Shown: one piece after another, positions 1 through 64,000 of the stretch | Numbering within the stretch: the first letter of the stretch is position 1 | Layout of the letters: every line of letters begins with the position of its first letter | Source of the DNA: an uncultured Acidimicrobiia bacterium | GTDB lineage: Bacteria; Actinomycetota; Acidimicrobiia; Spongiisociales; UBA5794 | NCBI GenBank assembly: GCA_963792405.1 | Contig: CAWBVU010000005.1 | Location: 355,668 to 419,667 of the forward strand | DNA length: 64,000 nt | Reading direction: 5' to 3' | Notes under the pieces: generated by a model | What the model was told of the DNA's origin: nothing | The model's input: the letters and a program-made list of their open reading frames with translations, nothing else | The model's database searches: none | Position numbers and translations under genes: made by a program

Positions 1-415
1 GTCCCCAGGTCGGGAGGGCGAGGACGAGCAGGAGCGCACCCCAGGCCATGAAGACGAGGAGCGCCTGGAGCGCGGGGGAAGTGCGGATGATCAGGCCGAG
101 CCTCGGGTGGGTGCCGAGGAACACGACGATGCCGAAGGCGATCACCATCTCACCGATGAACGCGGGCGTGCCCGGCACGTGGATCCATGCGAAGGCCTTG
201 TCGAAGAACAGGTAGCCCGCCAGGACGAACAGGATGGCCGTCTCGAGGCCATCGAAGCGTCGCCGATCCTTGAGCGTGGGAGCGAGGAGACCCGACGCCA
301 GCAGCGCGTGGTCATCTGCCCCGAGCCGGCGCCCGTTGCCGTTCGATCGGGTGGTCACGACGCCCGAGATGCCCGCGCCGATGAACGCGACGATCGTACC
401 GACCAGCACGATCAT
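1..415 (-). CDS. Integral membrane protein, partial; N-terminus near 415, C-terminus beyond the window edge
   Basis: Hand translation of the minus strand gives the hydrophobic run MIVLVGTIVAFIGAG...FGIVVFLGTHPRLGLIIR...LLVFMAWGALLLVLALPTWG with no stop down to position 1. The plus-strand ORF 107..580 is charged junk typical of antisense reading. Confidence 0.35.
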   Translation of the reverse strand, partial: MIVLVGTIVAFIGAGISGVVTTRSNGNGRRLGADDHALLASGLLAPTLKDRRRFDGLETAILFVLAGYLFFDKAFAWIHVPGTPAFIGEMVIAFGIVVFLGTHPRLGLIIRTSPALQALLVFMAWGALLLVLALPTWG

Positions 416-776
416 GGAGACGGGAGGGACCGAGACCGCGAGGATCACGGCGCACCCATCCGCGCCGGGGCGGACCGCCACGGGATCATGGCGACCGGAC
501 CATGTGGAGTGTCGTCGCCGATCACGACTTCCTGCCCCTCCGTCGCCGCTCAGCCCGTGCCCTCAGGCTCGCTAGTATAGCCGCGCACCTCCGGGGATGG
601 CACGCGCTTAAAGTGTTCAAATGGATGCTCTCCATACTCGGTGGGACGACACTTGGGGGACGAGGAGTGACACCGACCCACATCGACGATGCGTCGGCCG
701 CCACCGCCCCTGAGGGCTTCCGGGCGCTTCCCAACGTACGACAAGGGGCTTCGAACACGATGCCGAGGCAACCGCG

Positions 777-1553
777 ATGACGCCGCCGAAGGCGCCCGTC
801 GTCGGCACACCCGTGTCGCTCACCTCCTACGACGAGGTGATCGCCGCATTGGCCGAGCCCCCTGGAGACCGTGCGGCGACGGTGGCCGTGTGCAACGTCC
901 ACTCGGTGATGTCTGCCCGCAATGACGAACGATTGGCGAAGGCGATCGCAGGTGCAGATATCGCCACACCCGACGGAGTCCCGATCGTGTGGGCACTGCA
1001 GTGGACGACGGATCGGAGCGATCAGGAGCGGGTGTACGGGCCCGAGCTGATGCGGCGTGCGCTCCTCTCGTCCGACGGAGGTCTCCGCCACTACCTGTAT
1101 GGATCCACACCTGAGACCCTGGATCTGCTCCAACGCAGGATCAGCGAGCTCGCCCCCGGCGCCGAGGTGGTCGGCGCGGACTCCCCTCCGTTTCGACCAC
1201 TGACCGACGACGAGGAGGAGGCCGCGCTCGAACGCATCCGCACGAGCGGTGCCAACGTCGTGTGGATCGGGCTCGGCATGCCGAAGCAGGAGCTCTGGAT
1301 GGACAGCGTGGCTCCCCGCCTTCCCGGCGTCACCCTCGTCGGCGTGGGTGCCGCGTTCGACTTCATCGCAGGCACGAAGGCCCAGGCACCACCATGGATG
1401 CAGAAGGCAGGGCTCGAGTGGTTGTTCAGGCTGGTCCACGAGCCCCGACGCCTGTGGCGACGCTACATCTGGAACAACCCCGCCTACCTCGTCCTGCTCG
1501 CCCGTCAGGTCGTCACATCACGCCTGACCTCCCGCCGACGGGGAGCCGACTGA
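777..1553 (+). CDS. WecB/TagA/CpsF-family glycosyltransferase (ManNAc-type transferase)
   Basis: 258 aa with family-typical motifs (YGPELMRR, WIGLGMPKQELWM, FRLVHEPRRLWRRY). First gene of a glycan locus. Confidence 0.8.
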   Translation: MTPPKAPVVGTPVSLTSYDEVIAALAEPPGDRAATVAVCNVHSVMSARNDERLAKAIAGADIATPDGVPIVWALQWTTDRSDQERVYGPELMRRALLSSDGGLRHYLYGSTPETLDLLQRRISELAPGAEVVGADSPPFRPLTDDEEEAALERIRTSGANVVWIGLGMPKQELWMDSVAPRLPGVTLVGVGAAFDFIAGTKAQAPPWMQKAGLEWLFRLVHEPRRLWRRYIWNNPAYLVLLARQVVTSRLTSRRRGAD

Positions 1554-1645
1554 CCCATGGCACCGGTGCGATCCGTGGACCGATGTCGCAGAGGCCCCGC
1601 CGAAGGCCAGGTGGGGCCATGCCGAGGCGTCGAGGGACGAACATC

Positions 1646-2842
1646 ATGAAGGTGGTCGTCTGCCACAACTACTTCCGCGAGCGTGGCGGCGAGGATCAGG
1701 TGTTCGAGGACGAGGTCGCGTTGCTGCGATCCGGCGGCCACGAGGTCATCGAGTACGTCAAGCGGAACAAGGAGATGACCGGGCCCCAGGTCGTGGGCTC
1801 CGCCATCCGAGCCCCGTGGAACACGACGTCGTACCGCGACGTGCGACGCATCGTGCAGGAGTCGGGCGCCGACATCGTCCACATCCACAACACGCTGCCG
1901 CAGCTGTCGCCCGCCGTGTTCAAGGCGGCACGCGACGGGGGAGCCGCCGTCGTCCACACCCTCCACAACTACCGATGGGCGTGCCCGAAGGGCATCCTGT
2001 TCAGGGAGGGGAAGGCATGCGAGGAGTGCCTCGGGCGGACGGTTCCGTGGCCGGCGGTCCGACACGGGTGCTACCGCGACAGCCGGACCGGGTCCGCCGT
2101 GGTGGCGACGACGCTCGCCGTGCACAACGCCCTCGGCACACCGCAGAGCGCAGACGCGTACGTCGCGGCGGGCACGTTCATCAAGGAGAAGATGACCGAG
2201 GCGGGCCTTCCCGGGGATCGCATCTACGTCAAACCCAACTTCCTCGATCCGGATCCGGGGGCCGGAGGGGGGACGGGTGACTACGCGATGTACCTCGGCC
2301 GCCTCTCACCGGAGAAGCGGATCGACACGCTCCTCGCCGCATGGGAACTGCTCCCCGAGCCGATCCCCCTGAAGATCTCCGGTGACGGGCCGCTGCGCCC
2401 CATGGTGGAGGCCGCGGCGGCAACGCACCCGCACATCGAGTACCTCGGCTTCGCCCCGAAGGACGACGTGAACCGCCTCCTCGGGGAGGCGCGGGTGCTC
2501 GTGTTCACGTCCGGCACCTACGAGGCACAGCCCCTGACGATCCTCGAGACGTTCGCCAAGGGCACGCCCGTCATCGCGGGACGCCTCGGGGCGATGCAGG
2601 GGATGATCGAACCGGGGCGGACAGGATGGCTGTTCGAGCCCGGCGATGCCGCAGACCTCGCCCGCGTCGTCACCGAGGCCTTCGCCTCACCTTCCCTCCT
2701 CGCCTCGTTGCGCCCCCAGGTGCGCGACCATTTCGAATCGACCTACACGATCGCTAAGAACCTCGATCGACTGGTCGATATATACGGGCACGCGATCGAT
2801 CATCGCAACCAACGGACAGCGGACATGGGGAGTGGCAGATGA
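1646..2842 (+). CDS. GT4-family glycosyltransferase with N-terminal Cys-rich motif
   Basis: Start MKVVVCHNYFRERGGEDQ with a GAGGGA RBS about 10 nt upstream. Contains HNYR, CPKG...CEEC and a C-terminal GT4 fold (EAQPLTILETFAKGTPVIAG). The upstream part of ORF 1262..2842 is non-coding. Confidence 0.8.
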   Translation: MKVVVCHNYFRERGGEDQVFEDEVALLRSGGHEVIEYVKRNKEMTGPQVVGSAIRAPWNTTSYRDVRRIVQESGADIVHIHNTLPQLSPAVFKAARDGGAAVVHTLHNYRWACPKGILFREGKACEECLGRTVPWPAVRHGCYRDSRTGSAVVATTLAVHNALGTPQSADAYVAAGTFIKEKMTEAGLPGDRIYVKPNFLDPDPGAGGGTGDYAMYLGRLSPEKRIDTLLAAWELLPEPIPLKISGDGPLRPMVEAAAATHPHIEYLGFAPKDDVNRLLGEARVLVFTSGTYEAQPLTILETFAKGTPVIAGRLGAMQGMIEPGRTGWLFEPGDAADLARVVTEAFASPSLLASLRPQVRDHFESTYTIAKNLDRLVDIYGHAIDHRNQRTADMGSGR

Positions 2843-3579
2843 GAGCAGTGATCCTGGCGGGCGGCAAGGGCACACGCCTTGCGCCCTACACCATCACCTT
2901 CCCGAAACCGCTCGTCCCCGTCGGTGACATGCCGATCCTCGAGATCGTGATCCGTCAGCTGAGCGCTGCGGGCTTCGACCACGTGACCCTGGCCGTGGGC
3001 CATCTCGCCGAGCTCATCGAGGCGTACTTCGGGGATGGCAGCCGTTGGGGCATCACCATCGACTACTCCCGGGAGGACCAACCCCTCGGCACGGTCGCAC
3101 CGATCAAGCTGATCCCCGACCTTCCCGAGCACTTCCTGGTGATGAACGGCGACGTGCTCACCAGCCTGCCGTATCGCTCACTGTTCGACGGCCACGTCAC
3201 CTCGGGTGCGCAGTTCACGATCGCCGTCCACCGCCTCAACGTGCAGATCGACTACGGCCTGATCGAGTTCGACGGTCGCCTGAGGGTGACCGGGTATCGG
3301 GAGAAGCCCACGTTCCCCGGCGACGTGTCGATGGGCGTGTATGTGTTCTCGCGGGAGGCACTCGATCTCATCCCCGAGGGGGAGTACATGGACATCCCGA
3401 CGCTCGTGACGAGGCTGGTCGCGGAGGGCCGCGAGGTGAGGGCATCACTGACGGACTGCCGGTGGCTCGACATCGGTCGCCAGGAGGACTACGCACGGGC
3501 CATCGCCTCGTTCGACACCCTGCGGGCCGAGTTCCTTCCCATCACCGAGACGTCCACCGCGGGAGAGGAGACCACATGA
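2839..3579 (+). CDS. Sugar-phosphate nucleotidyltransferase (NTP_transferase family)
   Basis: MRAVILAGGKGTRLAPYT...PKPLVPVG motif. ATGA overlap with the upstream gene suggests translational coupling. Confidence 0.8.
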   Translation: MRAVILAGGKGTRLAPYTITFPKPLVPVGDMPILEIVIRQLSAAGFDHVTLAVGHLAELIEAYFGDGSRWGITIDYSREDQPLGTVAPIKLIPDLPEHFLVMNGDVLTSLPYRSLFDGHVTSGAQFTIAVHRLNVQIDYGLIEFDGRLRVTGYREKPTFPGDVSMGVYVFSREALDLIPEGEYMDIPTLVTRLVAEGREVRASLTDCRWLDIGRQEDYARAIASFDTLRAEFLPITETSTAGEETT

Positions 3580-4538
3580 ACGTCCTCGTCATCGGAGGTG
3601 CGGGCTACGTCGGCTCTCCCCTCGTGTACCAGCTCTGGCGCGACGGCCACTCGGTGACCGTCCTCGACGTGCTGATGTTCGGAGGCGAGTCGCTGCTGCC
3701 CCTCGCCGGGGAAGACCGCTTCCGCCTGGTCGCGGGCGACCTGAGGTCCGAGGCCGTGCTCGACGAGGTGGTACCCGGACAGGATGCGATCGTGCTCCTC
3801 GGCGCCATCGTCGGCGAGCCTGCGAGCAACCGCGACCCCGAGCTGACGGTCTCGACGAACCTGCACGGCTCGGTGGCGGTCCTCGATGCCGCCAAGCGGC
3901 ACGGCGTGCCGAGGTTCGTGTTCGCCAGCACGTGCAGCAACTACGGCATCTCCGACGCCGACGGTCCCATCGCGGAGGACGCTCCGCTCATGCCCCTGTC
4001 GCCCTACTCCGAGACGAAGGTCGCCGCCGAGGAGATCATCATCGGCGCTGCGGGCGACGGCTTCCACCCCACGGTGCTGAGGCTCTCGACGGCGTTCGGG
4101 CTCTCTCCCCGCATGAGGTTCGACCTGCTCGTCTCCGACTTCACCGCCGCCGCCATCAACGACGGGAAGATCGTCATCTTCGGGGAGCAGTTCTGGCGGC
4201 CCTTCGTGCACGTCCAGGACATCGCCAAGGCCATCCGCCTCGTCCTCGAGGCGGACCCGGGGCTCGTGTCCGGTGAGGTCTTCAACGTGGGTTCGAATCC
4301 GAACAACGTGCAGAAGCAGACACTCGGCGAGGCGGTCCAGCGTTTGGTGCCGGGCACGGAGCTCGAGTTCGTCGTCCGCACCGAGGACCCGCGCTCGTAC
4401 CGCGTCGACTTCACCAAGATCGGCGAGGTCCTCGGGTTCACGGCCGACTGGTCCGTCGACGATGGGATCCGCGAACTCGCCGTCGCCCTCGAGCAGGGGG
4501 TCTTCAAGGACGTCGGCGATCCCCGCTACCACAACTGA
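3576..4538 (+). CDS. NAD-dependent epimerase/dehydratase (SDR family)
   Basis: MNVLVIGGAGYVGS Rossmann motif and YSETK catalytic motif. ATGA overlap with the nucleotidyltransferase. The true start is inside ORF 3045..4538. Confidence 0.8.
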   Translation: MNVLVIGGAGYVGSPLVYQLWRDGHSVTVLDVLMFGGESLLPLAGEDRFRLVAGDLRSEAVLDEVVPGQDAIVLLGAIVGEPASNRDPELTVSTNLHGSVAVLDAAKRHGVPRFVFASTCSNYGISDADGPIAEDAPLMPLSPYSETKVAAEEIIIGAAGDGFHPTVLRLSTAFGLSPRMRFDLLVSDFTAAAINDGKIVIFGEQFWRPFVHVQDIAKAIRLVLEADPGLVSGEVFNVGSNPNNVQKQTLGEAVQRLVPGTELEFVVRTEDPRSYRVDFTKIGEVLGFTADWSVDDGIRELAVALEQGVFKDVGDPRYHN

Positions 4539-4540
4539 CC

Positions 4541-5767
4541 GTGGAGGCCCACACGATGCCGACGTCATCTGACATCGTCGTGATCGGAGGTGGCCTCGTC
4601 GGCCTCGCCACCGCCCACGCGCTCGCATCGAGCGCACCGGACGCCTCGATCACGGTGGTGGAGGCGGAGGGGGGCGTCGCACGACATCAGTCCGGCCGCA
4701 ACAGCGGGGTCCTGCACTCGGGTGTCTACTACGCGCCGGGTTCACACAAGGCGACGATGTGCACCGACGGGCGGCGTCGCATGGAGGCGTTCTGCGACGA
4801 GCACGGCGTCCGGTGGGAGCGCACGGGGAAACTGATCATCGCAACCCGCCCCGAGGAGGTCGAGCAGCTCGATGGCCTGCTCGCCCGTGGTCGCGCCAAC
4901 GGCCTCGACGGGCTCGAGATCGTCGACGAGGCAGGGATCCGGGCCATCGAGCCCCACGCGACAGGCCTTGCGGCCCTCGTGGTGCCGCAGGCGGGGATCG
5001 TGGACTACAACGGCGTCGCCCACCGGCTCGTCGACCTCCTTCGCTCGTCGGGTGACACGGTGCTGACCGGCTTCCGCGTCGCCGCCATCGATCGCACCGT
5101 CGAGGGCTTCGTCCTCACCTCCGATCGCGGCGATCGCGTCACGGCCGGCTACCTCGTCAACTGTGCGGGCCTCCATTCCGATCGCATCGCCCGGATGGCG
5201 GGAGCGGATCCTTCCGTGCAGATCGTGCCCTTCCGGGGCGAGTACTACGTCCTCGACCCGTCACGAGCCCACCTCGTGCGCAGCCTCGTCTACCCCGTGC
5301 CGGATCCCCGGTTCCCGTTCCTCGGCGTGCACTTCACACGGCGGATCGACGGGAGCGTGGAGGTGGGGCCCAACGCCGTGCTCGCGCTGGGTCGGCATCA
5401 CTACCGGGGCGAGGGAGGCGCCAACCTCCGCGATACCCGCGAGATGATCGGTTCGAGGGCTCTGTGGGCGCTCGGGCGGAAGTACTGGCGCACCGGCTCG
5501 AAGGAGGCGATCCGCTCCAAGAGCAAACGCCTCTATGCGAAGGCGGCGAAGGCGCTCATCCCAGAGGTCGAGGCGAGTGACCTGCGCAGGGGCGGCTCGG
5601 GGATCCGTGCCCAGGCCCTCGGTGACCACGGTGCACTCCTCGACGACTTCGCCCTCGAGCAGACCGAGCGCGCCCTCCACGTGCTCAACGCCCCGTCACC
5701 GGCGGCCACCGCGAGCCTGACGATCGGCAGGGAGATCGCCGACCGGGTGCTCGCCGCGACCCGCTGA
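4541..5767 (+). CDS. FAD-dependent oxidoreductase (L-2-hydroxyglutarate oxidase LhgO-like)
   Basis: DIVVIGGGLVGLATA dinucleotide-binding motif; 408 aa. The real start may be the Met at 4556. Confidence 0.7.
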   Translation: MEAHTMPTSSDIVVIGGGLVGLATAHALASSAPDASITVVEAEGGVARHQSGRNSGVLHSGVYYAPGSHKATMCTDGRRRMEAFCDEHGVRWERTGKLIIATRPEEVEQLDGLLARGRANGLDGLEIVDEAGIRAIEPHATGLAALVVPQAGIVDYNGVAHRLVDLLRSSGDTVLTGFRVAAIDRTVEGFVLTSDRGDRVTAGYLVNCAGLHSDRIARMAGADPSVQIVPFRGEYYVLDPSRAHLVRSLVYPVPDPRFPFLGVHFTRRIDGSVEVGPNAVLALGRHHYRGEGGANLRDTREMIGSRALWALGRKYWRTGSKEAIRSKSKRLYAKAAKALIPEVEASDLRRGGSGIRAQALGDHGALLDDFALEQTERALHVLNAPSPAATASLTIGREIADRVLAATR

Positions 5768-5782
5768 GCGGCCGCACGGGCC

Positions 5783-6952
5783 TCAGGGCCGCTGGGGCCC
5801 CCCGGTCACGACCTCCTCATAGACGCCCTCGAGCCTGGCGAGGGCTGAAGGCACGGCATAGGTCGTCTCGTAGCGTCGGCGCGCCTCGGCTCCTGCCGCG
5901 TCGACGTGCCCATCGTCGGACAGGCCCCTGATGGCCTCCACCCACTCGTCGAGCGATCCGGGCTTTGTGAGCTGCGCGGCCCCTGCATCACCCGTCACCT
6001 CCCGTCGCGGACCCAGGTCGTTGGCCACCACCGGAACCCCGGCGGCGAGTGCCTCGACGAGGCTGAGGCCCAGCGTCTCGTAGTAGAGGGAGGGGAACAC
6101 GAGCGCCCTCGCCGATCGGAGCGTCTCCATCACCGCCGCATGGTCGAGCCAGCCGATGAACCGCACGCCTCGGATCCTGCGCTCGTCGAACGTCGAGAGC
6201 ATCGGACCGGTCCCGATCACGGTGAGCTCGAGATCACTGCCCGCCTGCTGCCAGGCGTCGAGCAGCAGGTCGAGGCCCTTCCCCTCCGCGATCCTCCCGA
6301 TGTACACGACCTCGTCGGATTCCGACGGTGCGTTGAGGCGAGGACCAGGATCAGGGATGAGCGGAGGGACCACACGTATGCGATCCCCGGGGATGCCGGA
6401 GCGCTCGAGGACGGCACCGGCGAAGTCGCTCGTGACGATGAAGCGATCGACGTTGCGCGTCCAGGTGCCGAGCGACCGGTTGAGGGCGATCGTGGTGGCG
6501 GCGACGAGCGATTCGGCCGCCGAGCCCCTGTAACAGCGATGCGCGACGGCACTCCACGGATGGGATCCGACGCAGTCGGTGCAGGGTGCGCCATCACGCC
6601 ACAGCACACCGTTCGCACAGACGAGGCGGTAGTTGTGGACCGTCATCACGACGGGCACGTCGGCCCTCCCGAGCGCGGAGAAGACGGATGGCGTCCACCG
6701 GTACCACGTGTTGTGGACATGGGCGATGTCGGGCCGATGGTCCGACAGGAGCCGGCCGATGGTGCGAGCACCCCCGGGACCCCACGGGGCGAGGGGAAGG
6801 AGCCTCATCTGATCGAGGCGGGAGGACGGATTGGAGGTGCGAGCCCCGACGACCGTGTGGCCATCAGCCCTGAGTGCATCGGCTTCGATCTCGACGAGGC
6901 GGTCCTCACCCCCGTGCTGGAGGTAGAGGTTGTGGACCTGCAGGACACGCAT
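5783..6952 (-). CDS. GT4-family glycosyltransferase, paralog of 1646..2842
   Basis: MRVLQVHNLYLQHGGED, HNYRLVCANG...CTDC and GT4 C-terminal motifs. Same unusual Cys-rich N-terminus as the gene at 1646. Confidence 0.8.
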   Translation of the reverse strand: MRVLQVHNLYLQHGGEDRLVEIEADALRADGHTVVGARTSNPSSRLDQMRLLPLAPWGPGGARTIGRLLSDHRPDIAHVHNTWYRWTPSVFSALGRADVPVVMTVHNYRLVCANGVLWRDGAPCTDCVGSHPWSAVAHRCYRGSAAESLVAATTIALNRSLGTWTRNVDRFIVTSDFAGAVLERSGIPGDRIRVVPPLIPDPGPRLNAPSESDEVVYIGRIAEGKGLDLLLDAWQQAGSDLELTVIGTGPMLSTFDERRIRGVRFIGWLDHAAVMETLRSARALVFPSLYYETLGLSLVEALAAGVPVVANDLGPRREVTGDAGAAQLTKPGSLDEWVEAIRGLSDDGHVDAAGAEARRRYETTYAVPSALARLEGVYEEVVTGGPQRP

Positions 6953-7012
6953 ATCGATCCGCTACCTCGCTCCCTCCGACATCACTCGCCATGGGGACCG
7001 GGCGACGCGCTG

Positions 7013-10000
7013 CTACCCAAGCCCCATCTGGCCGGAGATCGGCAGCCAGTTGGAGAGGCCCCCGACCCATTGCGCATCGGCCACTCCCGCCGTATTGGTG
7101 TATCGGAAGTACATCGTCGTGGTTGAGGGGCGGAACAGCGCAGGCGAGAAGATCGAGTCGCCCGTCCAGTCACCCGCGACGAGCCGATCGTCGGGGTCGC
7201 CGTAGATGAACTGGTTGTCCGCGTTGCCCTGCGTGTGGGAATTGCGGAAGTACACCAGCCCGGTCGACTCACGATGCAACCCGACCGTCTCGGTCCCGTT
7301 CCCATCGAAGTCACCCACGAACGGTTTGTCCCCGGGATTCCCGAACACGTACGAGAAGTCCGCCGCCCCCAGTCCGCCATCGTTGGCACCGAGCTTGTTG
7401 ATGATGTAGAACGTCTGGTTCGACGGACGGTAGATCGACACCGTGTCACAGCCGTCACCGTCGAAGTCACCCGCGATCGGGACATCACCGGGATTCCCGA
7501 AGAAGAACCTGATGTCACCCGGTCCCTGCGTGTTCGTGTCCCTCAGGTACACGTACCCGTCGGACTGGCGGTACATGCCGGGCGTCTCGATCCCATCACA
7601 GTTCCAGTCACCGTAGATGGGGTAGTCGCCTGGGTTCCCGAAGTAGAACTGGGCGGCGAGGGCGCCGGCGCTGTTGTACAGATGCCAGAGGCCCTGCGTC
7701 GGGTCGACGAGGCCGACCGTGTCGCCGCCTCCGCCAACGGGCCCCATGCCCTGGATGGACACGGCCGCGGTCCCGAGGCCGGTACCCGCCTCGTCGGCCA
7801 CGTTCGCGGACACCAGATACAGGCCCTCCTGGCCATATGCATGGGTCCGTTCGAAGGTCCGCGTTCCGACAGGCGACACGGCGAAGGAGGTCTGCGTGCC
7901 ATCACCCCAGGAGAGCACGACGTTGTGGATGTCGGCGACCCCGGGGTCGGTGAAGGTGACCTTCGCGGTGACGGACTCGTTCGTGGTGAACTCGAACGAA
8001 GGCACACCGCCTGTCTTCGAGGTTGCGACGGAGACTGTCGGCACGACGTTGTCGTTGTCGAGGATCGACCCCGTTGCCGTGGCATCGACGATGGCGGCGA
8101 GCGTGTTCGGCGACAGCTCGAGCGTGAGGGTCTCGGTGATCTCGTCGACGGCGTCGTCGACGATCGGGACCGACGACCTGCTGCGGAGCCCCTCCCGGCG
8201 AGGAAGGTCAGCACGCCCGGTGGTGGGTGTGAAATCGGCGCCTGCCACGGCCGTTCCTCCCACGGCGGTGTAGGTCACCGTCGCCGTCTGGCCGGACGCA
8301 GGCGACAGCACGACGGTGAAGGCGACACCCGCGCTTCCCTCGGCCGCGGGCTGGGCGTCGAGGACCGACAGACCGGCAGGCCCGTCGTCGTCGACGATGT
8401 TCATGGTGTGGCTGGGGTTCGCTCCGATGGCTCCACCGGCGGACAGGGAAGCGGGTTGGAGCGTCAGGGTGATCGTCTCGTTCGGCTCATCCGTCGTATC
8501 GGCGAGGATGGTCACCGGCACGTTCACGATTGCCCCGCTCGCGGAACCTGTCGGGAAGCTCACGAGGAACGGCGACGTGAACTGGAAGTCGATGCCCAGT
8601 GTGGCGCTCGTGGCGGTCAGCGCAGCCTGCACGGTTGCGGGCGACGCAAGCGTCCGTCCCGCTCCGATCGTGAGCACCACAGGGACGTTGACGACGGTCG
8701 ATCCCACCTGCCCTTCATCAGGAGAACTCGTGGGTGACTGGAAGGTGACACTGAAGTCGTCGTCAGTGATGTTGGCCGTCACCGACGCCACGACCGCACC
8801 GTCATACCCGCCACCCGAAGCCGCATGCGTGATCGTCCCCGCGTGAGGTGTGGCCTCGATGGCGGTGTCATTCACTGCCGTGACCGTCACCGTCTGAGCG
8901 CTACTCCAGTTCGCCGTCGTAAACGACAACGACGGCACCGACGTCGTCACCTGCGCATTCGGACTGATGGAAACCGTCACCGTCGACGACGGCTGAGAGT
9001 TCAGCCTCACCGTATACGAACCGGTCGCGCCCCCCTCGGCCACCGCCACCGACGAAACCGACACCGTCACACCGATGCTGTCGTTGTCCGTGATGTTCGC
9101 CGTCACCGACGCCACACCCACACCGTCATACCCGCCACCCGAAGCCGCATGCGTGATCGTCCCCGTATGCGCACCCTCAGCGACCGCATCGTCCACCGCC
9201 GTGACCGTCACCGTCTGAGCGCTACTCCAGTTCGCCGTCGTAAACGACAACGACGGCACCGACGTCGTCACCTGCGCATTCGGACTGATGGAAACCGTCA
9301 CCGTCGACGACGGCTGAGAGTTCAGCCTCACCGTATACGAACCGGTCGCGCCCCCCTCGGCCACCGCCACCGACGAAACCGACACCGTCACACCGATGCT
9401 GTCGTTGTCCGTGATGTTCGCCGTCACCGACGCCACACCCACACCGTCATACCCGCCACCCGAAGCCGCATGCGTGATCGTCCCCGTATGCGCACCCTCA
9501 GCGACCGCATCGTCCACCGCCGTGACCGTCACCGTCTGAGCGCTACTCCAGTTCGCCGTCGTAAACGACAACGACGGCACCGACGTCGTCACCTGCGCAT
9601 TCGGACTGATGGAAACCGTCACCGTCGACGACGGCTGAGAGTTCAGCCTCACCGTATACGAACCGGTCGCGCCCCCCTCGGCCACCGCCACCGACGAAAC
9701 CGACACCGTCACACCGATGCTGTCGTTGTCCGTGATGTTCGCCGTCACCGACGCCACACCCACACCGTCATACCCGCCACCCGAAGCCGCATGCGTGATC
9801 GTCCCCGTATGCGCACCCTCAGCGACCGCATCGTCCACCGCCGTCACCGTCACCGTCTGGGGGACATCCCAGTCCCCCGTCGTGAAGGTCAGCGACGGCT
9901 TGTCCACCGTCACCTGTGCATCCGGCGAAACCGAAATCGTCACGGTGTCGGTGGGGAGCTCGAGAAGAACGACGTCATACGAATCCGTCCCGCCCTCCGT

Positions 10001-10156
10001 CATGGCGAGGGGCGAGCCTGTTACCGAGACACCGGGCACAGCGCGCGCGGGGTCGGGTGGGGCGATGGCGATCAGGGAGGCGACCAGGCCGAAGATGAGG
10101 GCGAGGCGCAGGCTGGCGGACACGCCAATGCGGTGGAACGGCGGTGTCTTGGTCAT
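7013..10156 (-). CDS. Large secreted cell-surface repeat protein (signal peptide, Calx-beta/Ig-like tandem repeats, FG-GAP-like repeats)
   Basis: 1047 aa. N-terminal signal MTKTPPFHRIGVSASLRLALIFGLVASLIAIAPPDPARA. Three identical 107-aa repeats (VAEGAHTGTITHAASGGGYDGV...TVTAVDDA) plus diverged flanking copies. The C-terminal half carries five FGNPGD.P..GDWDGDG..T.G.YR blades. Confidence 0.8.
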   Translation of the reverse strand: MTKTPPFHRIGVSASLRLALIFGLVASLIAIAPPDPARAVPGVSVTGSPLAMTEGGTDSYDVVLLELPTDTVTISVSPDAQVTVDKPSLTFTTGDWDVPQTVTVTAVDDAVAEGAHTGTITHAASGGGYDGVGVASVTANITDNDSIGVTVSVSSVAVAEGGATGSYTVRLNSQPSSTVTVSISPNAQVTTSVPSLSFTTANWSSAQTVTVTAVDDAVAEGAHTGTITHAASGGGYDGVGVASVTANITDNDSIGVTVSVSSVAVAEGGATGSYTVRLNSQPSSTVTVSISPNAQVTTSVPSLSFTTANWSSAQTVTVTAVDDAVAEGAHTGTITHAASGGGYDGVGVASVTANITDNDSIGVTVSVSSVAVAEGGATGSYTVRLNSQPSSTVTVSISPNAQVTTSVPSLSFTTANWSSAQTVTVTAVNDTAIEATPHAGTITHAASGGGYDGAVVASVTANITDDDFSVTFQSPTSSPDEGQVGSTVVNVPVVLTIGAGRTLASPATVQAALTATSATLGIDFQFTSPFLVSFPTGSASGAIVNVPVTILADTTDEPNETITLTLQPASLSAGGAIGANPSHTMNIVDDDGPAGLSVLDAQPAAEGSAGVAFTVVLSPASGQTATVTYTAVGGTAVAGADFTPTTGRADLPRREGLRSRSSVPIVDDAVDEITETLTLELSPNTLAAIVDATATGSILDNDNVVPTVSVATSKTGGVPSFEFTTNESVTAKVTFTDPGVADIHNVVLSWGDGTQTSFAVSPVGTRTFERTHAYGQEGLYLVSANVADEAGTGLGTAAVSIQGMGPVGGGGDTVGLVDPTQGLWHLYNSAGALAAQFYFGNPGDYPIYGDWNCDGIETPGMYRQSDGYVYLRDTNTQGPGDIRFFFGNPGDVPIAGDFDGDGCDTVSIYRPSNQTFYIINKLGANDGGLGAADFSYVFGNPGDKPFVGDFDGNGTETVGLHRESTGLVYFRNSHTQGNADNQFIYGDPDDRLVAGDWTGDSIFSPALFRPSTTTMYFRYTNTAGVADAQWVGGLSNWLPISGQMGLG
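8880..9850. repeat. Perfect in-frame tandem repeat, 321 bp x ~3, inside the surface-protein gene
   Basis: Identical DNA blocks (e.g. ctgagcgctactccagttcgccgtcgtaaacgacaacgacgg recurs at ~8894, ~9214 and ~9536). Likely copy-number hot-spot. Confidence 0.85.
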
Positions 10157-10252
10157 TCGTAAACCCCCCGGGCAGATTCGGCACCCTCAGGTGGCAATCT
10201 AGTCGGCGCCGCCACTAGCGGCATTGGGGAGGTGACGTTTCGCGGTGTGAAC

Positions 10253-11632
10253 TCAGGCCTCGTCGACCGACGCCGACCTGGAGTAGCGCCCGATGCCCTC
10301 GTAGGCGAGGCCGGCGTCCTCGACGGCGTCGTGGTCGAGGGCGTTGCGCCCGTCGATCACGACGTGGCCCCGCATGAGCCGCGCCATGCGGTCGTAGTCG
10401 AGGTCGAGGAACTCGGGCCACTCGGTGAGGAGCACGACGGCGTCCGCTCCCTTCACACACTCGTAGGGATCCTCGAAGATGTCGACGTGGTCCATGTCGG
10501 GCAGCTCCCTGACCATCGGGTCCGAGGCCCGGATGAGCACGCCCTTCTCCTCGAGCGACCGGATGATGGAGAGGGCCGGTGCATCTCGCAGGTCGTCGGT
10601 TCCCGGCTTGAACGCAAGGCCGAGGAGGGCGATGCGGCTGCCCCGCAGCGGGCGCAGGTAGTTCTGGAGCTTGCGCACGACGACGTTGCGCTGGTTCTTG
10701 TTGACCCGCTTGACCGCCTCGAGGATCAGCGGCTCGATCCCCTGCTCACGGGCCATCGACGCCAGGGCATCGATGTCCTTGCCGAAGCAGGACCCGCCCC
10801 AGCCGACGCCGGCGTTGAGGAACTTCGGGCCGATGCGCGAGTCGAGGCCGATCGCGTAGGCGACATCCTCGACGTCGGCATCGAGCCATTCGCAGATGTT
10901 GGCGATCTCATTGATGAAGCTGATCTTCATCGCGAGGAAGGCGTTCGCGGCGTACTTGATCGTCTCCGCCGTTGCCCTGCCGGTCTTGACGAGGGTCGGC
11001 TTGCGCGTCGGGTCGCCACCCTCGAAGGACTGCGACAGGATCGGCTCGTACACGTCGGCGACCTTCTCGACCGCCTTCGGGTCGTCGCCGCCCACCACGA
11101 CCCGATCCGGCTGGAGGAAGTCCTCGACGGCAGCGCCCTCGCGGAGGAACTCCGGGTTGCTCACCACCCTCACGACGCCCGGATCGACCCCATCGGGAAG
11201 CGCGGAGGTGATGGTGGCCTCGAGCCAGTTGCCGCTTCCCACGGGGACGGTGCTCTTCGTCACGATGATGTGGGGCGTCCTCAGGGCGGCCCCGATCGAT
11301 CGCGATGCGGCGGCAACGGAGCTCATGTCGGGATGGCCGTTCGTTCCCGGTGGCGTGTCGACGCACAGGAACACGATCTCGGACTGGTTCATGGCCAGTT
11401 GGTAGTCACTCGTGAACGACAGGCGACCCGACGACAACGCCGACGTGAGACGCTCCTCGAGGCCCGCCTCGTAGAAGGGGACCCTGCCCTCCCTCAGTGA
11501 GGCGAGCTTGCCCTCGTCGATCTCCACGCTGATCACTCGCCGGCCGAGGTCCGCCAGACACACCGCCACCACGGTGCCGACGTATCCGCTACCGACCACC
11601 GCGATTCCGGGGGTGTCCCTTGGTTCCGTCAT
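10253..11632 (-). CDS. ugd: UDP-glucose 6-dehydrogenase (UDP-glucose/GDP-mannose dehydrogenase family)
   Basis: Start MTEPRDTPGIAVVGSGYVG at 11632 with GGAAGG RBS. Motifs CVDTP and GGSCFGKD. The upstream 75 codons of ORF 10253..11854 are not coding. Confidence 0.8.
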   Translation of the reverse strand: MTEPRDTPGIAVVGSGYVGTVVAVCLADLGRRVISVEIDEGKLASLREGRVPFYEAGLEERLTSALSSGRLSFTSDYQLAMNQSEIVFLCVDTPPGTNGHPDMSSVAAASRSIGAALRTPHIIVTKSTVPVGSGNWLEATITSALPDGVDPGVVRVVSNPEFLREGAAVEDFLQPDRVVVGGDDPKAVEKVADVYEPILSQSFEGGDPTRKPTLVKTGRATAETIKYAANAFLAMKISFINEIANICEWLDADVEDVAYAIGLDSRIGPKFLNAGVGWGGSCFGKDIDALASMAREQGIEPLILEAVKRVNKNQRNVVVRKLQNYLRPLRGSRIALLGLAFKPGTDDLRDAPALSIIRSLEEKGVLIRASDPMVRELPDMDHVDIFEDPYECVKGADAVVLLTEWPEFLDLDYDRMARLMRGHVVIDGRNALDHDAVEDAGLAYEGIGRYSRSASVDEA

Positions 11633-11919
11633 TGCTGCCTTCCAAGCCCTACGCCGCTCGTCTGCGCCGTGGGATCGAGTGTAGATGATTCGACCACTCT
11701 CGGCAATACCTTGACCACATTGCGTGGGTTCATGTTCGAGGCTCGCTCCTGGCTGAGCGGAATGGTATCCCCGCTCCCGGCACGCACTCGCCATCGATGT
11801 CCGATTTCGCGTCCACGGCAGCTGGGAGTCCTCGATGCCGGGTCTCCGCCGCACGCCGCGCCGCGTGGTCGATCGCGGAACCCCCCTCGGTCACACCCTG
11901 CCGGTCGCCCGGCAGGAGC

Positions 11920-12618
11920 TCATGCCCCGCGCTTGCCCCCGAGCATCGCCGACGGCGTGCGGAGGATGATGCGGAGATCGTTCATGAACGTGATGTTGTC
12001 GACGTACTCGATGTCGATGTCGGTCGCCTCGTGCATCGGCACGTGTCCACGTGCGGAGATCTGCCAGAGGCCCGTGAGACCGGGCTTGACCTCGTGCCGA
12101 CGGTGCTGCCACTCCTCGTAGCGAGCAACGACCTGCGGCAACTCGGGCCGCGGGCCCACCAGGCTCATGTCGCCCAATGCCACGTTCCAGAACTGTGGGA
12201 TCTCGTCGAGGCTCCACTTGCGGAGGAACCGGCCGATGTCGGTGTGCCGGGGATCATCCGCGGACTTGTGGTTGAAGCGTCGGTCCGGGTGATCGATCGC
12301 CTGCATGGCGGCGCGGCGGTCCTGGCGCATCGTGCGGAACTTGTAGACCTCGAACTCCTCGCCGAATCGACCGAGGCGCACCTGGCGGAAGATCGCGGGC
12401 CGTCCGATGGACAACCAGATCAGGGGAACGACGACGGCGACGATCGGAAGGGTGACGACCGTGAGCACGACACCCCCGAGGCGGTCGAGTCCCGGCTTGA
12501 CGAACCGCTCGTAGAACCCGGCCCCATGGACCAGCGGAACCACCCGCGGTCCTGTGTACTGCGATTCGCCGTCGACGCCACGAAGTGCATCGACGTTTCT
12601 TTCGACGTCCGCCACCAT
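11920..12618 (-). CDS. Priming sugar transferase (bacterial sugar transferase family, WcaJ/CpsE C-terminal domain type)
   Basis: One transmembrane segment followed by YKFRTM...[21 protein letters not shown] motifs. Confidence 0.8.
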
Positions 12619-13008
12619 GCCCCCTAAGCACCCCCTCCAAGCCCTGGAGAGGAATCCAACCTCACAAGCCAGTCTATGCGGTAGTCATCAGACTGCAATG
12701 CGTATTTCGATGAATTCGTGAGAACTAGTCCCTGAACCCGCGATATCCGCGCCAAAGGCGCGAAATCCGCACGAAGTACCGTCTGACTCCCACTGCGTCG
12801 TCGGCCTGCCCCCCGTCGCCTCCCCATGACGTCGCCGAAGGAGCACCCTTCGCACACGTCAACCCGTCGACCTTCCAGCTTGTTCCGCCCTCGTCACCGG
12901 GCACGACGACGTCGGCATGGCGCCTGATGCCGGGACGCACCGACACCGATGCGCGAAAACGCGGCGACGTACCCGCGTATCAAAGCCGAGGTGTGATTAC
13001 CCTCCCGT

Positions 13009-13924
13009 CATGGACGTGATCAGGCGGAGCCGGTTCCCGCACCTGCGCAATCCCATCGGCATCGTCGCGTTCGGTGGATGGAACGACGCATGCGATGTCG
13101 CCTCCACGGCCGCCGAGTTCATCCTCGACGCACACCCGGACTCCGAGGCCTTCGCCGAGATCGAGCCGGATCCGTTCTACGACTTCCAGCAGCAGCGCCC
13201 GACCATCGACATCCGCGACGGTGTCGCACGCTCGGTGCAGTGGCCGGGGATCACCTTCACCGCCGTGTCGCGGCCCCGCGACGACCGCGATGTCGTGGTC
13301 GTGACGGGGCAGGAGCCGAACTTCCTCTGGAAGACCTTCGCACGCAGCGTCGTCGAGGTCCTCGTCGAGGTCGGCGTCGAGGAGGTCGTCCTCGCAGGCG
13401 CCTACGTCGGGGCGGTGGGGCACAGGGACCCCGTCGTGCTGTCGGGTGTCGGCTCCGATGAGGTCAGCGTCATCCGCAGCGGGCTCGAGACAGCCTCGTA
13501 CCACGGCCCGACCGGCATCGTCGGGGTCGTCCAGGGTGCATGCAAGGAGGCAGGGATCCGGTCCATCTCGATGTGGGCGCCGACACCCCCCTACCTCGCG
13601 GGCAACCCCTTCCCCAAGGCGGTCCTGGCGATCGTCGAGCGCATCGCCGACATCACGAACCTCCACATCGACACCGCTGAGCTCATCGCCGTCGACGCCG
13701 AGTACTCGCAGAAGGTCGATGAGGCGCTCGAGAACTCCGGTGCAGACCTGGAGGAGTACCTCGAGGAGATGGAGTCCTACGACGAACCGCTCCTCGGGCC
13801 CCTCCTCGGGACAAGCCGTTCCGAGCCGATCGACGATCCCCATATCCAGCGCCTCGACCCGGAGCGCACCGATGCGCTCGTCGACGAGATCGTCAGGTTC
13901 CTGGAGGGCGACGGCTCGTCGTGA
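13009..13924 (+). CDS. PAC2-family protein
   Basis: Start MDVIRRSRFPHLRNPIGIVAFGGWNDA, about 305 aa. Family assignment is from recall. The upstream part of ORF 12917..13924 is unlikely to be coding. Confidence 0.55.
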
Positions 13925-14310
13925 CCAGGTACGAGATCCTCAAGTGGATCCATCTCGTCGCGGCCTCCGTCTGGACGGGGGGCCTCATCGTGCTTGCCTT
14001 CACCGTCGGGGCGATCCGCTCCCAAACCGACGACCGTGAGGTCCTGCGCGCCGTGGCGAGGAGGTTCGGGGTCGTGTCGTGGACGGCGCTGGGCATCGCG
14101 CTCGTCACGGGCATCTGGATGTACACCGACTTCGGCCTGCCGTGGCGGGAGTTCGAACTGAAGGGCGCGCTGATCGGCATCGCCATCGTCCTGGCGCTCG
14201 TCCACCAGTTCACGGCCAGGCGCACGCCCCCCGCCGTGCGGGGGATCCTCCAGCTCCTGATCCTGCTCGTGAGCGTTGGGATCTTCGGCGCGGCCGTCAC
14301 CCTGCTCTGA
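13921..14310 (+). CDS. Small integral membrane protein
   Basis: 129 aa with four predicted TM helices. GTG start overlaps the PAC2 stop. Confidence 0.5.
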   Translation: MTRYEILKWIHLVAASVWTGGLIVLAFTVGAIRSQTDDREVLRAVARRFGVVSWTALGIALVTGIWMYTDFGLPWREFELKGALIGIAIVLALVHQFTARRTPPAVRGILQLLILLVSVGIFGAAVTLL

Positions 14311-14327
14311 TCGCAGGCCGCGCGAAC

Positions 14328-14852
14328 TCACAGGTCCTTCGCGAAGACGACCTGCTCCTTCTCCACCATGTACCCGCGCCTGCGATAGAACCTGTGGGCG
14401 TCGGCGCGGACCACGTTCGAGCGCAGCCTGACCGTCGCGTAGCCGCGGGCACCCGCCCACGACTCCGCCTCCTCGAGCAGCCTCCCACCCACGCCACCGG
14501 TGCGGTACCCGTCGGAGACGACCAGCCCGACGATCTCCGCGAACGGCTCCTGCTGCACCTGGTCCATGCCAAGGACGTGGACCCAGCCGACGACGGCGCC
14601 GTCGTCATCGGCCACGAGGAAGACGCTGGAAGGCGACGATACGACGCCGGCGACCCGCCGCGTCACGTCCCACGGCATCGCCTCGTACCCGAGCTGGTCG
14701 ACGAGCACGGCGACGCCGGCTGCGTCGTCCTCTGCATATGGGCGGATCTGGATCACGGTGCTCTCCTCGTCCTCGGCGCGGTCACGGGCGGTGCCGGTGA
14801 GACGCGGTGCCCACGCTCGTTCGGGAGCGGGGTGACCCGGGGACGCCGTCAC
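14328..14852 (-). CDS. GNAT-family N-acetyltransferase
   Basis: GNAT acetyl-CoA binding motif (VGGRLLEEAESWARARG..RL). The start may be the internal GTG near 14756 (VIQIRPY...). Confidence 0.7.
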   Translation of the reverse strand: MTASPGHPAPERAWAPRLTGTARDRAEDEESTVIQIRPYAEDDAAGVAVLVDQLGYEAMPWDVTRRVAGVVSSPSSVFLVADDDGAVVGWVHVLGMDQVQQEPFAEIVGLVVSDGYRTGGVGGRLLEEAESWAGARGYATVRLRSNVVRADAHRFYRRRGYMVEKEQVVFAKDL

Positions 14853-14886
14853 GTGGGAGCGCCCCCAGTAGGGGGCGCTCCGAGGA

Positions 14887-14982
14887 CTACTTCTTCTTCC
14901 GCTTGTGCCTGTTGGCCTTGATGCGCTTGCGGTATTTGTGCTTGCTCATCTTCTTGCGGCGCTTCTTGATCAGCGAACCCAT
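14887..14982 (-). CDS. Ribosomal protein bS22 (Actinobacteria-specific small basic protein)
   Basis: Translates to MGSLIKKRRKKMSKHKYRKRIKANRHKRKKK*, resembling mycobacterial bS22 (MGSVIKKRRKRMSKKKHRK...). It is the C-terminal part of ORF 14887..15099. Confidence 0.65.
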   Translation of the reverse strand: MGSLIKKRRKKMSKHKYRKRIKANRHKRKKK

Positions 14983-15119
14983 GCAGTGTGAACCCCTGTG
15001 TCGAGACCGGATGTTCCGTGCGGAACTCCTTCGTGGGCCGCACTGACCGCGGAAGGATAGGCGAATCCGGCTGCTGACGTTCGTCGGCGCACCGGGCAAC
15101 CCTTCCCTACACTGGCTGT

Positions 15120-15860
15120 ATGCGCCCCATCATCGGCATCACCGGCCGTCCGCACGTCGTCGCGTCCGCCGGCACCACGGTTCGGACCTATCGCGCCGAT
15201 CAGACCTACACCGAGTCCGTCAAGCGGGCGGGCGGCATCCCCATCACCCTCATCCCGATGGCGCCGGAGGCGATGCCCCAACTGCTCGACATGATCGACG
15301 GGCTCCTGATCCCCGGCGGCGGCGACATCAACCCCGAGCGGTACGACGCCACGCCGCACGAGGCGGTCAACGGCGTCGACGACGAGAGGGACGCCTTCGA
15401 ACTCGAGATGGTCCGCAGGGCCCGCGATCGGCGGATCCCGACGATGGCGATCTGCCGGGGCCTCCAGGTCGTGAACGTCGCCCTCGGCGGCACCCTCGTC
15501 CAGGACCTCCCCTCGCACAAGGGGGCCCACGGCCACGACATCACGGGTGAGGGGGCGTATGAGCCCCACTCCGAGGCGCTCATCGACCCGGGGTGCCGCA
15601 TCGCATCGATCATCGGGGAGGGCCTCCACCAGATCAACTCGATCCACCATCAGGCCGTCGAGGAGCTCGGCGAAGGCCTCCGCGTCGTCGGGGCGGCACC
15701 CGACGGCACGATCGAGGCCATCGAGCACGAGGACACCTCGTGGCCACTCATCGCCGTGCAGTGGCACCCCGAGTTCCTCGGGATGGCAGACCATGGCGAG
15801 TCACACGACCTGTTCCACGCCTTCGTCGAGTCGGCCGCGAAGTACCGCGCCGACTCGTAG
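15120..15860 (+). CDS. Gamma-glutamyl-GABA hydrolase-like class I glutamine amidotransferase (peptidase C26)
   Basis: MAICRGLQVVNVALGG with catalytic Cys; IHHQAV...WHPEF His/Glu motifs. Confidence 0.8.
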   Translation: MRPIIGITGRPHVVASAGTTVRTYRADQTYTESVKRAGGIPITLIPMAPEAMPQLLDMIDGLLIPGGGDINPERYDATPHEAVNGVDDERDAFELEMVRRARDRRIPTMAICRGLQVVNVALGGTLVQDLPSHKGAHGHDITGEGAYEPHSEALIDPGCRIASIIGEGLHQINSIHHQAVEELGEGLRVVGAAPDGTIEAIEHEDTSWPLIAVQWHPEFLGMADHGESHDLFHAFVESAAKYRADS

Positions 15861-15877
15861 ACCACCGAGGAGGAATC

Positions 15878-16339
15878 ATGGACATCGGAATCGACGAGGC
15901 CGACCGCAAGGCCATCACGGGTGAGCTCGACGTGCTGCTCGCCAACACCTACTCGCTCTACCTCAAGACGCAGGGATACCACTGGAACGTGACGGGGCCG
16001 ATGTTCCGCACGCTCCACCTGATGTTCGAGGAGGAATACCAGGAGCTCGCCCTCGCCGCGGACGAGATCGCGGAGAGGATCCGGTCGCTCGGCGCCCCCG
16101 CCCCTGCGTCCTTCGGGCAGTTCAACGGGCTCGCCACCGTCAAGGGTGACGACGGCGTGCCCGAGGCGATGACGATGGTGGCGAACCTCGTCGACGGCCA
16201 CGAGGCGACCGCTCGATCGGCACGCCAGACGCTCAAGGTCGGCGAGGAGGCAGGAGATGCCGTCACCGTCGACCTCGCGACGCGCAGGCTCGAGGTGCAC
16301 GAGAAGACGGCGTGGATGCTCAGGAGCCTGCTCGCCTGA
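15878..16339 (+). CDS. dps: Dps (DNA protection during starvation) ferritin-like protein
   Basis: MDIGIDEADRKAITGELDVLLANTYSLYLKTQGYHWNVTGPMFRTLHLMFEE. GAGGAGG RBS. The true start lies inside ORF 15593..16339. Confidence 0.85.
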   Translation: MDIGIDEADRKAITGELDVLLANTYSLYLKTQGYHWNVTGPMFRTLHLMFEEEYQELALAADEIAERIRSLGAPAPASFGQFNGLATVKGDDGVPEAMTMVANLVDGHEATARSARQTLKVGEEAGDAVTVDLATRRLEVHEKTAWMLRSLLA

Positions 16340-16764
16340 CCCGCACGATCCTCTTCGTCTGCTCCGGCAACATCTGCCGGTCCCCCTTCGCCGAGGCGGC
16401 CGCAAGGGCGGGGTTCCCCGACGAGGATCTCGTCTTCGCCAGTGCCGGCACGATGGCGATCGATCAGGACCATGCCACGACGCCCATGCAGGAGGTCGCC
16501 GCCGAACGGGGCCTCGACCTGTCCGACCATCGGGCGAGGCTCCTCACGGCGGTGCCGCAGCCCGACCTGGTGTTCGGGATGGAGATCGAGCACCTGATCG
16601 CTGCCCGAACGGCATTCCCCGACCTTCCGAGGCAGTCGATCCAGCTGCTGGACCATCCCCGCGCCATCGACGACCCCTACGGCCGTCCCTCCGACGTCTA
16701 CCGTCGCGTCGCCGATCAGATCCAGGACGCCCTGACCCGCCTCGACCCCGGCATGCTGGCGTAG
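16312..16764 (+). CDS. Low-molecular-weight protein-tyrosine phosphatase
   Basis: P-loop CSGNICRSP (CX5R) and the DP motif. Start is uncertain; it overlaps the dps 3' end. Confidence 0.8.
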   Translation: MDAQEPARLTRTILFVCSGNICRSPFAEAAARAGFPDEDLVFASAGTMAIDQDHATTPMQEVAAERGLDLSDHRARLLTAVPQPDLVFGMEIEHLIAARTAFPDLPRQSIQLLDHPRAIDDPYGRPSDVYRRVADQIQDALTRLDPGMLA

Positions 16765-16767
16765 GGC

Positions 16768-17610
16768 TCAGATGAGGCCCTCGGTGTCGACATCGAGGGC
16801 GAGCACCTCGCCGTCGGCTCCCAGCACGCCCGCCATCGCGCCGATCACCCTTCCCCGGTTCTCCGCCGTCACGAAAGCGAGGGCGGTCGGGCCCGCACCG
16901 GACCAGCAGACGTGCAATGCGCCTGCGTGATGCGCCGCCACCATCAACTCGTGGGTGACGGGCGACAGGTGGCGCCTCGGGGCCTCGTGGAGCTCGTCCC
17001 CCGCCGCCTGCGACAGCACCTCCGGATTGCCGTCCTGGAGGCCCTGGAGCACGAAGGCGAGCCTGCCGAGCGACCGCACGACGACGTCGCGGGGCACCTC
17101 CGTGGGCAGGGCCGCCCGTGCCTCGGACGTCTTGAGGTGGGCGTTGGGGATGCCGACCACGGGGTGCAGGGTGTCGTGGAGCTGGAGCCGCTGGATGCCG
17201 TCGGAGGTGGCGACCACGAGCCCGCCGAACACCGCGGCGGCCGCGTTGTCGGCGTGGCCCTCCAACTCGTCGACGATCGTGAACACCTTCGGTCGGCCGC
17301 CATCGTCCCCGGTCACCTTCATGGCGGCGCCGGCAGCTGCAGCGGTGACGGCTGACGACGAGCCGAGCCCCCTGGCCCTCGGGATCTGGTTGTCGATCGT
17401 CAGGTGCATCGGCCGTCCGACGGCCATCATCACGGCCCTCGCGATCATGTCGCCATCGTCGAGTCGCCTGGTGGAGCCGTTCTCTGACACCGTCATCGTC
17501 TCGGAGGGCTCTGCGGTGACCGTGCAGCGCAGCGCGAGCGCGAGGGCGAGGATGTCGAACCCGGGCCCGAGGTTGCCCGACGAGGCGGGGGCGGATGCGG
17601 CGCCGATCAT
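16768..17610 (-). CDS. thrB: Homoserine kinase
   Basis: GHMP kinase motifs NLGPGFD and ARGLGSSSAVTAAAA. Confidence 0.8.
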   Translation of the reverse strand: MIGAASAPASSGNLGPGFDILALALALRCTVTAEPSETMTVSENGSTRRLDDGDMIARAVMMAVGRPMHLTIDNQIPRARGLGSSSAVTAAAAGAAMKVTGDDGGRPKVFTIVDELEGHADNAAAAVFGGLVVATSDGIQRLQLHDTLHPVVGIPNAHLKTSEARAALPTEVPRDVVVRSLGRLAFVLQGLQDGNPEVLSQAAGDELHEAPRRHLSPVTHELMVAAHHAGALHVCWSGAGPTALAFVTAENRGRVIGAMAGVLGADGEVLALDVDTEGLI

Positions 17611-18506
17611 CGCACGGCCTCGATGAACACCTGCGACGCCTCAGGGCAGGCAGCCTGGATCGACTCCTCGACCTGTCGGATCGCGCCGACCTCGTCGACA
17701 CCCTCGTCGAACGCCACGTCCGCCGTCACCAGGATCTCGTGCGAGGCGAGCTGCATCGTCAGCAGGCGGTCGACGTGGTTCACCGCCCCGACGGAGAGGA
17801 TCGCCAGGCGGATCGCCGAGCGGTCCTTCAGACTGGCGGACTCCCCCACGAGCAACGACCTCATCTCATACGCGAGGACCAGGGCGACGGCACCGAGCAG
17901 GATGCCGATGAGGATCGACGCGAGGCCGTCCCAGAACACGTTCTCCGTGACCTCGGCGAGGACGATGCCGGCCGCGGCGATGGCGAGGCCGACGGCTGCA
18001 GCGGTGTCCTCGAAGATGACGATGACGAGCGCCGAGTCCTTCGACTCGCGGATCGTCCGCCATGCGCCCTTGGTGCCGCGGATCTTGTTGAGCTGGCGGA
18101 TGGCGGGGATCAGGGCCACACCGATCTCGAAGGCCGCCGAGATCCCGAGGACGACGAGGGAGAACACGAAGCCGCTGCTGTGGCCCTCGTCCGGGTGCGA
18201 GAGGCGCTGCCACCCGTTGTAGATGGACAGGACGGCGCCGCCGACGAACAGCACGACCGCCACCATGAACGACCAGAAGTACATCGACTTGCCCCGCCCG
18301 AACGGGTGCGTGACGGTGGCCGCATAGCGGGACACGGCCTCGCCGCGGAGGAGGAACAGCTGGTTCCCGCTGTCGGCGACCGAGTGGAACGCCTCCGCCA
18401 GCATCGCCGCACTACCCGAGATCCCGGCGGCGATGAACTTGGTGATCGCGATGCAGACGTTCGCAGCGAGGGCGAGGATGATGAGACGCTTCGACTCGGC
18501 AGCCAC
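17607..18506 (-). CDS. Cation diffusion facilitator (CDF) family transporter
   Basis: Proposed GTG start at 18506 (VAAESKRLIILALAANVCIAITKFIAAGISGSAAMLAEAFHSVAD). Six TM helices plus a C-terminal cytoplasmic domain. The N-terminal 100 aa of ORF 17607..18842 are translated repeat DNA. Confidence 0.75.
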   Translation of the reverse strand: MAAESKRLIILALAANVCIAITKFIAAGISGSAAMLAEAFHSVADSGNQLFLLRGEAVSRYAATVTHPFGRGKSMYFWSFMVAVVLFVGGAVLSIYNGWQRLSHPDEGHSSGFVFSLVVLGISAAFEIGVALIPAIRQLNKIRGTKGAWRTIRESKDSALVIVIFEDTAAAVGLAIAAAGIVLAEVTENVFWDGLASILIGILLGAVALVLAYEMRSLLVGESASLKDRSAIRLAILSVGAVNHVDRLLTMQLASHEILVTADVAFDEGVDEVGAIRQVEESIQAACPEASQVFIEAVR

Positions 18507-18554
18507 GCCGGCGATTCTATGCCCACACAATGCTCCGTCTCTCCCTAGCGCTCC

Positions 18555-19020
18555 GCGGCCAGTCCCCGCCCACGCGGAGACGACAGCGACGCAGAGAGGG
18601 CCTTCCTGCTTCGTCTCTCCCCGCGGGAGAGACGCGGAGCGCAGCGACGCAGAGAGGGCCGCAGTACTGACAGACGCCTCCCGCACCGCACTCCCCCCTC
18701 TGCCCTCCGGGCATCTCCCCCAAGGGGGAGAAGGAAGAGTGGAGCGAGCGCAGCGAGGCCTCCATGCTGTCTCTCCCCGCGGGAGAGACGCGGAGCGCAG
18801 CGACGCAGAGAGGGCCGCAGTACTGACAGACGCCTCCCGCACCGCACTCCCCCCTCTGCCCTCCGGGCATCTCCCCCAAAGGGGGAGAAGGAAGAGTGGA
18901 GCGAGCGCAGCGAGCCCAATACTGTCTCTCCCCGCGGGAGAGAGGACGCGGAGCGAAGCGACGCAGAGAGGGCCGCACCCTCACACACGCGGAGCGAAGC
19001 GACGCAGAGATCGCCGCGCA
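18555..19020. repeat. Composite hairpin repeat cluster A
   Basis: Alternating modules: H1 (GTCTCTCCCCGCGGGAGAGAC then GCGGAGCGAAGCGACGCAGAGAGGGCCGC), H2 (CCTCCCGCACCGCACTCCCCCCTCTGCCCTCCGGGCATCTCCCCCAAAGGGGGAGAAGGAAG) and linkers (GAGCGAGCGCAGCGAGC). Confidence 0.85.
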
Positions 19021-19027
19021 GCAGGGA

Positions 19028-19955
19028 TCAGGCGACCGGCCAGGTTTCGGCGACTTCGGGGGCGACTTCCTCGTGGGCACGCCTGGCGGCCCGGTCGGAG
19101 AGGTAGAGCCCGATCAGCACGAGGACCCCACCGATGATGATGCCCGGTTGGAGTTCCTCGTCGAGGAGGAGGAGCCCACCGCTGAGCACCATGAACGGGA
19201 CCATGTAGCCGATGAGCGACACGTTCGTCGCCGACACCTTCGTGAGCAGCCAGTACGAGAGCAGGAACGGCATGAAGGTGGCGAACACGGCCATCTCGAT
19301 CATCAGCCACCAACCCGCGGCGGAGACATCCGTCGGCAGCCCTTCCGTCACGAGCATGGCGACGACGAGCCAGATCGCGGCGATGGCGAACTGGAGGCCG
19401 GTGATCATGACCGGCTCGTACTCACCAGCGTGACGCTTGCCGAAGGCATTCGCGAACCCGATCGACACCACCGAGACGAGGCCGAGGACCCCTGCGACGA
19501 GAGGCCGTCCGCCCTCGCTGAGGCCCGAGTCCCCGGACAGTAGGAGGAACGCGACGCCGGAGAATGCGATGAACAGCGCGACGACCTTCGTCGCCGTCAG
19601 GGGCTCGTCGGGAAGCATGAAGTTGGCGAACACCGCCGTTGCGAGGGGGATGAGTGCTGCGATGAGGCCGACGAAGCCCGCCGATGCCTCGGCGTAGGCG
19701 AAGGTGAACAGCACGTACGGGATGGTCATGTTGAAGACCGCCTGCACCAGCCCGTACCCGAGGACGGTCCTCGACGGCAACGGTGTGCGCTGGACGATGA
19801 GGACGACCATCACCATCAGGGCGGCCAGCACGATGCGCACCCCGATGATGGTCCACTCGCCCACACCCTGGTCGAAGGCTGCCACGCGTCGCGATGCCGC
19901 CCGACGCCCATCCGAGTGCGGCGGCAACCATGGCGAGCCAGTAGATCGGGCGCAT
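19028..19955 (-). CDS. EamA/DMT-family transporter, frameshifted near 19885-19895
   Basis: TM1 (MRPIYWLAMVAAALGWASGGIATR) reads in one frame and the other nine TMs (ORF 19028..19927) in the +1 frame. This points to a 1-nt indel. Confidence 0.65.
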
Positions 19956-20014
19956 CAGGCGAGGCTACCGACACGGGTGCGCCGTGCGTTCCGGACACCC
20001 GGTGCTCCGCCCGA

Positions 20015-21313
20015 TCAGCTCTCGAGGTCGGGGTCCCATTCGTAGACGGGGCCGTCCTCCTCGTACTCGGGGACGCGGTCCTCGTCGCGGGTCATGATGC
20101 CCGACAGGCCCTCACCGAACTCGGTGCGTCCGGAGAGGAGGTCGCTGCCGTGGGTGACGACGAGCCGCCCGTACTTGCGGCGCAGCTCGTCCACCGAGGC
20201 GTCGAGGGCGCGGTACTCGATCTCCTTCGGGGTGCCACCCGTCGAGGTGGTGTCGTCGACTCCCATGGCGAGCTGCATCGGCTCCCCCACGGCGAGGCCC
20301 GAGGTGGAGATCCCGACGAGGGACGTCTCGTGCCTCGGGTACTCGTCGACGACCTTCTGCAGCAGCTTCGTGGCGATGTCCATGATCGCCCCGGTCGCGG
20401 CCGTCGGTGTGGGCATGGTCGCCGACCGGGTCACCGCCGACAGGTCGCCGAACCGCACGCGCACGGTCACGGTGCGCGCCGTGCGGTTCTTCGCCCGAAG
20501 CCGCTCGGCGACACGGTCGGTGAGACGTTGGAGGACGGGCACCAGCTCGTCCATCGTGCGGATCTTGGAGCGGATCGCGCTCTGGGCACCGACGGACTTC
20601 GCCCGCCGCTCCCGCGTCACGGGTCTGGGATCCTGGTTGTTCGCGAGGGCGTGGAGATGCCCTGCCGCCCCGGGGCCGAGCATGGCCGTGAGCGCATCGA
20701 GCGGCGTGTCGGCGATGTCCCCGATCGTCTCGAGCCCGTAGCTGCGGAGCTTGCGCTCCGTCACCGGCCCCACCCCCCACAGCAGCGACACGTTCAGGGG
20801 ATGGAGGAACGCCAGCTCCTCGCCCGGCTCGACGACGATCAGCCCGTCCGGCTTCGCCACCTGCGAGGCGATCTTCGACAGGAACTTGCGGGTCGAGGCC
20901 CCCACCGACACGGCGAGTCCCGTCTCGGTGCGCACCCTCTCCCGGATCGCCTCTGCGATCTCCCGCGGCGACCCGAAGAGGTGGACCGAGCCCGTGACGT
21001 CGAGGAACGCCTCGTCGATGGAGATGCCCTCGATGGCGGGCGTGAACGACTCGAAGATGGAGAACACCGTCCGCGAGTAGGCCGTGTAGGCGCCGAACGT
21101 GCCGTCCACGAGGATGAGCTGCGGGCACAGGGCCCTGGCGTCCACCATCCGCATGCCGCCGCGCACACCGAAGGCCCTCGCCTCGTAGGTGCACGACAGC
21201 ACCACGCCCGTGCCGACGGCAACGGGCTTGCCGGCAAGCGACGGATCCTCGAGCACCGCCACCGCGGCGTAGAACGCGTCGAGATCCGCATGCAGGATCC
21301 CCGGTATGTCCAT
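20015..21313 (-). CDS. dinB: DNA polymerase IV (Y-family)
   Basis: MDIPGILHADLDAFYAAVAVLEDPSLAGKPVAV, SIDEAFLDVTG and little-finger domain; 432 aa. Confidence 0.85.
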   Translation of the reverse strand: MDIPGILHADLDAFYAAVAVLEDPSLAGKPVAVGTGVVLSCTYEARAFGVRGGMRMVDARALCPQLILVDGTFGAYTAYSRTVFSIFESFTPAIEGISIDEAFLDVTGSVHLFGSPREIAEAIRERVRTETGLAVSVGASTRKFLSKIASQVAKPDGLIVVEPGEELAFLHPLNVSLLWGVGPVTERKLRSYGLETIGDIADTPLDALTAMLGPGAAGHLHALANNQDPRPVTRERRAKSVGAQSAIRSKIRTMDELVPVLQRLTDRVAERLRAKNRTARTVTVRVRFGDLSAVTRSATMPTPTAATGAIMDIATKLLQKVVDEYPRHETSLVGISTSGLAVGEPMQLAMGVDDTTSTGGTPKEIEYRALDASVDELRRKYGRLVVTHGSDLLSGRTEFGEGLSGIMTRDEDRVPEYEEDGPVYEWDPDLES

Positions 21314-21411
21314 GGCGCCATGGTGTCACACAGGTGCGACACGCGCCCGCGAAAAGGACTCCAGTCGGCTCCCGATCGGCGGCCTAGCGTCACGGGGGAA
21401 GGGAGGCACGA

Positions 21412-21792
21412 ATGGATTTCCAGATGATGCCGTCACTGCCCGCGTCCGACATCGGCCGCGCACGTGCGTGGTACGAAAGGGTGCTCGGTGTGACACCCGC
21501 CATGGAGGACACCGACGGATCACTCATGTACATGTCGGGCGACAGCGCGTTCATGGTCTACGAGTCCCAGTTCGCCGGCACCAACAAGGCGACCGCTGCA
21601 GGTGTCGTCGTCCGGGACTTCGACGCGGCAGCGGCGGCGTTGCGCGCCGCGGGCGTCGCGTTCGAGGACTACGACTTCGGCGAGGACCTCCGCACCGTCG
21701 ACGGTGTGATGACCGACGACGCCGGGAGGCGCATGGCGTGGTTCAAGGACTCGGAGGGCAACATCCTCGGCTTGGCCGAGAACCCGATGTAG
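21412..21792 (+). CDS. VOC/glyoxalase-family protein
   Basis: 126 aa with a glyoxalase/bleomycin-resistance fold pattern. Confidence 0.65.
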   Translation: MDFQMMPSLPASDIGRARAWYERVLGVTPAMEDTDGSLMYMSGDSAFMVYESQFAGTNKATAAGVVVRDFDAAAAALRAAGVAFEDYDFGEDLRTVDGVMTDDAGRRMAWFKDSEGNILGLAENPM

Positions 21793-21801
21793 CCCCCGCC
21801 C

Positions 21802-21990
21802 TCAGGACTCGTCGTCGAGGTCGTCGGTCCGCACCGTGCCATAGGTCGACTGCGACGCGATGAACGCGTCCGCGTGCTGGTTGCACACGGGACGATCATC
21901 GTCGTCGAGGGTCAACGCGGGACGATGGCACACATGGCAGGACTTCTTGAAGACGGGTTCGTCCGAGGTCATGCGCGGATCATCGGCCAA
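21802..21990 (-). CDS. Small hypothetical protein with a CxxC...C zinc-ribbon-like motif
   Basis: 62 aa (CHVCHRP...PVCNQH). Good GC3 codon bias. Divergent from the palindrome at 22030. Confidence 0.4.
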   Translation of the reverse strand: MADDPRMTSDEPVFKKSCHVCHRPALTLDDDDRPVCNQHADAFIASQSTYGTVRTDDLDDES

Positions 21991-22029
21991 TCAGCCTCCG
22001 GCTGCCAGACACATCCTCGGTCGGCATGA

Positions 22030-22043
22030 GGTGACTAGTCACC
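22030..22043. promoter_or_regulatory. Perfect 14-bp palindrome GGTGACTAGTCACC (candidate operator)
   Basis: Seen directly in the sequence. Lies in the 86-bp divergent intergenic region, 34 bp upstream of the DinB_2-like gene. Confidence 0.35.
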
Positions 22044-22076
22044 GACCAGCCCGGAGACTCCCGGTACGCTGATGCC

Positions 22077-22589
22077 ATGGACATCAGCGCTGTGTATCTC
22101 GACGCCTTCGGCCGTATCGAGGAGGACGTGGAACGGGCCGTCACCGGCCTCGACGGGGACGCCCTCGCCTTCCGGCCCGATCCGGACGCGAACTCGATCG
22201 GATGGCTCGTGTGGCACCTCACCAGGGTGCAGGACGACCACGTCTCCGAGATCGCCGGCCGCGACCAGGCCTACGTCGCCGATGGGTGGGCGGAGCGGCT
22301 CGGGCTGTCGCCAGACATCCACGACACCGGATACGGCCACACCTCCGACCAGGTCGCCGCCGTGCGGTTCGATGGCCCCGCCGACCTGCTCGCCTACCAC
22401 CGCGCCGTGGCCGGCCGCAGCCGCGAGTACCTCGAGACGGCGACGCCCGACGACCTCGACAGGATCATCGATGAACGATGGGACCCACCCGTGACCGTGG
22501 GTGTGCGGCTCGTCAGCGTCATCGACGACTCCCTCCAGCACGCCGGCCAGGCCAACTACGTCCGCGGCATCTGGGAACGCACCGCCTGA
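22077..22589 (+). CDS. DinB_2/DUF664 (mycothiol maleylpyruvate isomerase N-terminal-like) family protein
   Basis: WLVWHLTRVQDDH...H..D metal-binding pattern; 170 aa. Confidence 0.65.
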   Translation: MDISAVYLDAFGRIEEDVERAVTGLDGDALAFRPDPDANSIGWLVWHLTRVQDDHVSEIAGRDQAYVADGWAERLGLSPDIHDTGYGHTSDQVAAVRFDGPADLLAYHRAVAGRSREYLETATPDDLDRIIDERWDPPVTVGVRLVSVIDDSLQHAGQANYVRGIWERTA

Positions 22590-23150
22590 ACCCGCAGTAC
22601 CGAAGGAGGCCTCCCGCACCGCACTCCCCCCTCTGCCCTTCGGGCATCTCCCCCAAAGGGGAGAAGCGAAGAGAGGAGCGAGCGCAGCGAGCACCTTGGA
22701 TGTCTCTCCCCGCGGGAGAGACGCGGAGCGAAGCGACGCAGAGAGGGCCGCCCAACGATGAGGAGCGAGCGCAGCGAGCACCTTGGGATGTCTCTCCCCG
22801 CGGGAGAGACGCGGAGCGAAGCGACGCAGAGAGGGCCGCCCAAGGATGAGGAGCGAGCGCAGCGAGCACCTTGGATGTCTCTCCCCGCGGGAGAGACGCG
22901 GAGCGAAGCGACGCAGAGAGGGCCGCAGTACCGAAGGACGCCTCCCGCACCGCACTCCCCCCTCTGCCCTTCGGGCATCTCCCCCAAAGGGGGAGAGGAG
23001 CGAGCGCGGGCATCTCCCCCGGGGAGGGAGCAAAGCGGAGCGAGCGCCAGCGAGCACCATTGCTTCGTCTCTCCCCGCGGGAGAGACGCGGAGCGAAGCG
23101 ACGCAGAGAGGGCCGCTCCCTCGCAGACGAAGCGGTGCTGTGGGGAGCGG
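22590..23150. repeat. Composite hairpin repeat cluster B (includes ~63-bp tandem units x4)
   Basis: Same H1/H2/linker modules as cluster A. Positions 22670-22920 hold four tandem units (gaggagcgagcgcagcgagcaccttggatgtctctccccgcgggagagacgcggagcgaagcgacgcagagagggccgcccaa). Confidence 0.85.
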
Positions 23151-24294
23151 TCAGCCGGTGATGGTGGAGGCGATGGTCGTGCCGATCGCGACGTGGCCCT
23201 CGGGGTTGGGGTGGGGCCAGCCCGCCCACTTCTGGGTGCTGATCGGCTGACCACCGAGGTCGACCCAGACGACGTCGTCGCTCAGGCCCGCACGGATCGC
23301 CTCGTGGAGCTGGCCGAGGGCGAGGTTCATCTCGTCCTCGCACTCGCCGCCGACGGGTGACCACAGCGGTGCGAACCGTGTGCCGGCGAGCTGGTAGTAG
23401 CTCGTCCAGTAGATGTCGGCGTTGGTCCTCGAGGTGACCTCGTCGACGATCCGGCTGGTGGCGTCCGTGATGAATCCCTTGCGCTCGTCCAGGTTCCACT
23501 CCTCGTTCACGGCTCGCTGGCACACCTTCTTGTCGCCCGAGTCCGTGAATGAGAACAGCGTGTCCCTGGTGAGGCCGGTGATGACATCGACCCAGTTCGT
23601 CGAGTTGATGCCCGCCGTCATCACCACGACGTTCCACGTCGACGGGTCGGCGAGGCGGGCGATGTCGTCCACCTGGCTCGGGTGGCCGGCCGAACACGAG
23701 TCGGACCCGCCGTCGAGGACGTCACCGACCCCTGCGCCCGGGAAGGCGATGTTCACGTACCTGGGCGTCCACGCGGCGGGGAGCTGTGAGGCGACGGCCC
23801 GCTGCACGGTCGAACCGTACGAGTAGTCGTCGTCGCGGCAGACGGAGTCCTGGGTGAACCACTGGCGGGAGTAGCCGGAGGCGACCGAGTCGCCCGCGAC
23901 GATCACGTTCGGCACGCCCGGGGTGACACCCTCCCACGCGGTGACCCACTTCGACTCCCAGCCGTGGCGGTCCACGGCGCGCACCTCGAGGGTGGCCGCC
24001 GTCTCGGGGAGGGTCCGGGCGAACGACACCGTGGGGTTCACGACGGAGGTCGACACCGGCGTGCTCCCGTTCCATCGGTACTCGTAGCGGCGGATGCCGA
24101 GGTCCGTGTCGGCGTCGATGACGAGGTCGGCCTCGAGGAGGTCGTTGTGGCGCTGGGGGGAGACGAAGCTCGGCGGACACCACCACGGGACGGGTCTGCC
24201 CGTCGGGAAGGATCTCGGCAGGCAGGCGCACGGCAGCAACGGCAGGGCTGGCGAGCCCCATGATCAGGGCGGTGATGGCGATGGTGAGTACGCG
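23151..24294 (-). CDS. Secreted SGNH/GDSL hydrolase, frameshifted in a C6/G6 homopolymer (~24164-24169)
   Basis: Signal peptide VTRRVLTIAITALIMGLASPAVAA after GGAG plus a GTG start at 24294. The catalytic frame contains NVIVAGDSVASGY. The two frames join at ctcccccca. Confidence 0.6.
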
Positions 24295-24481
24295 GCGCGT
24301 CACGAATCGTCTCCGGAAGGTGCCGGGAAAGGGTACGTCACTGAGACGTACACCTTCCCCGAAAGGTTCCCCGGACCGCTTCAGTGGGCCCGGTCGCCGG
24401 CCGAAGAAACCGGGAGGGCGTGCGAGAACCCCGGTTCGGGTGCGCCTCCATATACTCGCCTGACGACCAGGAACAGGGGAC

Positions 24482-26609
24482 ATGCGACCACCACGCATCC
24501 GACGACCACGGCTCTCCGACCTGCTCACCCTCGCCGTCTTCTCGATGATCCTCACCGCCGCGGTGCTCTACTCGCCCGGGTGGACCGTCGGGGGGAGAGC
24601 GGAGGCCACCGCCCCCGTCGACCTCGCCAACGTCGCTGCATCGCTCCAACCCTTCATCCCCAAGCCGGTCCTCGCGGCGTCCGTGCCCGCGGGTGCCCAC
24701 GGTGTGGGCCTGGTCGACACCGAGCAGGGCGTCTGGCACCTCCGCACCCGCGACGGCGACCCCGCCTCGTTCTTCTACGGCAATCCAGGCGACTACCCGT
24801 TCACGGGCGACTGGGACTGCAACGGCACCGACACGCCCGGCCTCTACCGCCAGTCCGACGGGTACGTGTACCTGCGCAACTCGAACACGCAGGGCCCGGG
24901 TGAGATCAAGTTCTACTTCGGCAATCCGGGCGACTTCCCGCTGTCTGGCGACTTCAACGGCGACGGCTGCGACACCCTCTCCCTGTACCGGCCGTCCGAG
25001 CAGCGGATCTATGTGATCAACACGCTCGGGTCGAACGACACCGGCCTCGGTGAGGCCGAGTACTCGTACATCTTCGGGAACCCCGGTGACAAGCCGTTCA
25101 CCGGCGACTTCAACGGCAACGGCATCACCACGGTCGGCCTGCACCGTGAGTCGACGGGCTTCATGTACTTCCGCAACACGAACACCCAGGGCGTGGCCGA
25201 CTACCAGTTCTACTTCGGCGACCCCGGCGACCGCCTCATCGCAGGCGATTGGACCGGTGCGGGCGAGGACTTCCCCGCCGTGTACCGGCCGTCGAACCGC
25301 ACCGTGTACATGCGGTTCTCCAACACGCAGGGCAATGCCGACGAGTTCTACCAGTGGGGCGAATCGCCCTACATCCCCGTGGCGGGGTTCTTCGGGCCGC
25401 TCGACAGCGGCGTGTCGGTGAGCGTCTCGGGCGCCCCGACCGAGCTCAAGTACGCCATCGAGTCCTTCTACCAGGACCAGCAGGCGGCCCCGCACATCCC
25501 CGAGGGGCTGCGCACCAACCTGCTCGGCCTCCGCGACTATCCGAAGGTGAAGATCGCCTCCGGTTCGGCCACCACCTCCACGGCGTACGGCAAGGGCGTG
25601 GCGGTGGCCACCGTGAACGGCGACACGTTGCTGGCGGTCACGGACAACGGCTGGGAGTGGCGCATCGTCGGGAGCGAATCCGTTCGGGCTGGGCCGCACC
25701 CTGTACTACGGCGGGAACGCCCGCCACGTGGCGATGATCGGCACCGACTGGCAGCAGTCCGGCTCCACATGGCCGACCGACGTGACCCGCACCAACGCCG
25801 ATTCGCTGCACCTCTACACGGTGAACCCGGTGGCGGGGGCGGGCGCCGTCTCGGGCTTCCCGCGCTCGACGTACATCACCACCCCGTTCGGCTACACGCG
25901 TGTCGCCAAGACCACGGTCGACGGCGGCCCGTCGAACACCGTCACCTCGCTCCGGATGGAGACGGGCCTCCCGGTGGAGGGCTACTTCCTCATCGGCATG
26001 GGCAGCTTCAACCCTGGCGCCCCTCCGGGGTTCTCGGACCTGGTCGACGCCTACGGCGGCTTCCCCTTCCTCGTGCCGTACGAGCCCCTCGGTGGCGTGC
26101 CGGCGGTGGGCGACACCTTCCTCAATGGCACCGAGGCGATCGCCTGGGCCCGTGAGCGCCAGAACTCCCCCCACGGCGGGTCGGACCGCACCCTCAACCA
26201 GGGTCAGATGATCAAGGCGGCGCTGGCGACGATCCAGCCGCTCGGGATGTCCCAGATCCCCAACCTGCTGTCCATCATGGACGGGTTCGTGTACACGGAC
26301 CTGTCGATCGACCAGGTCCTCACCTTTGCGGCCACCGTGTACACGGTCAACACCGGCGCGATGCCGACCATGACACCCCAGGACCTCATCAACTCGGGAC
26401 ATGTGGCGCCGAACAAGATCGTCCCGACGCACGGCCCGTACAACCAGAACCCCGGCACGCTGCCCAACGTGCTGATCAAGGGCTGCCTGTACACACCGGA
26501 CGGTGTCACCTTCGGCTACTCGCTCACCGCGCAGAACAAGGCGCTGTTCACCGACCTCGCCGACGGCGTCCTCGACACCGCACCCTGGATCTGTGACGAC
26601 GGCACCTAG
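24482..26609 (+). CDS. LCP (LytR-CpsA-Psr) family glycopolymer ligase with N-terminal TM anchor and FG-GAP-like repeats; frameshift ~25675
   Basis: TM anchor, then five FGNPGD...GDW/FDCNGTDT blades paralogous to the surface protein. The LCP domain reads in the +1 frame (25728..26609): FLIGMGSF...FLNGTEAIAWARERQ. Confidence 0.65.
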
Positions 26610-26663
26610 GCCCGCCACCAGCTGAGGCGGCCTACGCTATGCGCGCCTCATCGAAGGACGCCG

Positions 26664-27245
26664 ATGCGCTCGCTCGCCCTCATCCTCATGCTCATGCTCG
26701 TCACCGCCTGCACCCAGCAGGCGGACGACGACGTCACCGACGCCACCCTGACGACGACCTCCACAGCCGCGGGCGCCACGACGACCACCGGTGAATCGTC
26801 CACGACCACGACCGGCGGGACGACCACCACCACGACGCGCCCGTCGGGCGGCACGACCACCACCACCCGGGCGACGACGACGACCTCCTCGCCGTCGACG
26901 ACCACGACCACCATCCCCGCGGACAACCTCCCGCCCACCGTGGAGATCCTCGCCCCCGCCAACCTGTCCTCCCACACAGCCGCCTACGACGCAGCCCTCG
27001 GGGACTTCGGCACCTACCTGACGCTTCGAGCGACGGCGAGCGACCCCAACGGTGACCCCGTCGTGATCCGCTGGTCCGCCTCCACCGAGGGCGGACTCGG
27101 CACCGGCACCGAGATCACGGCGTGGTTCTCGACCAATGGCTCGGACGCCACCCAGCCCATCATCACCGCCACCGCCGTCGACCGGTGGGGCGTCACCTCC
27201 TCCGCCTCGGTCAACATCATCGTCTGGATCCCCTCCGACACCTAG
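26664..27245 (+). CDS. Lipoprotein with Thr-rich linker and Ig-like domain
   Basis: Signal peptide with lipobox LVTAC. 50% Thr linker. C-terminal beta-rich domain. Confidence 0.6.
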   Translation: MRSLALILMLMLVTACTQQADDDVTDATLTTTSTAAGATTTTGESSTTTTGGTTTTTTRPSGGTTTTTRATTTTSSPSTTTTTIPADNLPPTVEILAPANLSSHTAAYDAALGDFGTYLTLRATASDPNGDPVVIRWSASTEGGLGTGTEITAWFSTNGSDATQPIITATAVDRWGVTSSASVNIIVWIPSDT

Positions 27246-27535
27246 GCAGGAAGAGCGAGCACAGCGAGCCCTGCCTGTCTCTCCCCGCGGGAGAGACGCG
27301 GAGCGCAGCGACGCAGAGAGGGCCGCACCCTCGCAGACGCGGAGCGAAGCGACGCAGAGAGGGCTTCCTGCTTTGTCTCTCCCCGCGGGAGAGACGCGGA
27401 GCGAAGCGACGCAGAGAGGGCCGCAGTTCTGAGACCTCTCGAAGGACGCCTCCCGCACCGCACTCCCCCCTCTGCCCTCCGGGCATCTCCCCCAAAGGGG
27501 AGAAGGAAGCACAGGGGTCTTGGATCGGATGTGTG
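27244..27535. repeat. Composite hairpin repeat cluster C
   Basis: H1-H1-H2 modules, immediately upstream of the DUF559 gene. Confidence 0.85.
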
Positions 27536-27554
27536 ATCTTGGTACTCGTGGGCC

Positions 27555-27905
27555 ATGCACGATCGAGAACAGCTGCGCAGCTTCGCGAAGGAAATGCGGT
27601 CGGATCCGACCCTCGGCGAGCGGATCTTGTGGGACGAGCTCCGAGCGAGACGACTCGGCGTGAAGGTGCGTCGCCAGCATCCCGTCGGCCCGTTCATCCC
27701 CGACTTCGTCTGCTTCGCACGCCGCCTGGTCATCGAGGTCGACGGCGACTCCCATGAGGATCCGGAGCGGGATGCACGCCGCGATCAGTGGTTCCGGGAC
27801 AACGGCTGGCGTGTCCTGCGGTTCACAGACGACGAGGTGATCGACGAGCTCGACATGGTCCTCGACACCATCTGGCACGCCCTCCACGCCAACGAGGAGA
27901 AGTGA
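27555..27905 (+). CDS. DUF559 endonuclease-domain protein (Vsr/PD-(D/E)xK-like)
   Basis: 116 aa with the DUF559 hallmark ...RQHPVGPFIPDFVCF...LVIEVDGDSHE...WRVLRF. Confidence 0.75.
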   Translation: MHDREQLRSFAKEMRSDPTLGERILWDELRARRLGVKVRRQHPVGPFIPDFVCFARRLVIEVDGDSHEDPERDARRDQWFRDNGWRVLRFTDDEVIDELDMVLDTIWHALHANEEK

Positions 27906-28455
27906 GCGAGCGCAGCGAGCACCGCCCAAGGATGAGGAGTGAGCGCAGCGAGCACCTTGGATGTCTCTCCCCGCGGGAGAGACGCGGAGCGAAGCGACGC
28001 AGAGAGGGCCGCAGTACTGGAAGCGCCGCTCCACAGACGCCTCCCGCGTCGTAGCTCCCCCCTCTGCCCTTCGGGCATCTCCCCCAAAGGGGGAGAAGGA
28101 GAAGGAGATAGACGCCTCCCGCACCGCACTCCCCCCTCTGCCCTTCGGGCATCTCCCCCAAAGGGGGAGAGGGAAGCATGGGTGCGGGCTCTCCCCGCAA
28201 AGGGGAGAGAGAGCGATGGCGAGCGTGCCCCGCAGGGAGAAGACGCGTTCGCGCATCTCGCCCCCAAGGAAGGATGAGCGAGCGAAGCGAGCACCATGCC
28301 GTCTCTCCCCGCGGGAGAGACGCGGAGCGAAGCGACGCAGAGAGGGCCGCAGTACTGGAAGCGCCTCCCACAGACGCCTCCCCGCTCTGCCCTCGGGCAT
28401 CTCCCCCAAAGGGGAGAAGGAAACAGGGTTCGGGCATCTCCCCCAAGAGGGGAGA
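27905..28455. repeat. Composite hairpin repeat cluster D
   Basis: H1/H2/linker modules. Starts at the stop codon of the DUF559 gene and runs to the RBS of the next gene. Confidence 0.85.
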
Positions 28456-28461
28456 AGTAGC

Positions 28462-28869
28462 ATGAGTCGACCGAGTGAGAGGCACGGGATGAGGCTCAAT
28501 GCGATCGGGATCGTGTGTGCGGATGTCGAGGCGTCGCTGCGGTTCTACCGTCTGGTGGGCGTGCCGTTCGGCGAGTTCGATCCCGACAACGGGCACTACG
28601 ACGCCGACCTCGGCGGCTTCCGGCTCATGCTCGACTCGCATGAGGTGATGGAGGCATTCAACCCGCATTTCTCCCCGCCGAAGGGCAACGACCGCATCAG
28701 CCTCGCGGTGGAGTGCGCATCCCCCGCAGCGGTCGACGAGGCCCACGCCGCGGTCGTCGATGCGGGGTTCGTGTCGGTACGGGAGCCCTTCGACGCCTTC
28801 TGGGGACAGCGGTATGCGACCGTGGCGGACCCCGACGGCAACCACGTGGACCTCTACGCCGCCATGTGA
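28462..28869 (+). CDS. VOC/glyoxalase-family protein
   Basis: MSRPSERHGMRLNAIGIVCADVEASLRFYRLVG. GGAGAAG RBS. The real start is inside ORF 27961..28869. Confidence 0.7.
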   Translation: MSRPSERHGMRLNAIGIVCADVEASLRFYRLVGVPFGEFDPDNGHYDADLGGFRLMLDSHEVMEAFNPHFSPPKGNDRISLAVECASPAAVDEAHAAVVDAGFVSVREPFDAFWGQRYATVADPDGNHVDLYAAM

Positions 28870-28909
28870 TCTCGCGAAAGCGATGTGCGAACCGGCGGGA
28901 GCGCCGTAA

Positions 28910-30500
28910 AGTACGGTCTCCACCACCGGGCAGGCCAGCATCGACGACCAACCGAGCCTCTTCGCGGCGCTGTGGCGCTACAAGTTCCTGATCGCGTTCG
29001 CCGCGATCCTCGCCGCCGTCGCCGGCTACTTGCTCTCCACCCAGCAGGCCAAGGTCTACCAGGCCGACGGGCTCGTGCTGCTCACCGACCCCCGCACCGA
29101 CGGCACGCCGGCGACGGAGCTGTCGATCTTCTGGAACCCGACGCGGTACCTCGAGAACCAGGTGGCGGTGATGGAATCGCCGAACGTGATGAACCGAGCC
29201 GCCGAGGACCTCGGCAATGGGATCACGGCGGACGAGATCGCCGAGAAGGTGTCGGTCCGGTCGGAGAACGACATCGATGCCCTCACGGTGACGGCGACGT
29301 CGACCGACCGGGAGGAGCCGATCGTCCTCGTCAACGCCGTGGTGCAGGCCTACGGCGAGGTGATCTCCGAGGAGGTCATCAAGAACGCCGAGGACACCAC
29401 CACCGATCTCGAGACCTCCAAGGCGGCCCTCGCCGCCAGGCTCGACGAGCTCGATGCCCTCGTCGAGGAGAACCCCGACGACAGCGCCCTCCAGGCGGAG
29501 CTCCAGTCCACCAAGGAGGCGTTCCGATCGACGTCGACGGCCGCATCAAGTCGATCACCACGAACGCCCTCCTCTACGGCACCGGTATCCAGTTGTACGT
29601 GCCGCCCCAGCCCCCTGCCGACCAGATCGCCCCCCGTCCTGCCCGCAACGCCGCCATCGCGTTCGTCCTCGCCGCCCTCGCCGCAGGCGCCTTCGCATGG
29701 TGGAGGGCCGAGCAGGACCAGCGTGCCGACACGAAGGACGTCCCCGCCTCCGTGCTCGACGCCCCTCTCCTCGCCGCGGTGCCGGACTCTCGCCACCGCC
29801 AAGGCATGGGCGCCGGCCCCGACCATCACGAACCCGGACTCCGCAGCGTCCGAGGCGTACCACTTCGCCCTGTCGTCGCTGTCGTTCATGATGGAGCAGT
29901 CGGACCGCCACATCATCCTCGTGACCTCGTCGGGTCCCGGGGACGGGAAGACGGTCACCACCCTGAACCTCGCGATCGCGGCGATGAAGGACGGCCGCAA
30001 GCCGCTGCTCATCGATGCGGACGAGCGGGCGAAGGGCCTCACCCGGCTCTCGGGTGTGACAGAGCGGATCCCCGAACGGCAAGGTCGGGCACCAGTACAG
30101 CTGGCCGATCACCCCGCAGGAGAGCATCGACTTCGTGGCCTCCGGGCGCAACCTCGGCACCGACGTGTCCGGCTACTTCCGCTCGAACGAGTTCCGCCAG
30201 ACGTTCCAGGAGGTCACGGCGAACCGTGACATCGTCCTCATCGACGCCCCGCCGGTGATGTCGGCATCCGAGACCGCCGAGATCGCCGAGCGAGGCTGAC
30301 GGTGTCGTGTTCGTCGTCGAGCGGGACACCCCGCTGCGGGAGCTCGCCGACGCCAGGGAGCGCATCCGCCTCACGGGCACGCCCATCGTCGGGTACGTGT
30401 TCAACAGGGCCGACTTCAAGTTCGACCGCTACTACACGTACTACCCGTCCGGGAAGCCCTACAGCAGGACGCCGAGAAGAAGTAGTCTCAGGCCAGCTGC
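28910..30500 (+). pseudogene. Polysaccharide co-polymerase (Wzz domain) / BY-family tyrosine autokinase with at least 4 frameshifts
   Basis: Hand reconstruction: TM1 LWRYKFLIAFAAILAAVAGYLLS, then the Wzz domain, then IDVDGRIKSITTN...NAAIAFVLAALAAGAFAWW (TM2). The P-loop reads ILVTSSGPGDGKT, Walker B DIVLIDAPPV, then VVFVVERDTPL...IVGYVFN and a Y-cluster YYTYYPSGKPY. Frame switches occur near 29528, 29790, 30050 and 30296. No canonical start codon was found. Confidence 0.65.
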
Positions 30501-32262
30501 TTGGCGTACAGCCTGGCGTACAGCCCGTCGGCGCGCCATCAGATTCGCGTGAGTGCCCTCCTCGACGATCCTCCCGTCGTCGATCACGACCAGCCGGTCG
30601 GCGTCGATCACCGTGGACAGCCGGTGGGCGATCACGAGCGTGGTGCGCCCCTCCATGAGCCGGGCCAGGGCCTCCTGGACGAGCGCCTCGGACTCGTTGT
30701 CGAGGGAACTCGTCGCTTCGTCGAGGATGAGGATGCGAGGGTCGGCGAGCAGTGCCCGTGCGATGGCCACCCGCTGTCGCTGGCCACCCGACAGCTTCAC
30801 GCCTCGCTCTCCCACCACCGTGTCGTACCCGTCGGGGAACTCGACGATGAACTGGTCGGCGTTGGCCGCCTTCGCCGCCGTGACGAGGTCCTCGTCCGAT
30901 GCGTCGGGTTTGGCGATGCGGAGGTTCTCCGCGATCGTGCCGGAGAACAGCTGGATCTCCTGGGGGACGGCCGCCATACGGCTGCGGAGGTCCTCGATGT
31001 CGTACGACCGGACATCCAACCCGTCCACCTCGACCACTCCCGAGTCGACGTCGTAGAACCGTGGGATCAGCTGCACGATGGTCGACTTCCCCGCACCCGA
31101 GGGCCCGACGAGCGCCACGACCTCGCCCGGGGAGACGGCGAGGTCGATACCGTGGAGCACCGTGGTGTCCCTCGAGGCATAGGAGAAGGTCACATCGTCG
31201 AAGCGGAACGCTCCTTCGGCGGGACGGGTGGCGCCACCCTTCGAGCCCTCACCCACCTCCGGCGGGGTACGCAGCAGCTCGAAGATCCGATCGGACGCCC
31301 CGAGTGCCTCCTGGATCTCCGAGTAGAGGCTCGCGAACGACCCGATCGCCCCCGCGACCGTGAGGGTGTACAGGAGGAAGGCCACGAGGGCACCAGCGCT
31401 GATCGACCCGGACGCGACGAGGCGCCCCCCTGCCCACAGCACGACGGCGAGCGTCGAGAAGGCCACAAACGTGATCCCGGGGACGAAGAGGGCCCGCATC
31501 CGGGCCCGCCGATACGCGAGCCGGTACGACGACACGACCTCGGCGTCGTAGTCAGAGCTGAGCCTCGACTCCGCAGAGAACCACTTCACCACACGGGCCG
31601 ACGCGATCGACTCGTCTGCGAGCGAGTTGGCCACCGCGAGCTGGTCGTGATAGGCAGTCGACAGCTTCCTCAGCCTCCTCCCGAAGAAGATGGCGCCGGC
31701 CATGATGACCGGGACGAAGGTGAGCACGCTCAACGACAGGAGCGGGCTGATGAGGACGAGCAGGACCACACCGCCGACGAGGGTGATCGCCTGGGACAGG
31801 GCCGTTCCGACGGCGTCCGACACGACCGACTGGACGACCGCCGCGTCGGAGGTGAGGCGTGACGTGATGTCGCCGGTGCGCTTCCCGTCGAAGAACGGCA
31901 CCGGGAGCCGCACGATGCGGTCGAACAGCGCTTTGCGGATGTCGGTGACGACACCCTCGCCCACCACGGACAGGTTGAACGACCGGATGTAGTTGAACAC
32001 CGCCTGGACGGCGAACACGCCGAGCAGCCCGATGGCGTACAGGTTGAGCTGCGACGTGTCCTCGGCAGCGTCGCTGCCGAGGGCGGAGTCGACGAGGCTG
32101 CCCATGACGGCAGGGAACACCAGACCGAGCCCCGCCGCGACGACGACCGACGGCCGTGCCGATGACGAGGCGCCACCGGTACGGCCGGACGAAGGCGAAC
32201 ATCTGGCGCAGATGCGTCCATTGCTCGCTCAGCGATGCCCTTGGTGTCGCGTCGTCGTCCAT
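30459..32262 (-). CDS. ABC exporter, fused permease/ATPase; frameshift near TM1 (~32140)
   Basis: N-terminus MDDDATPRASLSEQWTHLRQMFAFVRPYRWRLVIGTAV reads one frame off the main body (ORF 30459..32120). Six TM helices. Walker A GPSGAGKST, signature LSGGQRQR and Walker B ILILDEATS. Confidence 0.7.
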
Positions 32263-32308
32263 GGCCACGATGGTAGGGCTCCGATTCCCGACCACACCGG
32301 CTGGCACG

Positions 32309-32773
32309 TCATGCCGGATCGGCGGCGGTCACCTCGCGCAGGAACCCGTGGAGGTCCGAGTCGCCGAGGTCGCCTGCACCGTCGCGGTGGCGCACGATCG
32401 CCGCGAAGGCGAGGAAGAGGACGATCCCGATCACCACGCCGATCACGTTGAGGATCACGTCGTTGATGTCCGCAGTGCGGGGGGCGGCGGGCACGACCTG
32501 GAGAAGGAGCAGCTGGAGGCACTCGACGGCGAGGAACAGTCCTGCCCCGTATGCGAGGACACGCCACGGTGAGGGTCGCCTGATCACGAAGAAGGCCAGG
32601 AACCCGAACGGCACGCCGAGGAACACGTTCGGGATCGCCTGCTCCCGGTTGATCGGCGGCCCGTCGAGGAAGTTCCGGAACGGCACCAGGTTGAACCTCG
32701 TCGCGTTCGCCGGAGCCGACCCGTCGATCGGGATGGGGAACATCGTCGCCTGCACCACGAGCACCAGGTACAC
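32309..32773 (-). CDS. VanZ-family membrane protein
   Basis: NLVPFRN...VFLGVPFGFLAFF...AVECLQLLL...DINDVILNVIGVVIG. The VanZ assignment is from recall of the family pattern. Confidence 0.6.
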   Translation of the reverse strand: MYLVLVVQATMFPIPIDGSAPANATRFNLVPFRNFLDGPPINREQAIPNVFLGVPFGFLAFFVIRRPSPWRVLAYGAGLFLAVECLQLLLLQVVPAAPRTADINDVILNVIGVVIGIVLFLAFAAIVRHRDGAGDLGDSDLHGFLREVTAADPA

Positions 32774-32919
32774 GGCGAACAGCGCGGTGAAGACCGCCCG
32801 AACCCTGCGCTCAGGCCGTGCGCCGCATGTCCACGGCGAGCCACACCGCCACCCCGGCGATCGCCACCAATGAGAACACCTGCCCCCGAATCATCCCCCC
32901 AGCCTGCCACATCCCTGTT

Positions 32920-33380
32920 TCCTTCTCCCCCTCCAAGTCGGTGCTCGCTCCGCTCGCTCCCCCTATCCCGTTCTGATCGGTGCTCGCTCCGCTCGCTCAT
33001 CCCTCTCAGTCCCCTCTTCCTTCTCCCCCTTTGGGGGAGATGCCCGAAGGGCAGAGGGGGGAGCCGCGATGCGGCGCTTCGTCCTCTCTGCGTGCTCCCC
33101 CTTCGGGGGAGAGACGAAGCAGGGAACCCTCTCTGCGTCGCTTCGCTCCGCGTCTCTCCCGCGGGGAGAGACGAAGCAGGGAGCCCTCTCTGCGTCGCTT
33201 CGCTCCGCGTCTCTCCCGCGGGGAGAGACGAATCGGTGCTCGCTTCGCTCGCTCATCCCTCTCTCTTCCCTGCGGGGGAGAAGCCCCAGCTCCACTTCCC
33301 TCTCCCCTTTGGGGGAGATGCCCGAAGGGCAGAGGGGGGAGCCGCGACGCGGGAGACACCCTCCGAGCGACGGCCGCTCG
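32920..33380. repeat. Composite hairpin repeat cluster E (inverted orientation)
   Basis: Reverse complements of H2 (cttccttctccccctttgggggagatgcccgaagggcagagggggg) and H1 (gtctctcccgcggggagagac). Confidence 0.85.
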
Positions 33381-33403
33381 CGCACGGCGCCTACGCTCGA
33401 GCC

Positions 33404-34273
33404 ATGACACGACCCACCTTCCTGATCACCGGAGCGACCGGGTTCCTCGGGCGGCGGGTCGTCCCGCGTGCGCTGACCGAAGGCCGCGTCCTCGCCGCCA
33501 CGAGCCGTCCCGAGGCCGCCGTCACGGGCGGCGAGAAGGTGGTCCTCGACGTCACCGACCGCAACGCCACCCTCGGCACCGTCGAACGCGTCGCACCCGA
33601 CGTGATCCTCCACCTCGCCGCGATCAACCCCGGGCAGGGCGACGACGAGACGATGCGGCGTGTGAACGTCGACGGGTCACGTCACGTCGCGGAGGCCGCC
33701 GCTGCCAGCGGGAGCACGCCTGGTGGCCGTGTCCACCGACGTCCTCCACGACGGCACCGCAGGCCCCTACCCGGACGATGCGACGCCAACGCCCCTCGAC
33801 ATCTACGGTCGCTCGAAGGCAGAAGGAGAAGCCGCCGTCCTCGATGGACTGCCATCGGCGCTCGTGGTGCGCACCTCACTCATGTACGCGGTCGACGAGA
33901 TGGACCGCGGCACCGCAGGCTTCGCCCGTCGCCTCGCTGCAGGTGAGCCGCTTCGCCTCTTCACCGACGTGTGGCGCAACCCCGTCTGGGTCGAGACCCT
34001 CGCCGACGCCCTCGTCCGTCTCGCCGCCACCGAGGCGTCCGGCATCCTCAACGTCGCGGGCGCCGAGGCCATGACCAGGGAGACCTACGCCCTCGCGCTG
34101 CTCGACTACTGGGGTATCGACGACCTGGGCCGCTACGAGCCCGTCCGTGCCGCAGACGTCTCCGACCACGATCCCCCTCGACGTCCGCCTCGACTCCACC
34201 CGGCGCCGAAGCCCTCCTCGGGATGACCTTCCCCGGCGTCACCGAGGTCCTCGCCTCCCACCCTCGCTCGTGA
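33404..34273 (+). CDS. NAD(P)-dependent reductase, dTDP-4-dehydrorhamnose reductase (RmlD)-like SDR; about 3 frameshifts
   Basis: MTRPTFLITGATGFLG. After an extra G near 33712 the STD..YGRSK catalytic block (ARLVAVSTDVLHDG...YGRSKAEGE) reads in the +1 frame. The C-terminus (IPLDVRLDST, then AEALLGMTFPG) again changes frame near 34175 and 34200. Confidence 0.55.
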
Positions 34274-34330
34274 CGCGGAGGAGGGGAACGGACGACCGTT
34301 CCCCTCCCACTCGTTCGCTGGTTCGTCCGA

Positions 34331-35155
34331 CTAGCCCATGAAGTCGTAGATGAAGTCCAGCACGTTCTGACGGTCGAGGCGGAAGACGCCTCCGGTCCCG
34401 GCACAGTTCCCGTTGATCCCGAACGACGTCACACCCGCGACGACCTGCGAATCGCCGAGGAAGTTGGGTCCGCCCGAATCGCCGAAGCACGTCCCGCCGG
34501 TCGAGGCGTTGTTCGACAGGAGGAGCGAGAAGTCGCCGACGTAGCCCGTGTTGATCTGGTCGAGCTTCGGATAGGCGATGTACCGAACACGCTCGGACTC
34601 CACGAAGACCGGGTTGATGAGCTGGAGCCCATATCCGACGGCGGTGAAGTACGTGTCGGCCTGTCCCCGCTTCGTGGCGAGCGCATCGAGCTGGTCCACC
34701 TTCGGCAGCTTCCCGTAGCTGGCGCCCCTGGGCAGCTTCACGGGCTTCTGCAACTCGATCATCCCCACGTCGTGCAGGTAGAAGGCGGCCGACGTGTACA
34801 GCGGGTGGGTTGCCCACCGCTTCGCCTCGACGCTGTTCTTGCCTCCGCCGTAGGGGTAGTTGTTGTCGCCGTTTTCCACGTCGGACTCGGTGAAGATGCG
34901 CATGCCGCTGAACTCACCGGGTTCACCCGTGCAGTGTCCGGCCGTCAGCACGATGGTCGGTGACACGAGGGTCCCCGAGCAACGGTAGGCGGGCTCGCCT
35001 GCTTCCTCCATGAGGATGAGCACCACCTCCGGGTGTCGGTCACCCGCCGGTTCCCCGTCGGTGATCGCCCCTGCCGGCACGGCGACCGTGATCGCCATCA
35101 CCAGCGCTCCGAGCAGGATCGCAAGTCTCTTCATACGTCGCTCCTCAGTTGGCAT
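34331..35155 (-). CDS. Secreted trypsin-like S1 serine protease
   Basis: Signal peptide, then TAGHC (His), D and GDSGGP (Ser) catalytic triad motifs. Confidence 0.8.
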   Translation of the reverse strand: MPTEERRMKRLAILLGALVMAITVAVPAGAITDGEPAGDRHPEVVLILMEEAGEPAYRCSGTLVSPTIVLTAGHCTGEPGEFSGMRIFTESDVENGDNNYPYGGGKNSVEAKRWATHPLYTSAAFYLHDVGMIELQKPVKLPRGASYGKLPKVDQLDALATKRGQADTYFTAVGYGLQLINPVFVESERVRYIAYPKLDQINTGYVGDFSLLLSNNASTGGTCFGDSGGPNFLGDSQVVAGVTSFGINGNCAGTGGVFRLDRQNVLDFIYDFMG

Positions 35156-35214
35156 GTGCCCAGGGGTCCTCCGTGGGCCACGCCACGCTACCGACTACGC
35201 AGCGCATATGCATC

Positions 35215-35712
35215 GTGACACGAACGCCAATGGGCCGGCTCCCCTCTGCCCTCCGGGCACCTCCCCAAAGGGGAGAGGGAAGCAGAGGTACGGGCACCTC
35301 CCCCAGAAGCAAGGATGAGCGAGCGCAGCGAGCCCAATGCTGTCTCTCCCCGCGGGAGAGACGCGGAGCGAAGCGACGCAGAGAGGGCCGCACCCTCGCA
35401 GACGCGGAGCGAAGCGACGCAGAGAGGGCCGCAGTACCGACGACCTCTGGAAGGACGCCTCCCGCACCCCACTCCCCCCTCTGCCCTCCGGGCATCTCCC
35501 CCAAAGGGGAGAAGGAAGCAAGGTGCGGGCACCTCCCGCGAGGAAGGATGAGCGAGCGCAGCGAGCCCAATGCTGTCTCTCCCCGCGGGAGAGACGCGGA
35601 GCGAAGCGACGCAGAGAGGGCCGCACCCTCGCAGACGCGGAGCGAAGCGACGCAGAGAGGGCCGCACCCTCGCAGACGCGGAGCGAAGCGACGCAGAGAG
35701 GGCCGCGGTGCT
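35215..35712. repeat. Composite hairpin repeat cluster F (its 3' end forms the left edge of the duplicated lasso cassette)
   Basis: H2-linker-H1-H1 modules repeated twice. The last 72 bp are also found at the duplication junction (40969-41040). Confidence 0.85.
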
Positions 35713-35729
35713 CCCGCTACGCTGATCGT

Positions 35730-36871
35730 ATGGCTGCTCCCCATCCGCTGTTGGCGCCGTTGATCGCAGGGGAACCCGTGCCGGACGACGCGGTGATCAC
35801 CCTCGACGTGGTGCGATCGGCTGAGGAGCACGGGGTCTCCGCGCTGCTCGACGACGTCCTCACACGGGGCGACTTCGACATCTCACCTCCGCAGGTGAAG
35901 CAGCGCCTCGCCATGCGAGCCCTCGAAGCCGCCGCGGAGAACCATGCCGCACTGATCGCGGTCGGAGAGGTGCTCGACGTCGCCGGTGCGCTCGGCATCG
36001 AGGTCGCCATCGCGAAGGGTGTGGCCGTGGGGTCCCGGTGCTACCCGAACCCCGACCTTCGGCCCACGATCGACGTGGACGTGTTCGCCGACCCCGGGTC
36101 CCTCGACCGCCTCGGCGACCTCGCCCTCGCCCTCGGGGCGTCTGCGCTCGACAAGATGGCGATCGACGCCATGGTCGCCGAAGGCCGCGTCTTCGAGGTG
36201 ACCCTGCCCACCAGCGGCGCCGACGTCGACCTGCACCGTGACCCGATGAACATGGTGCTGCCGTCGACCCGTGAACGGGACCGCTGGGACCGCACGACGA
36301 TGGTCGCCCTCCCGGACGGGACGAAGGTGCGGACCCTGGACCTCGAGGACACGGTGATCCTCGCCCTGCTGCACCTGTTCCGGGACAACTTCGCGATGCT
36401 GCTCCACGTCAACGACGTCCGCCTGATGATCGAGGCGGGCCCCGACTGGGACGAGGTCGAACGACGGGCGGCCGACGACGGCTGGACCGACATCGTCCGC
36501 TACGCCGCCTGGTTCGCCTCCGACACCTTCGGCATGCCGTCGCCCCTCCCCACCGCCATCGCACGGTGGCGCAAGGCGATCATCGACGCCGTCTGGCCCC
36601 GCTCACTGCTGCTGCAGGGGGCCGACAGCGTGGTGCGCAGCCAGCGCCGCCAGTCCGCCCTCTCGCTCCTCACCGTCCGGCCGCACCGAGCGCCCTCGCC
36701 TCCGCCTACGCCAGGCGGCTCTTCCCGTCCCGGACCGTGATCGACCAGCGCGGCGGCGCCTCCGACCTCTCGTACCCCGTGGCCCTCGCCGACTGGCGCC
36801 TCCGGCAGCGGCGGGAGAACCGGGCGATGATCGACGACGGCGGGGACCCGACACCGGAGCCGCCCCTGTGA
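35730..36871 (+). CDS. Nucleotidyltransferase-family protein (NTP_transf_5-like, lasso-cluster associated), copy 1; frameshift near 36680
   Basis: MAAPHPLLAPLIAGEPVPDDAVITLDV... is co-linear with the intact 379-aa copy 2. The C-terminus reads in the frame of ORF 36566..36871. Confidence 0.6.
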
Positions 36872-37122
36872 GGCGATCCGACCACGCCATGGCCCGCGAG
36901 CTCGACGGCGAGATCATCATCCTCGACGTGCCGTCGGGCCGGTACTTCGGGATCAACGACGTGGGCGCCGTGGTGTGGGGGCTGCTCGACGGGACCCACG
37001 ACCGTGACGCCATCGTCGATGCGGTGACCGCCGAGTTCGACGTCGATCGGGACACCGCCGCGGCCGACCTCGATGCGCTCCTCGACCAGCTCGTCGACGC
37101 CGGCCTCGTGGTGGACCCGTGA
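36868..37122 (+). CDS. PqqD-family protein (lasso B1 leader-recognition element), copy 1
   Basis: 84 aa: ELDGEIIILDVPSGRYFGINDVGAVVWGLLDG...IVDAVTAEFDVD. Confidence 0.75.
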   Translation: MRRSDHAMARELDGEIIILDVPSGRYFGINDVGAVVWGLLDGTHDRDAIVDAVTAEFDVDRDTAAADLDALLDQLVDAGLVVDP

Positions 37123-37536
37123 CCCAGGGGTCGTCCACCGTCGGCAGGATCCTCGTGGCACGAGCAGGTGTCCTGCTGACCCGGGTCGCCCTGCGCACCG
37201 CGGGCTTCGCCGCCACCATCCGAGCCCTGTCCGCGCTGCCACGGGTCCTGCACGCCACGACACAGCTCCCGACCCACGATGGGCAGGAGAGATCGCCACG
37301 GCGGACACCGCCAGGCTCGGAGGGACGTGCCTCGACCGGTCCGTGGCCCTGTGGTTCACCATGCGCCAGCACGGCCTCGACGGCGACCTGCGCATCGGCG
37401 TGGCGAGGAACGGTGACACCCTCGACGCCCACGCCTGGGTCGAGTACCAGCGGCGCGGTCCTCAACGACACCGCCGACGTCGCGCGACCGGTTCGCGGTA
37501 TTCGACGACGACCCGACGGACCTGGTGTTCACGTGA
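37119..37536 (+). CDS. Lasso peptidase B2 (transglutaminase-like Cys protease), copy 1, about 3 frameshifts
   Basis: Co-linear with intact copy 2. The catalytic block GTCLDRSVALWFTMRQHGLDGDLRIGVARNGDTLDAHAWVEY reads in the frame of ORF 37073. The stop TGA overlaps the GTG start of the kinase. Confidence 0.55.
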
Positions 37537-38264
37537 CGGCGGCGGCCACCATCGGCGGGGTCCGCTTCGTCATGGACACGCTCCTGATCGGGACGGGGGA
37601 CACCGGGTTCTCCGACCTCGAGCTCGAGGCCCGCTGGTTCGAGGGCGACGCTCCCGATGCGACGATGCTGGCGGCCCCCATGGGCCTCCACCTGTGGATC
37701 GACCACGAGGCCGGCGTCGTGCACCTCCCGGTCCTCGACGACGAGGTGGAGATGCGGGGCTGGCAGCTGCGCCAGGTGGCCCCGACCGTCGCCGCCTTCT
37801 ACGACCGGCTCACCCTCCACGCGTCCGCCGTGTCCGTCGATGGCCGTGTGCTGGCGTTCGTGGCGGGGTCGGGCACCGGCAAGACGACGCTCGCCTGGGC
37901 CCTCGTCAAGGCCGGCGCCGCGGCGATCAGCGACGACCTCCTCCCCATCCGGTTCGACGACCGCCCCGTCGTCCCGACGGACACCGATCGGCTTCCCGTC
38001 GCGGCGCTGTGCTTCCTCGACCGCCACGGCGGCGACCTCGCCGAGTCCACCCTCGAACCCGCGCTCGCCATGCGACGGCACATCGCCAACGGCTTCGGGG
38101 AGCACGGCGAGCCGAGGGTGTGGGGCTTCCAGTTCGACGCCTACCACCGCCTCGTCACCGAGGTCCCCCACGTCGACCTGGTGGTCCCCGACGACCGCGA
38201 GCAGGTGGCATCCGTCGCCGAGCGACTCATCGACCTCGTCCGCACCGGCGGGCTGGGCGGCTGA
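37533..38264 (+). CDS. HPr kinase/phosphorylase-like kinase (lasso tailoring kinase candidate), copy 1
   Basis: 243 aa with P-loop FVAGSGTGKTTLAWALVKAG. Lies inside ORF 37119..38264. Confidence 0.7.
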   Translation: MTAAATIGGVRFVMDTLLIGTGDTGFSDLELEARWFEGDAPDATMLAAPMGLHLWIDHEAGVVHLPVLDDEVEMRGWQLRQVAPTVAAFYDRLTLHASAVSVDGRVLAFVAGSGTGKTTLAWALVKAGAAAISDDLLPIRFDDRPVVPTDTDRLPVAALCFLDRHGGDLAESTLEPALAMRRHIANGFGEHGEPRVWGFQFDAYHRLVTEVPHVDLVVPDDREQVASVAERLIDLVRTGGLGG

Positions 38265-40029
38265 TGGGCGGCCTCGCCGTCGCCGTCGACTGGTCGGAGC
38301 GGCCCGAACCCTCGGCCTTCGCCCCGATGGTGGAGGCGATGGGACACCGCGGCCGTGCAGGCATCCGGACCGCAGATGCGGGTGCGGCGCTGCTGGCGGA
38401 GGCCCGGCTCCCAAGGGACGGGACGGAGGGCTGGCGCATCGCCACCGCAGGCCCGCTCACCCTCGTCGGTGACCTGCGCCTGTGGCACCTCGATGCCCTC
38501 CGCTCGCTGGCAGGGATCGACGACGCCGACCCCCGGATGCTGGCGCTCCACGCCTGGGCGGCCCACGGCGCAGCCATGATGGACGCCGTCGACGGCGACT
38601 TCGCCTTCGCCATCTGGGACGCCGACACCTCCACCCTCTTCGCCGCCAGGGACCGCTTCGGCGCCAAGCCGCTGTGGATCCAACAGACACCCGGCGGCAT
38701 CCGGCTCGCCTCCGGGACCGGCCAGCTCGTCGCCGCGACCGATCCCCGGCCGGGCCCCGACCCGGTGACGGTCGAGCGGTTCCTCCGCGACGAGGTCGCC
38801 TACGACGACCGCTCGTTCCACGAGGGGATCCGCCGCCTCATGCCCGCCCACCACCTCGTCGCCACCGCCGACGGTGTCACCACGACCCGGTATTGGAATC
38901 CCTCGGAGATCCCCGAACGGCCCGCCACCGACGTGCCCGCCACGTTCCGCCGCCTCGTCGTCGACGCCGTGGCGGACCGCCTCGCCGGTTCCATGCGCAC
39001 CGTCAGCGACCTCTCCGGGGGGCTCGACAGCTCATCGATCACCGCCGCCGCCCACGACCTCGTCCCCGATCGCCTCGACGCCGGGCGGTTCGTCACCGTG
39101 TCGGCGATCGTCCCCGGCACGGAGACCGACGAGTCACCATGGATCGCCGCGACGGTCGCGACCCAGCCGTTCGCCCACCGCGACCACACGGTGGGCATCG
39201 GGGACATCGACGACTACGCCGACGACATGGCCACCACCGGCATGCCCGTCGCCCACCACATCCGGGACCTCGCGGTACGCACCGCGGCGATCGCCGTAGA
39301 GGAGGGCGCCGACCTCGTCCTCACCGGCAACGGCGGTGACGAGGTCGCCGACGACCGGTGGATCCTCAGACACCTCCTGCGCACGGGACGGCTGTGGCCA
39401 TGGGGCCGCACCGTCGCCTCGATGGGCGCCCAGTCGCCGTACGCGGCGCGCTGTGGGCGGCCTCCTCGGTCGGCCAGGCGCTCCCACCCCGTGTCCGTCG
39501 GGCGATCCGCGGACAGTGGCGCCGCACGGACACCGAGGGCGCCGACGACAGCCACATGCCTCCCGGTGCCGGCATGCCCCACGACATCGCGTCACGCCTG
39601 CACACCGGACGGGGCCTCCTGGTGCTCGAGTGGCTCGAGGCCATGTACGCCGCCTCCGGCATCGAGGTGTCCCACCCGTACCTCGACCGCAGGATCGTCG
39701 AGTTCGTCGCCTCCCTCCCCGCAACGGCGATACCGGTGGGCATGGCGAACAAGGCGCTCATCAGGGGCGCGTTCCGGGGTGCCCTCCCCGACACGGTGGT
39801 CGACCGGACCGAGAAGGTGACCGGCAACGAGCACATCGACCGGGTCGTCGCGACCCAGGGACCGGCCTTCCTCGAGCGGTTCCCCGACGTGCCGGACCGG
39901 GCAGCCCCGTTCATCGATCCCGACCGGTATCGGGACGAGGTCGCCCGCTTCCACGCCGACGACGCCGATGCGGCAGGCGATCTGTGGCCCGCATGGTCCG
40001 TCATGCTCTGGCTCGACGGCGCACCCTGA
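38264..40029 (+). CDS. Asparagine-synthetase-like lasso cyclase (C protein), copy 1; frameshift near 39445
   Basis: MGGLAVAVDWSERP... Glutamine-amidotransferase-like N-terminal domain (DGDFAFAIWD, RDRFGAKPLW). PP-loop SGGLDSS. Co-linear with copy 2. Confidence 0.7.
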
Positions 40030-40077
40030 GTCGCCCCACCTCAAGATCCATGGGAAATCGGCCGATGTCGGTACGGT

Positions 40078-40248
40078 ATGCAGGGCATGAAGGCCTACCG
40101 AACGCCCGTTCTGGTGGAACTGGGCACGATGTCGCATGTCACTCGCAAGAGTGGCAGGAAGCGTGACATCCAGACCCTCGCCGCCGCACCCAAGACGGTG
40201 CCGCCCATCTGCGACATCATGCCCTGGCTCCCGCCCTGCAACCCCTAG
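40078..40248 (+). CDS. Candidate lasso-peptide precursor (56 aa), copy 1
   Basis: MQGMKAYRTPVLVELGTMSHVTRKSGRKRDIQTLAAAPKTVPPICDIMPWLPPCNP. The leader matches the conserved Y-x-x-P-x-L-x3-G-x5-T motif (YRTPVLVELGTMSHVT). Sits in a 240-bp gap between C and the methyltransferase. Absent from the ORF track (<60 aa). Confidence 0.5.
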   Translation: MQGMKAYRTPVLVELGTMSHVTRKSGRKRDIQTLAAAPKTVPPICDIMPWLPPCNP

Positions 40249-40272
40249 GCGACCTGCCTCCCTGACCCCGAT

Positions 40273-41052
40273 GTGACGACTCGCCCTATCGTGCGGGCCA
40301 TGGCGCACCCGATCACGACCGAGACGTCCGACACCGCCAGCCGCCTGGTCCGCTGGGAGCTCGCCTCGAGCCGCGCCAGCCAGGCACTCCTCGCAGGGGC
40401 ATGGGGCGCCCACGCAGGGATGTGGCTCGGGCTGATGGGCGACGCCGACCTCGCCGCCGCCACCGACGCCTTCTACCGCACCACCCCCAGGTGGCGCAAC
40501 GACGACTTCGTCCGCAGCGGGCTCGCCCCATGGGAGGCCGCCGCCGTCGAGGCCTGGTTCCCACCCTCTGGCCGTGTCCTCGTCCCGTCGGCGGGCGCAG
40601 CCCGGGAGATGCTCCCCCTCGCCGCGATGGGCTACGACGTCGTGGGCTTCGACCCGTCCCCTCCGCTCGTCGACTTCGGGAACCACGTGCTCACGGCGAC
40701 GGGCACTGCGGGGACGCTGCTGCACAGCCGGGCGAGCGACGTCCCCGAGGGCCTGGAGGGGCCGTTCGATGCGGTCCACTTCGGCTGGGGAGGGATCAGC
40801 CACGTCCGCTGGCGAGGGACCCGTGTCGCCATGCTGCGGTCGGTCCGCGCCCTGTGCGCCGACGGCGCCCCGATGCTGATCTCGTTCCTCACCCGGCCGC
40901 CGGACTCCCGCCGCTTCCACGTGGCCCGTTCCGTCGCCTCCGCCGTGGGTCGCCTCCGAGGCGACCGCGCGAAGCGACGCAGAGAGGGCCGCACCCTCGC
41001 AGACGCGGAGCGAAGCGACGCAGAGAGGGCCGCGGTGCTCCCGCTACGCTGA
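40273..41052 (+). CDS. Class I SAM-dependent methyltransferase, copy 1 (3' end replaced by junction/repeat sequence)
   Basis: Identical to copy 2 up to ...VGRLRGDR (~40968). It then reads into the 72-bp repeat fragment (AKRRREGRTLADAERSD...). Confidence 0.6.
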   Translation: MTTRPIVRAMAHPITTETSDTASRLVRWELASSRASQALLAGAWGAHAGMWLGLMGDADLAAATDAFYRTTPRWRNDDFVRSGLAPWEAAAVEAWFPPSGRVLVPSAGAAREMLPLAAMGYDVVGFDPSPPLVDFGNHVLTATGTAGTLLHSRASDVPEGLEGPFDAVHFGWGGISHVRWRGTRVAMLRSVRALCADGAPMLISFLTRPPDSRRFHVARSVASAVGRLRGDRAKRRREGRTLADAERSDAERAAVLPLR

Positions 41053-41056
41053 TCGT

Positions 41057-42196
41057 ATGGCTGCTCCCCATCCGATGTTGGCGCCGTTGATCGCAGGGGA
41101 ACCCGTGCCGGACGACGCGGTGATCACCCTCGACGTGGTGCGATCGGCTGAGGAGCACGGGGTCTCCGCGCTGCTCGACGACGTCCTCACACGGGGCGAC
41201 TTCGACATCTCACCTCCGCAGGTGAAGCAGCGCCTCGCCATGCGAGCCCTCGAAGCCGCCGCGGAGAACCATGCCGCACTGATCGCGGTCGGAGAGGTGC
41301 TCGACGTCGCCGGTGCGCTCGGCATCGAGGTCGCCATCGCGAAGGGTGTGGCCGTGGGGTCCCGGTGCTACCCGAACCCTGACCTTCGGCCCACGATCGA
41401 CGTGGACGTGTTCGCCGACCCCGGGTCCCTCGACCGCCTCGGCGACCTCGCCCTCGCCCTCGGGGCGTCTGCGCTCGACAAGATGGCGATCGACGCCATG
41501 GTCGCCGAGGGCCGCGTCTTCGAGGTGACGCTGCCGACCAGCGGCGCCGACGTCGACCTGCACCGTGACCCGATGAACATGGTGCTGCCGTCCACCCGTG
41601 AACGGGACCGCTGGGACCGCACGACGATGGTCGCCCTCCCGGACGGGACGAAGGTGCGGACCCTGGACCTCGAGGACACGGTGATCCTCGCCCTGCTGCA
41701 CCTGTTCCGTGACAACTTCGCGATGCTGCTCCACGTCAACGACGTCCGCCTGATGATCGAGGCGGGCCCCGACTGGGACGAGGTCGAACGACGGGCGGCC
41801 GACGACGGCTGGACCGACATCGTCCGCTACGCCGCCTGGTTCGCCTCCGACACCTTCGGCATGCCGTCGCCCCTCCCCACCGCCATCGCACGGTGGCGCA
41901 AGGCGATCATCGACGCCGTGTGGCCCCGCTCGCTGCTGCTGCAGGGGGCCGACAGCGTGGTGCGCAGCCAGCGCCGCCAGTCCGCCCTCTCGCTCCTCAC
42001 GTCCGGCCGCACCGGGGCGCTCACCTCCGCCTACGCCAGGCGTGCGTTCCCGTCCCGGACCGTGATCGACCAGCGCGGCGGCGCCTCCGACCTCTCGTAC
42101 CCCGTGGCCCTCGCCGACTGGCGCCTCCGGCAGCGGCGGGAGAACCGGGCGATGATCGACGACGGCGGGGACCCGGCACCGGAGCCGCACCTGTGA
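41057..42196 (+). CDS. Nucleotidyltransferase-family protein (NTP_transf_5-like), copy 2, intact
   Basis: 379 aa continuous ORF. Confidence 0.7.
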   Translation: MAAPHPMLAPLIAGEPVPDDAVITLDVVRSAEEHGVSALLDDVLTRGDFDISPPQVKQRLAMRALEAAAENHAALIAVGEVLDVAGALGIEVAIAKGVAVGSRCYPNPDLRPTIDVDVFADPGSLDRLGDLALALGASALDKMAIDAMVAEGRVFEVTLPTSGADVDLHRDPMNMVLPSTRERDRWDRTTMVALPDGTKVRTLDLEDTVILALLHLFRDNFAMLLHVNDVRLMIEAGPDWDEVERRAADDGWTDIVRYAAWFASDTFGMPSPLPTAIARWRKAIIDAVWPRSLLLQGADSVVRSQRRQSALSLLTSGRTGALTSAYARRAFPSRTVIDQRGGASDLSYPVALADWRLRQRRENRAMIDDGGDPAPEPHL

Positions 42197-42447
42197 GGCG
42201 ATCCGACCACGCCATGGCGCGGGAACTCGACGGCGAGATCATCATCCTCGACGTGCCGTCGGGCCGGTACTTCGGGATCAACGACGTGGGCGCCCTGGTG
42301 TGGGGGCTGCTCGACGGGACCCGCGACCGTGACGCCATCGTCGATGCGGTGACCGCCGAGTTCGACGTCGATCGGGACACCGCCGCGGCCGACCTCGATG
42401 CGCTCCTCGACCAGCTCGTCGACGCCGGCCTCGTGGTGGACCAGTGA
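42193..42447 (+). CDS. PqqD-family protein (B1), copy 2
   Basis: GTG start overlapping the upstream stop. 84 aa. Confidence 0.75.
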   Translation: MRRSDHAMARELDGEIIILDVPSGRYFGINDVGALVWGLLDGTRDRDAIVDAVTAEFDVDRDTAAADLDALLDQLVDAGLVVDQ

Positions 42448-42857
42448 CCCAGCGGTCGTCCACCGTCGGCAGGATCCTCGTGGCACGAGCAGGTGTCCTG
42501 CTGACCAGGGTCGCCCTGCGCACCGCGGGCTTCGCCGCCACGATCCGAGCCCTGTCCGCCATTCCCAGGGTCATGCGCGCCAGCCCGAGCCCCGATCCAC
42601 GGTGGGCAGGTGAGATCGCCACTGCGGCGACCGGCCGGCTCGGGGGGACGTGCCTCGACCGGTCCGTGGCCCTGTGGTTCACCATGCGCCAGCACGGCCT
42701 CGACGGCGACCTGCGCATCGGCGTCGCCCGCTCCGGTGACACCCTCGACGCCCACTCCTGGGTCGAGTACGACGGTGCGGTCCTCAACGACACGGCCGAC
42801 GTCGCCGACCGGTTCGCGGTGTTCGACGACGACCCGACGGACCTGGTGTTCACGTGA
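42444..42857 (+). CDS. Lasso peptidase B2 (transglutaminase-like), copy 2, intact
   Basis: 137 aa with C...H...D triad context (GTCLDRSVALWF, DAHSWVEYDG). Confidence 0.75.
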   Translation: MTQRSSTVGRILVARAGVLLTRVALRTAGFAATIRALSAIPRVMRASPSPDPRWAGEIATAATGRLGGTCLDRSVALWFTMRQHGLDGDLRIGVARSGDTLDAHSWVEYDGAVLNDTADVADRFAVFDDDPTDLVFT

Positions 42858-43585
42858 CGGCGGCGGCCACCATCGGCGGGGTCCGCTTCGTCATGGACAC
42901 GCTGCTGATCGGGACGGGGGACACCGGGTTCTCCGACCTCGAGCTCGAGGCACGCTGGTTCGAGGGCGACGCTCCCGATGCGACGATGCTGGCGGCCCCC
43001 ATGGGCCTCCACCTGTGGATCGACCACGAGACCGGGGTCGTGCACCTCCCGGTCCTCGACGACGAGGTCGAGATGCGGGGCTGGCAGCTGCGCCAGGTGG
43101 CCCCGACCGTCGCCGCCTTCTACGACCGGCTCACCCTCCACGCGTCCGCCGTGTCCGTCGATGGCCGTGTGCTGGCGTTCGTGGCGGGGTCGGGCACCGG
43201 CAAGACGACGCTCGCCTGGGCACTCGTCAAGGCCGGCGCCGCGGCGATCAGCGACGACCTCCTCCCCATCCGGTTCGACGACCGCCCCGTCGTCCCGACG
43301 GACACCGATCGGCTTCCCGTCGCGGCGCTGTGCTTCCTCGACCGCCACGGCGGCGACCTCGCCGAGTCCACCCTCGAACCCGCACTCGCCATGCGACGTC
43401 ACATCGCCAACGGCTTCGGGGAGCACGGTGAGCCGCGGGTGTGGGGCTTCCAGTTCGACGCCTACCACCGCCTCGTCACCGAGGTCCCCCACGTCGACCT
43501 GGTGGTCCCCGACGACCGCGAGCAGGTGGCATCCGTCGCCGAGCGACTCATCGACCTCGTCCGCACCGGCGGGCTGGGCGGCTGA
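42854..43585 (+). CDS. HPr kinase-like kinase, copy 2
   Basis: 243 aa, same P-loop as copy 1. Confidence 0.7.
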   Translation: MTAAATIGGVRFVMDTLLIGTGDTGFSDLELEARWFEGDAPDATMLAAPMGLHLWIDHETGVVHLPVLDDEVEMRGWQLRQVAPTVAAFYDRLTLHASAVSVDGRVLAFVAGSGTGKTTLAWALVKAGAAAISDDLLPIRFDDRPVVPTDTDRLPVAALCFLDRHGGDLAESTLEPALAMRRHIANGFGEHGEPRVWGFQFDAYHRLVTEVPHVDLVVPDDREQVASVAERLIDLVRTGGLGG

Positions 43586-45350
43586 TGGGCGGCCTCGCCG
43601 TCGCCGTCGACTGGTCGGAGCGGCCCGACCCCTCGGCCTTCGCCTCGATGGTGGAGGCGATGGGACACCGCGGCCGTGCAGGCATCCGGACCGCCAATGC
43701 GGGTGCGGCGCTGCTGGCGGAGGCCCGGCTCCCAAGGGACGGGACGGAGGGCTGGCGCATCGCCACCGCAGGCCCGCTCACCCTGGTCGGTGACCTGCGC
43801 CTGTGGCACCTCGATGCCCTCCGCTCGCTGGCAGGGATCGACGACGCCGACCCCCGGATGCTGGCGCTCCACGCCTGGGCGGCCCACGGCGCCGCCATGA
43901 TGGACGCCGTCGACGGTGACTTCGCCTTCGCCATCTGGGACGCCGACACGTCCACCCTCTTCGCCGCCAGGGACCGCTTCGGCGCCAAGCCGCTGTGGAT
44001 CCAACAGACACCCAGCGGCATCCGGCTCGCCTCCGGGACCGGCCAGCTCGTCGCCGCGACCGATCCCCGGCCGGGCCCCGACCCGGTGACGGTCGAGCGG
44101 TTCCTCCGCGACGAGGTCGCCTACGACGACCGCTCGTTCCATTACGGGATCCGCCGCCTCATGCCCGCCCACCACCTCGTCGCCACCGCCGACGGTGTCA
44201 CCACGACCCGGTACTGGGACCCGTCGGAGATCCCCGAACGGCCCGCCACCGACGTGCCCGCCACGTTCCGCCGCCTCGTCGTCGACGCCGTGGCGGACCG
44301 CCTCGCCGGTCCCAGCGCACCGTCAGCGACCTCTCCGGGGGGCTCGACAGCTCGTCGATCACCGCCGCCGCCCACGACCTCGTCCCCGATCGCCTCGACG
44401 CCGGGCGGTTCGTCACGGTGTCGGCGATCGTCCCCGGCACGGAGACCGACGAGTCGCCCTGGATCGCCGCAACGGTCGCGACCCAGCCGTTCGCCCACCG
44501 CGACCACACGGTGGGCATCGGGGACATCGACGACTACGCCGCCGATATGGCCACGACCGGCATGCCCGTCGCCCACCACATCCGGGACCTGGCGGTGCGC
44601 ACCGCGGCGATCGCGGTGGAGGAGGGCGCCGACCTCGTCCTCACCGGCAACGGCGGTGACGAGGTCGCCGATGACCGGTGGGTCCTCGCCCACCTCCTGC
44701 GGGCGGGACGGCTGTGGCCATGGGGCCGCACCGTCGCCTCGATGGGCGCCCAGTCGCCGTACGCGGCGGCGCTGTGGGCGGCCTCCTCGGTCGGCCAGGC
44801 GCTCCCGCCCCGTGTCCGCAGGGCGATCCGCGGACAGTGGCGCCGCTCGGACACCGAGGGCGCCGACGACAGCCACATGCCTCCCGATGCCGGCATGCCC
44901 CACCACGTCGCGTCACGCCTGCACACCGGACGGGGCCTCCTGGTGCTCGAGTGGCTCGAGGCCATGTACGCCGCCTCCGGCATCGAGGTGTCCCACCCGT
45001 ACCTCGACCGCAGGATCGTCGAGTTCGTCGCCTCCCTCCCCGCCACGGCACTACCGGTGGGTGTGGCGAACAAGGCGCTCATCAGGGAGGCGTTTCGGGG
45101 TGCCCTCCCCGACACGGTCGTCGACCGACAGGAGAAGGTGACCGGCAACGAGCACATCGACCGGGTCGTCGCGACCCACGGACCGGCCTTGATCGAGCGG
45201 TTCCCCGACGTGCCGGACCGGGCGGCGCCGTTCATCGATCCTGACCGGTATCGGGACGAGGTCGCCCGCTTCCACGCCGACGACGCCGATGCGGCAGGCG
45301 ATCTGTGGCCCGCATGGTCCGTCATGCTCTGGCTCGACGGCGCACCCTGA
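43585..45350 (+). CDS. Asn-synthetase-like lasso cyclase (C), copy 2; frameshift near 44305
   Basis: N-terminal part in ORF 43441..45141 up to ADRLAG, then continues in ORF 43995..45350. Confidence 0.7.
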
Positions 45351-45398
45351 GTCGCCCCACCTCAAGATCCATGGGAAATCGGCCGATGTCGGTACGGT

Positions 45399-45569
45399 AT
45401 GCAGGGCATGAAGGCCTACCGAACGCCCGTTCTGGTGGAACTGGGCACGATGTCGCATGTCACTCGCAAGAGTGGCAGGAAGCGTGACATCCAGACCCTC
45501 GCCGCCGCACCCAAGACGGTGCCGCCCATCTGCGACATCATGCCCTGGCTCCCGCCCTGCAACCCCTAG
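45399..45569 (+). CDS. Candidate lasso precursor, copy 2 (identical peptide)
   Basis: Same 171-nt ORF as 40078..40248. Confidence 0.5.
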   Translation: MQGMKAYRTPVLVELGTMSHVTRKSGRKRDIQTLAAAPKTVPPICDIMPWLPPCNP

Positions 45570-45593
45570 GCCACCTGCCTCCCTGACCTCGAC

Positions 45594-46440
45594 GTGACGA
45601 CTCGCCCTATCGTGCAGGCCATGGCGCACCCGATCACGACCGAGACAGCCGACACGCCCAGCCGCCTGGTCCGTTGGGAGCTCGCCTCGAGCCGCGCCAG
45701 CCAGGCACTCCTCGCAGGGGCATGGGGCGCCCATGCGGGGATGTGGCTCGGGCTGATGGGCGACGCCGACCTCGCCGCCGCCACCGACGCCTTCTACCGC
45801 ACCACCCCCAGGTGGCGCAACGACGACTTCGTCCGCAGCGGGCTCGCCCCATGGGAGGCCGCCGCCGTCGAGGCCTGGTTCCCACCCTCTGGCCGTGTCC
45901 TCGTGCCCGTCGGCGGGCGCCGCCCGGGAGATGCTCCCCCTCGCCGCCATGGGCTACGACGTCGTGGGCTTCGACCCGTCCCCTCCGCTCGTCGACTTCG
46001 GGAACCACCTGCTCACGGCGACCGGCACCGCCGGGACGCTGCTGCACAGCCGGGCGAGTGACGTCCCCGAGGGCCTGGAGGGCCCGTTCGATGCGGTCCA
46101 CTTCGGCTGGGGAGGGATCAGCCACGTCCGCTGGCGAGGGACCCGCGTCGCCATGCTGCGGTCCGTCCGTGCCCTGTGTGCCGACGGCGCCCCGATGCTG
46201 ATCTCGTTCCTCACCCGGCCGCCGGACTCCCGCCGCTTCCACGTGGCCCGGTCCGTCGCCACCGCCGTGGGACGCCTCCGAGGCGACCGCAGGCCCATCG
46301 AGCTCGGCGACACCGTCGACGGCAGCTTCGACCACTACTTCACCTTCGACGAGATGGAGTCCGAGCTCACCGACGCGGGGTTCACGACCGTGGCGCGGGT
46401 CGCCCAGCCCTACGCCCACGTCGTCGCCACGGCGTCGTGA
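45594..46440 (+). CDS. Class I SAM-dependent methyltransferase, copy 2, full length (282 aa) but with one frameshift near 45905
   Basis: SAM-binding GYDVVGFD motif. The C-terminal 50 aa (RPIELGDTVDGSFDHYFTFDEMESELTDAGF...) are absent from copy 1. Confidence 0.65.
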
Positions 46441-46460
46441 CCCGACCAGGAGCACGGCTG

Positions 46461-48300
46461 ATGGGGGGCTTCGCCGTCGTCATCGACTGGGACCGCCCCG
46501 TCGACCCCCACGCCACCGACCCGATGATGGCCCTCGTCCCGCACCGGGCCACGGGCGGCACCCGCACCCACGTCACGCCCCATGCCGTACTCGCCGAGGG
46601 CCGTACCACGCACCAGGTGGATGGCGGCCCATGGGAGGTCGCCACCCTCGGACCGCTGGCGATCGTCGGCGACATCCGCCTCTTCGACACGGGCCGCCTC
46701 CGCGCCGCGGCAGGCGGCAGTGCGGCCACCGACGGCCTCGACGACCGCCACCTCCTGCTCGCCGCCTACCGGCGCAGGGGCATCGGGTTCCTCGACGCCG
46801 TCGACGGAGACTTCGCCTTCGTCATCTGGGACGACGACTGAACGCAGTGTCCTCGCCGTCAGGGACCGCTTCGCCGTCAAACCGATCTTCTACGAGGAGA
46901 CAGCCACCGGCATCCGCTTCACCTCGGAGGTCAAGCAGCTGGCGGCGACATCACTGCGACCCCCCGAGCCTGACCCGTTGTCACTCGCCGAGTACGTCGA
47001 CCTACGACTTCCGGGAGAAACGCCGCACGTTCTTGACCGGGATTCAGCGCATCCCTGCATCCGGGCGATCATCGCCGCATGGCCACGCGCCCCGGGCGCT
47101 GCGCTACTGGGACCCGACGCCGCCAACCGCCAGCGCATGAGCCATCGAGCCTTCCCCACCTCTTCCGCGAGCACCTCATCGCCGCCGTCGATCGGCGGCT
47201 CGAGACCGTCCAGCCACACGGTCAGCCAGCTCTCGGGCGGTCTCGACTCCTCGTCCATCGCTGCAGCTGCGGCGATCCTCGCATCCCGCGGAGAGCCCCT
47301 GGCGTTCACCACCGTGTCGGCTGTGTACGACTTCCCGTCGATCGACGAGTCGGGGTGGATCGACGACATCGTCGCCAGCCAGCCCTTCCCCCACCACGAC
47401 TTCGTCCCCGAGGTCGCCGACATCGAGCAGTTCGATGCCGACATGTGGACGGTCGATGGACCGCTCGTCGACCCCATCCGCGACATGAAGCACGTCACCG
47501 CTCGAATCGCCGTCCAGCTCGATGCACCCCTCGCCTGACCGGGGCAGGAGGTGACCACCTTCTCTATCAGGCCCGCTACCTGGGCGACATCCTGCGATCC
47601 GGCCACCATCCGCCGCTTCGCCCGGGACACGACCGTCGTGCACGCGCGATGGTCCGGGATGGGGCTGCTGCCGACCCTCTCTGCCCCGGTACGACAGGCC
47701 ACACCGCCGCCGCGTCCGCTCCATTGGGCGAGGGGTCCGCCGCTGCCAGGAGCCGAGCATGCTGGGCAATCCCTCTTCACCGGGGCAATCGAGCAGGCAT
47801 CGGAATCGCGTCGGACGAATCCGAGCACCTCGGCTTTCGCTCAGCAACACAGAACGCCATCGCATCGGATCTGCGCGAACCGCTGGCTCGCATGGACCAA
47901 TGAGACGACAAGCGATGGTCTTTGGCGCGTCATGGAGTCGATCTCAGCCATCCGTATCTCGACCGGGACCTCGCACAGTTCGTCGTTGTCGATCGATCCG
48001 CTCGATCTACCGTTCGACGGCCGGTCGAAGACGCTCGTCCGCCAAGGCTTCGCGGACACGCTCCCGGGCTCGGTTCTCGGTCGTCGACTCACGACATTCG
48101 CCGATGAGTACATGCAGGAGGCGCTGCGTTCCCAGCGCACGGCAGTACCGGGAGTCGATTCGCCGAGCATGCCGCTGCCTGCGGCCCCGGCCTCATCGAC
48201 GAGGACGCCTACCGAAGCGCACTCAGCGAGTTCGACAGCGCGTGCTCCCGCCCAGAAGATGTGCACGCCTCTGCGTTCCTGGCGGGCCATGGCATGTGAT
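46461..48300 (+). pseudogene. Third, diverged Asn-synthetase-like (lasso cyclase-like) gene, heavily frameshifted
   Basis: MGGFAVVIDWDRPVDPHA...DGDFAFVIWDDD. Then RDRFAVKPIFYEE, SGGLDSSSIAAAA, HLLYQARYLGDILRSG and HPYLDRDLAQFVV lie in at least five different frames. AGGAG RBS. About 35% identity to the C copies. Confidence 0.5.
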
Positions 48301-48399
48301 GGTTGACGCTTGGCGCATACAGGGCCGCCGACGACGTAGGATCCCTGCCCATGGAGTCGAAACCCAAGAGTGCAGGATCGACGCCGCGGGCATACACGC

Positions 48400-49502
48400 C
48401 GCCCCGGCTTCGCCACTTGGGGCTCATGTCGGCGGTCACTCGGAAGACTGGACCTAGGGAACGACGGCCAACTGCCTCGACCCAAGCGGCCAGCCCTAGG
48501 CGCGCCCACCCGACGAGGGTCAGGCTGCGATGACCTCGCCAAGAGGTTGCGATGCGCGCGAACGCCGAACGACCCATCCGGGAGAGTCGTCGGCTCCGTC
48601 GGCACCGTCACGGTCCGGATCGACCCCGACGACACCGAGCGCAGGTCCCATGTCAGCGCCACGGCGTCACCGATCCCCAGAGTGTCCGACAGCACGATCG
48701 TGTCGTCGAGCTGCTCGGCGAGGCCGGCCAGTTCCACCGGTGACCGCACCGTCTTGAGCCGATCCAACAGCGCGAACATCAGCTCCTGCTGACGGGCCAC
48801 TCGCACGGCGTCACCGGTCTCGGCCTGGAACCGCCACTCGCCGTCGACGAGTTCCTGCGTGCGCCGGGACCGGATGTAGGCGAGGGCGTGCTCGCCGTCG
48901 ATCATGCGAGCACCCTGCGGGCACGAGGTCGTAGCCTCCCTCACGCAGGGCGTTTCCGAGCAGATCTGCACGCCGCCGACCGAGTCGACCATCTCGACGA
49001 GCGCATCGAACTTCATCAGGGCGAAGTGGTCGATCGGTACGCCCGAGAAGTCCTCGACCGCGACGGCCACCAGCTCGGCGCCGTTCACCTCGCCCGCACC
49101 CCTCCAGGGTGCGGTCCAGCTTCGTCTCACGACCGGTGCACGGGTCGACGACGACCAGTCGCGGGGAAACGAGACGATCGTCGGTGACCGTTCCCCTCCT
49201 CGGGGAGGAGGTAGAGCAGCACGGCGTCGGCGAACGCCGTCACCTGCTTGTGTAGTCGTTGGCGACGTCTCGTCGGAGCCGACCACGAGGACGGATTGGT
49301 ACGTCGTCGGGGGAACGGTGGCGGTGGCTCCCGCCAGCGTGGTCGTCGACGGAAGGTCTCGACGTGCCTCCTGAAGATCGAAGTCGACACGCTCGACCGA
49401 GTTCCATGCCACGAGTGCCCTCACGCCTTGGTATCCCACGAACGGCGACGAACACGGCCAGAAGGCACCCACTGCAAGCAGGATCTTCCTGCGTCTCGAC
49501 AC
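48400..49502 (-). CDS. LCP (LytR-CpsA-Psr) family protein (C-terminal boundary uncertain)
   Basis: N-terminal TM anchor, then SVLVVGSDETS...IVSFPRD...GVPIDHFALMKF...GEHALAYIRSRR. ORF 47841..49502 runs past the domain, probably through spurious read-through. Possible compensating frameshifts around 49250. Confidence 0.6.
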
Positions 49503-49595
49503 CTCGTCCCCTCGCTACCGACCTGAGAAAGGTAGGAGGAGGACCCGCATAGGCGTCTCCTGACCTCATTCGCGGATCTTGAAGCTACCGCTGCG

Positions 49596-50840
49596 CTACC
49601 GATCGAGCTCTCGGGGAACGCCCGAGCTGACGTCGACGACGATGGCTTGCCTCATGACGTCTTCCAGCACAGCACGCATCCGAAAGATCTCGGCGAGCAC
49701 GACGCTATGGGGAACCAGGATCGCCATGAGATCGGCACCCGCTGACATCTCGGCCAGGTCACCGGCGAACTCTGGAACGAGGGGGTCGTACACGACGACG
49801 TCGGCGCCAGCTTCTTGCAGCCGATCTCGGATCGTTAGCGCCGGCGAATTCCGTATGTCGGACACATTCGGCTTGTACGACGCGCCGGCGAGCACCACGC
49901 GAGGACCGTCGACTCCCGCGATGAGGGTCATGAGTACCTCGGCGACACGGCCGGGCCGTCGATCATTCACCAACCGTGCGGTCACGATGAGGGCGCCGTC
50001 ATCCTCCCCGCCAACGAGGAACCACGGATCCACGGGGATACAGTGACCTCCCACGCCGATCCCAGGGATCAGGTAGTTGACGCGCGGGTGACCGTTGGCG
50101 ATCCGAATGGCCTCGAGCGGGTCGACGCCATGACGGTCGGCGAGCTCAGCGATCTGATTGGCCAAGGCGATGTTGACATCGCGGAACGTGTTCTCCATGA
50201 GCTTGCAGAACTCGGCCGTCTCGAGGTTCGTCTCGATCAGCTCTCCCTTCGAGAAGGTCCGGTAAAAGCGCCGTGCTGCTTCCGCCGAGTCCGCATCGAT
50301 CCCCCCGATGACCCGCTCACCTGTAGTCAGCTCCTCCAAGGTTCGACCGGGAAGGATGCGCTCCGGGCAATGGGCGAGGAAGAAGTCGGCCCCAACCCGC
50401 AGGCCGCCCTCTTCGAGTATTGGTGCGACCAATGCCCGACAGGTGCCGGGCGGCACGGTGGACTCGACGATCACCATTGCACCTGAGCGAAGTCTTGGAG
50501 CGACGGAATGTGCGGCCGCAGCGACCATCGAGAGGTCGGGAGTCCTCCCATCCTCGGCCACGGGAGTCGGTACGCAGATCACGAAGACGTCGGACACTTC
50601 GGGCGAGGCGGCACCCCGAAGCTTCTGCGACGATCTTGCCACTTCGAGGAGATCGCCCAGCCCCGGCTCATCGGTCACAGGGCGAGCATCGTTGATGGAT
50701 CGGATGACCTCGGGATTGATGTCGACCGCGAGGACGTCGTGGCCAGCGGCAGCGGCGAGGAGCGCAAGGGGGTACCCCACATAGCCGCAACCGATGACGT
50801 TGACCGTAAGCCCGACCTCGCTGTTGCGGATCACACCCAT
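49596..50840 (-). CDS. Nucleotide-sugar dehydrogenase (UDP-ManNAc / UDP-GlcNAc 6-dehydrogenase, WecC/WbpA-like)
   Basis: Start MGVIRNSEVGLTVNVIGCGYVGYP at 50840. Motifs CVPTP and GVGGHCIPVDP. 414 aa. The upstream 380 codons of ORF 49596..51971 are non-coding. Confidence 0.8.
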   Translation of the reverse strand: MGVIRNSEVGLTVNVIGCGYVGYPLALLAAAAGHDVLAVDINPEVIRSINDARPVTDEPGLGDLLEVARSSQKLRGAASPEVSDVFVICVPTPVAEDGRTPDLSMVAAAAHSVAPRLRSGAMVIVESTVPPGTCRALVAPILEEGGLRVGADFFLAHCPERILPGRTLEELTTGERVIGGIDADSAEAARRFYRTFSKGELIETNLETAEFCKLMENTFRDVNIALANQIAELADRHGVDPLEAIRIANGHPRVNYLIPGIGVGGHCIPVDPWFLVGGEDDGALIVTARLVNDRRPGRVAEVLMTLIAGVDGPRVVLAGASYKPNVSDIRNSPALTIRDRLQEAGADVVVYDPLVPEFAGDLAEMSAGADLMAILVPHSVVLAEIFRMRAVLEDVMRQAIVVDVSSGVPRELDR

Positions 50841-50987
50841 CCCCCAATGACTCCCCCGCGTGCGGAACCATAGCCACGACGTCGCACACGCCTGCCACAG
50901 CCCGGATGCTCGACGCACACGACATGGACGACATGGCGTCTGGCGTCCCCGTATCATCGGGACACAGCAACGGCTTGGGGGGACACC

Positions 50988-52744
50988 TTGTCCGGATGGT
51001 TCAGCGCGATACGACGGTGGCGATACGTCGCTTCGGCCGCCGTCGATTCCTCGTTGTGGTTCGTGGCCCTGTACGTGGCTGCACTGGCACGACTGAACTT
51101 CGAACCGAGCGCCATCGAGTTGGGCGACTACTTCGCCGTGGCGGCAGTGGCCGTCGTGGTACAACTCGTTGGCGGGGTCGCCGACGGCCTCTATCAGGGG
51201 CGGCGGACCATCGCCTCCTTCGGCGAGGTACTCCTCGTCGTCACCACATCGTCCATGGCGGGCATCGCCGCTCTCGCGATGGTGCTCCTCGGAGGATCCC
51301 CGAGCCTCCTGCCGGTGAGTGCGGTCCTCGCCGCAACGGCATATCAGATGCTCGGCGCCCTCGGCGTCCGCTACCTCGGCCGGCTCATCGTGGAGGTGCG
51401 TTCCCGCTCGCGCCACACCCGTGATCACCGAGTCATCGTCTTCGGGGCGGGTGACGCAGGCAGCCAGATCGTCCGTGCCCTCCAGAGGGACCGCACGACG
51501 GACCTCGATCCCGTGGGTCTCCTCGACGATGACCCGACGAAGCGAAGGCTGAGGGTCCACGGCGTGGCCGTCGTGGGCACCCGGGATGACATCGCACGGA
51601 GCGCGACCACCCTCGATGCCACCACGCTCCTCATTGCGATACCAAGCGCCTCCCAGAGCGACATCAACGACATCGCCGATGCTGCGCTCGAGGCGGGGCT
51701 CGCGGTGAAGATCCTGCCCACGCTCGGCGAGCTCACGACGGGGCAGGTACGTGTCGCCGACATCCGCGACATCGAACTCGCCGACTTCCTCAACAGGGAC
51801 GAGGTCACGATCGACGACGAATCCGTTCGGGGATATCTCGCAGGTAAGCGGGTCCTCGTCACCGGAGCGGGCGGCTCGATCGGTTCGGAGCTCTGCCGGA
51901 CGATCCTCCGGTTCGACCCCGCCCGCCTCGTCATGGTGGACCACGACGAGAACGCCCTCCATGCACTCCAACTGAGCATCGAAGGCCGGGCCCTTCTCGA
52001 GTCACCCGACCTGGTGCTGTGTGACATCCGCGACGAGGCAGCGCTGAGGACCGTCTTCGAGACCACCCATCCCCACGTCGTGTTCCACGCCGCGGCGCAC
52101 AAGCACGTGACCTTCCTCGAACGGTTCCCGGATGAGGCCCACAAGACGAACGTTCACGGCACCCGCAACGTGCTCCACGCCGCAGCGGATACGGGAGTGG
52201 AAGCCTTCGTGAACATCAGCAGCGACAAGGCCGCCGACCCGATCAACGTCCTGGGCGAGACCAAGCGGGAGGCGGAGGTCCTCACGGCCCTCATGAACCC
52301 ACCCAACGGTGGGCGCTACCTCTCGGTGCGGTTCGGCAACGTGCTGGGCTCCAATGGATCGGTGATCCCGACGTTCCTGGCTCAGATCGAACGGAACGAA
52401 CCGATCACCGTGACCGATCCCGACGCGACCCGCTTCTTCATGACGACCGCGGAGGCGGTGCTCCTCGTCCTCCAGGCGGGTGCCCTCGGCGAGAGCGGGG
52501 ACGTCCTCGTGCTCGACATGGGCGAACCGGTCAGCATCAACGACCTCGCCGTCCGCCTCTCGAGAAGGCTCAAGCCCGGGGCCGAGCCGAAAATCGTGTA
52601 CACGGGACTGCGTCCGGGGGAGAAGCTCCACGAGGTCCTCGTGTCGCCAGACGACGAGCCGCTGCCACGACCCCACCCACGCCTCCAGCGCTTCCGCGTG
52701 GTGACGCAGGACCTGGAGCCCGAGGCCGTGCCCCCGGGCGCGGT

Positions 52745-52748
<4 letters not shown>
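50988..52748 (+). CDS. Membrane-anchored UDP-HexNAc 4,6-dehydratase (CapD/PglF/WbpM family)
   Basis: Four N-terminal TM helices, then the SDR domain VLVTGAGGSIGSEL ... YGETK. Confidence 0.8.
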
Positions 52749-53871
<1,123 letters not shown>

Positions 53872-53875
<4 letters not shown>

Positions 53876-54486
53876 GCCGGGGCGATCTCCGCGGCTGGAT
53901 TGCCTGCGACGGTCGCACCCGCCCTGACATTCCGGATGACAACCGCGCCGGCACCGATCGTCGCGTCGTCACCAACGTGTACGCCCGGGAGGACCGTGGC
54001 TCCCGCACCGACGAGCACCCGTCGGCCGACCGAAGCACCGCCGGTGACCGTGGCGTGCGGGGCGACGTGGGAGAAGGCTCCAATCTCGACGTCGTGCTCG
54101 ACGATCGCGCCGGAGTTGACGATCGCTCCCTCTCCGATCGAGGCATCACATTGGATCACCGCTCCTGCGAGCACCACGACCCCTGCGGCCAGGGACGCGT
54201 GGCTGGACACCGACGACCATGGGTGCACCACCTGCAGCCATCGGTTCGTCGTGGTGGACGACACCCGTTCCCGAACCGCGTTGTCACCGATCCCATGGAT
54301 GAGCTCGCACGTCAGGGTTTGGACGAGGCCCAGGTCCCCGATCACGGGTACCGACAGCACGAACGCGCCGTCAAGGGCGGGGTCGTCATCAATGGCACCT
54401 GAGACGGCCACGCCCAGCGTTTCGACGGCATCGAGAACGACCTTCGCATGGCCTCCTGCCCCCACGATGACCGGGCCCTCAGCCAT
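53872..54486 (-). CDS. Sugar N-acetyltransferase (PglD/NeuD-like hexapeptide-repeat)
   Basis: N-terminal Rossmann-like [17 protein letters not shown] plus a left-handed beta-helix of hexapeptide repeats. Confidence 0.75.
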
Positions 54487-55140
54487 CGGGTGTTCCCTCG
54501 AACTTCGGCATCGTCGCCTCCCCCTGCGCCGAGATGCCCGACATGGAGAGCACCCGGCCCACGGTCATGAACAGGATCTTGAGATCGAGCCACACGCTGC
54601 GGTGGTCAACGTACCAGACGTCGAGCGCCAGCCGCCGTTCCCACGTGGTGTCGTTGCGGTCGAGGACCTGGGCCAGCCCCGTGATTCCGGGACGGACCTC
54701 ATGGCGGCGTCGCTGGTCCTCCGAGTACAGCGGCAGGTACTCCATCAGCAGCGGACGGGGCCCAACGAGGCTCATGTCGCCCTTGACGACATTCCACAGC
54801 TCCGGGAGTTCGTCGAGACTCGTCGATCTCAGAAGGCGCCCCGCAGGCGTGAGGCGGTCGGCGTCCACGACTGTCGCAGCACGGAGCCATCATCGTGCGG
54901 AACTTGTACAGGGTGAACGACTTGCCGAGATGGCCTGGCCGTTCTTGTCGAAAGAGGACTGGTCGGCCCATCGTCGTCCGGACGAAGGCAGCGACAACGA
55001 GGGCCACAGGAGTAAGAACGCCCAGGACAGCCGAGGCAACGATCAGGTCGAGCGTCTCGCTTCAGACGCTCCTCCGACGAGGGAGTCCAGCAGGCATTCG
55101 ATCTTCCGGCCACGCCCCGGCTCGGTGTGCGGCGACCCAT
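54479..55140 (-). CDS. Phosphoglycosyl transferase (PglC-like small bacterial sugar transferase), at least 2 frameshifts
   Basis: Hand-joined sequence [46 protein letters not shown]...YKFRTM // [38 protein letters not shown], spread across three frames. Confidence 0.55.
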
Positions 55141-56231
55141 CGCCTCCCCTTGGCGCCCAGACTCCGGCGCTCCGAGGCGTGAGCTCCGCCATTCGGAGCA
55201 TTGCCGACTCGAGGTGCTCGGGCTCGACGACGATGCCCAGCTTCGACTTCACGACGAGGTCTCCGACCTCGCCGGGCGCATTCGTGATCACGGGAAGCCC
55301 TGCGGCCATGTACTCGAACAGCTTGTTCGGGCTCACGCCGAATCGAAACAACGGGACATCGGCAAGCACATGCACCCCGATCGGGCATCGGCGAGGACGT
55401 CGGGCATGTCTGCTTTGGGGACGGGCTGGACGAACTCGACATTCCCGATCTTCTCGAGCCTTGCACGCTGAGCAAGGGCCTCCTTCACGACCCCATCGCC
55501 AACGAGCACGACCCGAATGTGAGGTCCCGTCGCTTCGAGCTCCGCGGCGGCATCCAGGAGGAGATCCAGGCCATTTGCAGGACCGTGCGCCCCGGCGTAC
55601 ATGAACGTGACCGGAAGCGTGTCCTGATCCGGCTCTACGACTGCGAAGCGATCGATGTCTGCCCCGTTCGGAATGAACAGGACTCGCTTCTCCTCGCCCA
55701 CAATTCTCCGGATGACGAACTCCGAGCCTCGTGCGAGAACGACGATCGCATCGGCTGACCGATACAAGTACCTCTCGAGCCGGTGAGTACCCGGTACAGC
55801 AGCGAATTCTGACTCAGTCGTCCCATGTCGACCAGTATCTGAGGCCACAGGTCGCGGAATCTCGAGGACGAATGGCACACGCCGCAGCCGCGCAACCGCC
55901 AAGCCGGCTGCTGCCGCAAGGAGATGTGGCGAGGAGGCGTAGACGATGCTCGGCTTCGGTCCGCTAGGCCCGTGACCAGCGATCCGATTGCGTACGACAC
56001 CCAGTTCAGGATCCGAGCGACGCCGTTCGAGGTGTATGGCGACGTCCACACGAATCGGAATCGTGGGTCATCGGTGACCGTGCGCCGCCGGTCGAGCAGA
56101 TTGCGGTCGGCGGCGATGATACGCACGTCCCAGCGATCGCTTAGCGCGCCGAACATCTCGACGTGGCGCGTACCCCCCGGAGCTCCATCGGGCACGGCGA
56201 AGTGGTTGAGCACGAGGACTCGTTCAGCCAA
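55100..56231 (-). pseudogene. GT4 glycosyltransferase (WbuB-like), at least 4 frameshifts
   Basis: N-terminus MAERVLVLNHFAVPDGAPGGTRHVEMF (ORF 55635..56231). Middle and C-terminal segments fall in ORFs 55333..56049 and 55043..55375 (SPNKLFEYMAAGLPVI). Confidence 0.55.
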
Positions 56232-58228
56232 GGGTGACCTCTGCTGTGTGGTGGTCTCCGCTCACGTCCACCTCGAGCCGCGCACCGCGTGCCCGGAACG
56301 TGACACTGTAAGCAGGACCGTCCCGAGGGGGCATCCCATCTGGCGTCCAATCGAACCCGCTTGGGCCGCCGTCATCGGTGCCGTAGGTGATCGCCCATGC
56401 GGGCCTCCAGTGGCCATAGGTGTCGCTCCACCAACCGGCCATCGGCTCGGTCGCTCCCCTCGAAGGCGCCTCCCAGGATGCACCGTGGAGTCTCAGGGTC
56501 CCGCACCCTTCGCTCGAGCGCGAACATACCCTCCCCGACCGGAATGAGATCGTTCACGTCTGGGCCGATTTGAAGCGTCGTTTCGGAATCGGCCACAGGC
56601 CCTCCGTCAAGTCCCGAACCTGGACTGATCCGTAGTCGGAGACGCTCACGGTCCGCACAACCCGACACGGGGAGTCCGGCGATGAGTAGGCATCGTGGAT
56701 TCCCCACATCACGATGCCACCGCATAGCGGATTGGCTCTCCGACGACGCCATTGGCTGATGTGAGCCATCGGAAGGCACGGTGTGGCTCCAATTGCTCAG
56801 CGCCTGCCACCCGCAGGACGTTGTGGCTCGCCGAACCGCGGAAGTGGTTGCGAACGGTGATGTCCCCGTTGTAGGTCCCGGTCCCGGCGTCGCCGAGGAT
56901 GACCGTATCTCGGTACACGACAGACACGGACGACAGGTCGGCGTGACCATGCGAGGGCCCGCTTCCCATCTTGAGCCACACGATTGTCGACGCACGCCCG
57001 ACGCGCGCGATCCCTGCACCGAGGTCGAATCCGTTGCCTTCGGCTGGCTCGGCGTCTACGGGTACCCCCACGCCTGCATGCCACGCGACCTCGTCGAAAC
57101 GTGCCCGCTGTCCTCTGGCGACCCCGTTCCTCCCAGCGCCAGCGCCAGAGCGACGGACCCAGCGAGCCCAGTGGGATCGCCCGCCGTTGTCAGGACCCTG
57201 CCCTCGTCCCAGTCGCCGTACTGGGGAATGTATCCGGCGTTGACGCCGAGACGGGACAGGAACTGGGCGGCGGACACCATCTGCCTATCGACGAGGCTCG
57301 GTGATGCTCCGAGGAGGTGGCGCGTGATGAGCATCTCAAGGACGAATCGGTGATAGGAAACCGAGTCCTCGACCATCGACCCGTCGACCCTCATGTGTCG
57401 TCTCAGTTGGGCTCCGAAGATGCGGTCCCCGAGCGAACCCACCGCTCACGGCCGAACGCCATACCAAGGGCGATGAGCCCGAGCGCATCACCGAGCAGGT
57501 GGTTGTTGCGCATGGTGCTCACGGTGTAGGGAAGGTCCGCAATGAGGTGCCGCCCGGCGTGGTAGAGATGAAGGTCCATTTCCTCGCGCTGCGGCGACGA
57601 GATCGCCTCACCTGCGAGAGCGATCACCTGAAGCCACGCGATCGCGCGGAGCGCGATCTCGAGGTTCGAGTACCAGTGGACTCCGACCTCGGGTGGATTG
57701 GCGTTCAGCCACGAAGCCAGTTGGGCATCGAGCGCATCCGAGTACCGAGGATCGGTCGGTGCAAGGTGCACGGCCCGTGCGAGTACCACGAGGTGGCGAT
57801 GCCGACCGAGCTCCCAAGCCCATTTCACGTCACCCGCTCGCCGGTCGGAACGAATGTCGATCTGCCACCAGTGGTCCGGTCGCCCAGTGCCCTTCGCTCT
57901 CGACCACCGCGTGCCAATCGGGAACCTCCGCCACCGGGATCCTCCGCCCGAACAGCAGGGCTCCCTCGCGAAGGATCAGATCGGCTTCGGCGAGGTTCCT
58001 CTGTGCGATGCTGTCCGGCACGCTGGCAGGGATACCCAGCGGCATGTGAAGGGGGGGAACACGTCTGCGAGGAGGAACCACAAGCCTGAAGACCGCATCA
58101 TGGCCCCCGAGCCGCTTCGAGCCCTCATAGGCCGCACGCAGCGGCGCCCCAGTGCCCAGCGCCCTCACGTCACCCCATGCTCGCCGGAGCGTCGAACCGC
58201 TTCCCCGATCCGCACCCGTCATGACCAA
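56224..58228 (-). pseudogene. Heparinase II/III-like family protein, multiply frameshifted
   Basis: Segments in ORFs 57830..58228, 57403..57828 (WELGRHRHL...SWLNANPPEVGVHWYSNLEIALRAIAW), 57056..57442, 56709..57071 (GSGPSHGHADLSS) and 56224..56442. Confidence 0.5.
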
Positions 58229-60344
58229 GTGAGGTCGATCGCCGCACCCGTCATCATCGACTCGATCGCCGCGATCGCCGTTCGCGACGTGACGAATGCC
58301 GATTCTGCCAGCGGGGCAGCGTCCCGCGTCCCCTCGATCGCCTCCCTGAACACAACGAACTCGGCCGCGTGGCCCTTGTCCGCCGGCTTAAACTTCGTCG
58401 TCTTCACCGACGTTGGGCTGCGGAGCGTGAGGGAGCGATAGTCATCGATTTCTGCGCTCCTGTCTCCTCGGCGAATGTCGACACGTTCCTTGCTCGACCC
58501 CTTCGGCGCACCTGCCGTGTACACGATCACCGCCTGGGAGCCCGACGGGTAGTCGAGTGTGATGGTGAAGTTCTCATCGAGCAGCAGTTCACCGACACCC
58601 GACCCGATGGCATACACCCCACGAGGGCTCTCACCAACGATCGCATTGCACGTATCGATGAAGTGACACCCCTCACCGAGCAGCCGCCCACCCTGGCGCC
58701 GGTCCTTGAGCCAATGGCCTTCCGGCAGTGATCCCGCATGGACCCGGTAGACGATCTGGATCGGGCCGCCGGTGCCAACGAATTCCCTGGCCGCCTTGAC
58801 TGCTGGAGACCACCTGCGATTGAAGCCGACCATGAGCACTGCTGTCGATTGGCTCCGGCGTCGGCCACGTGGCTGAGCTCCTCCTCGGACAGGGCAAGCG
58901 GCTTCTCGCAAAACACATGCTTGGCCGCGCCAAGACTTTGGGTCACATAGTCAGCGTGTGAGTCGTGACGTGACGCAATGAAGACAACCTTGGTCTCGTC
59001 GTCTTGCAGAACATCGTCGAAGTTGGTTACCGCGGACGCGGATCCGTACCGCTGCCCCAGTGCGACCGACGAGACGCCGCTTGCTGATACAACCGACCTC
59101 CAATGTGAGAATCCAGCCGCGCTCGCCGCGGGAACAAGAACCTCATCAGCGAAGCGACCGGCCCCGATAAGTGAGCTTGCCAGGCTGTCCTTCTGAGCCT
59201 TCCGAGGCCCAAGCTTGATGGCAGACGCTTGCGAAGCCTGGTCCGCCTTGTACTCCAACAGGATGCCCAGGTACGGGTCCTCGCCCTTGAAAGTCTCGAA
59301 CGCTTTGACTGCGTCGTCAAACGCGAACCTGTGGGTTATCAGATCACGAACCTGAAGCTTGCCATCGGATATGAGGTTTACGACTGTCTGAAGATTGCGC
59401 TTGATCGTCGGCGGTTCGTAGCCAACCGGGTAGTCGATTCCGAGCCTCTCATAGGTGGGGTCGTACCTTCCAGCTCCGTACGGGCGCGATATTCTCACCG
59501 CCAGTTCCTTCTCGTACATGAGCCGCCGATCGAGCTCAAGCCCAACGTCTCCGACGACGACAATCGTTCCACGATCGCGGGCGAGCTGCGCCGCCAGCTC
59601 CACGGGGGCCGACGAGGGTGTGGCAGCTGCCACCACCACAGCGTCGACGCCGCCCCCTTCTGCCCACTCTCGGATCGATTCGGCCATTGATGCGCTATCG
59701 AACGCCTGAAACCCCGCGTCGTTCGCACGCAGGACCTTCCAGGGATCGATGTCGGTCCCTGCGGTGCGGTACCCGAATGCCGCAGCCAAGCGAAGTGTCA
59801 GCTGGCCAATGAGTCCGAGGCCGATGACCGCCACCGAGCTGCCCAGGCTGAGATCGCACAGACGGAGCCCGTGAAGACCTACGGCAGCGATCGCAGAAAA
59901 GCACCCCTCTTCGTAGCTCACGGAACTTGGCAAGAGCGCACACATGTTGGATTGGACAACCTGGAGTTCGGAGTGGCCCGAGCCAGCAGTGACAACCCGG
60001 TCACCTTCGCGGAGGCCCTCCGCTGCTGATCCCGCCTCGGTGACAACACCGCTGGCCGAGTAGCCAACGGGGATCGACTCTTCGAGCCTTGAGCGAACGG
60101 CCTCCGCGGTGGATCGAAGGCCGTCAGACCGAGCTCTGTCTATCACAGCGCGAACGAGGTCGGGACGCGCCCTAGCCTTTGTGAGCAGAGATGCAGACGC
60201 GAGCTGCCGCGCTGCCTTCTCCGTACCACTCGAAATCAAACTCGATCGTACCGATACTGCCACGCCGGTGGACTCCGGCCTCGCTGGGAGCCCAGAGGCC
60301 AGTGACAAGGCGCCGTCTGACACAGATAGAACAAGTGACCTCAT
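58219..60344 (-). CDS. Bi-domain oxidoreductase (Zn-dependent alcohol dehydrogenase domain plus Gfo/Idh/MocA domain); one frameshift near 58900
   Basis: N-terminal MDR/ADH fold with a Rossmann motif (SVAVIGLGLIGQL). A second Rossmann motif (VVFIASRHDSHADY...CEKPLA) and the Gfo/Idh/MocA C-terminal domain (VLMVGFNRRWSP) lie in ORF 58219..58911. Confidence 0.6.
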
Positions 60345-60431
60345 CGCACTCCCCTCAAGGTGCTGAGGCTAGACAAGTCGCCGTCCTCAGCTCCGTGAAT
60401 CGGCACCCCTCGACTCAGCATTCGTGCTTTC

Positions 60432-61650
60432 TCACCCAGCCTTGGCGGCTGCGGACCGAAGGACGCGTACGTATTCCGATGCGACTGATACCCAATCAGG
60501 CGGAGGACTCGGAGAAGGGACTCGCCGACTCCCGGCCAGCGTTCGCACTATCGCAAGACCAAGCGCCTCTGCATCCCCCAGCGAATACAGATGAAGGCCC
60601 TCGTCTGATCGGTCACGAACCGGGAGGTCAGACGCCACGACCGGTACATGCACGGCTCGGGCCTCGTGAACACCTAGGTCGAAGGATTCAAGACGGCTTG
60701 TGCTCACGAGCAGGTCGCACTCATGGAACTCTCGGGGCATATCGGAATGGCACACGAAACCCCCAAACTCGACCAGACCCTCAACTCCAGCACCTTTGAC
60801 GCTTGCCAGGACTCCCTCTTGCTCGGCTTCGCTGAAGCCTCCCAGTAGCCGCACCTCAACCCGCCCCTTGTGTGCCGATCTCACGTGTGGAAGAGCCTCC
60901 AGCAGCTCGATGAGGTTCTTGTGGGGGGAGCTGTTGCCAATCCAGAGTATGCGGGCAACTCCCTCTTTCGGGCTGGCACACGAGTCCGGCAGGAACACGT
61001 CATCGATACCGTTCGGAATCAGATGCAACCGCTCGCGAACACGAGGTTCGCGCACAGCGACGAGATCACACGCGTATGCACTCACGCACACTCCGACGGC
61101 CCCAGTCTTCAACGTGCCCAACAGCAGCGCACGCTGAAGACGTCGTTTTAGCTTTGACGACCAAGGCGCACGCCGATCAACCACGAAGTGATGAGCGTTC
61201 TGGACAACCACGGCTTGAGGCACGCCAGAACAGACCAGACCGAATCCTCCAATGCCGAGAATGACATCGCACTCGGCTTCACGTGCGATCGCTGCCAGCC
61301 TTACTTGCTCCCACCACGGTCGCAGATAGGCGAGTCGCCAACCATCCCACCCTGACAAATGTCGCACACGACTGTTCACTTGCGCTTGAAGGAAGAAGGT
61401 CGTCCTTCACTAGCACAACGACATCAACTCCTTCGATCTTGCACAGCCCACCAAGTAGCCCTGCTGCGACCACCAGACCACCTCCGGGAGCCACCGACAG
61501 AGCGTTCATGAGAATGCGCAGCGGCTCTCCAGCCCCCCCGTGAGCACGGAGGGCCTCGGGGACCTCCGACAGCCGTTCACACGCGTGGTTGTGGTTTCCT
61601 ATCACTAGCTTCACCCCATCTGCTGTGACCGCCGCACACGGGACTACCAA
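60432..61650 (-). CDS. GT4-family glycosyltransferase; one frameshift near 61340
   Basis: N-terminus in ORF 61279..61650 (KLVIGNHNHA...RILMNALSVAPGGG). C-terminal GT4 domain in ORF 60432..61379. Confidence 0.6.
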
Positions 61651-61889
61651 CCGAAGTGCGCGGCAGTCCCGGGTTTCGGCACATCGCGAAGACGACGTCT
61701 ACGCCGGGCCGCTGAAGGATCGAGTCGTCCACCGCTCGGAGTAGGTGCCTGAACACGAACCCAATCGTCACGAGCAGCCTACCGGACAACAGCTGCGGCG
61801 AAGTAGGATCGGGTTTCCGCAGGGCGAGAGGGTCGGTGACCGCGTCTCTGCAGCGAATAGTCACAACTGAGGGGACGTGGCCTCGACCG

Positions 61890-63053
61890 ATGAACAAGCG
61901 GGGTCGGAATGGTTGGAGTGGCAAGGAGGGCGGGGGTGTCGAAGGCACCCGAGTTCTATTCGCGTCCGCAGGGTTTCAGCTGCCCGGGGGCATTTCGAAT
62001 CTTGCCGAGACGACTCTTTCTGCCCTCAATCAGCTTGTTGCCAAGGGGCGGTTGGCTTCCGTCGACGCAGTCTCACTGCTCGATGGCGACTCCACGAAGA
62101 CGAGAACTCCCACCAGCGTGAATGCCTGCAACGGAAGCAAGCCCAGATTCGTGCGGGAGCTGGGAAGACGAGCCTACGCCAGCGACGTGATCATCTTCGA
62201 CTCGGTCGGTCCGGCAAGGGCGATGAGCCTTCTCCCGTGGTGCCGCACCCCCGTGGCAACCTTCGTGCACGGAATCGAGGTTGACCGTCCCATCCGCAAG
62301 ACGCTCATTCGTCCACTGAAGCAGGCGACGTGCCTGCTATGCGTCTCGCCCACGACCCTCAAGAAGGTCCGGGAGAACGTTGCGCGCTCATCTGGCGGCT
62401 CAATCGTCCTCGCACCCGGGATCTCTCCCGATCGGATTCAACTGTGGTCCGGCGTTGAGAGCCGGAAGACACCAGGCATCGTGCTGGCAGTAGGGCGAAT
62501 CGACCCTCGGCAACCAGGCAAGGGTTTCGATACCCTCGTTCGCTCGATGATGGCCGTTAATTCCCGGGTTCCCGGTGCACAGCTGTGGATTGTTGGTGAA
62601 GGCGAGGGCTTGGGGTCGCTACGCAGCCTCTCTATCGATCTCGAGATAGCCGATCGGGTGCGATTCTTGGGTCGCGTTAGTGATCGGGATCTCGGTGAGA
62701 TCTACCGAACAGCCAGCGTGTTTGCGATGCCGAGCAGGCAGGAGGGGTTCGGACTGGTCTACGCAGAGGCCATGTGGCATGGTCTGCCGTGTCTCGGGTC
62801 TGTTGCCGACGCTGCATCGGATGTCATCCAACATGGTCGTACCGGCCTGCTGGTGCCATTCGGGGACGCCGAGGCGACCGCCGAAGCGCTTGTCCGCCTG
62901 CTGGGTGATCCCGAGTACTCCGATCGACTCGGCAGAAATGGACAGTTGCTGGCACGAGAGCGGTACTCACCCGCCGCCTACGAAAGTCGCCTCGCCGAAG
63001 CGATCGCTTGTTTGCTGCCGGAGAGAAGCGGCCGATCCAAGCAGGGGAAGTAG
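61890..63053 (+). CDS. GT4-family glycosyltransferase (RfaG-like)
   Basis: EGFGLVYAEAMWHGLPCLGS motif. Start uncertain: Met at 61890, or the GTG near VEGTRVLF. Confidence 0.7.
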   Translation: MNKRGRNGWSGKEGGGVEGTRVLFASAGFQLPGGISNLAETTLSALNQLVAKGRLASVDAVSLLDGDSTKTRTPTSVNACNGSKPRFVRELGRRAYASDVIIFDSVGPARAMSLLPWCRTPVATFVHGIEVDRPIRKTLIRPLKQATCLLCVSPTTLKKVRENVARSSGGSIVLAPGISPDRIQLWSGVESRKTPGIVLAVGRIDPRQPGKGFDTLVRSMMAVNSRVPGAQLWIVGEGEGLGSLRSLSIDLEIADRVRFLGRVSDRDLGEIYRTASVFAMPSRQEGFGLVYAEAMWHGLPCLGSVADAASDVIQHGRTGLLVPFGDAEATAEALVRLLGDPEYSDRLGRNGQLLARERYSPAAYESRLAEAIACLLPERSGRSKQGK

Positions 63054-63478
63054 TCGTCGCAATTCATCGTAGGAGCAGCCAAGCCATCCAGGACCTGTGG
63101 CACCGCGCCAAGAAGTATGGACCTAGCCTGTCCGCCATTGCCGTCGTGCGGCTGTTTGCTGGTGTGGGCGCCATGTTGGCGTTGCGGGTCCTCACCGAGG
63201 CAGTCGAGCCTTCCCAGCTCGGCGATTTCAGACTCCTCACCGGTCTAGGCCTGCTGCTTGCTGCCGTCGGAATGGCGCCCATCGGCCGGTACGCAATGCG
63301 CGACATACACGATGCCGAAGGGGCCGGCCTGGGGAGCAGCCAAGTGGGTACTGCGCGGCAAGGTGAAGCAATGGCTGCGGTAGGAGTACTCGCCGTTTCG
63401 GCGATGCTTGGGCTTGCTGTCTTTGCTGCGACTGGTGATGTCACCCGCATTCCTGGGTTCGGGCGGGCGCCTATTTAG
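63008..63478 (+). CDS. Membrane protein, possibly a truncated Wzx/MOP-type flippase N-terminal fragment
   Basis: 156 aa with three or four TM helices. Ends abruptly in front of an AT-rich segment. Overlaps the GT4 stop by 46 nt. Family assignment is a guess. Confidence 0.3.
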   Translation: MFAAGEKRPIQAGEVVVAIHRRSSQAIQDLWHRAKKYGPSLSAIAVVRLFAGVGAMLALRVLTEAVEPSQLGDFRLLTGLGLLLAAVGMAPIGRYAMRDIHDAEGAGLGSSQVGTARQGEAMAAVGVLAVSAMLGLAVFAATGDVTRIPGFGRAPI

Positions 63479-63533
63479 ATATGGTTTTCCAGTTCCTCTT
63501 CGTGAGTCCCTAGGTCCGACCTAAACTGACTCA

Positions 63534-63539
63534 TATAAT
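63534..63539 (+). promoter_or_regulatory. Consensus -10 box TATAAT in an AT-rich spacer (GGTGG RBS at ~63554, ATG at 63562)
   Basis: Positions 63480-63560 are about 45% GC against about 70% elsewhere. No convincing -35 element. Confidence 0.3.
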
Positions 63540-63561
63540 TGTATCCCTCATACGGTGGTAT

Positions 63562-64000
63562 ATGGTAACCTGGGATATTACCCTACCAGGTGGCGTATTT
63601 ATCCGCCCCCTCAGGGGTAGAAGCGTGCTCTTCCTGTCATCGGCGCTGATGTTTCTAGTCTCCGGGTCGAAGATCGGTGTTATCAGCGTCGTCTTTGCAG
63701 TTGCTGCGACCAACACGCTCTCAAGACGTAGGCTCAATCCCCGAGTGCTTGGGATCGGTCTTGTCGTGACGGCTTTCGTATTTGTGTTCGTCAATCAGTA
63801 TCGCACGGAGATCCGGTACGGAGGTGCTTCGATCACCGAGAGCGCCACGACGAATCTGGAGCGGCTAGCGAGCGGTAGTGGTCCGTTTCGTACTGCCATA
63901 TCGGGCATCACATCTGTGCTTCTGCGTGCGGAAAACCTCGAAGAAGTGGCCGTTACCCTCAGGCTGAGTCCCAGCCGCTTCGCCTACAAGTCGCTGGCCG
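63562..64000 (+). CDS. Membrane protein, partial (runs off the window end); Wzy-like polymerase or other lower-GC glycan-locus membrane protein
   Basis: Open frame from 63514 to the window end, with ATG at 63562 and GTG at 63625. Hydrophobic segments LFLSSALMFLVSGSKIGVISVVFAVAA and VLGIGLVVTAFVFVFV. GC about 55%. Confidence 0.35.
   Translation, partial: MVTWDITLPGGVFIRPLRGRSVLFLSSALMFLVSGSKIGVISVVFAVAATNTLSRRRLNPRVLGIGLVVTAFVFVFVNQYRTEIRYGGASITESATTNLERLASGSGPFRTAISGITSVLLRAENLEEVAVTLRLSPSRFAYKSLA

Follow-up and report, generated by a model that had tools for sequence, protein, structure and literature searches.

A probably secreted protein with an array of DNA-identical 107-residue modules and a predicted C-terminal beta-propeller in an uncultured Acidimicrobiia bacterium

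Results

The gene and its surroundings

A single open reading frame on the minus strand (7013..10156) encodes a 1047-aa multidomain protein in the window, by which we mean the whole 64,000-nucleotide stretch of DNA that was analysed. It starts with ATG and has a GC3 of 0.83, as is typical for real genes in a window of 67.7% GC. A public database holds an identical protein (P0001), and exact-protein look-up in assemblies with either the 1047-aa protein or P0001 found no second copy, leaving the gene a singleton. The features considered below are as follows.

777..5767, plus strand: divergent arm with WecG/TagA, GT4, NTP-transferase, epimerase and DAO oxidoreductase genes (Pfam)
5783..6952, minus strand: GT4 glycosyltransferase, 60 bp downstream of the gene, a conserved neighbour (Pfam; synteny in L001-L005)
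7013..10156, minus strand: whole gene, 1047-aa secreted multidomain protein (ORF list; stop codon at 7013-7015)
7016..7723, minus strand: predicted five-bladed beta-propeller, aa 812-1047, a putative envelope-glycan-binding anchor (repeat motif, predicted fold)
7724..8047, minus strand: PKD domain, aa 704-811 (PKD_4, 27.5 bits against a cutoff of 27, scanned alone)
8048..8386, minus strand: Calx-beta domain 2, aa 591-703 (best Pfam stretch aa 606-701; weak PDB sequence matches to NCX/CALX CBD)
8387..8764, minus strand: Calx-beta domain 1, aa 465-590 (Pfam PF03160; jackhmmer domain aa 482-591)
8765..9085, minus strand: module R3, aa 358-464 (comparison with R2)
8877..9844, minus strand: perfectly periodic DNA, period 321 bp, 3.02 units (offset-321 self-comparison, Tandem Repeats Finder, repeat family D1)
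9086..9406, minus strand: module R2, aa 251-357, identical to R1
9407..9727, minus strand: module R1, aa 144-250, Ig-like and Calx-beta-related, identical to R2 (AlphaFold model m08452c62d5e1)
9728..10048, minus strand: module R0, aa 37-143 (tblastn, 73% identity to the unit)
10040..10156, minus strand: signal peptide, aa 1-39 (MTKTPPFHRIGVSASLRLALIFGLVASLIAIAPPDPARA, followed by VPG), with a probable cleavage site between the two (hydrophobic 12-mer, A-x-A)
10253..11854, minus strand: UDP-glucose/GDP-mannose dehydrogenase, 96 bp upstream, a conserved neighbour (Pfam; synteny)
11920..12618, minus strand: Bac_transf initiating sugar-phosphate transferase (PF02397, 198 bits)
24482..26609, plus strand: TM anchor, propeller and LytR-CpsA-Psr (LCP) domain, a paralogous use of the propeller (tblastn, 64% identity; PF03816, 37.2 bits)

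The N-terminus has the look of a signal peptide. Residues 20-31 form a hydrophobic 12-mer (Kyte-Doolittle mean 2.86), A-R-A stands before V40 as an A-x-A motif, and the string IAPPxxA can be read in the sequences of orthologs P0081 and P0090. Together with domains of solely extracytoplasmic types, this suggests that the protein is secreted. Pfam model PF03160 matches aa 465-703 in two stretches at 53-54 bits against a cutoff of 27, above the gathering threshold; frame analysis showed a locally garbled stretch within domain 2 (about 8160-8240) that is probably a triple indel. Two plus-strand ORFs lying over the gene (7235-8737 and 8825-10162) both failed the GC3/GC2 codon-position filter and are shadow ORFs of a high-GC gene; the translation of 8825-10162 is of low complexity and rich in Arg and His. 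An Rfam scan of the window found no RNA family.

The gene lies within a cluster for wall-polysaccharide biosynthesis whose synteny is conserved. Ortholog loci keep the gene order of the divergent arm and then continue to Wzy_C, and synteny with UGDH, GT4, WecG and Wzy genes is kept in four further loci. The adjoining dehydrogenase probably starts near 11632. Neither this setting nor the C-terminal propeller figured in the first-pass annotation of the sequence.

DNA anatomy of the repeat array

Tandem Repeats Finder reported a 321-bp period at 8756-9859 (3.4 copies, score 2027). Comparing the sequence with itself at an offset of 321 gave an unbroken perfect match of 647 nt, and the perfectly periodic stretch is therefore 968 bp long (8877-9844), or 3.02 units. 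These measurements confirm the three perfect in-frame repeats reported by the first-pass annotation, which had put them at about 8880-9850. The period corresponds to 107 aa, and residues 100-428 are perfectly periodic. Such periodicity cannot have arisen by chance.

In the register of the protein domains, the array consists of four 107-aa modules, R0 to R3. R1 and R2 differ at 0 of 321 nt. The 97 nt that separate R0 from R1 all fall in module nt 1-204, the last third of R0 being the same as in R1 and R2, and the 66 nt at which R3 departs from R2 all fall in nt 210-321, its first two thirds again being those of R1 and R2. Divergence is thus confined to the outer portions of R0 and R3, and the limits of the repeat unit do not coincide with those of the domains; diverged sequence does flank the perfect repeats, as had been proposed, but it makes up the outward portions of the two end modules and not whole extra copies. 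At both edges of the array DNA divergence jumps from 0% to about 48%, and this abrupt switch probably marks recent unequal recombination. With three DNA-identical units, the number of modules is likely to be variable.

Possible length variation among orthologs

Orthologs P0081 (951 aa) and P0121 (1061 aa) come from different samples, have distinct flanking DNA and are identical save for one extra 110-aa module in the latter, with a single mismatch in 330 nt between its two DNA copies. The copy-number variability that had been predicted is therefore plausible, as the pair differs by exactly one module. It is less certain that this is true strain variation, since a short-read assembler could have produced the pair by collapsing the 330-bp repeat. 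A scan of a genome collection recovered two true orthologous loci (L004 and L005), the remaining matches being generic Calx-beta proteins, and a homolog search with the middle region returned six fragments and was swamped by Calx-beta word matches.

The same question applies to the window itself: the modules of the true gene might differ somewhat in sequence or be present in a lower or higher number, and assembly or polishing of a near-identical repeat would then have produced the perfect identity and the total of three. The gene is known from a single 451-kb contig of metagenome type, with no second database copy. Moreover, the propeller-LCP gene at 24482..26609 carries a frameshift near 25,68x (it is colinear over two frames with an intact 639-aa protein, P0376), which, with the probable triple indel in Calx-beta domain 2, makes residual indel errors likely in the window; the ortholog genes in the metagenome-assembled loci L004 and L005 are broken by frameshifts as well. 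However, the array lies exactly in frame inside an intact 1047-aa ORF, and a 451-kb contig that crosses a 1-kb perfect repeat suggests that spanning reads were available. Orthologs independently have 3-4 modules, and of 111 related module-bearing proteins from many projects, 14 contain neighbouring modules with 95% identity or more. We therefore regard an artefact as distinctly unlikely; it would alter the number of units but not the nature of the feature.

The 107-aa module is predicted to be an Ig-like domain distantly related to Calx-beta

AlphaFold modelled a single module (m08452c62d5e1) as an Ig-like sandwich of 9 strands with a pLDDT of 97.2. When the Pfam Calx-beta model was run on a single module there was no match even at E<=10, and only fn3_6 (19 bits) and LapA (17 bits) scored. 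Aligned with Calx-beta by hhalign, the module gave P = 6e-5 and a probability of 65%, with EG, YTVvL, LTF and VTVTAvDD in register. In Foldseek, the NCX domains CBD1 and CBD2 matched at TM 0.64-0.69 amid many other Ig-like folds and were among the best single-domain fold matches. A jackhmmer search seeded with Calx-beta 2 also pulled in the modules, but its database was small and enriched, and so we gave this link little weight and relied on hhalign instead.

These comparisons suggest that the module is a distant relative of Calx-beta. The description of the repeats as Calx-beta/Ig-like thus holds for a predicted folded Ig-like domain, but the Calx-beta label fits them loosely, Pfam being silent and the relationship distant; two Pfam Calx-beta domains do exist in the protein, placed downstream of the perfect repeats and not within them. 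The modules may bind calcium; their invariant acidic residues E17, D73 and D107 presumably correspond in position to calcium ligands of CBD1. Successive modules abut almost without a linker, and the array may be rod-shaped. More than 4,000 large, repetitive proteins from various phyla contain modules of this kind, for which there is no Pfam or NCBIfam model, and PDB sequence searches with the whole protein and with profiles of the module and the propeller returned nothing significant.

The C-terminal domain is predicted to be a five-bladed propeller

The last 236 aa are predicted to form a five-bladed beta-propeller (pLDDT 95.6, 20 strands). Each of the five blades in the model has four strands, and sequence repeats of about 47 aa make up the blades, as in tachylectin-2; the sequence itself shows four FGNPGDxPxxGD(F/W)(D/N)xDG repeats, with WLPISG as the closing strand. 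The nearest folds are the lectins tachylectin-2 (1tl2) and UmbA4 (9oee), the latter from the umbrella toxins of Streptomyces, at 9-18% identity, and a weaker match, at rank 42, is the propeller of V. cholerae Bap1. Among five-bladed propellers there are enzymes as well, GH43 and glutaminyl cyclase being examples, and in the present case glycan binding is suggested by similarity of fold.

About 26,000 representative protein clusters contain the propeller, which likewise has no Pfam or NCBIfam model. About 95 of 128 homologs carry it at their very C-terminal end, and it keeps 62-82% identity over more than 130 distinct protein architectures, its partners including subtilases, trypsins, Ig and cadherin domains, a peptidoglycan amidase and LCP ligases. 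An N-terminal hydrophobic segment was found in 109 of 126 propeller proteins, whereas a control region gave 11 of 126. Taken with the predicted fold, this distribution suggests that the propeller probably binds an envelope glycan and anchors the protein on the cell envelope.

Vibrio Bap1 and RbmC cross-link the biofilm matrix, and the protein could similarly be a released matrix component or adhesin whose propeller lectin binds the exopolysaccharide of the flanking Wzy-type cluster or foreign glycans carried by particles or by other cells. Its conserved place inside a Wzy-dependent cluster, the lectins among the fold matches (with the weaker one to Bap1) and the Calx-beta and PKD arrays that adhesins commonly carry are all in keeping with this. 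Against it, the identity of 62-82% that the propeller keeps on unrelated passengers, in hundreds of architectures and across species, points to one conserved self ligand and not to varied foreign or strain-specific glycans: the UmbA lectins, which are aimed at foreign polymers and competitors, are strongly diversified (PMC13274773), whereas the propeller is conserved. A place at the wall is also indicated by its fusion partners, which include a peptidoglycan amidase and LCP ligases anchored in the membrane. Among those checked, most propeller-bearing proteins are not encoded beside polysaccharide genes, so that the synteny may concern the stalk protein and not the ligand of the propeller. In the 1047-aa protein we found no distal ligand-binding head: the modules begin straight after the signal peptide and R0 is itself another module. 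The term adhesin used in the first-pass annotation is thus not supported. We consider a released matrix protein unlikely, and favour retention on the envelope.

The annotation had offered S-layer-like as a further description. A subunit that self-assembles into an S-layer or sheath lattice would suit a large secreted protein that is rich in Thr, Val, Gly, Ala and Ser, acidic and low in Cys, and in one relative, P0093, the same module occurs alongside SLH domains. In the present protein, however, Pfam and NCBIfam scans found neither SLH (PF00395) nor any other known S-layer domain, and there was no sign of a lattice-forming domain or of very high expression. A linear string of small Ig-like domains is typical of stalks and adhesins, and orthologs are rare in databases. 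A lattice subunit is accordingly very improbable. An LPXTG-like motif is also absent from the protein, which ends in the last strand of the propeller (WLPISGQMGLG).

Discussion

We conclude, with moderate confidence, that the gene encodes a secreted stalk retained on the envelope, that its module array, variable in length, is the product of recent expansion or homogenisation through unequal recombination, and that the propeller acts as a non-covalent glycan anchor. The order of parts would be a cleavable signal peptide, four 107-aa Ig-like modules, two Calx-beta domains, PKD and the five-bladed propeller. Unequal homologous recombination between neighbouring units would have recently expanded or homogenised the array, and the 968-bp perfect repeat would let whole 321-bp units be added or dropped again without ever disturbing the reading frame; the stalk would thus lengthen or shorten by one folded domain per step. 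The propeller would most likely hold the protein non-covalently on peptidoglycan or a wall-linked glycopolymer, as SLH, LysM or GW modules do in other systems.

More tentatively, and as a possibility that we rate at somewhat less than even, the propeller may be an undescribed, lineage-wide envelope-targeting module of Acidimicrobiia-type actinobacteria that, as a counterpart in function to SLH or LysM, tethers hundreds of different secreted proteins, among them stalks, proteases, amidases and LCP ligases, to a conserved wall glycan; the repeat protein would then be a variable-length stalk that it displays, genetically coupled to the wall-polysaccharide locus. The Acidimicrobiia are an abundant but poorly cultured group, and if the propeller is their general surface-retention device, their surface proteome would become predictable and a conserved wall ligand would be indicated.

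The repeat is a classic example of an in-frame domain array prone to recombination, and it marks a locus where spanning reads are needed before assemblies and gene lengths can be relied on. Of more use may be two widespread domains that emerged alongside it, the 107-aa module and the propeller, both of which lack Pfam and NCBIfam models.

Comparison with known systems

The closest parallel to the protein as a whole is provided by the Periscope Proteins (SasG/Aap, Rib, Sgo_0707, Esp and CdrA; Whelan et al. 2021, PMC8201768), a class defined by surface stalks of near-identical, tandemly repeated folded domains in variable number (PMC8201768). As in that class, domains of more than 50 aa, here predicted to be folded, stand in tandem with identical or nearly identical DNA (107 aa, 100% over 968 bp), linkers are short and intragenic recombination is presumed; the repeat number may likewise vary between close relatives, as the one-module difference between P0081 and P0121 would suggest. 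The protein differs in coming from an environmental actinobacterium and not a host-associated Firmicute or Proteobacterium, in having only about three identical units and no separate N-terminal ligand-binding head, in carrying a C-terminal propeller in place of an LPXTG/sortase anchor, and in repeating an uncatalogued Calx-beta-like module. It probably fits the class as a further member without LPXTG or SLH anchors, and would carry the Periscope-type pattern beyond cultured pathogens, into an environmental actinobacterium that is uncultured.

With Calx-beta (PF03160; CBD1 and CBD2 of NCX1/CALX) the module shares the Ig-like sandwich and the motifs EG, LTF and V.V...DD..E, and aa 465-703 of the same protein are two true Pfam members. 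The module nevertheless has hallmarks of its own (NW...QTVTVTA, EG.H.G.ItH and GGGY.G) and scores nothing against the Pfam model.

The propeller shares its predicted fold with tachylectin-2 and UmbA4, but the low identity leaves no match at the level of sequence, its profile finding nothing among PDB sequences. The UmbA4 propeller, moreover, has at least six blades according to its paper (PMC13274773). The element FG..GD.P..GDFDGDG..T, as read from the sequence, resembles the FG-GAP consensus and includes a DxDxDG calcium-loop-like element. FG-GAP/VCBS propellers of the integrin alpha type have seven blades, however, and not five, Pfam assigned the C-terminal domain to neither family even at E<=10, and a precomputed VCBS mark was present on 1 of 120 propeller homologs. 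In its use the propeller is most like SLH, LysM, GW and choline-binding repeats, each of which, as here, is one conserved terminal module borne by many unrelated secreted passengers, although its fold is unrelated to theirs and its binding to the wall is putative.

A perfectly periodic array in the repeat protein gene

The 1047-aa repeat protein is encoded by the following gene, taken from the ORF list:

7013-10156, minus strand, window protein gene, ATG start, 1047 aa

Its GC3 is 0.83, as in real genes of this 67.7% GC window. Tandem Repeats Finder returned a single array at 8756-9859 (period 321, 3.4 copies, score 2027), and self-comparison at an offset of 321 matched 647 nt without a break; 8877-9844 is therefore perfectly periodic (968 bp, 3.02 units). 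The period preserves the reading frame (107 aa), and residues 100-428 of the protein are perfectly periodic. An array of this kind cannot be attributed to chance, and the perfect in-frame 321-bp tandem repeats reported in the first-pass annotation are thereby confirmed.

In the register of the domains, four modules are present: R0 (aa 37-143), R1 (144-250), R2 (251-357) and R3 (358-464). R1 and R2 match throughout. Between R0 and R1 there are 97 differences, every one in the first 204 nt of the module, and the 66 positions at which R3 differs from R2 all lie in the last 112 nt. Divergence at both array edges leaps from 0% to about 48%, which shows that the ends of the duplicated unit do not coincide with those of the domains. 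Edges this abrupt are a signature of unequal recombination or gene conversion in the recent past, as opposed to slow divergence.

The N-terminus (MTKTPPFHRIGVSASLRLALIFGLVASLIAIAPPDPARA, then VPG) opens with charged residues, followed by a strong hydrophobic core and an A-x-A site, and its "IAPPxxA" ending is common to the orthologs. Downstream of the perfect repeats, Pfam detected two Calx-beta domains (about aa 482-591 and 606-701; 53 bits, cutoff 27) and a marginal PKD domain (aa 723-798). An NCBIfam scan added no further domains to the protein, and neither an LPXTG motif (motif check) nor an SLH domain (Pfam scan) was found in it. Within the second Calx-beta domain, at aa ~645-662 (window ~8160-8240, minus strand), the frame reads "GRADLPRREGLRSRS" where orthologs have "..LTFxPGxTxxVVxV..", and the remaining two frames encode "GVLTFL" and "PGGAPQQVV". 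The sequence suggests that the frame is lost and then regained through three single-base insertions, located at short runs of G or C. The L004 ortholog loses its frame at the same place.

Possible variation in module number among orthologs, and recurrent expansion

In the databases searched, the exact protein occurs once. True orthologs (P0081, 951 aa; P0121, 1061 aa; P0090, 968 aa) have the same layout: a signal peptide leads into the modules, which are followed by two Calx-beta domains, PKD and the C-terminal domain seen in the window protein. An extra 110-aa module in tandem is all that separates P0121 from P0081, the remainder being 100% identical; the two tandem copies of that module show 1 difference in 330 nt. 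The two forms were recovered from separate samples (one ENA assembly, two NCBI assemblies), and their loci are 99.98% identical in DNA downstream and 97.4% upstream. The one-module difference reflects either true variation between strains or collapse by the assembler, both of which had been predicted as consequences of the array.

Recent local expansion is a recurrent habit of the module, with many parallel expansions, since adjacent modules are at least 95% identical in 14 of 111 proteins of the family. P0022 and P0004 each contain 11 adjacent pairs at this level, and P0093 (1192 aa) has four identical neighbouring modules followed by terminal SLH domains. These three proteins belong to unrelated lineages, each with its own run of identical copies.

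A widespread module with a predicted Ig-like fold

A homolog search placed the module in over 4,000 large, repetitive proteins spread across many phyla; it has no Pfam or NCBIfam model of its own. Alignment of 987 instances from the 120 best matches (up to 14 per protein) gave the consensus D..GVTVS...L.V.EGG...YTVvL..qPt..VTV...LTFT..NW...QTVTVTA.dD...eg....i.H.as.g.Y.g....V.v.itD. The AlphaFold model, built from a 64-sequence alignment, is a nine-stranded beta-sandwich (pLDDT 97.2) that matched generic Ig-like folds in a Foldseek comparison with the PDB, including PapD-like chaperones, a GH115 accessory domain and Na/Ca exchanger Calx-beta CBD1/CBD2 (TM about 0.63-0.71). Profile-profile comparison with Calx-beta domains free of any overlap with modules gave P = 6e-5 (probability 65%, 83 columns), with hallmark motifs aligned. 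On these two results, the "Calx-beta/Ig-like" label of the first-pass annotation is right as to fold and plausible as to distant homology. It does not extend to Pfam family membership, as a single module had no significant Pfam match (best fn3_6, 19 bits; LapA, 17 bits).

A predicted propeller at the C-terminus

The last 236 residues had zero Pfam matches, even at E<=10. Residues 812-1047 contain four FGNPGDxPxxGD(F/W)(D/N)xDG repeats and a closing WLPISG segment, and AlphaFold modelled them as 20 strands in a 5 x 4 pattern (pLDDT 95.6, pTM 0.90); as predicted, this region is a five-bladed propeller. A word-indexed search yielded 2,538 matches at 66-84% identity, and nearly all those bearing a source name were from Acidimicrobiia or Actinomycetota. 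An exhaustive search reached 25,934 representative clusters at E<=1e-3 and 3,510 at E<=1e-30. The family (~26,000 representative clusters; homologs P0122-P0380) has no Pfam or NCBIfam model.

In about 95 of 128 homologs the propeller sits at the very C-terminal end, and its identity is held at 62-82% although the remainder of each protein varies. Among 79 representatives, its partners were subtilases (8), Big_9 (8), cadherin-like (7), PD40 (7), trypsin (5), Calx-beta (5), LRR (3), LCP ligases (2), peptidoglycan amidase (2), PKD and others; NPCBM, cupredoxin, CAP and Excalibur were additional partners. An N-terminal hydrophobic segment was present in 109 of 126 full-length representatives vs. 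11 in a control region. The strong conservation of the propeller argues for a single conserved self ligand over diverse foreign targets.

A second propeller gene lies in the window:

24482-26609, plus strand, TM anchor, propeller and full LytR-CpsA-Psr domain, split by a frame change

ORF 24482-26155 encodes the TM anchor and a propeller 64% identical to that of the repeat protein, then runs into junk frame past about residue 395; a complete LytR-CpsA-Psr domain follows in the next frame (37.2 bits, cutoff 24.6). The intact 639-aa homolog P0376 is colinear with both pieces and puts the frame change near 25,671-25,693. The split gene is either a pseudogene or the product of a 1-nt assembly indel. 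The window therefore holds at least one indel, real mutation or assembly error, which bears on the trust to be placed in the repeat count of the array. LCP enzymes ligate wall glycopolymers to peptidoglycan, so fusion to this domain would place the propeller at the wall. P0123 (386 aa), on the same 451-kb source contig outside the window, combines a Big_9/cadherin-like domain with a propeller at 79% identity. With the two propeller proteins in the window, the genome thus has at least three proteins that use it.

Conserved linkage to polysaccharide genes

The repeat protein gene lies among genes on the same strand:

11920-12618, minus strand, Bac_transf initiating transferase
10253-11854, minus strand, UDP-glucose/GDP-mannose dehydrogenase
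5783-6952, minus strand, GT4 transferase

It is separated from the dehydrogenase and GT4 genes by 96 and 60 bp, and no terminator-like sites were found in these gaps. The dehydrogenase ORF exceeds both its Pfam-covered part and its orthologs (450-455 aa) by ~75 codons; the true start is probably a Met near 11632, which would leave ~290 bp before the Bac_transf gene. A divergent arm carries WecG/TagA, GT4, NTP-transferase, epimerase and DAO oxidoreductase genes. Two further genes lie beside the cluster:

12917-13924, plus strand, PAC2-family protein (proteasome-assembly type)
20015-21313, minus strand, Y-family DNA polymerase

Both are consistent with ordinary housekeeping neighbours on an actinobacterial chromosome.

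The order dehydrogenase, big protein, GT4, DAO is repeated at four ortholog loci (L001-L004) and runs on to WecG and Wzy_C in L001-L003; L005 keeps the dehydrogenase upstream of the big gene. This conserved order links the stalk protein genetically to a wall or surface polysaccharide pathway using uronic acid, whose polymer is at most a candidate propeller ligand. The L005 ortholog has an N-terminal part of canonical Calx-beta domains in place of the 107-aa module, making the stalk the variable part of the family. In L004 (9203-11765) and L005 (8603-12011), MAGs from a GTDB-based representative-genome collection, frameshifts break the orthologs into several ORFs.

Proposed mechanism and comparison with known systems

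From its N-terminus, the protein would be exported by Sec and its signal peptide cleaved. The propeller may then keep it on the envelope, as its fold, position, partners and conservation suggest. By analogy with Calx-beta and cadherin-type domains, the Ig-like modules, Calx-beta domains and PKD would make up an elongated stalk, with calcium probably stiffening it at the acidic junctions between modules (invariant E17, D73 and D107; ...ITDND linker). The 968-bp perfect repeat in the window gene is a substrate for exchange, and, assembler collapse aside, P0081 and P0121 display the gain or loss of a module; we infer that whole modules are added or lost in frame through RecA-dependent unequal exchange or through replication slippage. 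The array is a real feature, and the original reading of it, a repeat prone to recombination within a secreted surface protein, holds up.

The array itself belongs to a known kind of surface protein and is of modest interest. Its pattern matches that published for Periscope Proteins, surface proteins with stalks of long DNA-identical domain repeats whose number changes by intragenic recombination (PMC8201768), although, compared with the archetypes, the window protein lacks a separate N-terminal head domain and a sortase signal, and just about three units are identical. The part most deserving of follow-up is the propeller, an uncatalogued domain that may serve an abundant uncultured lineage as a general module for surface retention. 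Its pattern is that of the SLH, LysM and GW wall-binding modules, in which one unvarying terminal unit is attached to many secreted proteins that are otherwise unrelated.

What the first reader, a model, noticed from the sequence alone, without database searches (positions are those of the whole stretch)
18555..35712. Abundant family of composite GC-rich hairpin repeats at seven intergenic sites in 64 kb
Clusters lie at 18555-19020, 22590-23150, 27244-27535, 27905-28455, 32920-33380 (inverted), 35215-35712 and 40969-41040. All are built from the same modules. H1 is GTCTCTCCCCGCGGGAGAGAC (8-bp stem, 5-nt loop) followed by GCGGAGCGAAGCGACGCAGAGAGGGCCGC. H2 is ...CTCTGCCCTCCGGGCATCTCCCCCAAAGGGGGAGAAGGAAG, with a TCTCCCCC/GGGGGAGA stem. 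There is also a GAGCGAGCGCAGCGAGC linker. The modules are arranged as local tandem arrays of about 63-130 bp units. They are strictly intergenic, occur in both orientations, and together make up about 5% of the window. This resembles REP/BIME or MITE-like elements. I do not recognise it as a described family. Reading across the arrays inflates several spurious ORFs (e.g. 26637..28499, 22519..23697, 17607..18842).
Basis: seen in the sequence. Interest (0 to 1): 0.7.

Follow-up and report, generated by a model that had tools for sequence, protein, structure and literature searches.

The report
Triplex-hairpin repeats flanking a DUF559 nuclease
The GC-rich repeats are real and are a new variant of the long-known but unexplained 'BoxC / intrastrand-triplex' repeats of bacteria; here, as in many unrelated bacteria, they surround a small DUF559 nuclease gene, which points to what may spread them.

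Summary
H1 occurs 15 times, the following module 22 times, and about 0 copies are expected by chance. All copies lie in intergenic DNA between 18.5 and 41 kb.

- Each module is a hairpin with a pyrimidine 5' arm and a purine 3' arm, followed by a box that is the exact mirror image of the purine arm. That is the signature of BoxC / PIT / TM intrastrand-triplex repeats (Holder 2015). Here the second loop is long and structured.
- Clusters 3 and 4 flank a 116-aa DUF559 (Vsr-like) endonuclease gene.
- "Site 7" is the duplicated tail of cluster 6, inside a 5.3-kb tandem duplication.

In 80 DUF559 loci from unrelated bacteria, such hairpins are 20 times enriched next to the gene. They usually form inverted terminal modules, with mirror boxes that co-vary with the hairpin arm. 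E. coli ycjD also sits next to a BoxC copy.

A sister genome carries repeats+DUF559 at a site that is empty here. A close relative has much shorter arrays.

Best reading (about 0.5): these are ORF-less derivatives of a DUF559-associated selfish element, comparable to the REP/RAYT partnership, and they destabilise the region. The mechanism is inferred, not shown.

The parts
18555..19020 (+). Cluster 1. Order of modules: degenerate B, then A-B, P-H2, L, A-B, P-H2, L, A-B, C, B'. Period is 155-156 bp. It lies between the EamA transporter gene (19028-19927, -) and the cation-efflux gene (17607 to about 18520, -).
22590..23150 (+). Cluster 2. It fills the whole gap between the stop codons of two convergent genes, DinB/MST-like (22077-22589, +) and a GDSL lipase (23151-24239, -). 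Order: P-H2, three L-A-B units with an 88-bp period, P-H2, an extra hairpin, L-A-B.
27244..27535 (+). Cluster 3, directly upstream of the DUF559 gene. Order: L, A-B, C, B', A-B, P-H2, then a degenerate purine box GCACAGGGG and the leader GGTCTTGGATCGG.
27555..27905 (+). DUF559 gene (116 aa), a Vsr-like PD-(D/E)XK endonuclease embedded between clusters 3 and 4. The stop codon overlaps the first L module.
   Evidence: PF04480 E=1e-31, 109 bits against a cut-off of 20.6. PDB 3hrl E=1e-14 and 3r3p E=0.09. Columns D50, E61, D63 and H67 are invariant in the alignment of 16 DUF559 proteins. dN/dS is 0.15 against the 94%-identical relative.
27904..28457 (+). Cluster 4, directly downstream of DUF559. 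Order: L, L, A-B, P-H2, P-H2, variant hairpins, L, A-B, degenerate P-H2, hairpin. It ends 32 bp before the glyoxalase gene (28489-28869, +).
32920..33380 (-). Cluster 5, the only inverted cluster. It lies between the starts of two divergent genes, VanZ (32309-32773, -) and an epimerase (33404, +).
35215..35712 (+). Cluster 6, between divergent gene starts: a trypsin-like protease (34331-35155, -) and an NTP_transf_5 gene (35730, +). It contains a 233-bp repeat and ends in a 41-bp B-C-B-C-B array (35592-35706).
40969..41040 (+). 'Site 7'. This is the duplicated 3' end of cluster 6 (B-C-B), fused into a methyltransferase ORF. It marks the junction of the tandem duplication and is not an independent insertion.
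22702..22747 (+). Block 1 is GTCTCTCCC, loop 1 is CGC, block 2 is GGGAGAGAC (22714-22722). Loop 2 is GCGGAGCGAAGCGACG, a mini-hairpin around GCGAAGC. Block 3 is CAGAGAGGG (22739-22747), the exact mirror of block 2.
   Evidence: sequence; fold; mirror rule
18850..18888 (-). Block 1 is TCTCCCCC, loop 1 is TTT, block 2 is GGGGGAGA, loop 2 is TGCCCGGAGGGC (mini-hairpin), block 3 is AGAGGGGG, the exact mirror of block 2. On the plus strand it reads pyrimidine box, then hairpin.
   Evidence: sequence
18769..18923 (+). One composite unit: TM-I, a 30-nt spacer, inverted TM-II, then L. That is two unlike terminal modules facing each other with no ORF between them.
35642..46290 (.). Two copies of a 5.33-kb tandem duplication (97% identity) whose left breakpoint lies inside the B-C-B array of cluster 6.

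Best explanation
The repeats are a lineage-specific, amplified variant of the BoxC / PIT / TM class of 'intrastrand triplex' repeats.

Each module is a hairpin with a pyrimidine 5' arm and a purine 3' arm, followed by a purine box that mirrors the 3' arm. As single-stranded DNA the box can fold back onto the hairpin as a third strand (G*G-C, A*A-T, T*A-T). In this family the linker to the third strand is itself a 12-16-nt mini-hairpin.

Two module variants, TM-I (H1 plus the next module) and TM-II (H2), face each other. This is the same arrangement as the terminal inverted modules that bracket DUF559 (Vsr-like) endonuclease genes in many bacteria. I read the window's units as ORF-less derivatives of such a DUF559 element, kept homogeneous and spread in trans by the DUF559 nuclease encoded at 27555-27905. 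The relationship would resemble REP/REPIN repeats and their single-copy RAYT gene.

Once present, arrays grow and shrink by slippage and unequal recombination between modules, and they provoke indels, gene-content changes and duplications around them.

What is shown: the module anatomy, the mirror rule, the DUF559 association, and the insertion and length polymorphism. What is inferred: triplex formation by this variant, nuclease recognition of the structure, and trans-mobilisation.
For: 1. Anatomy. Block 3 is the exact mirror of block 2 in both module types, 9/9 and 8/8 positions.

2. Link to DUF559 within this clade. The window's DUF559 gene lies between clusters 3 and 4. In the sister genome MFD09779.bin.1.312 a 69%-identical DUF559 gene sits at a different place. 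There it is again flanked on both sides by the same repeats, as a 1062-bp block between two convergent genes that are 3 bp apart in the window. In that genome the homology of eight ORF-less units to the gene's 3' flank begins at or within a few bases of its stop codon.

3. Generality. The 80 DUF559 loci were found only through a catalytic-core peptide pattern.
   - Pyrimidine-first hairpins occur at 3.93 per kb within 200 bp of the gene and 0.20 per kb further away. Purine-first controls are 0.16 and 0.10, and mixed hairpins are 3.48 and 2.63.
   - 62 of 80 loci have such a hairpin, and 39 have one on both sides.
   - The upstream flank aligned to the reverse complement of the downstream flank beats all 20 shuffles in 63 of 79 loci, with arms of 30-100 nt.
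   - The box matches the mirror of the arm better than a direct copy in 66 cases and worse in 11 (p=2e-9). Own-locus match is 0.870 against 0.789+-0.007 for permuted loci.
   - The box lies on the ORF-proximal side only in 71 hairpins and on the distal side only in 28.

4. Co-variation of end type with protein. The closest DUF559 proteins (L042 at 59%, L035 at 61%) have the same subtype as the window: hairpin GTCTCCCCC, a second hairpin, and box GCAGAGGGGG.

5. E. coli. TMECO no. 9 lies in the fabI-ycjD spacer, about 170 bp from ycjD, the DUF559 gene annotated there. The ycjD coding end itself runs into CCCTCTCCC...GAGGGGG.

6. Homogeneity and turnover. The H1 hairpin is identical in most of the 70 copies anchored on the neighbouring module, in the window plus six MAGs. 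Genes in those genomes are only 70-80% identical at nucleotide level. A relative whose DUF559 is 94% identical has 118 bp where the window has 583 bp, and lacks a 98-bp module block upstream.

7. The nuclease looks functional, with invariant catalytic columns and dN/dS of 0.15.

8. None of the 30 scanned ORFs in the window is a transposase, integrase or RAYT.

9. DUF559 bounded by such hairpins is inserted in frame in MetH at two different positions, and in a TsaB-like gene. That is the behaviour of a selfish insert.
Against: - In the window and its close relative the ORF is not bracketed in the canonical way. Its upstream neighbour is TM-II and its downstream neighbours are L-L-TM-I pointing away. 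No pyrimidine box follows the stop codon.
- Only 2 of the 33 repeat-bearing 8-kb tiles from the MAGs carry DUF559.
- Identical DUF559 proteins are always found in one genomic context across many samples, so the gene itself is not hopping on short time scales.
- No target-site duplication or clean excision footprint was seen.
- A PD-(D/E)XK hydrolase cannot perform strand transfer by itself, so any spread must go through host recombination or repair.
- The 41-bp and 88-bp tandem periods and the 98-bp indel bounded by direct GAGAGGGCCGC repeats need only slippage or unequal crossing-over.
- Sampled E. coli O157 genomes show no ycjD match yet keep about 12 TMECO copies.
- Holder et al. saw triplex formation only in single strands in vitro, not in duplex DNA and not by in vivo DMS footprinting.
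- The association could mean that DUF559 genes target or persist at such motifs, rather than mobilise them.
Confidence: 0.5

Rival explanations
1. These are passive, structure-prone DNA. BoxC/TM-type modules arise and expand only through replication slippage, unequal recombination and error-prone repair at hairpin or triplex obstacles. DUF559 is either a host repair nuclease that deals with such structures, or a small selfish or accessory gene that tends to land and survive in these unstable intergenic spots. In this reading the repeats are its target or neighbourhood, not its cargo.
For: - Holder et al. link TMECO to local instability and found no mobility genes near them.
- The tandem periods of 41, 57, 88 and 233 bp and the indels bounded by direct module repeats fit slippage.
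- A 5.3-kb duplication breaks inside an array.
- The DUF559 gene is single-context within species.
- Sampled E. coli O157 genomes keep about 12 TMECO without a ycjD match.
- The non-canonical placement of the ORF in the window.
Against: - Slippage alone cannot carry near-identical modules to many separate intergenic regions, nor keep them more conserved than genes across species.
- It does not explain why two unlike module types pair in inverted orientation around the ORF in unrelated phyla, with the box on the ORF side 71 times against 28.
- It does not explain why module subtype tracks DUF559 similarity.
Confidence: 0.27
2. They are classical REP/BIME-type elements (REPINs) mobilised by a RAYT (IS200/IS605-like Y1 transposase) encoded elsewhere in the genome. 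The DUF559 neighbour is coincidental.
For: They are short GC-rich palindromes in mosaic intergenic clusters, mostly in one orientation.
Against: - None of the 30 ORFs scanned in the window, nor the extra genes of the sister contig, looks like a Y1 transposase.
- The DUF559 association recurs in 62 of 80 unrelated loci and in E. coli.
- The mirror-box design is not a REP feature.
Confidence: 0.06
3. They are functional RNA elements: small RNAs of the whalefall-1 type, mRNA stabilisers, attenuators or terminators, kept by selection on the transcripts of neighbouring genes.
For: - Seven of the 8 sub-threshold Rfam hits in 18-36 kb are to whalefall-1, and its consensus has the same hairpin, insert and AGGGUGAGG design.
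- Weinberg et al. rated whalefall-1 as certainly an RNA.
- The pyrimidine-motif version could form in RNA (introduction of PMC4666352).
Against: - Scores are 18-23 bits against a gathering score of 37.
- The clusters sit after genes, between convergent genes and between divergent gene starts, so there is no consistent position relative to transcripts.
- No T-tails follow the hairpins and there is no excess of terminator-like sites.
- PIT elements showed no promoter or terminator activity in earlier work cited by Holder et al..
- The purine-motif triple helix implied by the mirror rule is stated not to form in RNA.
- Array length differs between close relatives.
Confidence: 0.1
4. It is a CRISPR array, or a real protein-coding repeat.
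For: Only the superficial regular spacing and the long ORFs that read through the arrays.
Against: - The sequences between repeats are themselves repeated modules, not unique spacers.
- The clusters are dispersed over seven places.
- No cas genes appear among the scanned ORFs.
- The read-through ORFs overlap real flanking genes in other frames, and their translations are low-complexity.
Confidence: 0.01

Closest known systems
BoxC / PIT elements / TM-ECO intrastrand triplex motifs (Bergler 1992; Hoyne and Maher 2000; Holder et al. 2015, PMC4666352)
   Same: - The three-block design is the same: pyrimidine block, loop, purine block, loop, purine block that mirrors the second.
- They are strictly intergenic, multicopy and highly conserved between copies.
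- They occur singly or as inverted pairs of two unlike types (type A with type B in E. coli, TM-I with TM-II here).
- They are associated with local rearrangement.
   Different: - The block sequences differ: GTCTCTCCC/GGGAGAGAC/CAGAGAGGG and TCTCCCCC/GGGGGAGA/AGAGGGGG, against CCCTCNCCC/GGGNGAGGG/GGGNGAGGG.
- Loop 2 is a 12-16-nt mini-hairpin instead of 3 nt. That lies outside the 1-6-nt loops of the ITxF search, so this variant would have been missed.
- The modules form arrays of up to about five per intergenic region, with an extra linker module L.
- The host is an uncultured Acidimicrobiia lineage; TMECO was reported in Proteobacteria.
- The published work found no associated gene. Here a DUF559 nuclease gene is associated.
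Rfam RF01762 whalefall-1 RNA motif (Weinberg et al. 2010, PMC2864571)
   Same: The consensus GUAUCuCuCCUuGGGGaGaGAC, then a 23-nt insert, then AGgGuGAGGAC, has the same order of hairpin, inserted second element and G-rich box. It is nearly the same first hairpin as H1. It is the only Rfam family that repeatedly hits the modules.
   Different: - Hits reach only 18-23 bits against a gathering score of 37, so the modules are not members by Rfam's criterion.
- Whalefall-1 is described as an RNA of unknown function from one metagenome.
- No link to DUF559 or to triplex DNA is recorded for it.
REP / BIME repeats and their RAYT transposases (REPIN-RAYT systems)
   Same: On the working analogy: a single-copy, stably located nuclease-type gene is flanked by inverted copies of a structured repeat, and that repeat is also scattered ORF-less, singly, in inverted pairs and in mosaic clusters through intergenic DNA.
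   Different: - The gene is a PD-(D/E)XK Vsr-like hydrolase of 116 aa, not an HUH Y1 transposase.
- The repeat has a mirror box (triplex signature), which REPs lack.
- No catalytic route for strand transfer is known for such a nuclease.
Vsr endonuclease, I-Bth0305I homing endonuclease (PDB 3r3p) and the DUF559 protein of Neisseria (PDB 3hrl); E. coli YcjD
   Same: The window protein is a clear PF04480 member, with E=1e-14 to 3hrl. The clade VSR/DUF559/DUF2726 includes a group I intron homing endonuclease.
   Different: - No cytosine methyltransferase partner was seen among the scanned ORFs next to it, as a Vsr would have.
- It is not inside an intron or intein.
- No biochemical activity is known for any stand-alone DUF559 protein.
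MITEs, and Rickettsia palindromic elements (own knowledge for the latter)
   Same: They are small, ORF-less, bounded by inverted terminal modules that match the ends of an ORF-carrying relative, and show presence/absence polymorphism. DUF559 with its hairpins also occurs as in-frame inserts in conserved genes, as RPEs do.
   Different: No target-site duplication was found. No transposase is present. Much of the copy-number change is local tandem expansion.

Membership tests
Intrastrand triplex motif (BoxC / PIT / TM; ITxF definition) | Three consecutive blocks on one strand, with block 2 complementary to block 1 and block 3 obeying the third-strand code for block 2 (mirror repeat: G over G, A or T over A). 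| tested here: met
   TM-I is GTCTCTCCC / GGGAGAGAC / CAGAGAGGG, a 9/9 mirror. TM-II on the minus strand is TCTCCCCC / GGGGGAGA / AGAGGGGG, an 8/8 mirror. The rule was validated on 114 arms from other loci.
   Loop 1 is 3 nt and fits. Loop 2 is 16 nt in TM-I and 12 nt in TM-II, each a predicted mini-hairpin.
TM-ECO (the E. coli BoxC consensus) | The pattern CCCTCNCCC N3-6 GGGNGAGGG N3 GGGNGAGGG. | tested here: not met
   The block sequences and loop 2 differ, so the modules are not TMECO copies.
Intrastrand triplex motif (BoxC / PIT / TM) | Intergenic, multicopy, with inverted pairs made of two unlike types. | tested here: met
   All clusters are intergenic. TM-I is followed by inverted TM-II in clusters 1-4 and 6, matching the type A + type B pairs of E. 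coli.
Intrastrand triplex motif (BoxC / PIT / TM) | The single strand actually folds into a triple helix (CD/NMR). | not testable with these tools
   This was shown only for TMECO oligonucleotides by Holder et al.. ViennaRNA does not model triplexes.
Rfam RF01762 whalefall-1 | Covariance-model score at or above the gathering score of 37 bits. | tested here: not met
   The best score is 23.3 bits. Seven hits fall between 18.8 and 23.3 bits on TM-II modules.
REP / REPIN-RAYT system | A Y1 (IS200/IS605-like) RAYT gene flanked by the repeats. | tested here: inconclusive
   None of the 30 Pfam-scanned ORFs of the window is a Y1 transposase. The extra genes in the sister contig look like an ABC transporter from their translations, which were not Pfam-scanned. 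The rest of the genome is not available.
MITE | Small ORF-less unit with terminal inverted repeats matching an ORF-carrying element. | tested here: met
   The unit 18769-18923 is TM-I + spacer + inverted TM-II. The same two module types flank DUF559 in the sister genome, and there the homology of the ORF-less units starts at or within a few bases of the stop codon.
MITE | Target-site duplication and a transposase able to act in trans. | tested here: inconclusive
   No duplication was recognisable at the one filled/empty pair, because the gene ends have diverged too far. DUF559 is a hydrolase, not a known transposase.
CRISPR array | Identical repeats separated by unique spacers, usually with cas genes. 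| tested here: not met
   The intervening sequences are themselves repeated modules. No cas genes were found.
DUF559 (PF04480), Vsr-like PD-(D/E)XK nuclease | Pfam gathering score, and conserved acidic/His catalytic columns. | tested here: met
   109.3 bits against 20.6. D50, E61, D63 and H67 are invariant in 16 sequences. 3hrl E=1e-14.
Homing-endonuclease-type selfish gene | Presence/absence at orthologous sites between related genomes. | tested here: met
   There is a 1062-bp repeats+DUF559 block in the sister genome where the window has a 3-bp spacer. Conversely, the window's copy lies in a segment absent from that contig.
Homing-endonuclease-type selfish gene | The nuclease cleaves the empty site or a defined recognition structure. 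| not testable with these tools
   This needs biochemistry.

The most novel reading that the evidence does not exclude
BoxC / PIT / TM 'intrastrand triplex' repeats have been orphan elements of bacterial genomes since 1992. On this reading they are the terminal modules and ORF-less derivatives of a very widespread family of selfish elements whose protein is the DUF559 (YcjD, Vsr-like) nuclease. This would be a REP/RAYT-like partnership built on a PD-(D/E)XK hydrolase that recognises a hairpin-triplex DNA structure. The Acidimicrobiia arrays in this window would be an unusually amplified case, and Rfam's whalefall-1 would be another member.
Probability: 0.45. Interest if true: 0.9.

Novelty: new variant of a known kind. 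Interest (0 to 1): 0.72.

Why it matters
Two long-standing unknowns meet here.

BoxC/PIT/TM repeats are abundant in E. coli, Enterobacter, cyanobacteria, Neisseria and others. They form triplexes in vitro and mark unstable loci. Nobody has known how they arise or spread, and the 2015 survey explicitly found no associated mobility gene.

DUF559 is one of the commonest bacterial domains of unknown function, and E. coli has a copy (ycjD).

A reproducible physical association between the two turns both into testable questions. The association includes an inverted-terminal arrangement, mirror boxes that co-vary with the hairpin arm, and end types that follow protein similarity. The first question is whether YcjD/DUF559 binds or cuts the hairpin-triplex. 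The second is whether it controls repeat copy number and the instability around the repeats.

For genome annotation, the result explains spurious ORFs, odd Pro/Gly/Glu-rich tails on DUF559 proteins and, probably, assembly breaks in high-GC MAGs. It also shows that triplex-type repeats with long structured loops escape existing triplex finders.

If the association is only target preference, it still identifies a new insertion niche and a driver of local gene turnover. In this window that turnover includes gene-content differences and a 5.3-kb duplication.

Tried and rejected
- **CRISPR.** Rejected, because the 'spacers' are repeated modules.
- **tRNA, tmRNA or a known RNA family.** No tRNAs were found. 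There was no Rfam hit at gathering level in the window. Nineteen other DUF559 loci gave only two weak microRNA-model matches with E below 0.5, and fourteen more gave only scattered weak matches.
- **Intrinsic terminators or promoters.** There is no excess over shuffles and no T-tails follow the hairpins.
- **Coding repeats.** The read-through ORFs are artefacts of high GC.
- **Integron attC-like cassette boundaries.** Considered because gene content differs at repeat junctions. Dropped because genes lie in both orientations, no integrase was found, and the module design is different.
- **Alternative Watson-Crick pairing of the G-box with the hairpin's 5' arm.** This is equivalent to the box being a direct copy of the 3' arm. 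It loses to the mirror relation, 11 to 66.
- **G-box as a Shine-Dalgarno sequence.** It cannot explain the inverted copy downstream of the ORF.
- **Within-family covariation.** Uninformative. H1 is almost invariant across genomes, with only one compensatory variant, GTCTCTCCTCGCAGGAGAGAC.
- **Folding z-scores.** They are modest, -1.6 to -2.7 for single modules, as expected for GC-rich DNA, and were not used as evidence.
- **Multi-copy DUF559 genes.** I looked for identical proteins in several contexts. Both proteins tested have a single context.
- **E. coli ycjD presence against TMECO number.** There is a trend only, and it is confounded by phylogeny.
- **Target-site duplications at the filled/empty site.** The gene ends are too diverged to tell.
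- **Literature.** Searches for DUF559 or ycjD with repeats, hairpins, or Vsr plus homing found nothing on this association.

Full report

Yes. The 21-nt H1 string occurs at 15 sites, 14 exact and one with a single mismatch. Thirteen are on the plus strand and two on the minus strand, against 0.03 expected from dinucleotide shuffles. The 29-nt module that follows it occurs 22 times with at most 3 mismatches, with 0 expected. The linker occurs 14 times. The H2 string occurs 4 times with at most 3 mismatches, and about 12 times when indels are allowed.

A 155-nt composite unit finds matches only in seven stretches between 18584 and 41033, and nothing in 1-18 kb or 41-64 kb. The matches cover 2.0 kb, and the cluster spans total about 2.9 kb, or 4.5% of the window. 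Tandem Repeats Finder sees local periods of 41, 57, 74, 88 and 233 bp.

The window has 60-73% G+C, which generates many long spurious ORFs. Third-position GC and Pfam identify the real genes. All clusters lie between them:
- Cluster 1 lies between two same-strand genes.
- Cluster 2 exactly fills the gap between two convergent stop codons.
- Clusters 5 and 6 lie between divergent gene starts.

**2.

(a) The 350-bp gap between clusters 3 and 4 is a gene, 27555-27905. It encodes a 116-aa DUF559 protein (PF04480, E=1e-31). Its TGA overlaps the first linker module. It matches the solved DUF559 protein 3hrl (E=1e-14) and, weakly, the catalytic domain of the homing endonuclease I-Bth0305I, 3r3p. A published classification puts VSR, DUF559 and that homing endonuclease in one PD-(D/E)XK clade (PMC3424549).

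(b) 'Site 7' is the copied tail of cluster 6. Positions 35642-40968 and 40969-46290 are a 5331-bp tandem duplication at 97% identity. Its left breakpoint lies inside the B-C-B array, and the junction truncates a methyltransferase ORF.

(c) The modules have a hidden regularity, described in section 5.

**3. Where else the family occurs**

An exact 25-mer from the commonest module was found in 33 stretches of the genome collection. All come from six uncultured Acidimicrobiia MAGs.

The window comes from a different species. Its genes are 70-80% identical in nucleotides to MFD09779.bin.1.312, yet repeat stretches reach 80-94%. Seventy copies of H1 were found in the window and the MAG loci by anchoring on the neighbouring module, which does not select on H1 itself. 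Most of them are identical. So the repeats are more conserved than the genes around them.

Four adjacent 8-kb tiles of one MAG contig reconstruct 32 kb that is syntenic with window 12.9-44.7 kb. I call this reconstruction S. S has about ten clusters, all in the same orientation. Gene content differs at the repeat-bearing junctions:
- Window 24.2-28.3 kb and the DinB-like gene are absent from S.
- S has an extra 4.9 kb at the cluster 1 site. Its two long ORFs look like an ABC-transporter ATPase and permease from their translations, which I did not scan against Pfam.

**4. The DUF559 gene travels with the repeats**

S carries a DUF559 gene that is 69% identical in protein, but at a non-orthologous place. 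It lies between a gene whose C-terminus suggests a low-molecular-weight phosphatase (not Pfam-tested) and a GHMP-kinase gene. In S these two genes are separated by 1062 bp, made of a repeat array, the DUF559 gene and a second repeat array. In the window their stop codons are 3 bp apart.

A metagenome contig whose DUF559 is 94% identical to the window's has the gene at the window's locus, with much shorter arrays. It has one unit upstream instead of the window's longer array. It has 118 bp downstream instead of 583 bp. dN/dS between the two genes is 0.15.

A 61%-identical homologue in another organism sits between IMPDH and a tRNA synthetase gene. It is flanked by inverted copies of a recognisably related module.

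**5. Generalisation and the mirror rule**

Eighty further DUF559 loci were retrieved from metagenomes purely through a catalytic-core peptide pattern. They are 40-59% identical to the window protein and come from contigs of 32-70% G+C.

*Hairpin enrichment.* Perfect hairpins with a pyrimidine 5' arm, such as CCCTCTCCC, CCCTCCCCC or CCTTCCCCC, occur at 3.93 per kb within 200 bp of the DUF559 match and 0.20 per kb beyond 400 bp. Purine-first hairpins are a strand-symmetric control and give 0.16 and 0.10. Mixed hairpins give 3.48 and 2.63. Sixty-two of 80 loci have at least one such hairpin, and 39 have them on both sides.

*Inverted flanks.* The upstream flank aligned to the reverse complement of the downstream flank beats every one of 20 shuffles in 63 of 79 loci. 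The arms are 30-100 nt long.

*Shared architecture.* Lining up 116 arms shows a common design: hairpin 1, then either a 3-nt linker or a second small hairpin (often around GCGAAGC), then a G-rich box next to the ORF.

*Mirror relation.* The box is the mirror image of the hairpin's purine arm, reversed but not complemented, with T allowed opposite A.
- For 108 asymmetric arms the mirror fits better than a direct copy in 66, worse in 11 and equally in 31 (Wilcoxon p=2e-9).
- Forty-two arms have a perfect mirror box, against 9 with a perfect direct copy.
- The own-locus match is 0.870, against 0.789+-0.007 when arms and flanks are permuted between loci.
- The box lies on the ORF-proximal side only in 71 hairpins, on the distal side only in 28, and on both sides in 16.

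*The window's modules.* They obey the rule exactly.
- H1's 3' arm GGGAGAGAC is followed, after the 16-nt mini-hairpin GCGGAGCGAAGCGACG, by CAGAGAGGG.
- On the minus strand, H2's arm GGGGGAGA is followed, after TGCCCGGAGGGC, by AGAGGGGG.

So H1+next module (TM-I) and H2 (TM-II) are two variants of one design in opposite orientation. A composite unit is therefore TM-I, a 30-nt spacer, then inverted TM-II. That is the arrangement that brackets DUF559 genes elsewhere, but without the ORF. In S, the homology between eight ORF-less units and the DUF559 3' flank starts at or within a few bases of the stop codon.

**6. Comparison with what is known**

A mirror purine repeat next to a hairpin is the signature of an intramolecular purine-motif triplex (own knowledge). 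A text search for the consensus strings led to Holder et al. 2015 (PMC4666352). That paper describes this kind of element as BoxC (1990s), PIT elements (Hoyne and Maher 2000) and TM/TMECO, with consensus CCCTCNCCC N3-6 GGGNGAGGG N3 GGGNGAGGG. Its main findings are as follows:
- There are 23 copies in E. coli K-12, all intergenic.
- Five occur as inverted pairs, and each pair combines a type A with a type B motif.
- The isolated strand forms a stable triplex by CD and NMR, but the duplex does not, and in vivo DMS footprinting did not detect one.
- The motifs are associated with strain-to-strain rearrangement.
- The authors state that they never found mobility functions nearby. The paper does not mention ycjD or any endonuclease.

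TMECO no. 9 (1,351,204-1,351,239) lies in the fabI-ycjD spacer, about 170 bp from the end of ycjD, the DUF559 gene annotated there. The ycjD reading frame itself ends in CCCTCTCCCtgaaagagcGAGGGGG.

That locus is polymorphic. About 3350 of 5426 complete E. coli genomes have TMECO+ycjD between fabI and sapF. A genome lacking them that I inspected has an RND efflux operon there and no such motif.

In a spread sample, ycjD-positive genomes had 12-27 matching places. Eleven of 20 ycjD-negative chromosomes had 4 or fewer, but O157-type strains had about 12. This is suggestive only, and it is confounded by phylogeny.

Rfam's whalefall-1 has the same order of parts and is the only family that repeatedly hits the window's modules. 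The hits are well below threshold, at 18-23 bits against 37. Other DUF559 flanks hit no bacterial RNA family.

I found no paper linking DUF559 or ycjD to these repeats. The held library is incomplete, so prior description cannot be excluded.

**7. How it most likely works**

*Shown:*
- The three-block anatomy.
- The association of such modules with DUF559 genes in inverted terminal arrangement across phyla.
- Subtype similarity between the window's modules and those of its closest DUF559 relatives.
- Insertion and array-length polymorphism.
- A selectively maintained nuclease gene.
- No other mobility gene among 30 scanned ORFs.

*Inferred:*
- The modules fold, at least transiently as single strands during replication or repair, into hairpin-triplex structures.
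- The DUF559 nuclease recognises them.
- The resulting nicks or breaks are repaired from other copies. This spreads and homogenises ORF-less units, as a homing-like or REP/RAYT-like process.
- Slippage and unequal exchange then expand and contract the arrays and cause flanking rearrangements.

I put this at about 0.5.

The main rival, at about 0.27, is that the repeats are passive unstable DNA and DUF559 is either a repair nuclease or a gene that prefers such sites. Several observations favour that rival:
- The ORF is not canonically bracketed in the window.
- The gene has a single genomic context within species.
- No target-site duplication was seen.
- O157 strains keep the motif without ycjD.
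- Triplex formation has not been detected in vivo.

An RNA function (0.1) and a RAYT-driven REP family (0.06) are less likely. The clusters have no consistent position relative to transcripts, they show no terminator features, and no Y1 transposase was found.

**8. Verdict**

The finding is real and its description is largely accurate. The sequence family is new, restricted so far to uncultured Acidimicrobiia, and it is a new variant of a known kind of repeat. Its long structured second loop would escape the published triplex finder.

There is a statistically strong and, as far as I could find, unreported link between BoxC/TM-type repeats and DUF559 nuclease genes. That link makes the origin of these repeats and the function of DUF559 directly testable.

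Noticed in passing
window 35642-46290: A 5331-bp tandem duplication (97% identity) carrying an NTP_transf_5 gene and a Transglut_core3 + asparagine-synthase fusion that looks like lasso-peptide maturation. The first copy of the NTP_transf_5 gene (35730-36740) ends in a frameshift relative to the second copy (41057-42196). The junction truncates a methyltransferase ORF (40273-41052).
   Followed up: partly
window 8756-9859, inside ORF 7013-10186 (-): A 321-bp unit repeated 3.4 times (96% matches) inside a 1057-aa protein with Calx-beta, PKD and fn3 domains. This is a coding tandem repeat in a probable surface protein. A 76%-identical stretch of the same ORF (7164-7717) matches 24704-25254.
   Followed up: no
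window 33404-34226: The NAD-dependent epimerase gene downstream of cluster 5 changes frame: one ORF runs from 33404 to 33946 and another from 33666 to 34226. It is either a pseudogene or an assembly indel.
   Followed up: no
window 58000-64000: G+C falls from about 0.70 (36-46 kb) to 0.60-0.63. Polysaccharide-synthesis genes lie nearby (50874-52748, 54479-54889).
   Followed up: no
L043 2627-5890, L053 2663-5800, L059 674-4876, L052 3602-4690: In low-GC metagenome contigs the DUF559 domain is inserted in frame inside methionine synthase MetH at two different positions. One is between the B12-binding cap and the B12-binding domain, and the other is inside the activation domain. It is also inserted inside a TsaB/TsaD-like protein. 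Hairpins of the same pyrimidine-first type lie at one or both edges of the inserts, and no intein domains were detected.
   Followed up: partly
L122 (E. coli K-12 1,350,000-1,352,600) and L123 (APEC E19019): Between fabI and sapF, E. coli genomes carry either a BoxC/TMECO copy plus ycjD (about 62% of 5426 genomes) or something else. In the one genome inspected that lacks them, the interval holds an RND efflux operon and no such motif. Downstream of ycjD in K-12 there is also a remnant second copy of the ycjD 3' end.
   Followed up: partly
window 22624-22667, 27463-27506, 33298-33341, 35472-35515 and others: The H2 modules give repeated sub-threshold hits to Rfam whalefall-1, an orphan RNA motif known only from a whale-fall metagenome. 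Its consensus has the same hairpin, insert and G-box order, so whalefall-1 may itself be a triplex-type repeat.
   Followed up: partly
window 18555-35712 and the syntenic contig S (L004+L022+L028+L017): Six of seven clusters in the window and all of about ten clusters in the sister contig point the same way, while GC skew is negative across the whole window. This may be a strand bias relative to replication.
   Followed up: no
window 35592-35706, 27298-27367, 18948-19017: Second-hairpin + purine-box modules occur in 41-bp tandem arrays without the first hairpin. They have no duplex for the box to bind. They are probably slippage products, but this is unexplained.
   Followed up: no
L034 668-745: In the close relative, the H1 hairpin downstream of DUF559 is extended to an 18-bp perfect stem (GCACCGCTCTGTCTCTCC...GGAGAGACAGAGCGGTGC) that draws in part of the linker module.
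   Followed up: no

Follow-up and report, generated by a model that had tools for sequence, protein, structure and literature searches.

Clustered one-base frame switches in cell-surface sugar and lasso-peptide genes of an Acidimicrobiia contig

Genes of the window and their frame switches

The window (the whole stretch of 64,000 nt that was analysed) is part of an Acidimicrobiia contig and carries cell-surface sugar genes and a duplicated lasso-type cluster (Table 1). Approximately 50 one-base insertions or deletions were found in at least 18 genes, including four switches in a second LCP gene that had not been listed before. The original prediction was of pervasive +/-1 frameshifts in at least 15 genes. 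All 13 of its gene-level claims held, each listed gene being backed by ortholog, Pfam-coordinate, PDB or paralog evidence, and the switches were usually found within 10-50 nt of the predicted positions. The frame switches are confirmed as real features of the sequence as written.

Table 1. Position (nt of the window), strand and frame switches of the genes and stretches discussed
Feature	Position	Strand	Frame switches or content
Control stretch	1-19860	.	No frame switch; ~18 genes
EamA transporter gene	19031-19964	-	One +1 switch at ~19860-19882
SGNH/GDSL hydrolase gene	23154-24306	-	+1 switch at G6 run 24155-24160
Long N-terminal domain + LCP (LytR_cpsA_psr) domain gene, LCP1	24512-26606	+	+1 switch at ~25676
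Wzz/BY-kinase (polysaccharide co-polymerase) gene	28916-30462	+	~29524 (-1), ~29787 (+1), 30067-30111 (+1), ~30300 (+1)
ABC exporter gene	30462-32262	-	+1 switch at ~32147, surplus G in GTC-G-GTC-GTC
RmlD-like reductase gene	33416-34273	+	Three +1 switches: 33708-33715, ~34170, ~34200
Lasso-type cluster copy 1	35642-40968	+	Extra bases 36673, 36691, 37258-37259, 37447, 37484; base missing at 39447 (cyclase gene)
Lasso-type cluster copy 2	40969-46290	+	T missing at 44314 (cyclase); extra G at 45905 (methyltransferase-like gene)
Third AsnB-like (cyclase paralog) gene, AsnB3	46458-48340	+	127 clean codons, then at least 10 switches from 46839
Second LCP gene, LCP2	48540-49511	-	Four switches within 150 nt: ~49235, 49184, 49160, 49090
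Clean stretch within affected region	49629-54495	.	UDP-glucose dehydrogenase, PglF-like dehydratase, DegT aminotransferase, PglD-like acetyltransferase; all intact
PglC-like phosphoglycosyl transferase gene	54482-55100	-	Two +1 switches, ~54868 and ~55050
GT4 glycosyltransferase gene, GT4a	55046-56261	-	At least four switches
Heparinase II/III-like gene	56300-58200	-	Six switches
ADH_zinc + GFO/IDH/MocA bi-domain oxidoreductase gene	58222-60368	-	One -1 switch at ~58860
GT4 glycosyltransferase gene, GT4b	60435-61650	-	One +1 switch at ~61344

Relative to orthologs and homologs, the reading frames of the EamA, SGNH, RmlD, BY-kinase and PglC genes were disrupted; homolog and HMM coordinates ran on consecutively across frames, and a +/-1 correction restored full-length colinear matches. 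When EamA and SGNH were checked against orthologs in related genomes, the orthologs were single-frame and the window genes were split. Orthologs of EamA (L001-L003) aligned over residues 1-35 in one frame (19964-19860) and over the remainder in another (19870-19061). The signal peptide and first 50 amino acids of SGNH were in a different frame from the body, the ortholog N-termini (VRPAGGFLPDGDERP...) matching window frame r0 and the body r2. This join had been predicted at a C6 run at 24164-24169; it does lie at a run of six, a G6 run, but at the position given in Table 1. The LCP frame of LCP1 was without a plausible start after the upstream stop at 25614, and the N-terminus of the ABC exporter was in a different frame. 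The BY-kinase domain was spread over three frames compared to BceF/CapB in the PDB (54-132, 152-214 and 215-266, respectively), with the TM2/proline motif in a fourth segment. RmlD target residues 20-118 were in one frame and 116-273 in the next, with two further switches near the end of the gene.

The third AsnB-like gene, for which at least five switches had been predicted, has at least twice as many; GATase_7 HMM positions 25-85 were in one frame and 86-122 in the next, and two possible stops (47901 and 48297) are avoidable by other placement of the shift. Three-frame PDB searches with AsnB3 and GT4a gave no matches, and the switches of both genes were instead worked out by comparison with the cyclase paralog, from Pfam coordinates and by reading all three frames directly. 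The predicted minimum of four switches in GT4a was borne out, with Glycos_transf_1 HMM positions 16-100 in one frame and 108-150 in another. In the heparinase-like gene, expected to have at least four, any single frame gave only fragments of both Pfam domains. PglC matched PDB residues 7-74 and 79-203 in two frames, with another switch upstream, and the predicted switches in the bi-domain oxidoreductase and GT4b genes were likewise supported. The ORF of LCP2 remains open, with its conserved motifs in other frames. Catalytic motifs survive, spread over several frames, in BY-kinase (Walker A, A' and B and the Tyr cluster), RmlD (YxxxK), AsnB3 (SGGLDSS and SHPYLD) and PglC (DE dyad).

A genome-contig scan with the DinB protein, whose gene lies at the edge of the affected region, gave a closest locus with 80% amino acid identity (MAG SZUA-258), where synteny was limited to DinB, EamA and SGNH. 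A metagenome scan with the ABC exporter gave a best match of at most 40% identity. The DegT protein was 100% identical to database protein P0001, which is the window's own protein, and the next best match had 81% identity; no synteny was found in the DegT homolog neighbourhoods. When the window was compared by blastx with the ORFs of every locus retrieved, EamA was the only gene with split hits, and sequence of the same species was not found in the searched collections.

Size, context and distribution of the indels

Alignment of the two lasso copies, which are 97% identical, placed their indels to the base. The copies had been predicted to be frameshifted at different places, and every lesion was found to be private to one copy; the first four genes of copy 2 are intact and most of that copy is clean. 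There were nine indel events between the copies, eight of 1 nt, one of 2 nt and none of 3 nt or more. The dN/dS ratio was 0.21 overall and 0.22-0.28 in the indel-bearing genes. The copies therefore appear to have diverged under purifying selection, an argument of only moderate weight because a brief recent neutral phase is hard to detect.

No in-frame stop was found in approximately 20 kb of frame-corrected coding sequence of the affected genes. With 40-47 neutral indels and an indel:substitution ratio of 0.1-0.33, 3-14 nonsense codons would be expected, and the probability of finding none is 1e-6 to 0.05; the highest ratio that we found reported for a bacterium is approximately 0.35 (PMC8717266). 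Insertions outnumbered deletions, roughly 29 to 17 overall and approximately 22 to 4 up to 47 kb.

The switches had been described as lying mostly in short G/C runs, which did not hold: a G/C run of at least 4 was no more than 10 nt away for 20% of the sites and for 23% of random positions. Sites resolved to the base lay in runs of 1-2 nt, and of the 26 G/C runs of 6 or more just one was affected (the SGNH G6 run); tracts of 8 or more are absent. The sites thus show no association with G/C runs, and this speaks against classic homopolymer-length error. No shared sequence motif was seen at the base-resolved sites, and an error linked to methylation motifs was accordingly unsupported.

The sites were strongly clustered. 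The absence of switches in the first 19.86 kb has a probability of about 3e-10, and the index of dispersion (2.8) was reached in none of 20,000 simulations. The genes of this control stretch include those for WecG, two GT4 enzymes, an NTP-transferase, an epimerase, a UDP-glucose dehydrogenase and a 1047-aa repeat protein. All same-strand frame changes in its codon-usage Viterbi path were 4-bp stop/start overlaps, in a method that overlooks frame segments of less than approximately 40 codons and performs poorly at 47-62 kb, where the GC content is lower. Moreover, ten ORFs of the control stretch gave full-length single-frame Pfam matches (e.g. 1-168/168, 1-240/240 and 1-353/353), and no split alignments to L001/L004 orthologs were found there. 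A suspected shift at 14.85-14.97 kb proved to be a separate tiny bS22-like gene. A second clean stretch of 6.6 kb extends from 48.3 to 54.9 kb, apart from the LCP2 patch at 49090-49240. The patches hold 3-27 indels per kb, with up to four in 150 nt and pairs 18-37 nt apart in the densest; they comprise the second half of both the BY-kinase and the RmlD gene, the B2 region of lasso copy 1, AsnB3, the core of LCP2, and the span from PglC to heparinase. Switches per gene ranged from 0 to at least 10, a spread that would also be expected from genes dead at different times and in that respect tells against an artefact.

Origin of the indels

The genes are probably intact in the organism, and we infer that the contig contains patches of residual 1-nt indel errors from a partly corrected noisy-read consensus. 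An artefact of this kind should leave almost only 1-nt indels, without nonsense codons or larger deletions, as was found; the extreme local indel densities and the source of the window, a single 451-kb contig, were also counted in its favour. Residual frameshifts after polishing are well documented in long-read assemblies (10.1101/2021.08.23.457338; PMC8812927; PMC9262707), and residual assembly indels are an already known kind of problem. However, errors concentrated in homopolymers, as expected of nanopore R9, 454 and Ion Torrent type data, were not found, and the lack of a homopolymer link, unlike typical residual errors of these platforms, counts against the artefact. Nor was the error rate roughly uniform along the contig. 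The original prediction had preferred random indel error to ordered decay. Indel error does fit better (no nonsense codons, indels of 1-2 nt, insertion excess, preserved motifs, dN/dS of 0.21), but the errors are clustered rather than random. Clustering without a link to G/C runs means that the model must be one of patchwise poor consensus or polishing, not of a uniform error rate. A noisy-read (long-read or hybrid) consensus would have been corrected only in part, leaving well-supported stretches clean (1-19.9 kb, 49.6-54.5 kb and most of lasso copy 2) and poorly supported ones rich in indels. The likeliest reason for the patchiness would be that reads support strain-variable or repeated segments poorly or ambiguously. 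Each such indel would shift the frame and lead gene callers to fragment or fuse genes.

Genuine pseudogenes are an unlikely origin, although the distribution of the switches would suit a surface-glycan and lasso island under relaxed selection, in which genes were lost at different times and then gathered more indels while used genes stayed intact. There are no switches in the DinB, UGDH, PglF-, DegT- and PglD-like genes or in all of 1-19.9 kb, and 3 to at least 10 in AsnB3, heparinase, GT4a, BY-kinase and RmlD, unlike a uniform error rate; decay commonly strikes accessory loci for glycans and secondary metabolites, and the substitution:indel ratio between the lasso copies (approximately 155:9) is in the normal range. 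Against decay stand the lack of nonsense codons, the retention of all conserved motifs, and the dN/dS of the indel-bearing lasso genes, which does not approach 1 as it would under relaxed constraint. Moreover, no indel reached 3 nt where size was measurable and insertions were in excess, whereas indels in real bacterial pseudogenes are deletion-biased, with a mean of 18.7 nt per deletion (PMC6054270). Four indels fall within 150 nt of an otherwise undamaged LCP gene, and the dense patch at 54.87-58.86 kb begins inside PglC and stops inside the oxidoreductase, not at gene borders. It is very improbable that the indels are real and recent, the product of an indel-only mutational burst that struck dispensable genes for surface glycans and lasso peptides in a natural population of Acidimicrobiia before substitutions accumulated; error-prone synthesis during break repair would be a possible cause of such a burst, and the DinB gene lies at the edge of the region.

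Another form of artefact would stem from population heterogeneity instead of read noise: two or more co-existing haplotypes of hypervariable island genes would have been merged into one consensus, with out-of-frame chimeras arising from indels chosen without phasing. This origin is improbable. Many affected genes belong to typically strain-variable classes (GT4, heparinase-like, BY-kinase, lasso), yet core EamA and SGNH are also affected, and two GT4 genes and the WecG gene at 0.7-7 kb are clean. Several opposite-sign pairs are closely spaced, e.g. +1/-1 and -1/+1 in LCP2, but most shift runs are of the same sign and not compensating (+1, +1, +1 in RmlD and +1, +1 in PglC). Two haplotypes might even account for the 97%-identical lasso copies, which would then be no true tandem duplication. 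Biological use of the frame changes, by programmed ribosomal frameshifting, transcriptional slippage or phase variation at simple repeats, is already effectively refuted and has next to no chance of being correct. One site does lie in a G6 run; however, 25 of the 26 G/C runs of this length or longer are unaffected, the orthologs of EamA and SGNH are single-frame, the sister copy is without the shift at each lasso site, the base-resolved sites have no motif in common, and up to 10 shifts per gene are incompatible with recoding.

Consequences and comparison with known systems

Annotation of the 451-kb contig as it stands would split or fuse at least 18 genes and distort genome completeness and pseudogene counts, and two loci, the tandemly duplicated lasso-peptide cluster and one for a bacillosamine-type glycan, would be mistaken for dead. 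The example shows that errors of this type may occur in sharp patches with no relation to homopolymers, so that little can be concluded from one clean stretch about the sequence next to it. Were the lesions real, accessory loci would have decayed in an unusual way, by indels only.

Phase-variable contingency loci in surface-glycan genes switch by slipped-strand mispairing at long homopolymer tracts. As in the window, glycosyltransferase and capsule-type genes carry +/-1 shifts in these loci; in contrast, the window has no long tracts, its sites lie in runs of 1-2 nt (with the one G6 exception), and there are many shifts per gene. The decaying loci of leaf-nodule Burkholderia symbionts (PMC6054270) also have several frameshifts per gene and uneven counts, and there too accessory functions are affected. 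Unlike those loci, the window is free of nonsense codons, lacks a deletion bias and, where size could be measured, has no deletions of several nucleotides or of 3n; purifying selection is apparently still visible between the duplicated lasso copies. Long-read and hybrid (meta)genome assemblies with residual indels (10.1101/2021.08.23.457338, proovframe; PMC8812927, Polypolish; PMC9262707) differ in that the window has no concentration of sites in homopolymers, has more insertions than deletions and shows sharp patches, with approximately 20 kb and 6.6 kb fully clean. They resemble the window in that 1-nt indels break genes that, once corrected, translate into full-length conserved proteins, in that there is no other damage, and in having one large contig as source. 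In such assemblies errors remain where sequence is repeated or hard to map, and the two nearly identical lasso copies may be compared with such places.

Frame switches in individual genes

A six-frame codon-usage Viterbi path was calculated for the window, and each claimed gene was then tested with independent evidence (see table). After 19.9 kb, many same-strand frame changes were found away from gene boundaries. In total, at least 18 genes were affected, at about 50 sites, confirming the original prediction of at least 15 frameshifted genes. The SGNH switch was indeed at a 6-nt run, but this run (G6 at 24155-24160) was 9 nt off the coordinate claimed.

Genes with frame switches and other features of the window
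Feature	Position	Observation
EamA		residues 1-35 in one frame, remainder in another (three orthologs)
SGNH		signal peptide and conserved LPDG..RP segment in frame r0, body in r2 (orthologs)
LCP1	24512..26606 (+)	+1 shift near 25676; LCP frame without usable start, carries on upstream domain
BY-kinase		kinase domain over three frames, target residues 54-132, 152-214, 215-266 (three-frame PDB query); proline-rich TM2 motif in fourth segment
ABC exporter		canonical N-terminus out of main frame; join ~32147
RmlD-like		one frame matching target residues 20-118 (Pfam positions 3-94), another 116-273 (Pfam positions 92-247); C-terminal RPLDVRLDS and GAEALLGM segments in two further frames
Third AsnB (cyclase paralog)	46458..48340 (+)	GATase_7 positions 25-85 and 86-122 in two frames; at least 10 switches (comparison with lasso cyclase)
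LCP2	48540..49511 (-)	four switches within 150 nt; absent from original prediction
PglC		PDB residues 7-74 and 79-203 in two frames; one more switch upstream
GT4a, heparinase-like, oxidoreductase, GT4b	GT4a 55046..56261 (-); GT4b 60435..61650 (-)	Pfam domains broken at frame borders; three-frame translations readable through
Dense patches	29.5-30.3, 33.7-34.2, 36.67-37.48, 46.8-48.3, 49.09-49.24, 54.87-58.86 kb
Lasso-type duplication	35642-40968, 40969-46290	5.3 kb, tandem, 96.9% identity
Small lasso ORF	40072-40245, 45393-45566	same in both copies
Pgl-like genes	49629-55100	adjoin UDP-glucose dehydrogenase gene
Intergenic modular repeats	18564-19017, 22592-23129, 27241-27520, 27889-28455, 32976-33367, 35236-35712, 40969-41039	units of about 41, 57, 74, 88 bp
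Repeat within 1047-aa ORF	8756-9859	321-bp unit x 3.4 (96% match)
1047-aa ORF and LCP1 N-terminal domain	7161-7717 (557 bp), 24704-25257	76% identity, inverted
Lysine/arginine-rich ORF	14890-14982 (-)	tiny; followed by G+C-rich hairpin
Insert between DinB and SGNH	21346-23151	~1.8 kb, relative to closest relative

Gene content and the lasso-type copies

The G+C content was 60-73%, dropping from ~0.72 at 36-46 kb to 0.60-0.66 at 48000-64000. The nearest relatives were uncultured Acidimicrobiia. The best DinB locus in the genome collection scan was in the MAG SZUA-258 (80% amino acid identity), and the best DegT aminotransferase in the protein collection, beyond one 100% identical entry, was 81% identical. 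Genome, metagenome and protein collections yielded no sequence of the same species. The insert between DinB and the SGNH gene held three small ORFs and one array of the intergenic repeats. These repeats occurred in both orientations, with copies up to 98-100% identical and palindromes such as TCTCTCCCCGCGGGAGAGA, and are similar to REP or MITE elements; their first array was directly upstream of the first frameshift. The lysine/arginine-rich ORF (MGSLIKKRRKKMSKHKYRKRIKANRHKRKKK) resembles actinobacterial small ribosomal protein bS22.

The affected region encoded two LCP ligases, BY-kinase, ABC exporter, RmlD-like, PglF-, PglE (DegT)-, PglD- and PglC-like, GT4 and heparinase-like proteins and the duplicated lasso-type cluster; the biology under the frameshifts is ordinary and probably intact. 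The PglC-like product matched N,N'-diacetylbacillosaminyl-1-phosphate transferase structures (E 1e-50), which together with the Pgl-like gene set points to a putative bacillosamine-type sugar pathway in this member of the Acidimicrobiia.

The lasso-type cluster comprised NTP_transf_5 nucleotidyltransferase, PqqD (B1), transglutaminase-like B2, P-loop HPr-kinase-like, AsnB-like cyclase, small ORF and methyltransferase-like genes. By aligning the copies, nine indel events could be located at base resolution; eight were of 1 nt and one of 2 nt. Every one was private to one copy, with an open frame in the other; the copies were frameshifted at different places as predicted. The last gene of copy 1 was cut short by the duplication junction. 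Divergence between the copies was mosaic, with dS values between 0 and 0.2, a pattern suggestive of gene conversion; the tandem pair may otherwise be a misassembly of two haplotypes. The small ORF (MKAYRTPVLVELGTMSHVTRKSGRKRD...) had a leader motif similar to YxxPxLxxxGxxxxxTx, with Asp seven residues past the putative cleavage site. From its sequence, it is a candidate for the lasso precursor, in which Lys would be unusual as the first core residue.

Distribution and source of the frameshifts

The sites were not mostly in short G/C runs as originally proposed: 20% had a run of at least 4 within 10 nt, compared to 23% of random positions. Base-resolved sites had run lengths of 1-2, and 1/26 G/C runs of 6 or more was affected. 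No switches were found in 1-19,860 (P about 3e-10, given the rate across the region), where ten ORFs had full-length single-frame Pfam matches, or in 48.3-54.9 kb outside the LCP2 patch, where four genes (49.6-54.5 kb) were intact. Shifts were mostly -1 in the GT4a/heparinase patch and mostly +1 upstream of 47 kb. Of the random indel error proposed originally, indel error is favoured with some confidence, but not the random spread (index of dispersion 2.8, matched in 0/20,000 simulations).

In favour of real recent pseudogenes are the clustering by gene, which uniform error would not give, and the lack of homopolymer association, unexpected under common error types. They are nevertheless unlikely: approximately 20 kb of corrected coding sequence contained no in-frame stops, whereas 3-14 nonsense codons would be expected from neutral decay that left 40-47 indels, at indel:substitution ratios of 0.33-0.1 (the top reported bacterial ratio found was about 0.35; PMC8717266), and the lasso copies had a dN/dS of 0.21, with values of 0.22-0.28 for their indel-bearing genes. 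A strain-mosaic artefact is distinctly improbable as the source of the frameshifts, and recoding or phase variation is hardly credible; the remainder falls to causes outside these four.

Patchwise consensus error is the probable source, given the absent stops, the low dN/dS and the indel spectrum, and because all catalytic motifs were intact, LCP2 was otherwise undamaged despite its indel density, and the 54.87-58.86 kb patch started within PglC and ended within the oxidoreductase, away from gene borders. Patchy read support or polishing, documented for repeats and metagenomes (PMC8812927; 10.1101/2021.08.23.457338; PMC9262707), could reconcile such error with the clustered, homopolymer-independent sites. 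Real pseudogene indels are deletion-biased and long, with a mean of 18.7 nt per deletion (PMC6054270), in contrast to the insertion-rich indels in the window, all of 1-2 nt where their size could be measured.

Follow-up and report, generated by a model that had tools for sequence, protein, structure and literature searches.

The 64-kb window analyzed here, a single stretch of 64,000 nucleotides, contains a predicted LCP-family gene whose product carries the same β-propeller repeats as a large secreted protein encoded elsewhere in the window. LCP enzymes are transferases that move polyprenyl-pyrophosphate-linked wall glycopolymers onto peptidoglycan. The question is what a propeller is doing in such an enzyme, and whether its presence in a second protein reflects a special link between the two. 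The question has wider interest, as Acidimicrobiia abound in soils and sediments and in fresh and sea water, and are mostly uncultured; to our knowledge, their envelope biology is essentially unknown.

A divergent LCP enzyme with a propeller in its accessory region

Two ORFs on the plus strand, 24482..26155 and 25728..26609, are one gene read in two frames. Its product consists of an N-terminal hydrophobic segment, five repeats of ~47 aa, a small α/β domain and an LCP domain, in that order. The features of the gene are as follows.

24482..26609, plus strand: predicted LCP-family glycopolymer transferase gene (708 aa after removing one base; deposited as two ORFs)
24512..24571, plus strand: hydrophobic N-terminal segment, aa 11-30 (AF2 helix 11-29; orthologue N-termini)
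24701..25396, plus strand: five-bladed FG-GAP-like β-propeller, aa 74-305 (repeats, 20 strands in AF2, Foldseek)
24704-24835, 24836-24976, 24977-25132, 25133-25273 and 25274-25396, plus strand: propeller repeat units
25412..25672, plus strand: small α/β domain, aa 311-397, between propeller and LCP core (AF2 secondary structure, pLDDT >90)
25670..25673, plus strand: single extra base (GGGA; relatives have GGG or GGA, then GCG or GCC), giving a +1 frame shift
25794..26234, plus strand: LCP catalytic core according to PF03816, aa 438-584 (structural domain roughly 25722-26357)
26358..26609, plus strand: C-terminal extension with a conserved Cys pair (orthologue alignment)

The LCP identity proposed from sequence alone was borne out. 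The repaired protein scored 35.1 bits against PF03816 (LytR_cpsA_psr; gathering score 24.6) over aa 438-584, and 29.9 against the NCBIfam LCP domain model TIGR00350, below the cut-off of 62.3. Its full AF2 model (pLDDT 84.4) has the LCP α/β fold: Foldseek matched it to LCP structures with E values of 2e-12 to 1e-9 and target TM-scores of 0.68-0.80, among them 3okz, 8qty, TagV (6uf3), TagT (6mpt) and LcpA (6uex) at 2e-12 to 6e-11; the TagT, TagU, TagV and Cps2A folds were matched at E ~1e-12. Searching the PDB with phmmer recovered Lmo1026 (2.7e-11) and TagU (8e-08). In the alignment with these two proteins, the xADS motif matches at its Asp, PR(D/S)T at its PR and the GD..R segment at its first Arg, and RxR matches as well; the conserved residues D440, R461, R557/R559 and D568-R569 all align. 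The protein thus has the PF03816 domain and fold of B. subtilis TagT/U/V, S. pneumoniae Cps2A, S. aureus LcpA and A. oris LcpA, and keeps the PR(D/S)T, RxR and D-R motifs of these transferases. However, three canonical LCP arginine positions are substituted: GxDxR reads GTDWQ, RxD reads NAD (within NADS), and the second Arg of RQDRQ is Asn (TLNQ). Since these arginines are replaced and the NCBIfam LCP model scores below its cut-off, the substrate chemistry may differ. We conclude that 24482..26609 encodes an Acidimicrobiia-type LCP enzyme of a divergent subfamily, with 15-19% identity to solved LCPs and scores under the NCBIfam cut-offs.

The general plan of LCP proteins, which places an extracytoplasmic accessory region between a hydrophobic segment and the catalytic domain (PMC7831098), also appears to hold here, except that a propeller of 230 aa and the small α/β domain replace the Cps2A-type accessory domain, and LytR_C is absent. 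A propeller at the accessory position is not among the reviewed LCP architectures (PMC7831098), consistent with the suggestion that such an enzyme is unusual, but it is not a one-off, since ~25 intact orthologues of ~700 aa share the arrangement. NCBI already names these orthologues 'LCP family protein'. One (P0282) is intact and 92% identical; another (P0025) carries CWB2 repeats in addition. The small α/β domain is kept in the orthologues, as is the C-terminal Cys pair (C669 in most, C704 in all). The hydrophobic segment that had been taken for a membrane anchor is indeed present ahead of the propeller, but it may be either a signal anchor or a long, cleavable signal peptide. An A-x-A motif at aa 40-42 is conserved, and distant orthologues (P0024, P0047) begin with a short Sec signal peptide or with a lipobox in place of the hydrophobic helix.

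The frame break

A +1 frameshift had been placed near 25675, and comparison with orthologues located it to one extra base within 25670-25673. At the junction the window reads ATC GTC GGG A GCG AAT, while the relatives L001 and L081 read GTC GGG GCG AAC; across the junction, orthologues read GWEW(R/K)(I/V)VGANP.GLGR. The break could mark a true pseudogene, inactivated recently in this strain, in which case the LCP-propeller protein would not be made here. The extra base is present in the deposited assembly, on a contig of 451 kb, where the downstream fragment is called as a separate 291-aa protein, and the inserted A follows GGG and lies in no long homopolymer. We nevertheless consider inactivation unlikely. 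The 310 codons downstream of the break contain no stop or second shift and retain every family-invariant residue, and the LCP part has a dN/dS of 0.27 relative to the syntenic orthologue (the propeller has 0.11, the lowest in the protein). The window contains at least two further single-base frame breaks, around 39448 and 44315, in duplicated Asn-synthase-like genes, and the relatives L001, L081, L082 and L083 are intact. Orthologues from other MAGs are broken at different, unrelated positions, including L005, from a Microflora Danica (MFD) bin with contigs of several hundred kb, which is the pattern expected from assembly errors. With two more broken genes in the window and the closest relatives intact, an assembly indel is the most likely source of the frameshift, and the organism therefore probably makes the full-length enzyme. 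A programmed frameshift was rejected, as the orthologues need no shift and the broken copies in other MAGs are interrupted elsewhere, and separate expression of the downstream ORF from the GTG at 25728 was dismissed because its product would lack any export signal.

A five-bladed module found throughout the lineage

Within the LCP protein, the motif FxFGNPGD occurs at aa 97, 144, 196 and 243 (spacing 47, 52 and 47), followed by a degenerate fifth unit. AF2 modeled the module as five blades of four strands each, with high confidence (pLDDT 93.7, pTM 0.89). The top Foldseek matches were ITFG2, UmbA4, PVL and integrin αV (probability ~1.0, query TM-scores 0.41-0.57), with AAL2, Bap1 and BBS9 also among them; the nearest structures are tachylectin-2, the Streptomyces UmbA4 lectin in complex with teichuronic acid, and FG-GAP propellers. 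Tachylectin-2 (PDB 1tl2), an animal GlcNAc/GalNAc lectin, is 11% identical with no detectable sequence similarity, and has neither an FG-GAP-type repeat nor the DxDxDG loops of the module. Matches to sequence models were weaker. A first Pfam scan of the window copy gave no FG-GAP match at E≤1, and this copy reached the threshold of neither PF01839 (7.4 bits, cut-off 22.1) nor PF13517. FG-GAP_3 was touched by 17 of 42 homologues at E≤10 (best E 2.9e-7), and the GDFNGDGxD loop matches the Ca2+ loop of integrin αV at a sub-threshold score. PDB sequence searches with the module and with a single-blade profile returned nothing significant, and no Pfam or NCBIfam model covers the module. Searches of the literature on Acidimicrobiia with FG-GAP or propeller, and on LCP with β-propeller, found nothing relevant.

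The confident model, the Foldseek matches and the FG-GAP_3 hits uphold the description of the repeats as an FG-GAP-like β-propeller. Like FG-GAP/FG-GAP_3 (VCBS) propellers (integrin α, ITFG2, Psathyrella velutina lectin, V. cholerae Bap1), the module has four-stranded blades; its repeat FxFG ... GD(W/F)(D/N)GDGxD includes a DxDxDG-type loop, and part of the family gives weak Pfam matches. It differs in having five blades of ~47 aa, where FG-GAP propellers usually have seven of ~60, and the other half of its repeat (LYR.S.G..YLRN.NTQG.AD) has no counterpart in the Pfam FG-GAP models.

By tblastn, the window holds exactly two copies of the module, one in the LCP gene and one in 7013..10156. The relevant features are as follows.

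7013..10156, minus strand: gene for a 1047-aa secreted repeat protein with a signal peptide, fn3-like, Calx-beta and PKD repeats, and the propeller at its end
7022..7717, minus strand: second propeller copy, aa 814-1045, two residues before the stop
777..12618: wall-glycopolymer gene cluster enclosing the 7013..10156 gene

The product of 7013..10156 is identical to database protein P0197. BLASTP aligned aa 75-305 of the LCP protein with aa 814-1045 of this protein at 148/232 identities (64%) with one gap (E 7e-105), colinear throughout, which agrees with the ~60-70% identity given in the sequence-only reading. That reading had assigned the blades to the C-terminal half; they do lie at the C-terminus, but occupy only the last 22% of the protein. 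It had also raised the possibility of a common low-complexity motif. Such a motif, or a chance one, was rejected given the E value over 232 colinear residues and the confident fold: the two proteins have a folded domain in common. That these genes recently exchanged the domain, or underwent gene conversion, was likewise rejected, since the LCP copy shares 87-92% identity with its counterparts in LCP orthologues and only 64% with that of its neighbor.

The module extends far beyond these two genes. It was found in 23,812, 15,287 and 2,892 protein clusters at E≤1e-3, E≤1e-10 and E≤1e-30, respectively. Those at the strictest threshold, at least 2,892 clusters, are almost all from Acidimicrobiia MAGs. 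The module is always present as the whole ~231-aa unit, positioned directly after the signal peptide or at the extreme C-terminus. In a first hit list, 86 copies were N-terminal and 34 C-terminal; in a representative set, 92 were C-terminal, 39 N-terminal (median start aa 35) and 5 internal. N-terminal copies are preceded by ordinary Sec signal peptides, one of them on a solute-binding protein of the Bmp type without a lipobox. Partners are diverse, with 49 Pfam families in 79 module proteins, including PD40, subtilase, Calx-beta, cadherin, trypsin, PKD and LRR. All 80 genome loci came from MAGs, most labeled Acidimicrobiia or Actinomycetota, with several loci per MAG; at 12 of the 80, two or three copies lie within 6.7 kb. 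Across unrelated proteins and genomes, module identity is 60-75%. Thus, the propeller is a stand-alone, highly conserved, terminal module on thousands of unrelated secreted proteins of the lineage. The idea that it ties this enzyme specifically to this surface protein did not survive, as the same unit occurs in thousands of protein clusters with ~50 partner domains.

What the module may bind

Drawing on the domain identities, the fold, the distribution and terminal placement of the module, its conservation in orthologues and the position of the frameshift, we favor, with some confidence, a reading in which an LCP enzyme whose frame was broken by an assembly error carries a lectin-type, lineage-wide envelope-anchoring propeller in its accessory slot. 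The module sits between the membrane or signal segment and the catalytic domain, the optional accessory-domain slot of other LCPs. Its ligand would be a conserved glycan of the cell envelope, for which an anionic secondary wall polymer is the most plausible candidate, and the module would tether proteins to the surface without a covalent bond. The LCP enzyme may be kept or positioned by it on the wall, or on the polymer that is the enzyme's substrate or product; for the 1047-aa protein it would be a C-terminal anchor. The pattern of usage resembles that of SLH, CWB2, LysM, choline-binding and GW repeats, which also lie at one end of many unrelated secreted proteins, occur in many copies per genome and have a functional link to LCP-attached secondary polymers. 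The fold of the module is entirely different from these, and its wall binding is inferred.

The two window proteins may plausibly share a binding partner, a wall polymer for example, which would suit the gene context. The 777..12618 cluster encodes a WecG/TagA-family GT, two GT4 enzymes, an NTP transferase, a UDP-glucose dehydrogenase and a Bac_transf priming transferase. The LCP gene itself, and this speaks against the reading, lies in no polysaccharide cluster of the window but beside genes for a GDSL hydrolase, an MST/DinB protein and a lipoprotein; its orthologue P0008 adjoins a WecA/TagO-like GT, GT4s, a Bac_transf protein and an epimerase. A more specific form of the proposal, which we put forward tentatively and regard as possible rather than probable, is that the propeller is a general non-covalent anchor of Acidimicrobiia, of a structurally new class, which recognizes a teichuronic-acid-type anionic polymer made by TagA/UDP-GlcA clusters such as that at 0.8-12.6 kb, and that the LCP attaching this polymer carries the module too, so that the polymer would recruit its own ligase or keep hold of it. 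On this proposal, the module may even stand in for the membrane anchor in orthologues whose only N-terminal signal is a cleavable peptide.

We also considered that the propeller could be a lectin for foreign or environmental glycans, CBM-like or UmbA-like, rather than an anchor to the cell's own envelope. Its closest characterized structural relatives (UmbA4, tachylectin-2, PVL and AAL2) look outward (PMC13274773), and 4 of the 79 module proteins contain trypsin domains, as do the UmbA toxin lectins that target other cells. The resemblance to UmbA4 of the Streptomyces umbrella toxin particles (PDB 9oee, 8w20) is one of fold only, however. UmbA4 has six blades, is hypervariable, carries an inactive trypsin domain and targets other species, and UmbA paralogues share 20-30% identity, while the module keeps its 60-75% identity, sits on ~50 kinds of protein, a wall-assembly enzyme among them, and does not belong to an umb locus. 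At the window genes, no umb-like neighbors were found, nor was a trypsin domain in either module protein. In addition, the partners are mostly proteases, adhesin repeats and a solute-binding protein, not glycoside hydrolases, and fusion of an outward-looking lectin to a wall-assembly enzyme makes little sense. We therefore judge this explanation improbable.

β-Propellers often serve as protein scaffolds. That the module is instead a protein docking or self-assembly unit, forming a surface lattice or binding a common membrane or S-layer protein with Ca2+ in a purely structural role, would agree with the presence of ITFG2, BBS9 and integrin αV among the top fold matches and with the sub-threshold likeness of its DxNxDG-type loops to the integrin Ca2+ loop, but we give this the least weight of the explanations considered.

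If the module is a wall anchor, as we favor, it would supply a sequence rule for predicting surface proteomes from MAGs, and fusions of the module to a reporter would provide a handle with which to find and purify the cognate wall polymer. The enzyme described here would then be the first LCP ligase with a wall-binding module that is used by its own downstream 'clients'. At the least, a ~231-aa module that marks a large share of Acidimicrobiia secreted proteins, and for which Pfam-A and NCBIfam hold no model, deserves a domain model of its own, which would bring annotation to thousands of 'hypothetical proteins'.

The reading frame of the LCP gene

The LCP gene (24482..26609, +) is split between two frames in a window of 67.7% G+C. 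The ORF 24482..26155 (+) is protein-like up to ...NGWEWRIVGS, near 25675, after which a second frame (...NPFGLGRTLYYGGNARHVAMIGTDWQQ...) takes over and runs to the stop at 26609 (+). Orthologues are uninterrupted across this junction (...GWEW(R/K)(I/V)VGANP.GLGR...). Because the junction DNA of the window (ATC GTC GGG A GCG AAT) differs from that of related genome loci (GTC GGG GCG AAC in L001 and L081, GTG GGT GCG AAC in L083, and GTC GGA GCC GAC in L082), the protein and DNA comparisons point to one surplus base within 25670-25673, refining a frameshift that the sequence-only reading had put near 25675. Taking out this base yields a protein of 708 aa.

The frameshift is probably an assembly error. 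The 310 codons past it contain no stop and keep all family-invariant residues. No break is present in the closest relative, database protein P0282 (92% identical), in the genes of L001, L081, and L082, or in the 711-aa LCP of P0001, whose contig is syntenic with the window. Orthologues from other MAGs (P0014, P0016, P0019, P0021, and L005, the last from a Microflora Danica (MFD) bin with multi-hundred-kb contigs) are broken at unrelated positions, which shows that this gene is often miscalled in MAG assemblies. At least three single-base frame breaks fall within the 64 kb, in the LCP gene and two Asn-synthase-like genes. A real, recent inactivation that left a true pseudogene would explain why the surplus base is present in the deposited 451-kb contig, where the 291-aa tail is called as a separate gene; we regard this as less likely. 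Lack of conservation at the site rules out a programmed frameshift. Several database orthologues also show local out-of-frame patches or truncations at differing sites, as in P0002 at aa ~343-370.

The two Asn-synthase-like genes lie in a 4.66-kb direct duplication (+; 35642-40300 and 40969-45621; 97% identity, eight single-base gaps). The duplicated unit is a lasso-peptide-like cluster (NTP_transf_5, PqqD-like, Transglut_core3, HPr-kinase-like, and GATase_7 with Asn_synthase). Each copy has one break in this gene (near 39448 in copy A and 44315 in copy B), each site is continuous in the opposite copy, and a syntenic relative has the gene intact at 592 aa.

An LCP enzyme with a propeller before its catalytic domain

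That the gene encodes an LCP enzyme, as first read from the sequence, was borne out by profile and structure searches. The repaired protein matched PF03816 (LytR_cpsA_psr) at aa 438-584 with 35.1 bits against a gathering score of 24.6; NCBIfam LCP models matched too, yet under their cut-offs. Using phmmer against PDB sequences, we recovered Lmo1026 (2.7e-11), Lin1025, TagU (8e-08), TagV, and Cps2A. In an AlphaFold2 model of the full enzyme, built on 20 orthologues (pLDDT 84.4, pTM 0.84), the C-terminal part matched LCP crystal structures by Foldseek (3okz, 8qty, TagV 6uf3, TagT 6mpt, and LcpA 6uex; E 2e-12 to 6e-11, target TM-scores 0.68-0.80). This identity is ordinary, and relatives already bear the annotation, one being titled 'MAG: LCP family protein [Acidimicrobiia bacterium]'. 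Conserved in the family are the xADS Asp, the PR(D/S)T Arg, the RxR pair, and a D-R pair. Three canonical arginines of Firmicutes LCPs are replaced; the enzyme thus belongs to a divergent subfamily, and its substrate chemistry may differ.

Layout of the LCP enzyme (from the AlphaFold2 model and the orthologue alignment)
aa 11-29, hydrophobic helix
after the helix and before the propeller, linker with a conserved A-x-A motif
aa 74-305, propeller
aa 311-397, small α/β domain
~aa 414-625, LCP core
after the core, C-terminal extension that includes a conserved pair of cysteines

The LCP catalytic domain is thus preceded by a five-bladed FG-GAP-like propeller, which takes the accessory slot of the LCP plan; a review of LCP architecture (PMC7831098) lists no LCP with a propeller. 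Measured against the syntenic orthologue in L081, dN/dS was 0.11 for the propeller, 0.17 for the middle domain, 0.27 for the LCP part past the frameshift, and 0.68 for the N-terminal segment. The propeller is therefore the most constrained region of the enzyme. Orthologue P0025 carries the propeller plus three C-terminal CWB2 (PF04122) wall-binding repeats, P0047 begins with a lipobox (LVAASC), and in P0024 and some others short, cleavable-looking signal peptides replace the long hydrophobic helix. Because of these differences, the mode of tethering seems to vary from lineage to lineage.

A propeller module on many secreted proteins

The module, ~231 aa in length, has FxFGNPGD at LCP aa 97, 144, 196, and 243, followed by a degenerate fifth unit. 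The consensus of 42 homologues is xGLYRxSxGxVYLRNxNTQGxADxxFxFGNPGDxPxxGD(W/F)(D/N)GDGxDT. An AlphaFold2 model of the module alone (pLDDT 93.7, pTM 0.89) has twenty strands, four to each of five groups, predicting a five-bladed β-propeller. Its best Foldseek matches were FG-GAP-type propellers (ITFG2, the umbrella toxin lectin UmbA4 with a query TM-score of 0.57, BBS9, Bap1, integrin αV, and the GlcNAc lectins PVL and AAL2). In a Pfam scan, the window copy had no match at E≤1; when the 42 homologues were scanned singly, 17 matched FG-GAP_3 (best 2.9e-7) and 18 matched FG-GAP (best 0.0028). With a single-blade profile, the integrin αV Ca2+ loop (VAVGDFNGDGID) and one UmbA4 blade were found below significance. 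The earlier label 'FG-GAP-like β-propeller' is correct at the level of fold and superfamily, and the module itself forms a separate family of five-bladed propellers, captured by none of the Pfam and NCBIfam models. Cysteines at module positions 40 (blade 1) and 90 (blade 2) are almost invariant, which fits a domain outside the cytoplasm.

The window has two copies only, one in the LCP gene and the other in the surface protein gene:

7013..10156 (-), 1047-aa protein whose N-terminus resembles a signal peptide and which carries fn3-like, Calx-beta, and PKD repeats

LCP aa 75-305 aligned with aa 814-1045 of this protein at 64% identity with one gap (E 7e-105), in line with the 60-70% claimed before, and the stop follows two residues past the module. 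Within the same gene, 8756-9859 is made up of 3.4 repeats of a 321-bp unit (96% identity), encoding near-identical 107-aa fn3-like repeats; assemblers easily collapse or expand arrays of this kind.

When the whole enzyme was the query in a word-index search, 3,151 proteins matched, of which about 25 were full-length, ~700-aa LCP orthologues (36-77% identity); the rest matched in the module only (60-82%). HMMER with the module alone, exhaustive over 1.84 billion cluster representatives, matched 23,812 proteins at E≤1e-3, a number that fell to 15,287 at E≤1e-10 and to 2,892 at E≤1e-30. The whole unit was present in every case examined, either just behind the signal peptide at the N-terminus or at the very C-terminus, with 0-4 residues left before the stop. 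Copies at the N-terminus numbered 86 in the first list and those at the C-terminus 34; in the representative set, 92 copies were C-terminal, 39 were N-terminal (median start aa 35), and 5 were internal. A hydrophobic N-terminus was present in 67/81 complete proteins with a C-terminal module.

Across 79 representatives, 49 Pfam families accompanied the module, including PD40 propellers, subtilases, Big_9, Calx-beta, cadherin-like, trypsin, PKD, NHL, LRR, metallophosphatase, and β-helix; the first list added LmbE, peptidase M15, NPCBM, DUF3160, and a Bmp-type solute-binding protein (P0082). Solute-binding proteins require a tether. As P0082 has a plain Sec signal peptide lacking a lipobox cysteine, with the module immediately after it, the module is the sole candidate. 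With one GTDB genome per species, the best 80 loci all came from MAGs, mostly labelled Acidimicrobiia or Actinomycetota, with several of the MAGs recurring at least 3-5 times; at least 12 loci among the matches listed had two or three copies within 6.7 kb. Thus, the propeller is a terminal module on a very large, varied set of one class's secreted proteins. The domain proposed to link the LCP enzyme and the surface protein is real in both and not particular to them, and as the module is generic, the interpretation of this sharing changes accordingly.

Several other architectures were seen. Trypsin domains occurred in 4/79 representatives, a pairing found in the UmbA spokes of umbrella toxins, and one representative joined the module to a sulfate-permease membrane domain. 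Three giant proteins, P0121 (3432 aa), P0237 (1796 aa), and P0225 (1200 aa), had 7-9 separate matches at ~35-39% identity, which suggests tandemly arrayed relatives of the propeller that fall outside the core family. An abundant type (P0027-P0045; for example P0027, 583 aa) has a signal peptide, a propeller at most 82% identical to the LCP copy, and a conserved ~300-aa C-terminal domain without a Pfam match; the window has no copy of it.

The LCP module shares 87-92% identity with the modules of LCP orthologues, against 64% with that of the 1047-aa protein. Each module has thus diverged along with its host gene. We saw no sign of recent exchange between the two window genes, which argues against the suggested domain shuffling between enzyme and structural protein as a recent event.

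Genomic surroundings and possible role

The surface protein gene lies inside a wall-glycopolymer cluster, which also has two GT4s and a nucleotidyl transferase:

777-1553 (+), WecG/TagA-family transferase (PF03808, 191 bits)
10253-12618 (-), UDP-glucose dehydrogenase and Bac_transf priming enzyme

Together, the TagA-type transferase, UDP-glucose dehydrogenase, Bac_transf, and GT4s suggest a linkage-unit-type, uronic-acid-containing, teichuronic-acid-like wall polymer. The LCP gene is 12 kb away, beside genes for a GDSL hydrolase, an MST/DinB protein, and, immediately downstream, a lipoprotein:

26664-27245 (+), lipoprotein (lipobox LVTAC) in which a long Thr-rich linker leads to an Ig-like C-terminal domain of ~100 aa

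Since a 195-aa gene has the matching position in the syntenic contig L081, the LCP and lipoprotein genes may form an operon. The neighbours of orthologue P0008, arranged head-to-head with it, are a WecA/TagO-like transferase, an epimerase, GT4s, a Bac_transf, and a polysaccharide deacetylase. In the window, the stretch 27250-28500, downstream of the putative LCP operon, is non-coding and dense in short, palindromic interspersed repeats (for example GTCTCTCCCCGCGGGAGAGAC...GCAGAGAGGGCCGCA, 5 copies, and GGCATCTCCCCCAAAGGGGGAGA, 6 copies) that look like REP/MITE-type elements.

Module identity across unrelated proteins and genomes is uniformly high (mean 70%, 120 copies). In contrast, UmbA lectins have diversified to 20-30% identity and recognise different targets (PMC13274773). 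Because of this uniformity, a conserved ligand would be the simplest explanation. We infer that the propeller acts as a lectin-type module, dependent on Ca2+, and that it would bind a conserved envelope glycan and so keep proteins at the surface, a usage pattern known for SLH, CWB2, LysM, and choline-binding modules. Rival readings are that it is an outward-looking lectin or a protein-docking scaffold.

The literature searched describes neither a distinct and very large family of this five-bladed module, confined to the lineage and lacking a domain model, nor the module's presence in the LCP accessory slot. The fusion belongs with β-propeller lectins, wall-targeting modules, and LCP accessory domains and is not a new category. 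As a wall-targeting lectin, the propeller would tether the LCP enzyme to the wall or else to that enzyme's polymer, as substrate or as product. More speculatively, the ligand may be the anionic polymer that the LCP itself attaches, an idea made attractive by the nearby TagA-type and UDP-GlcA genes and by UmbA4, which binds teichuronic acid.
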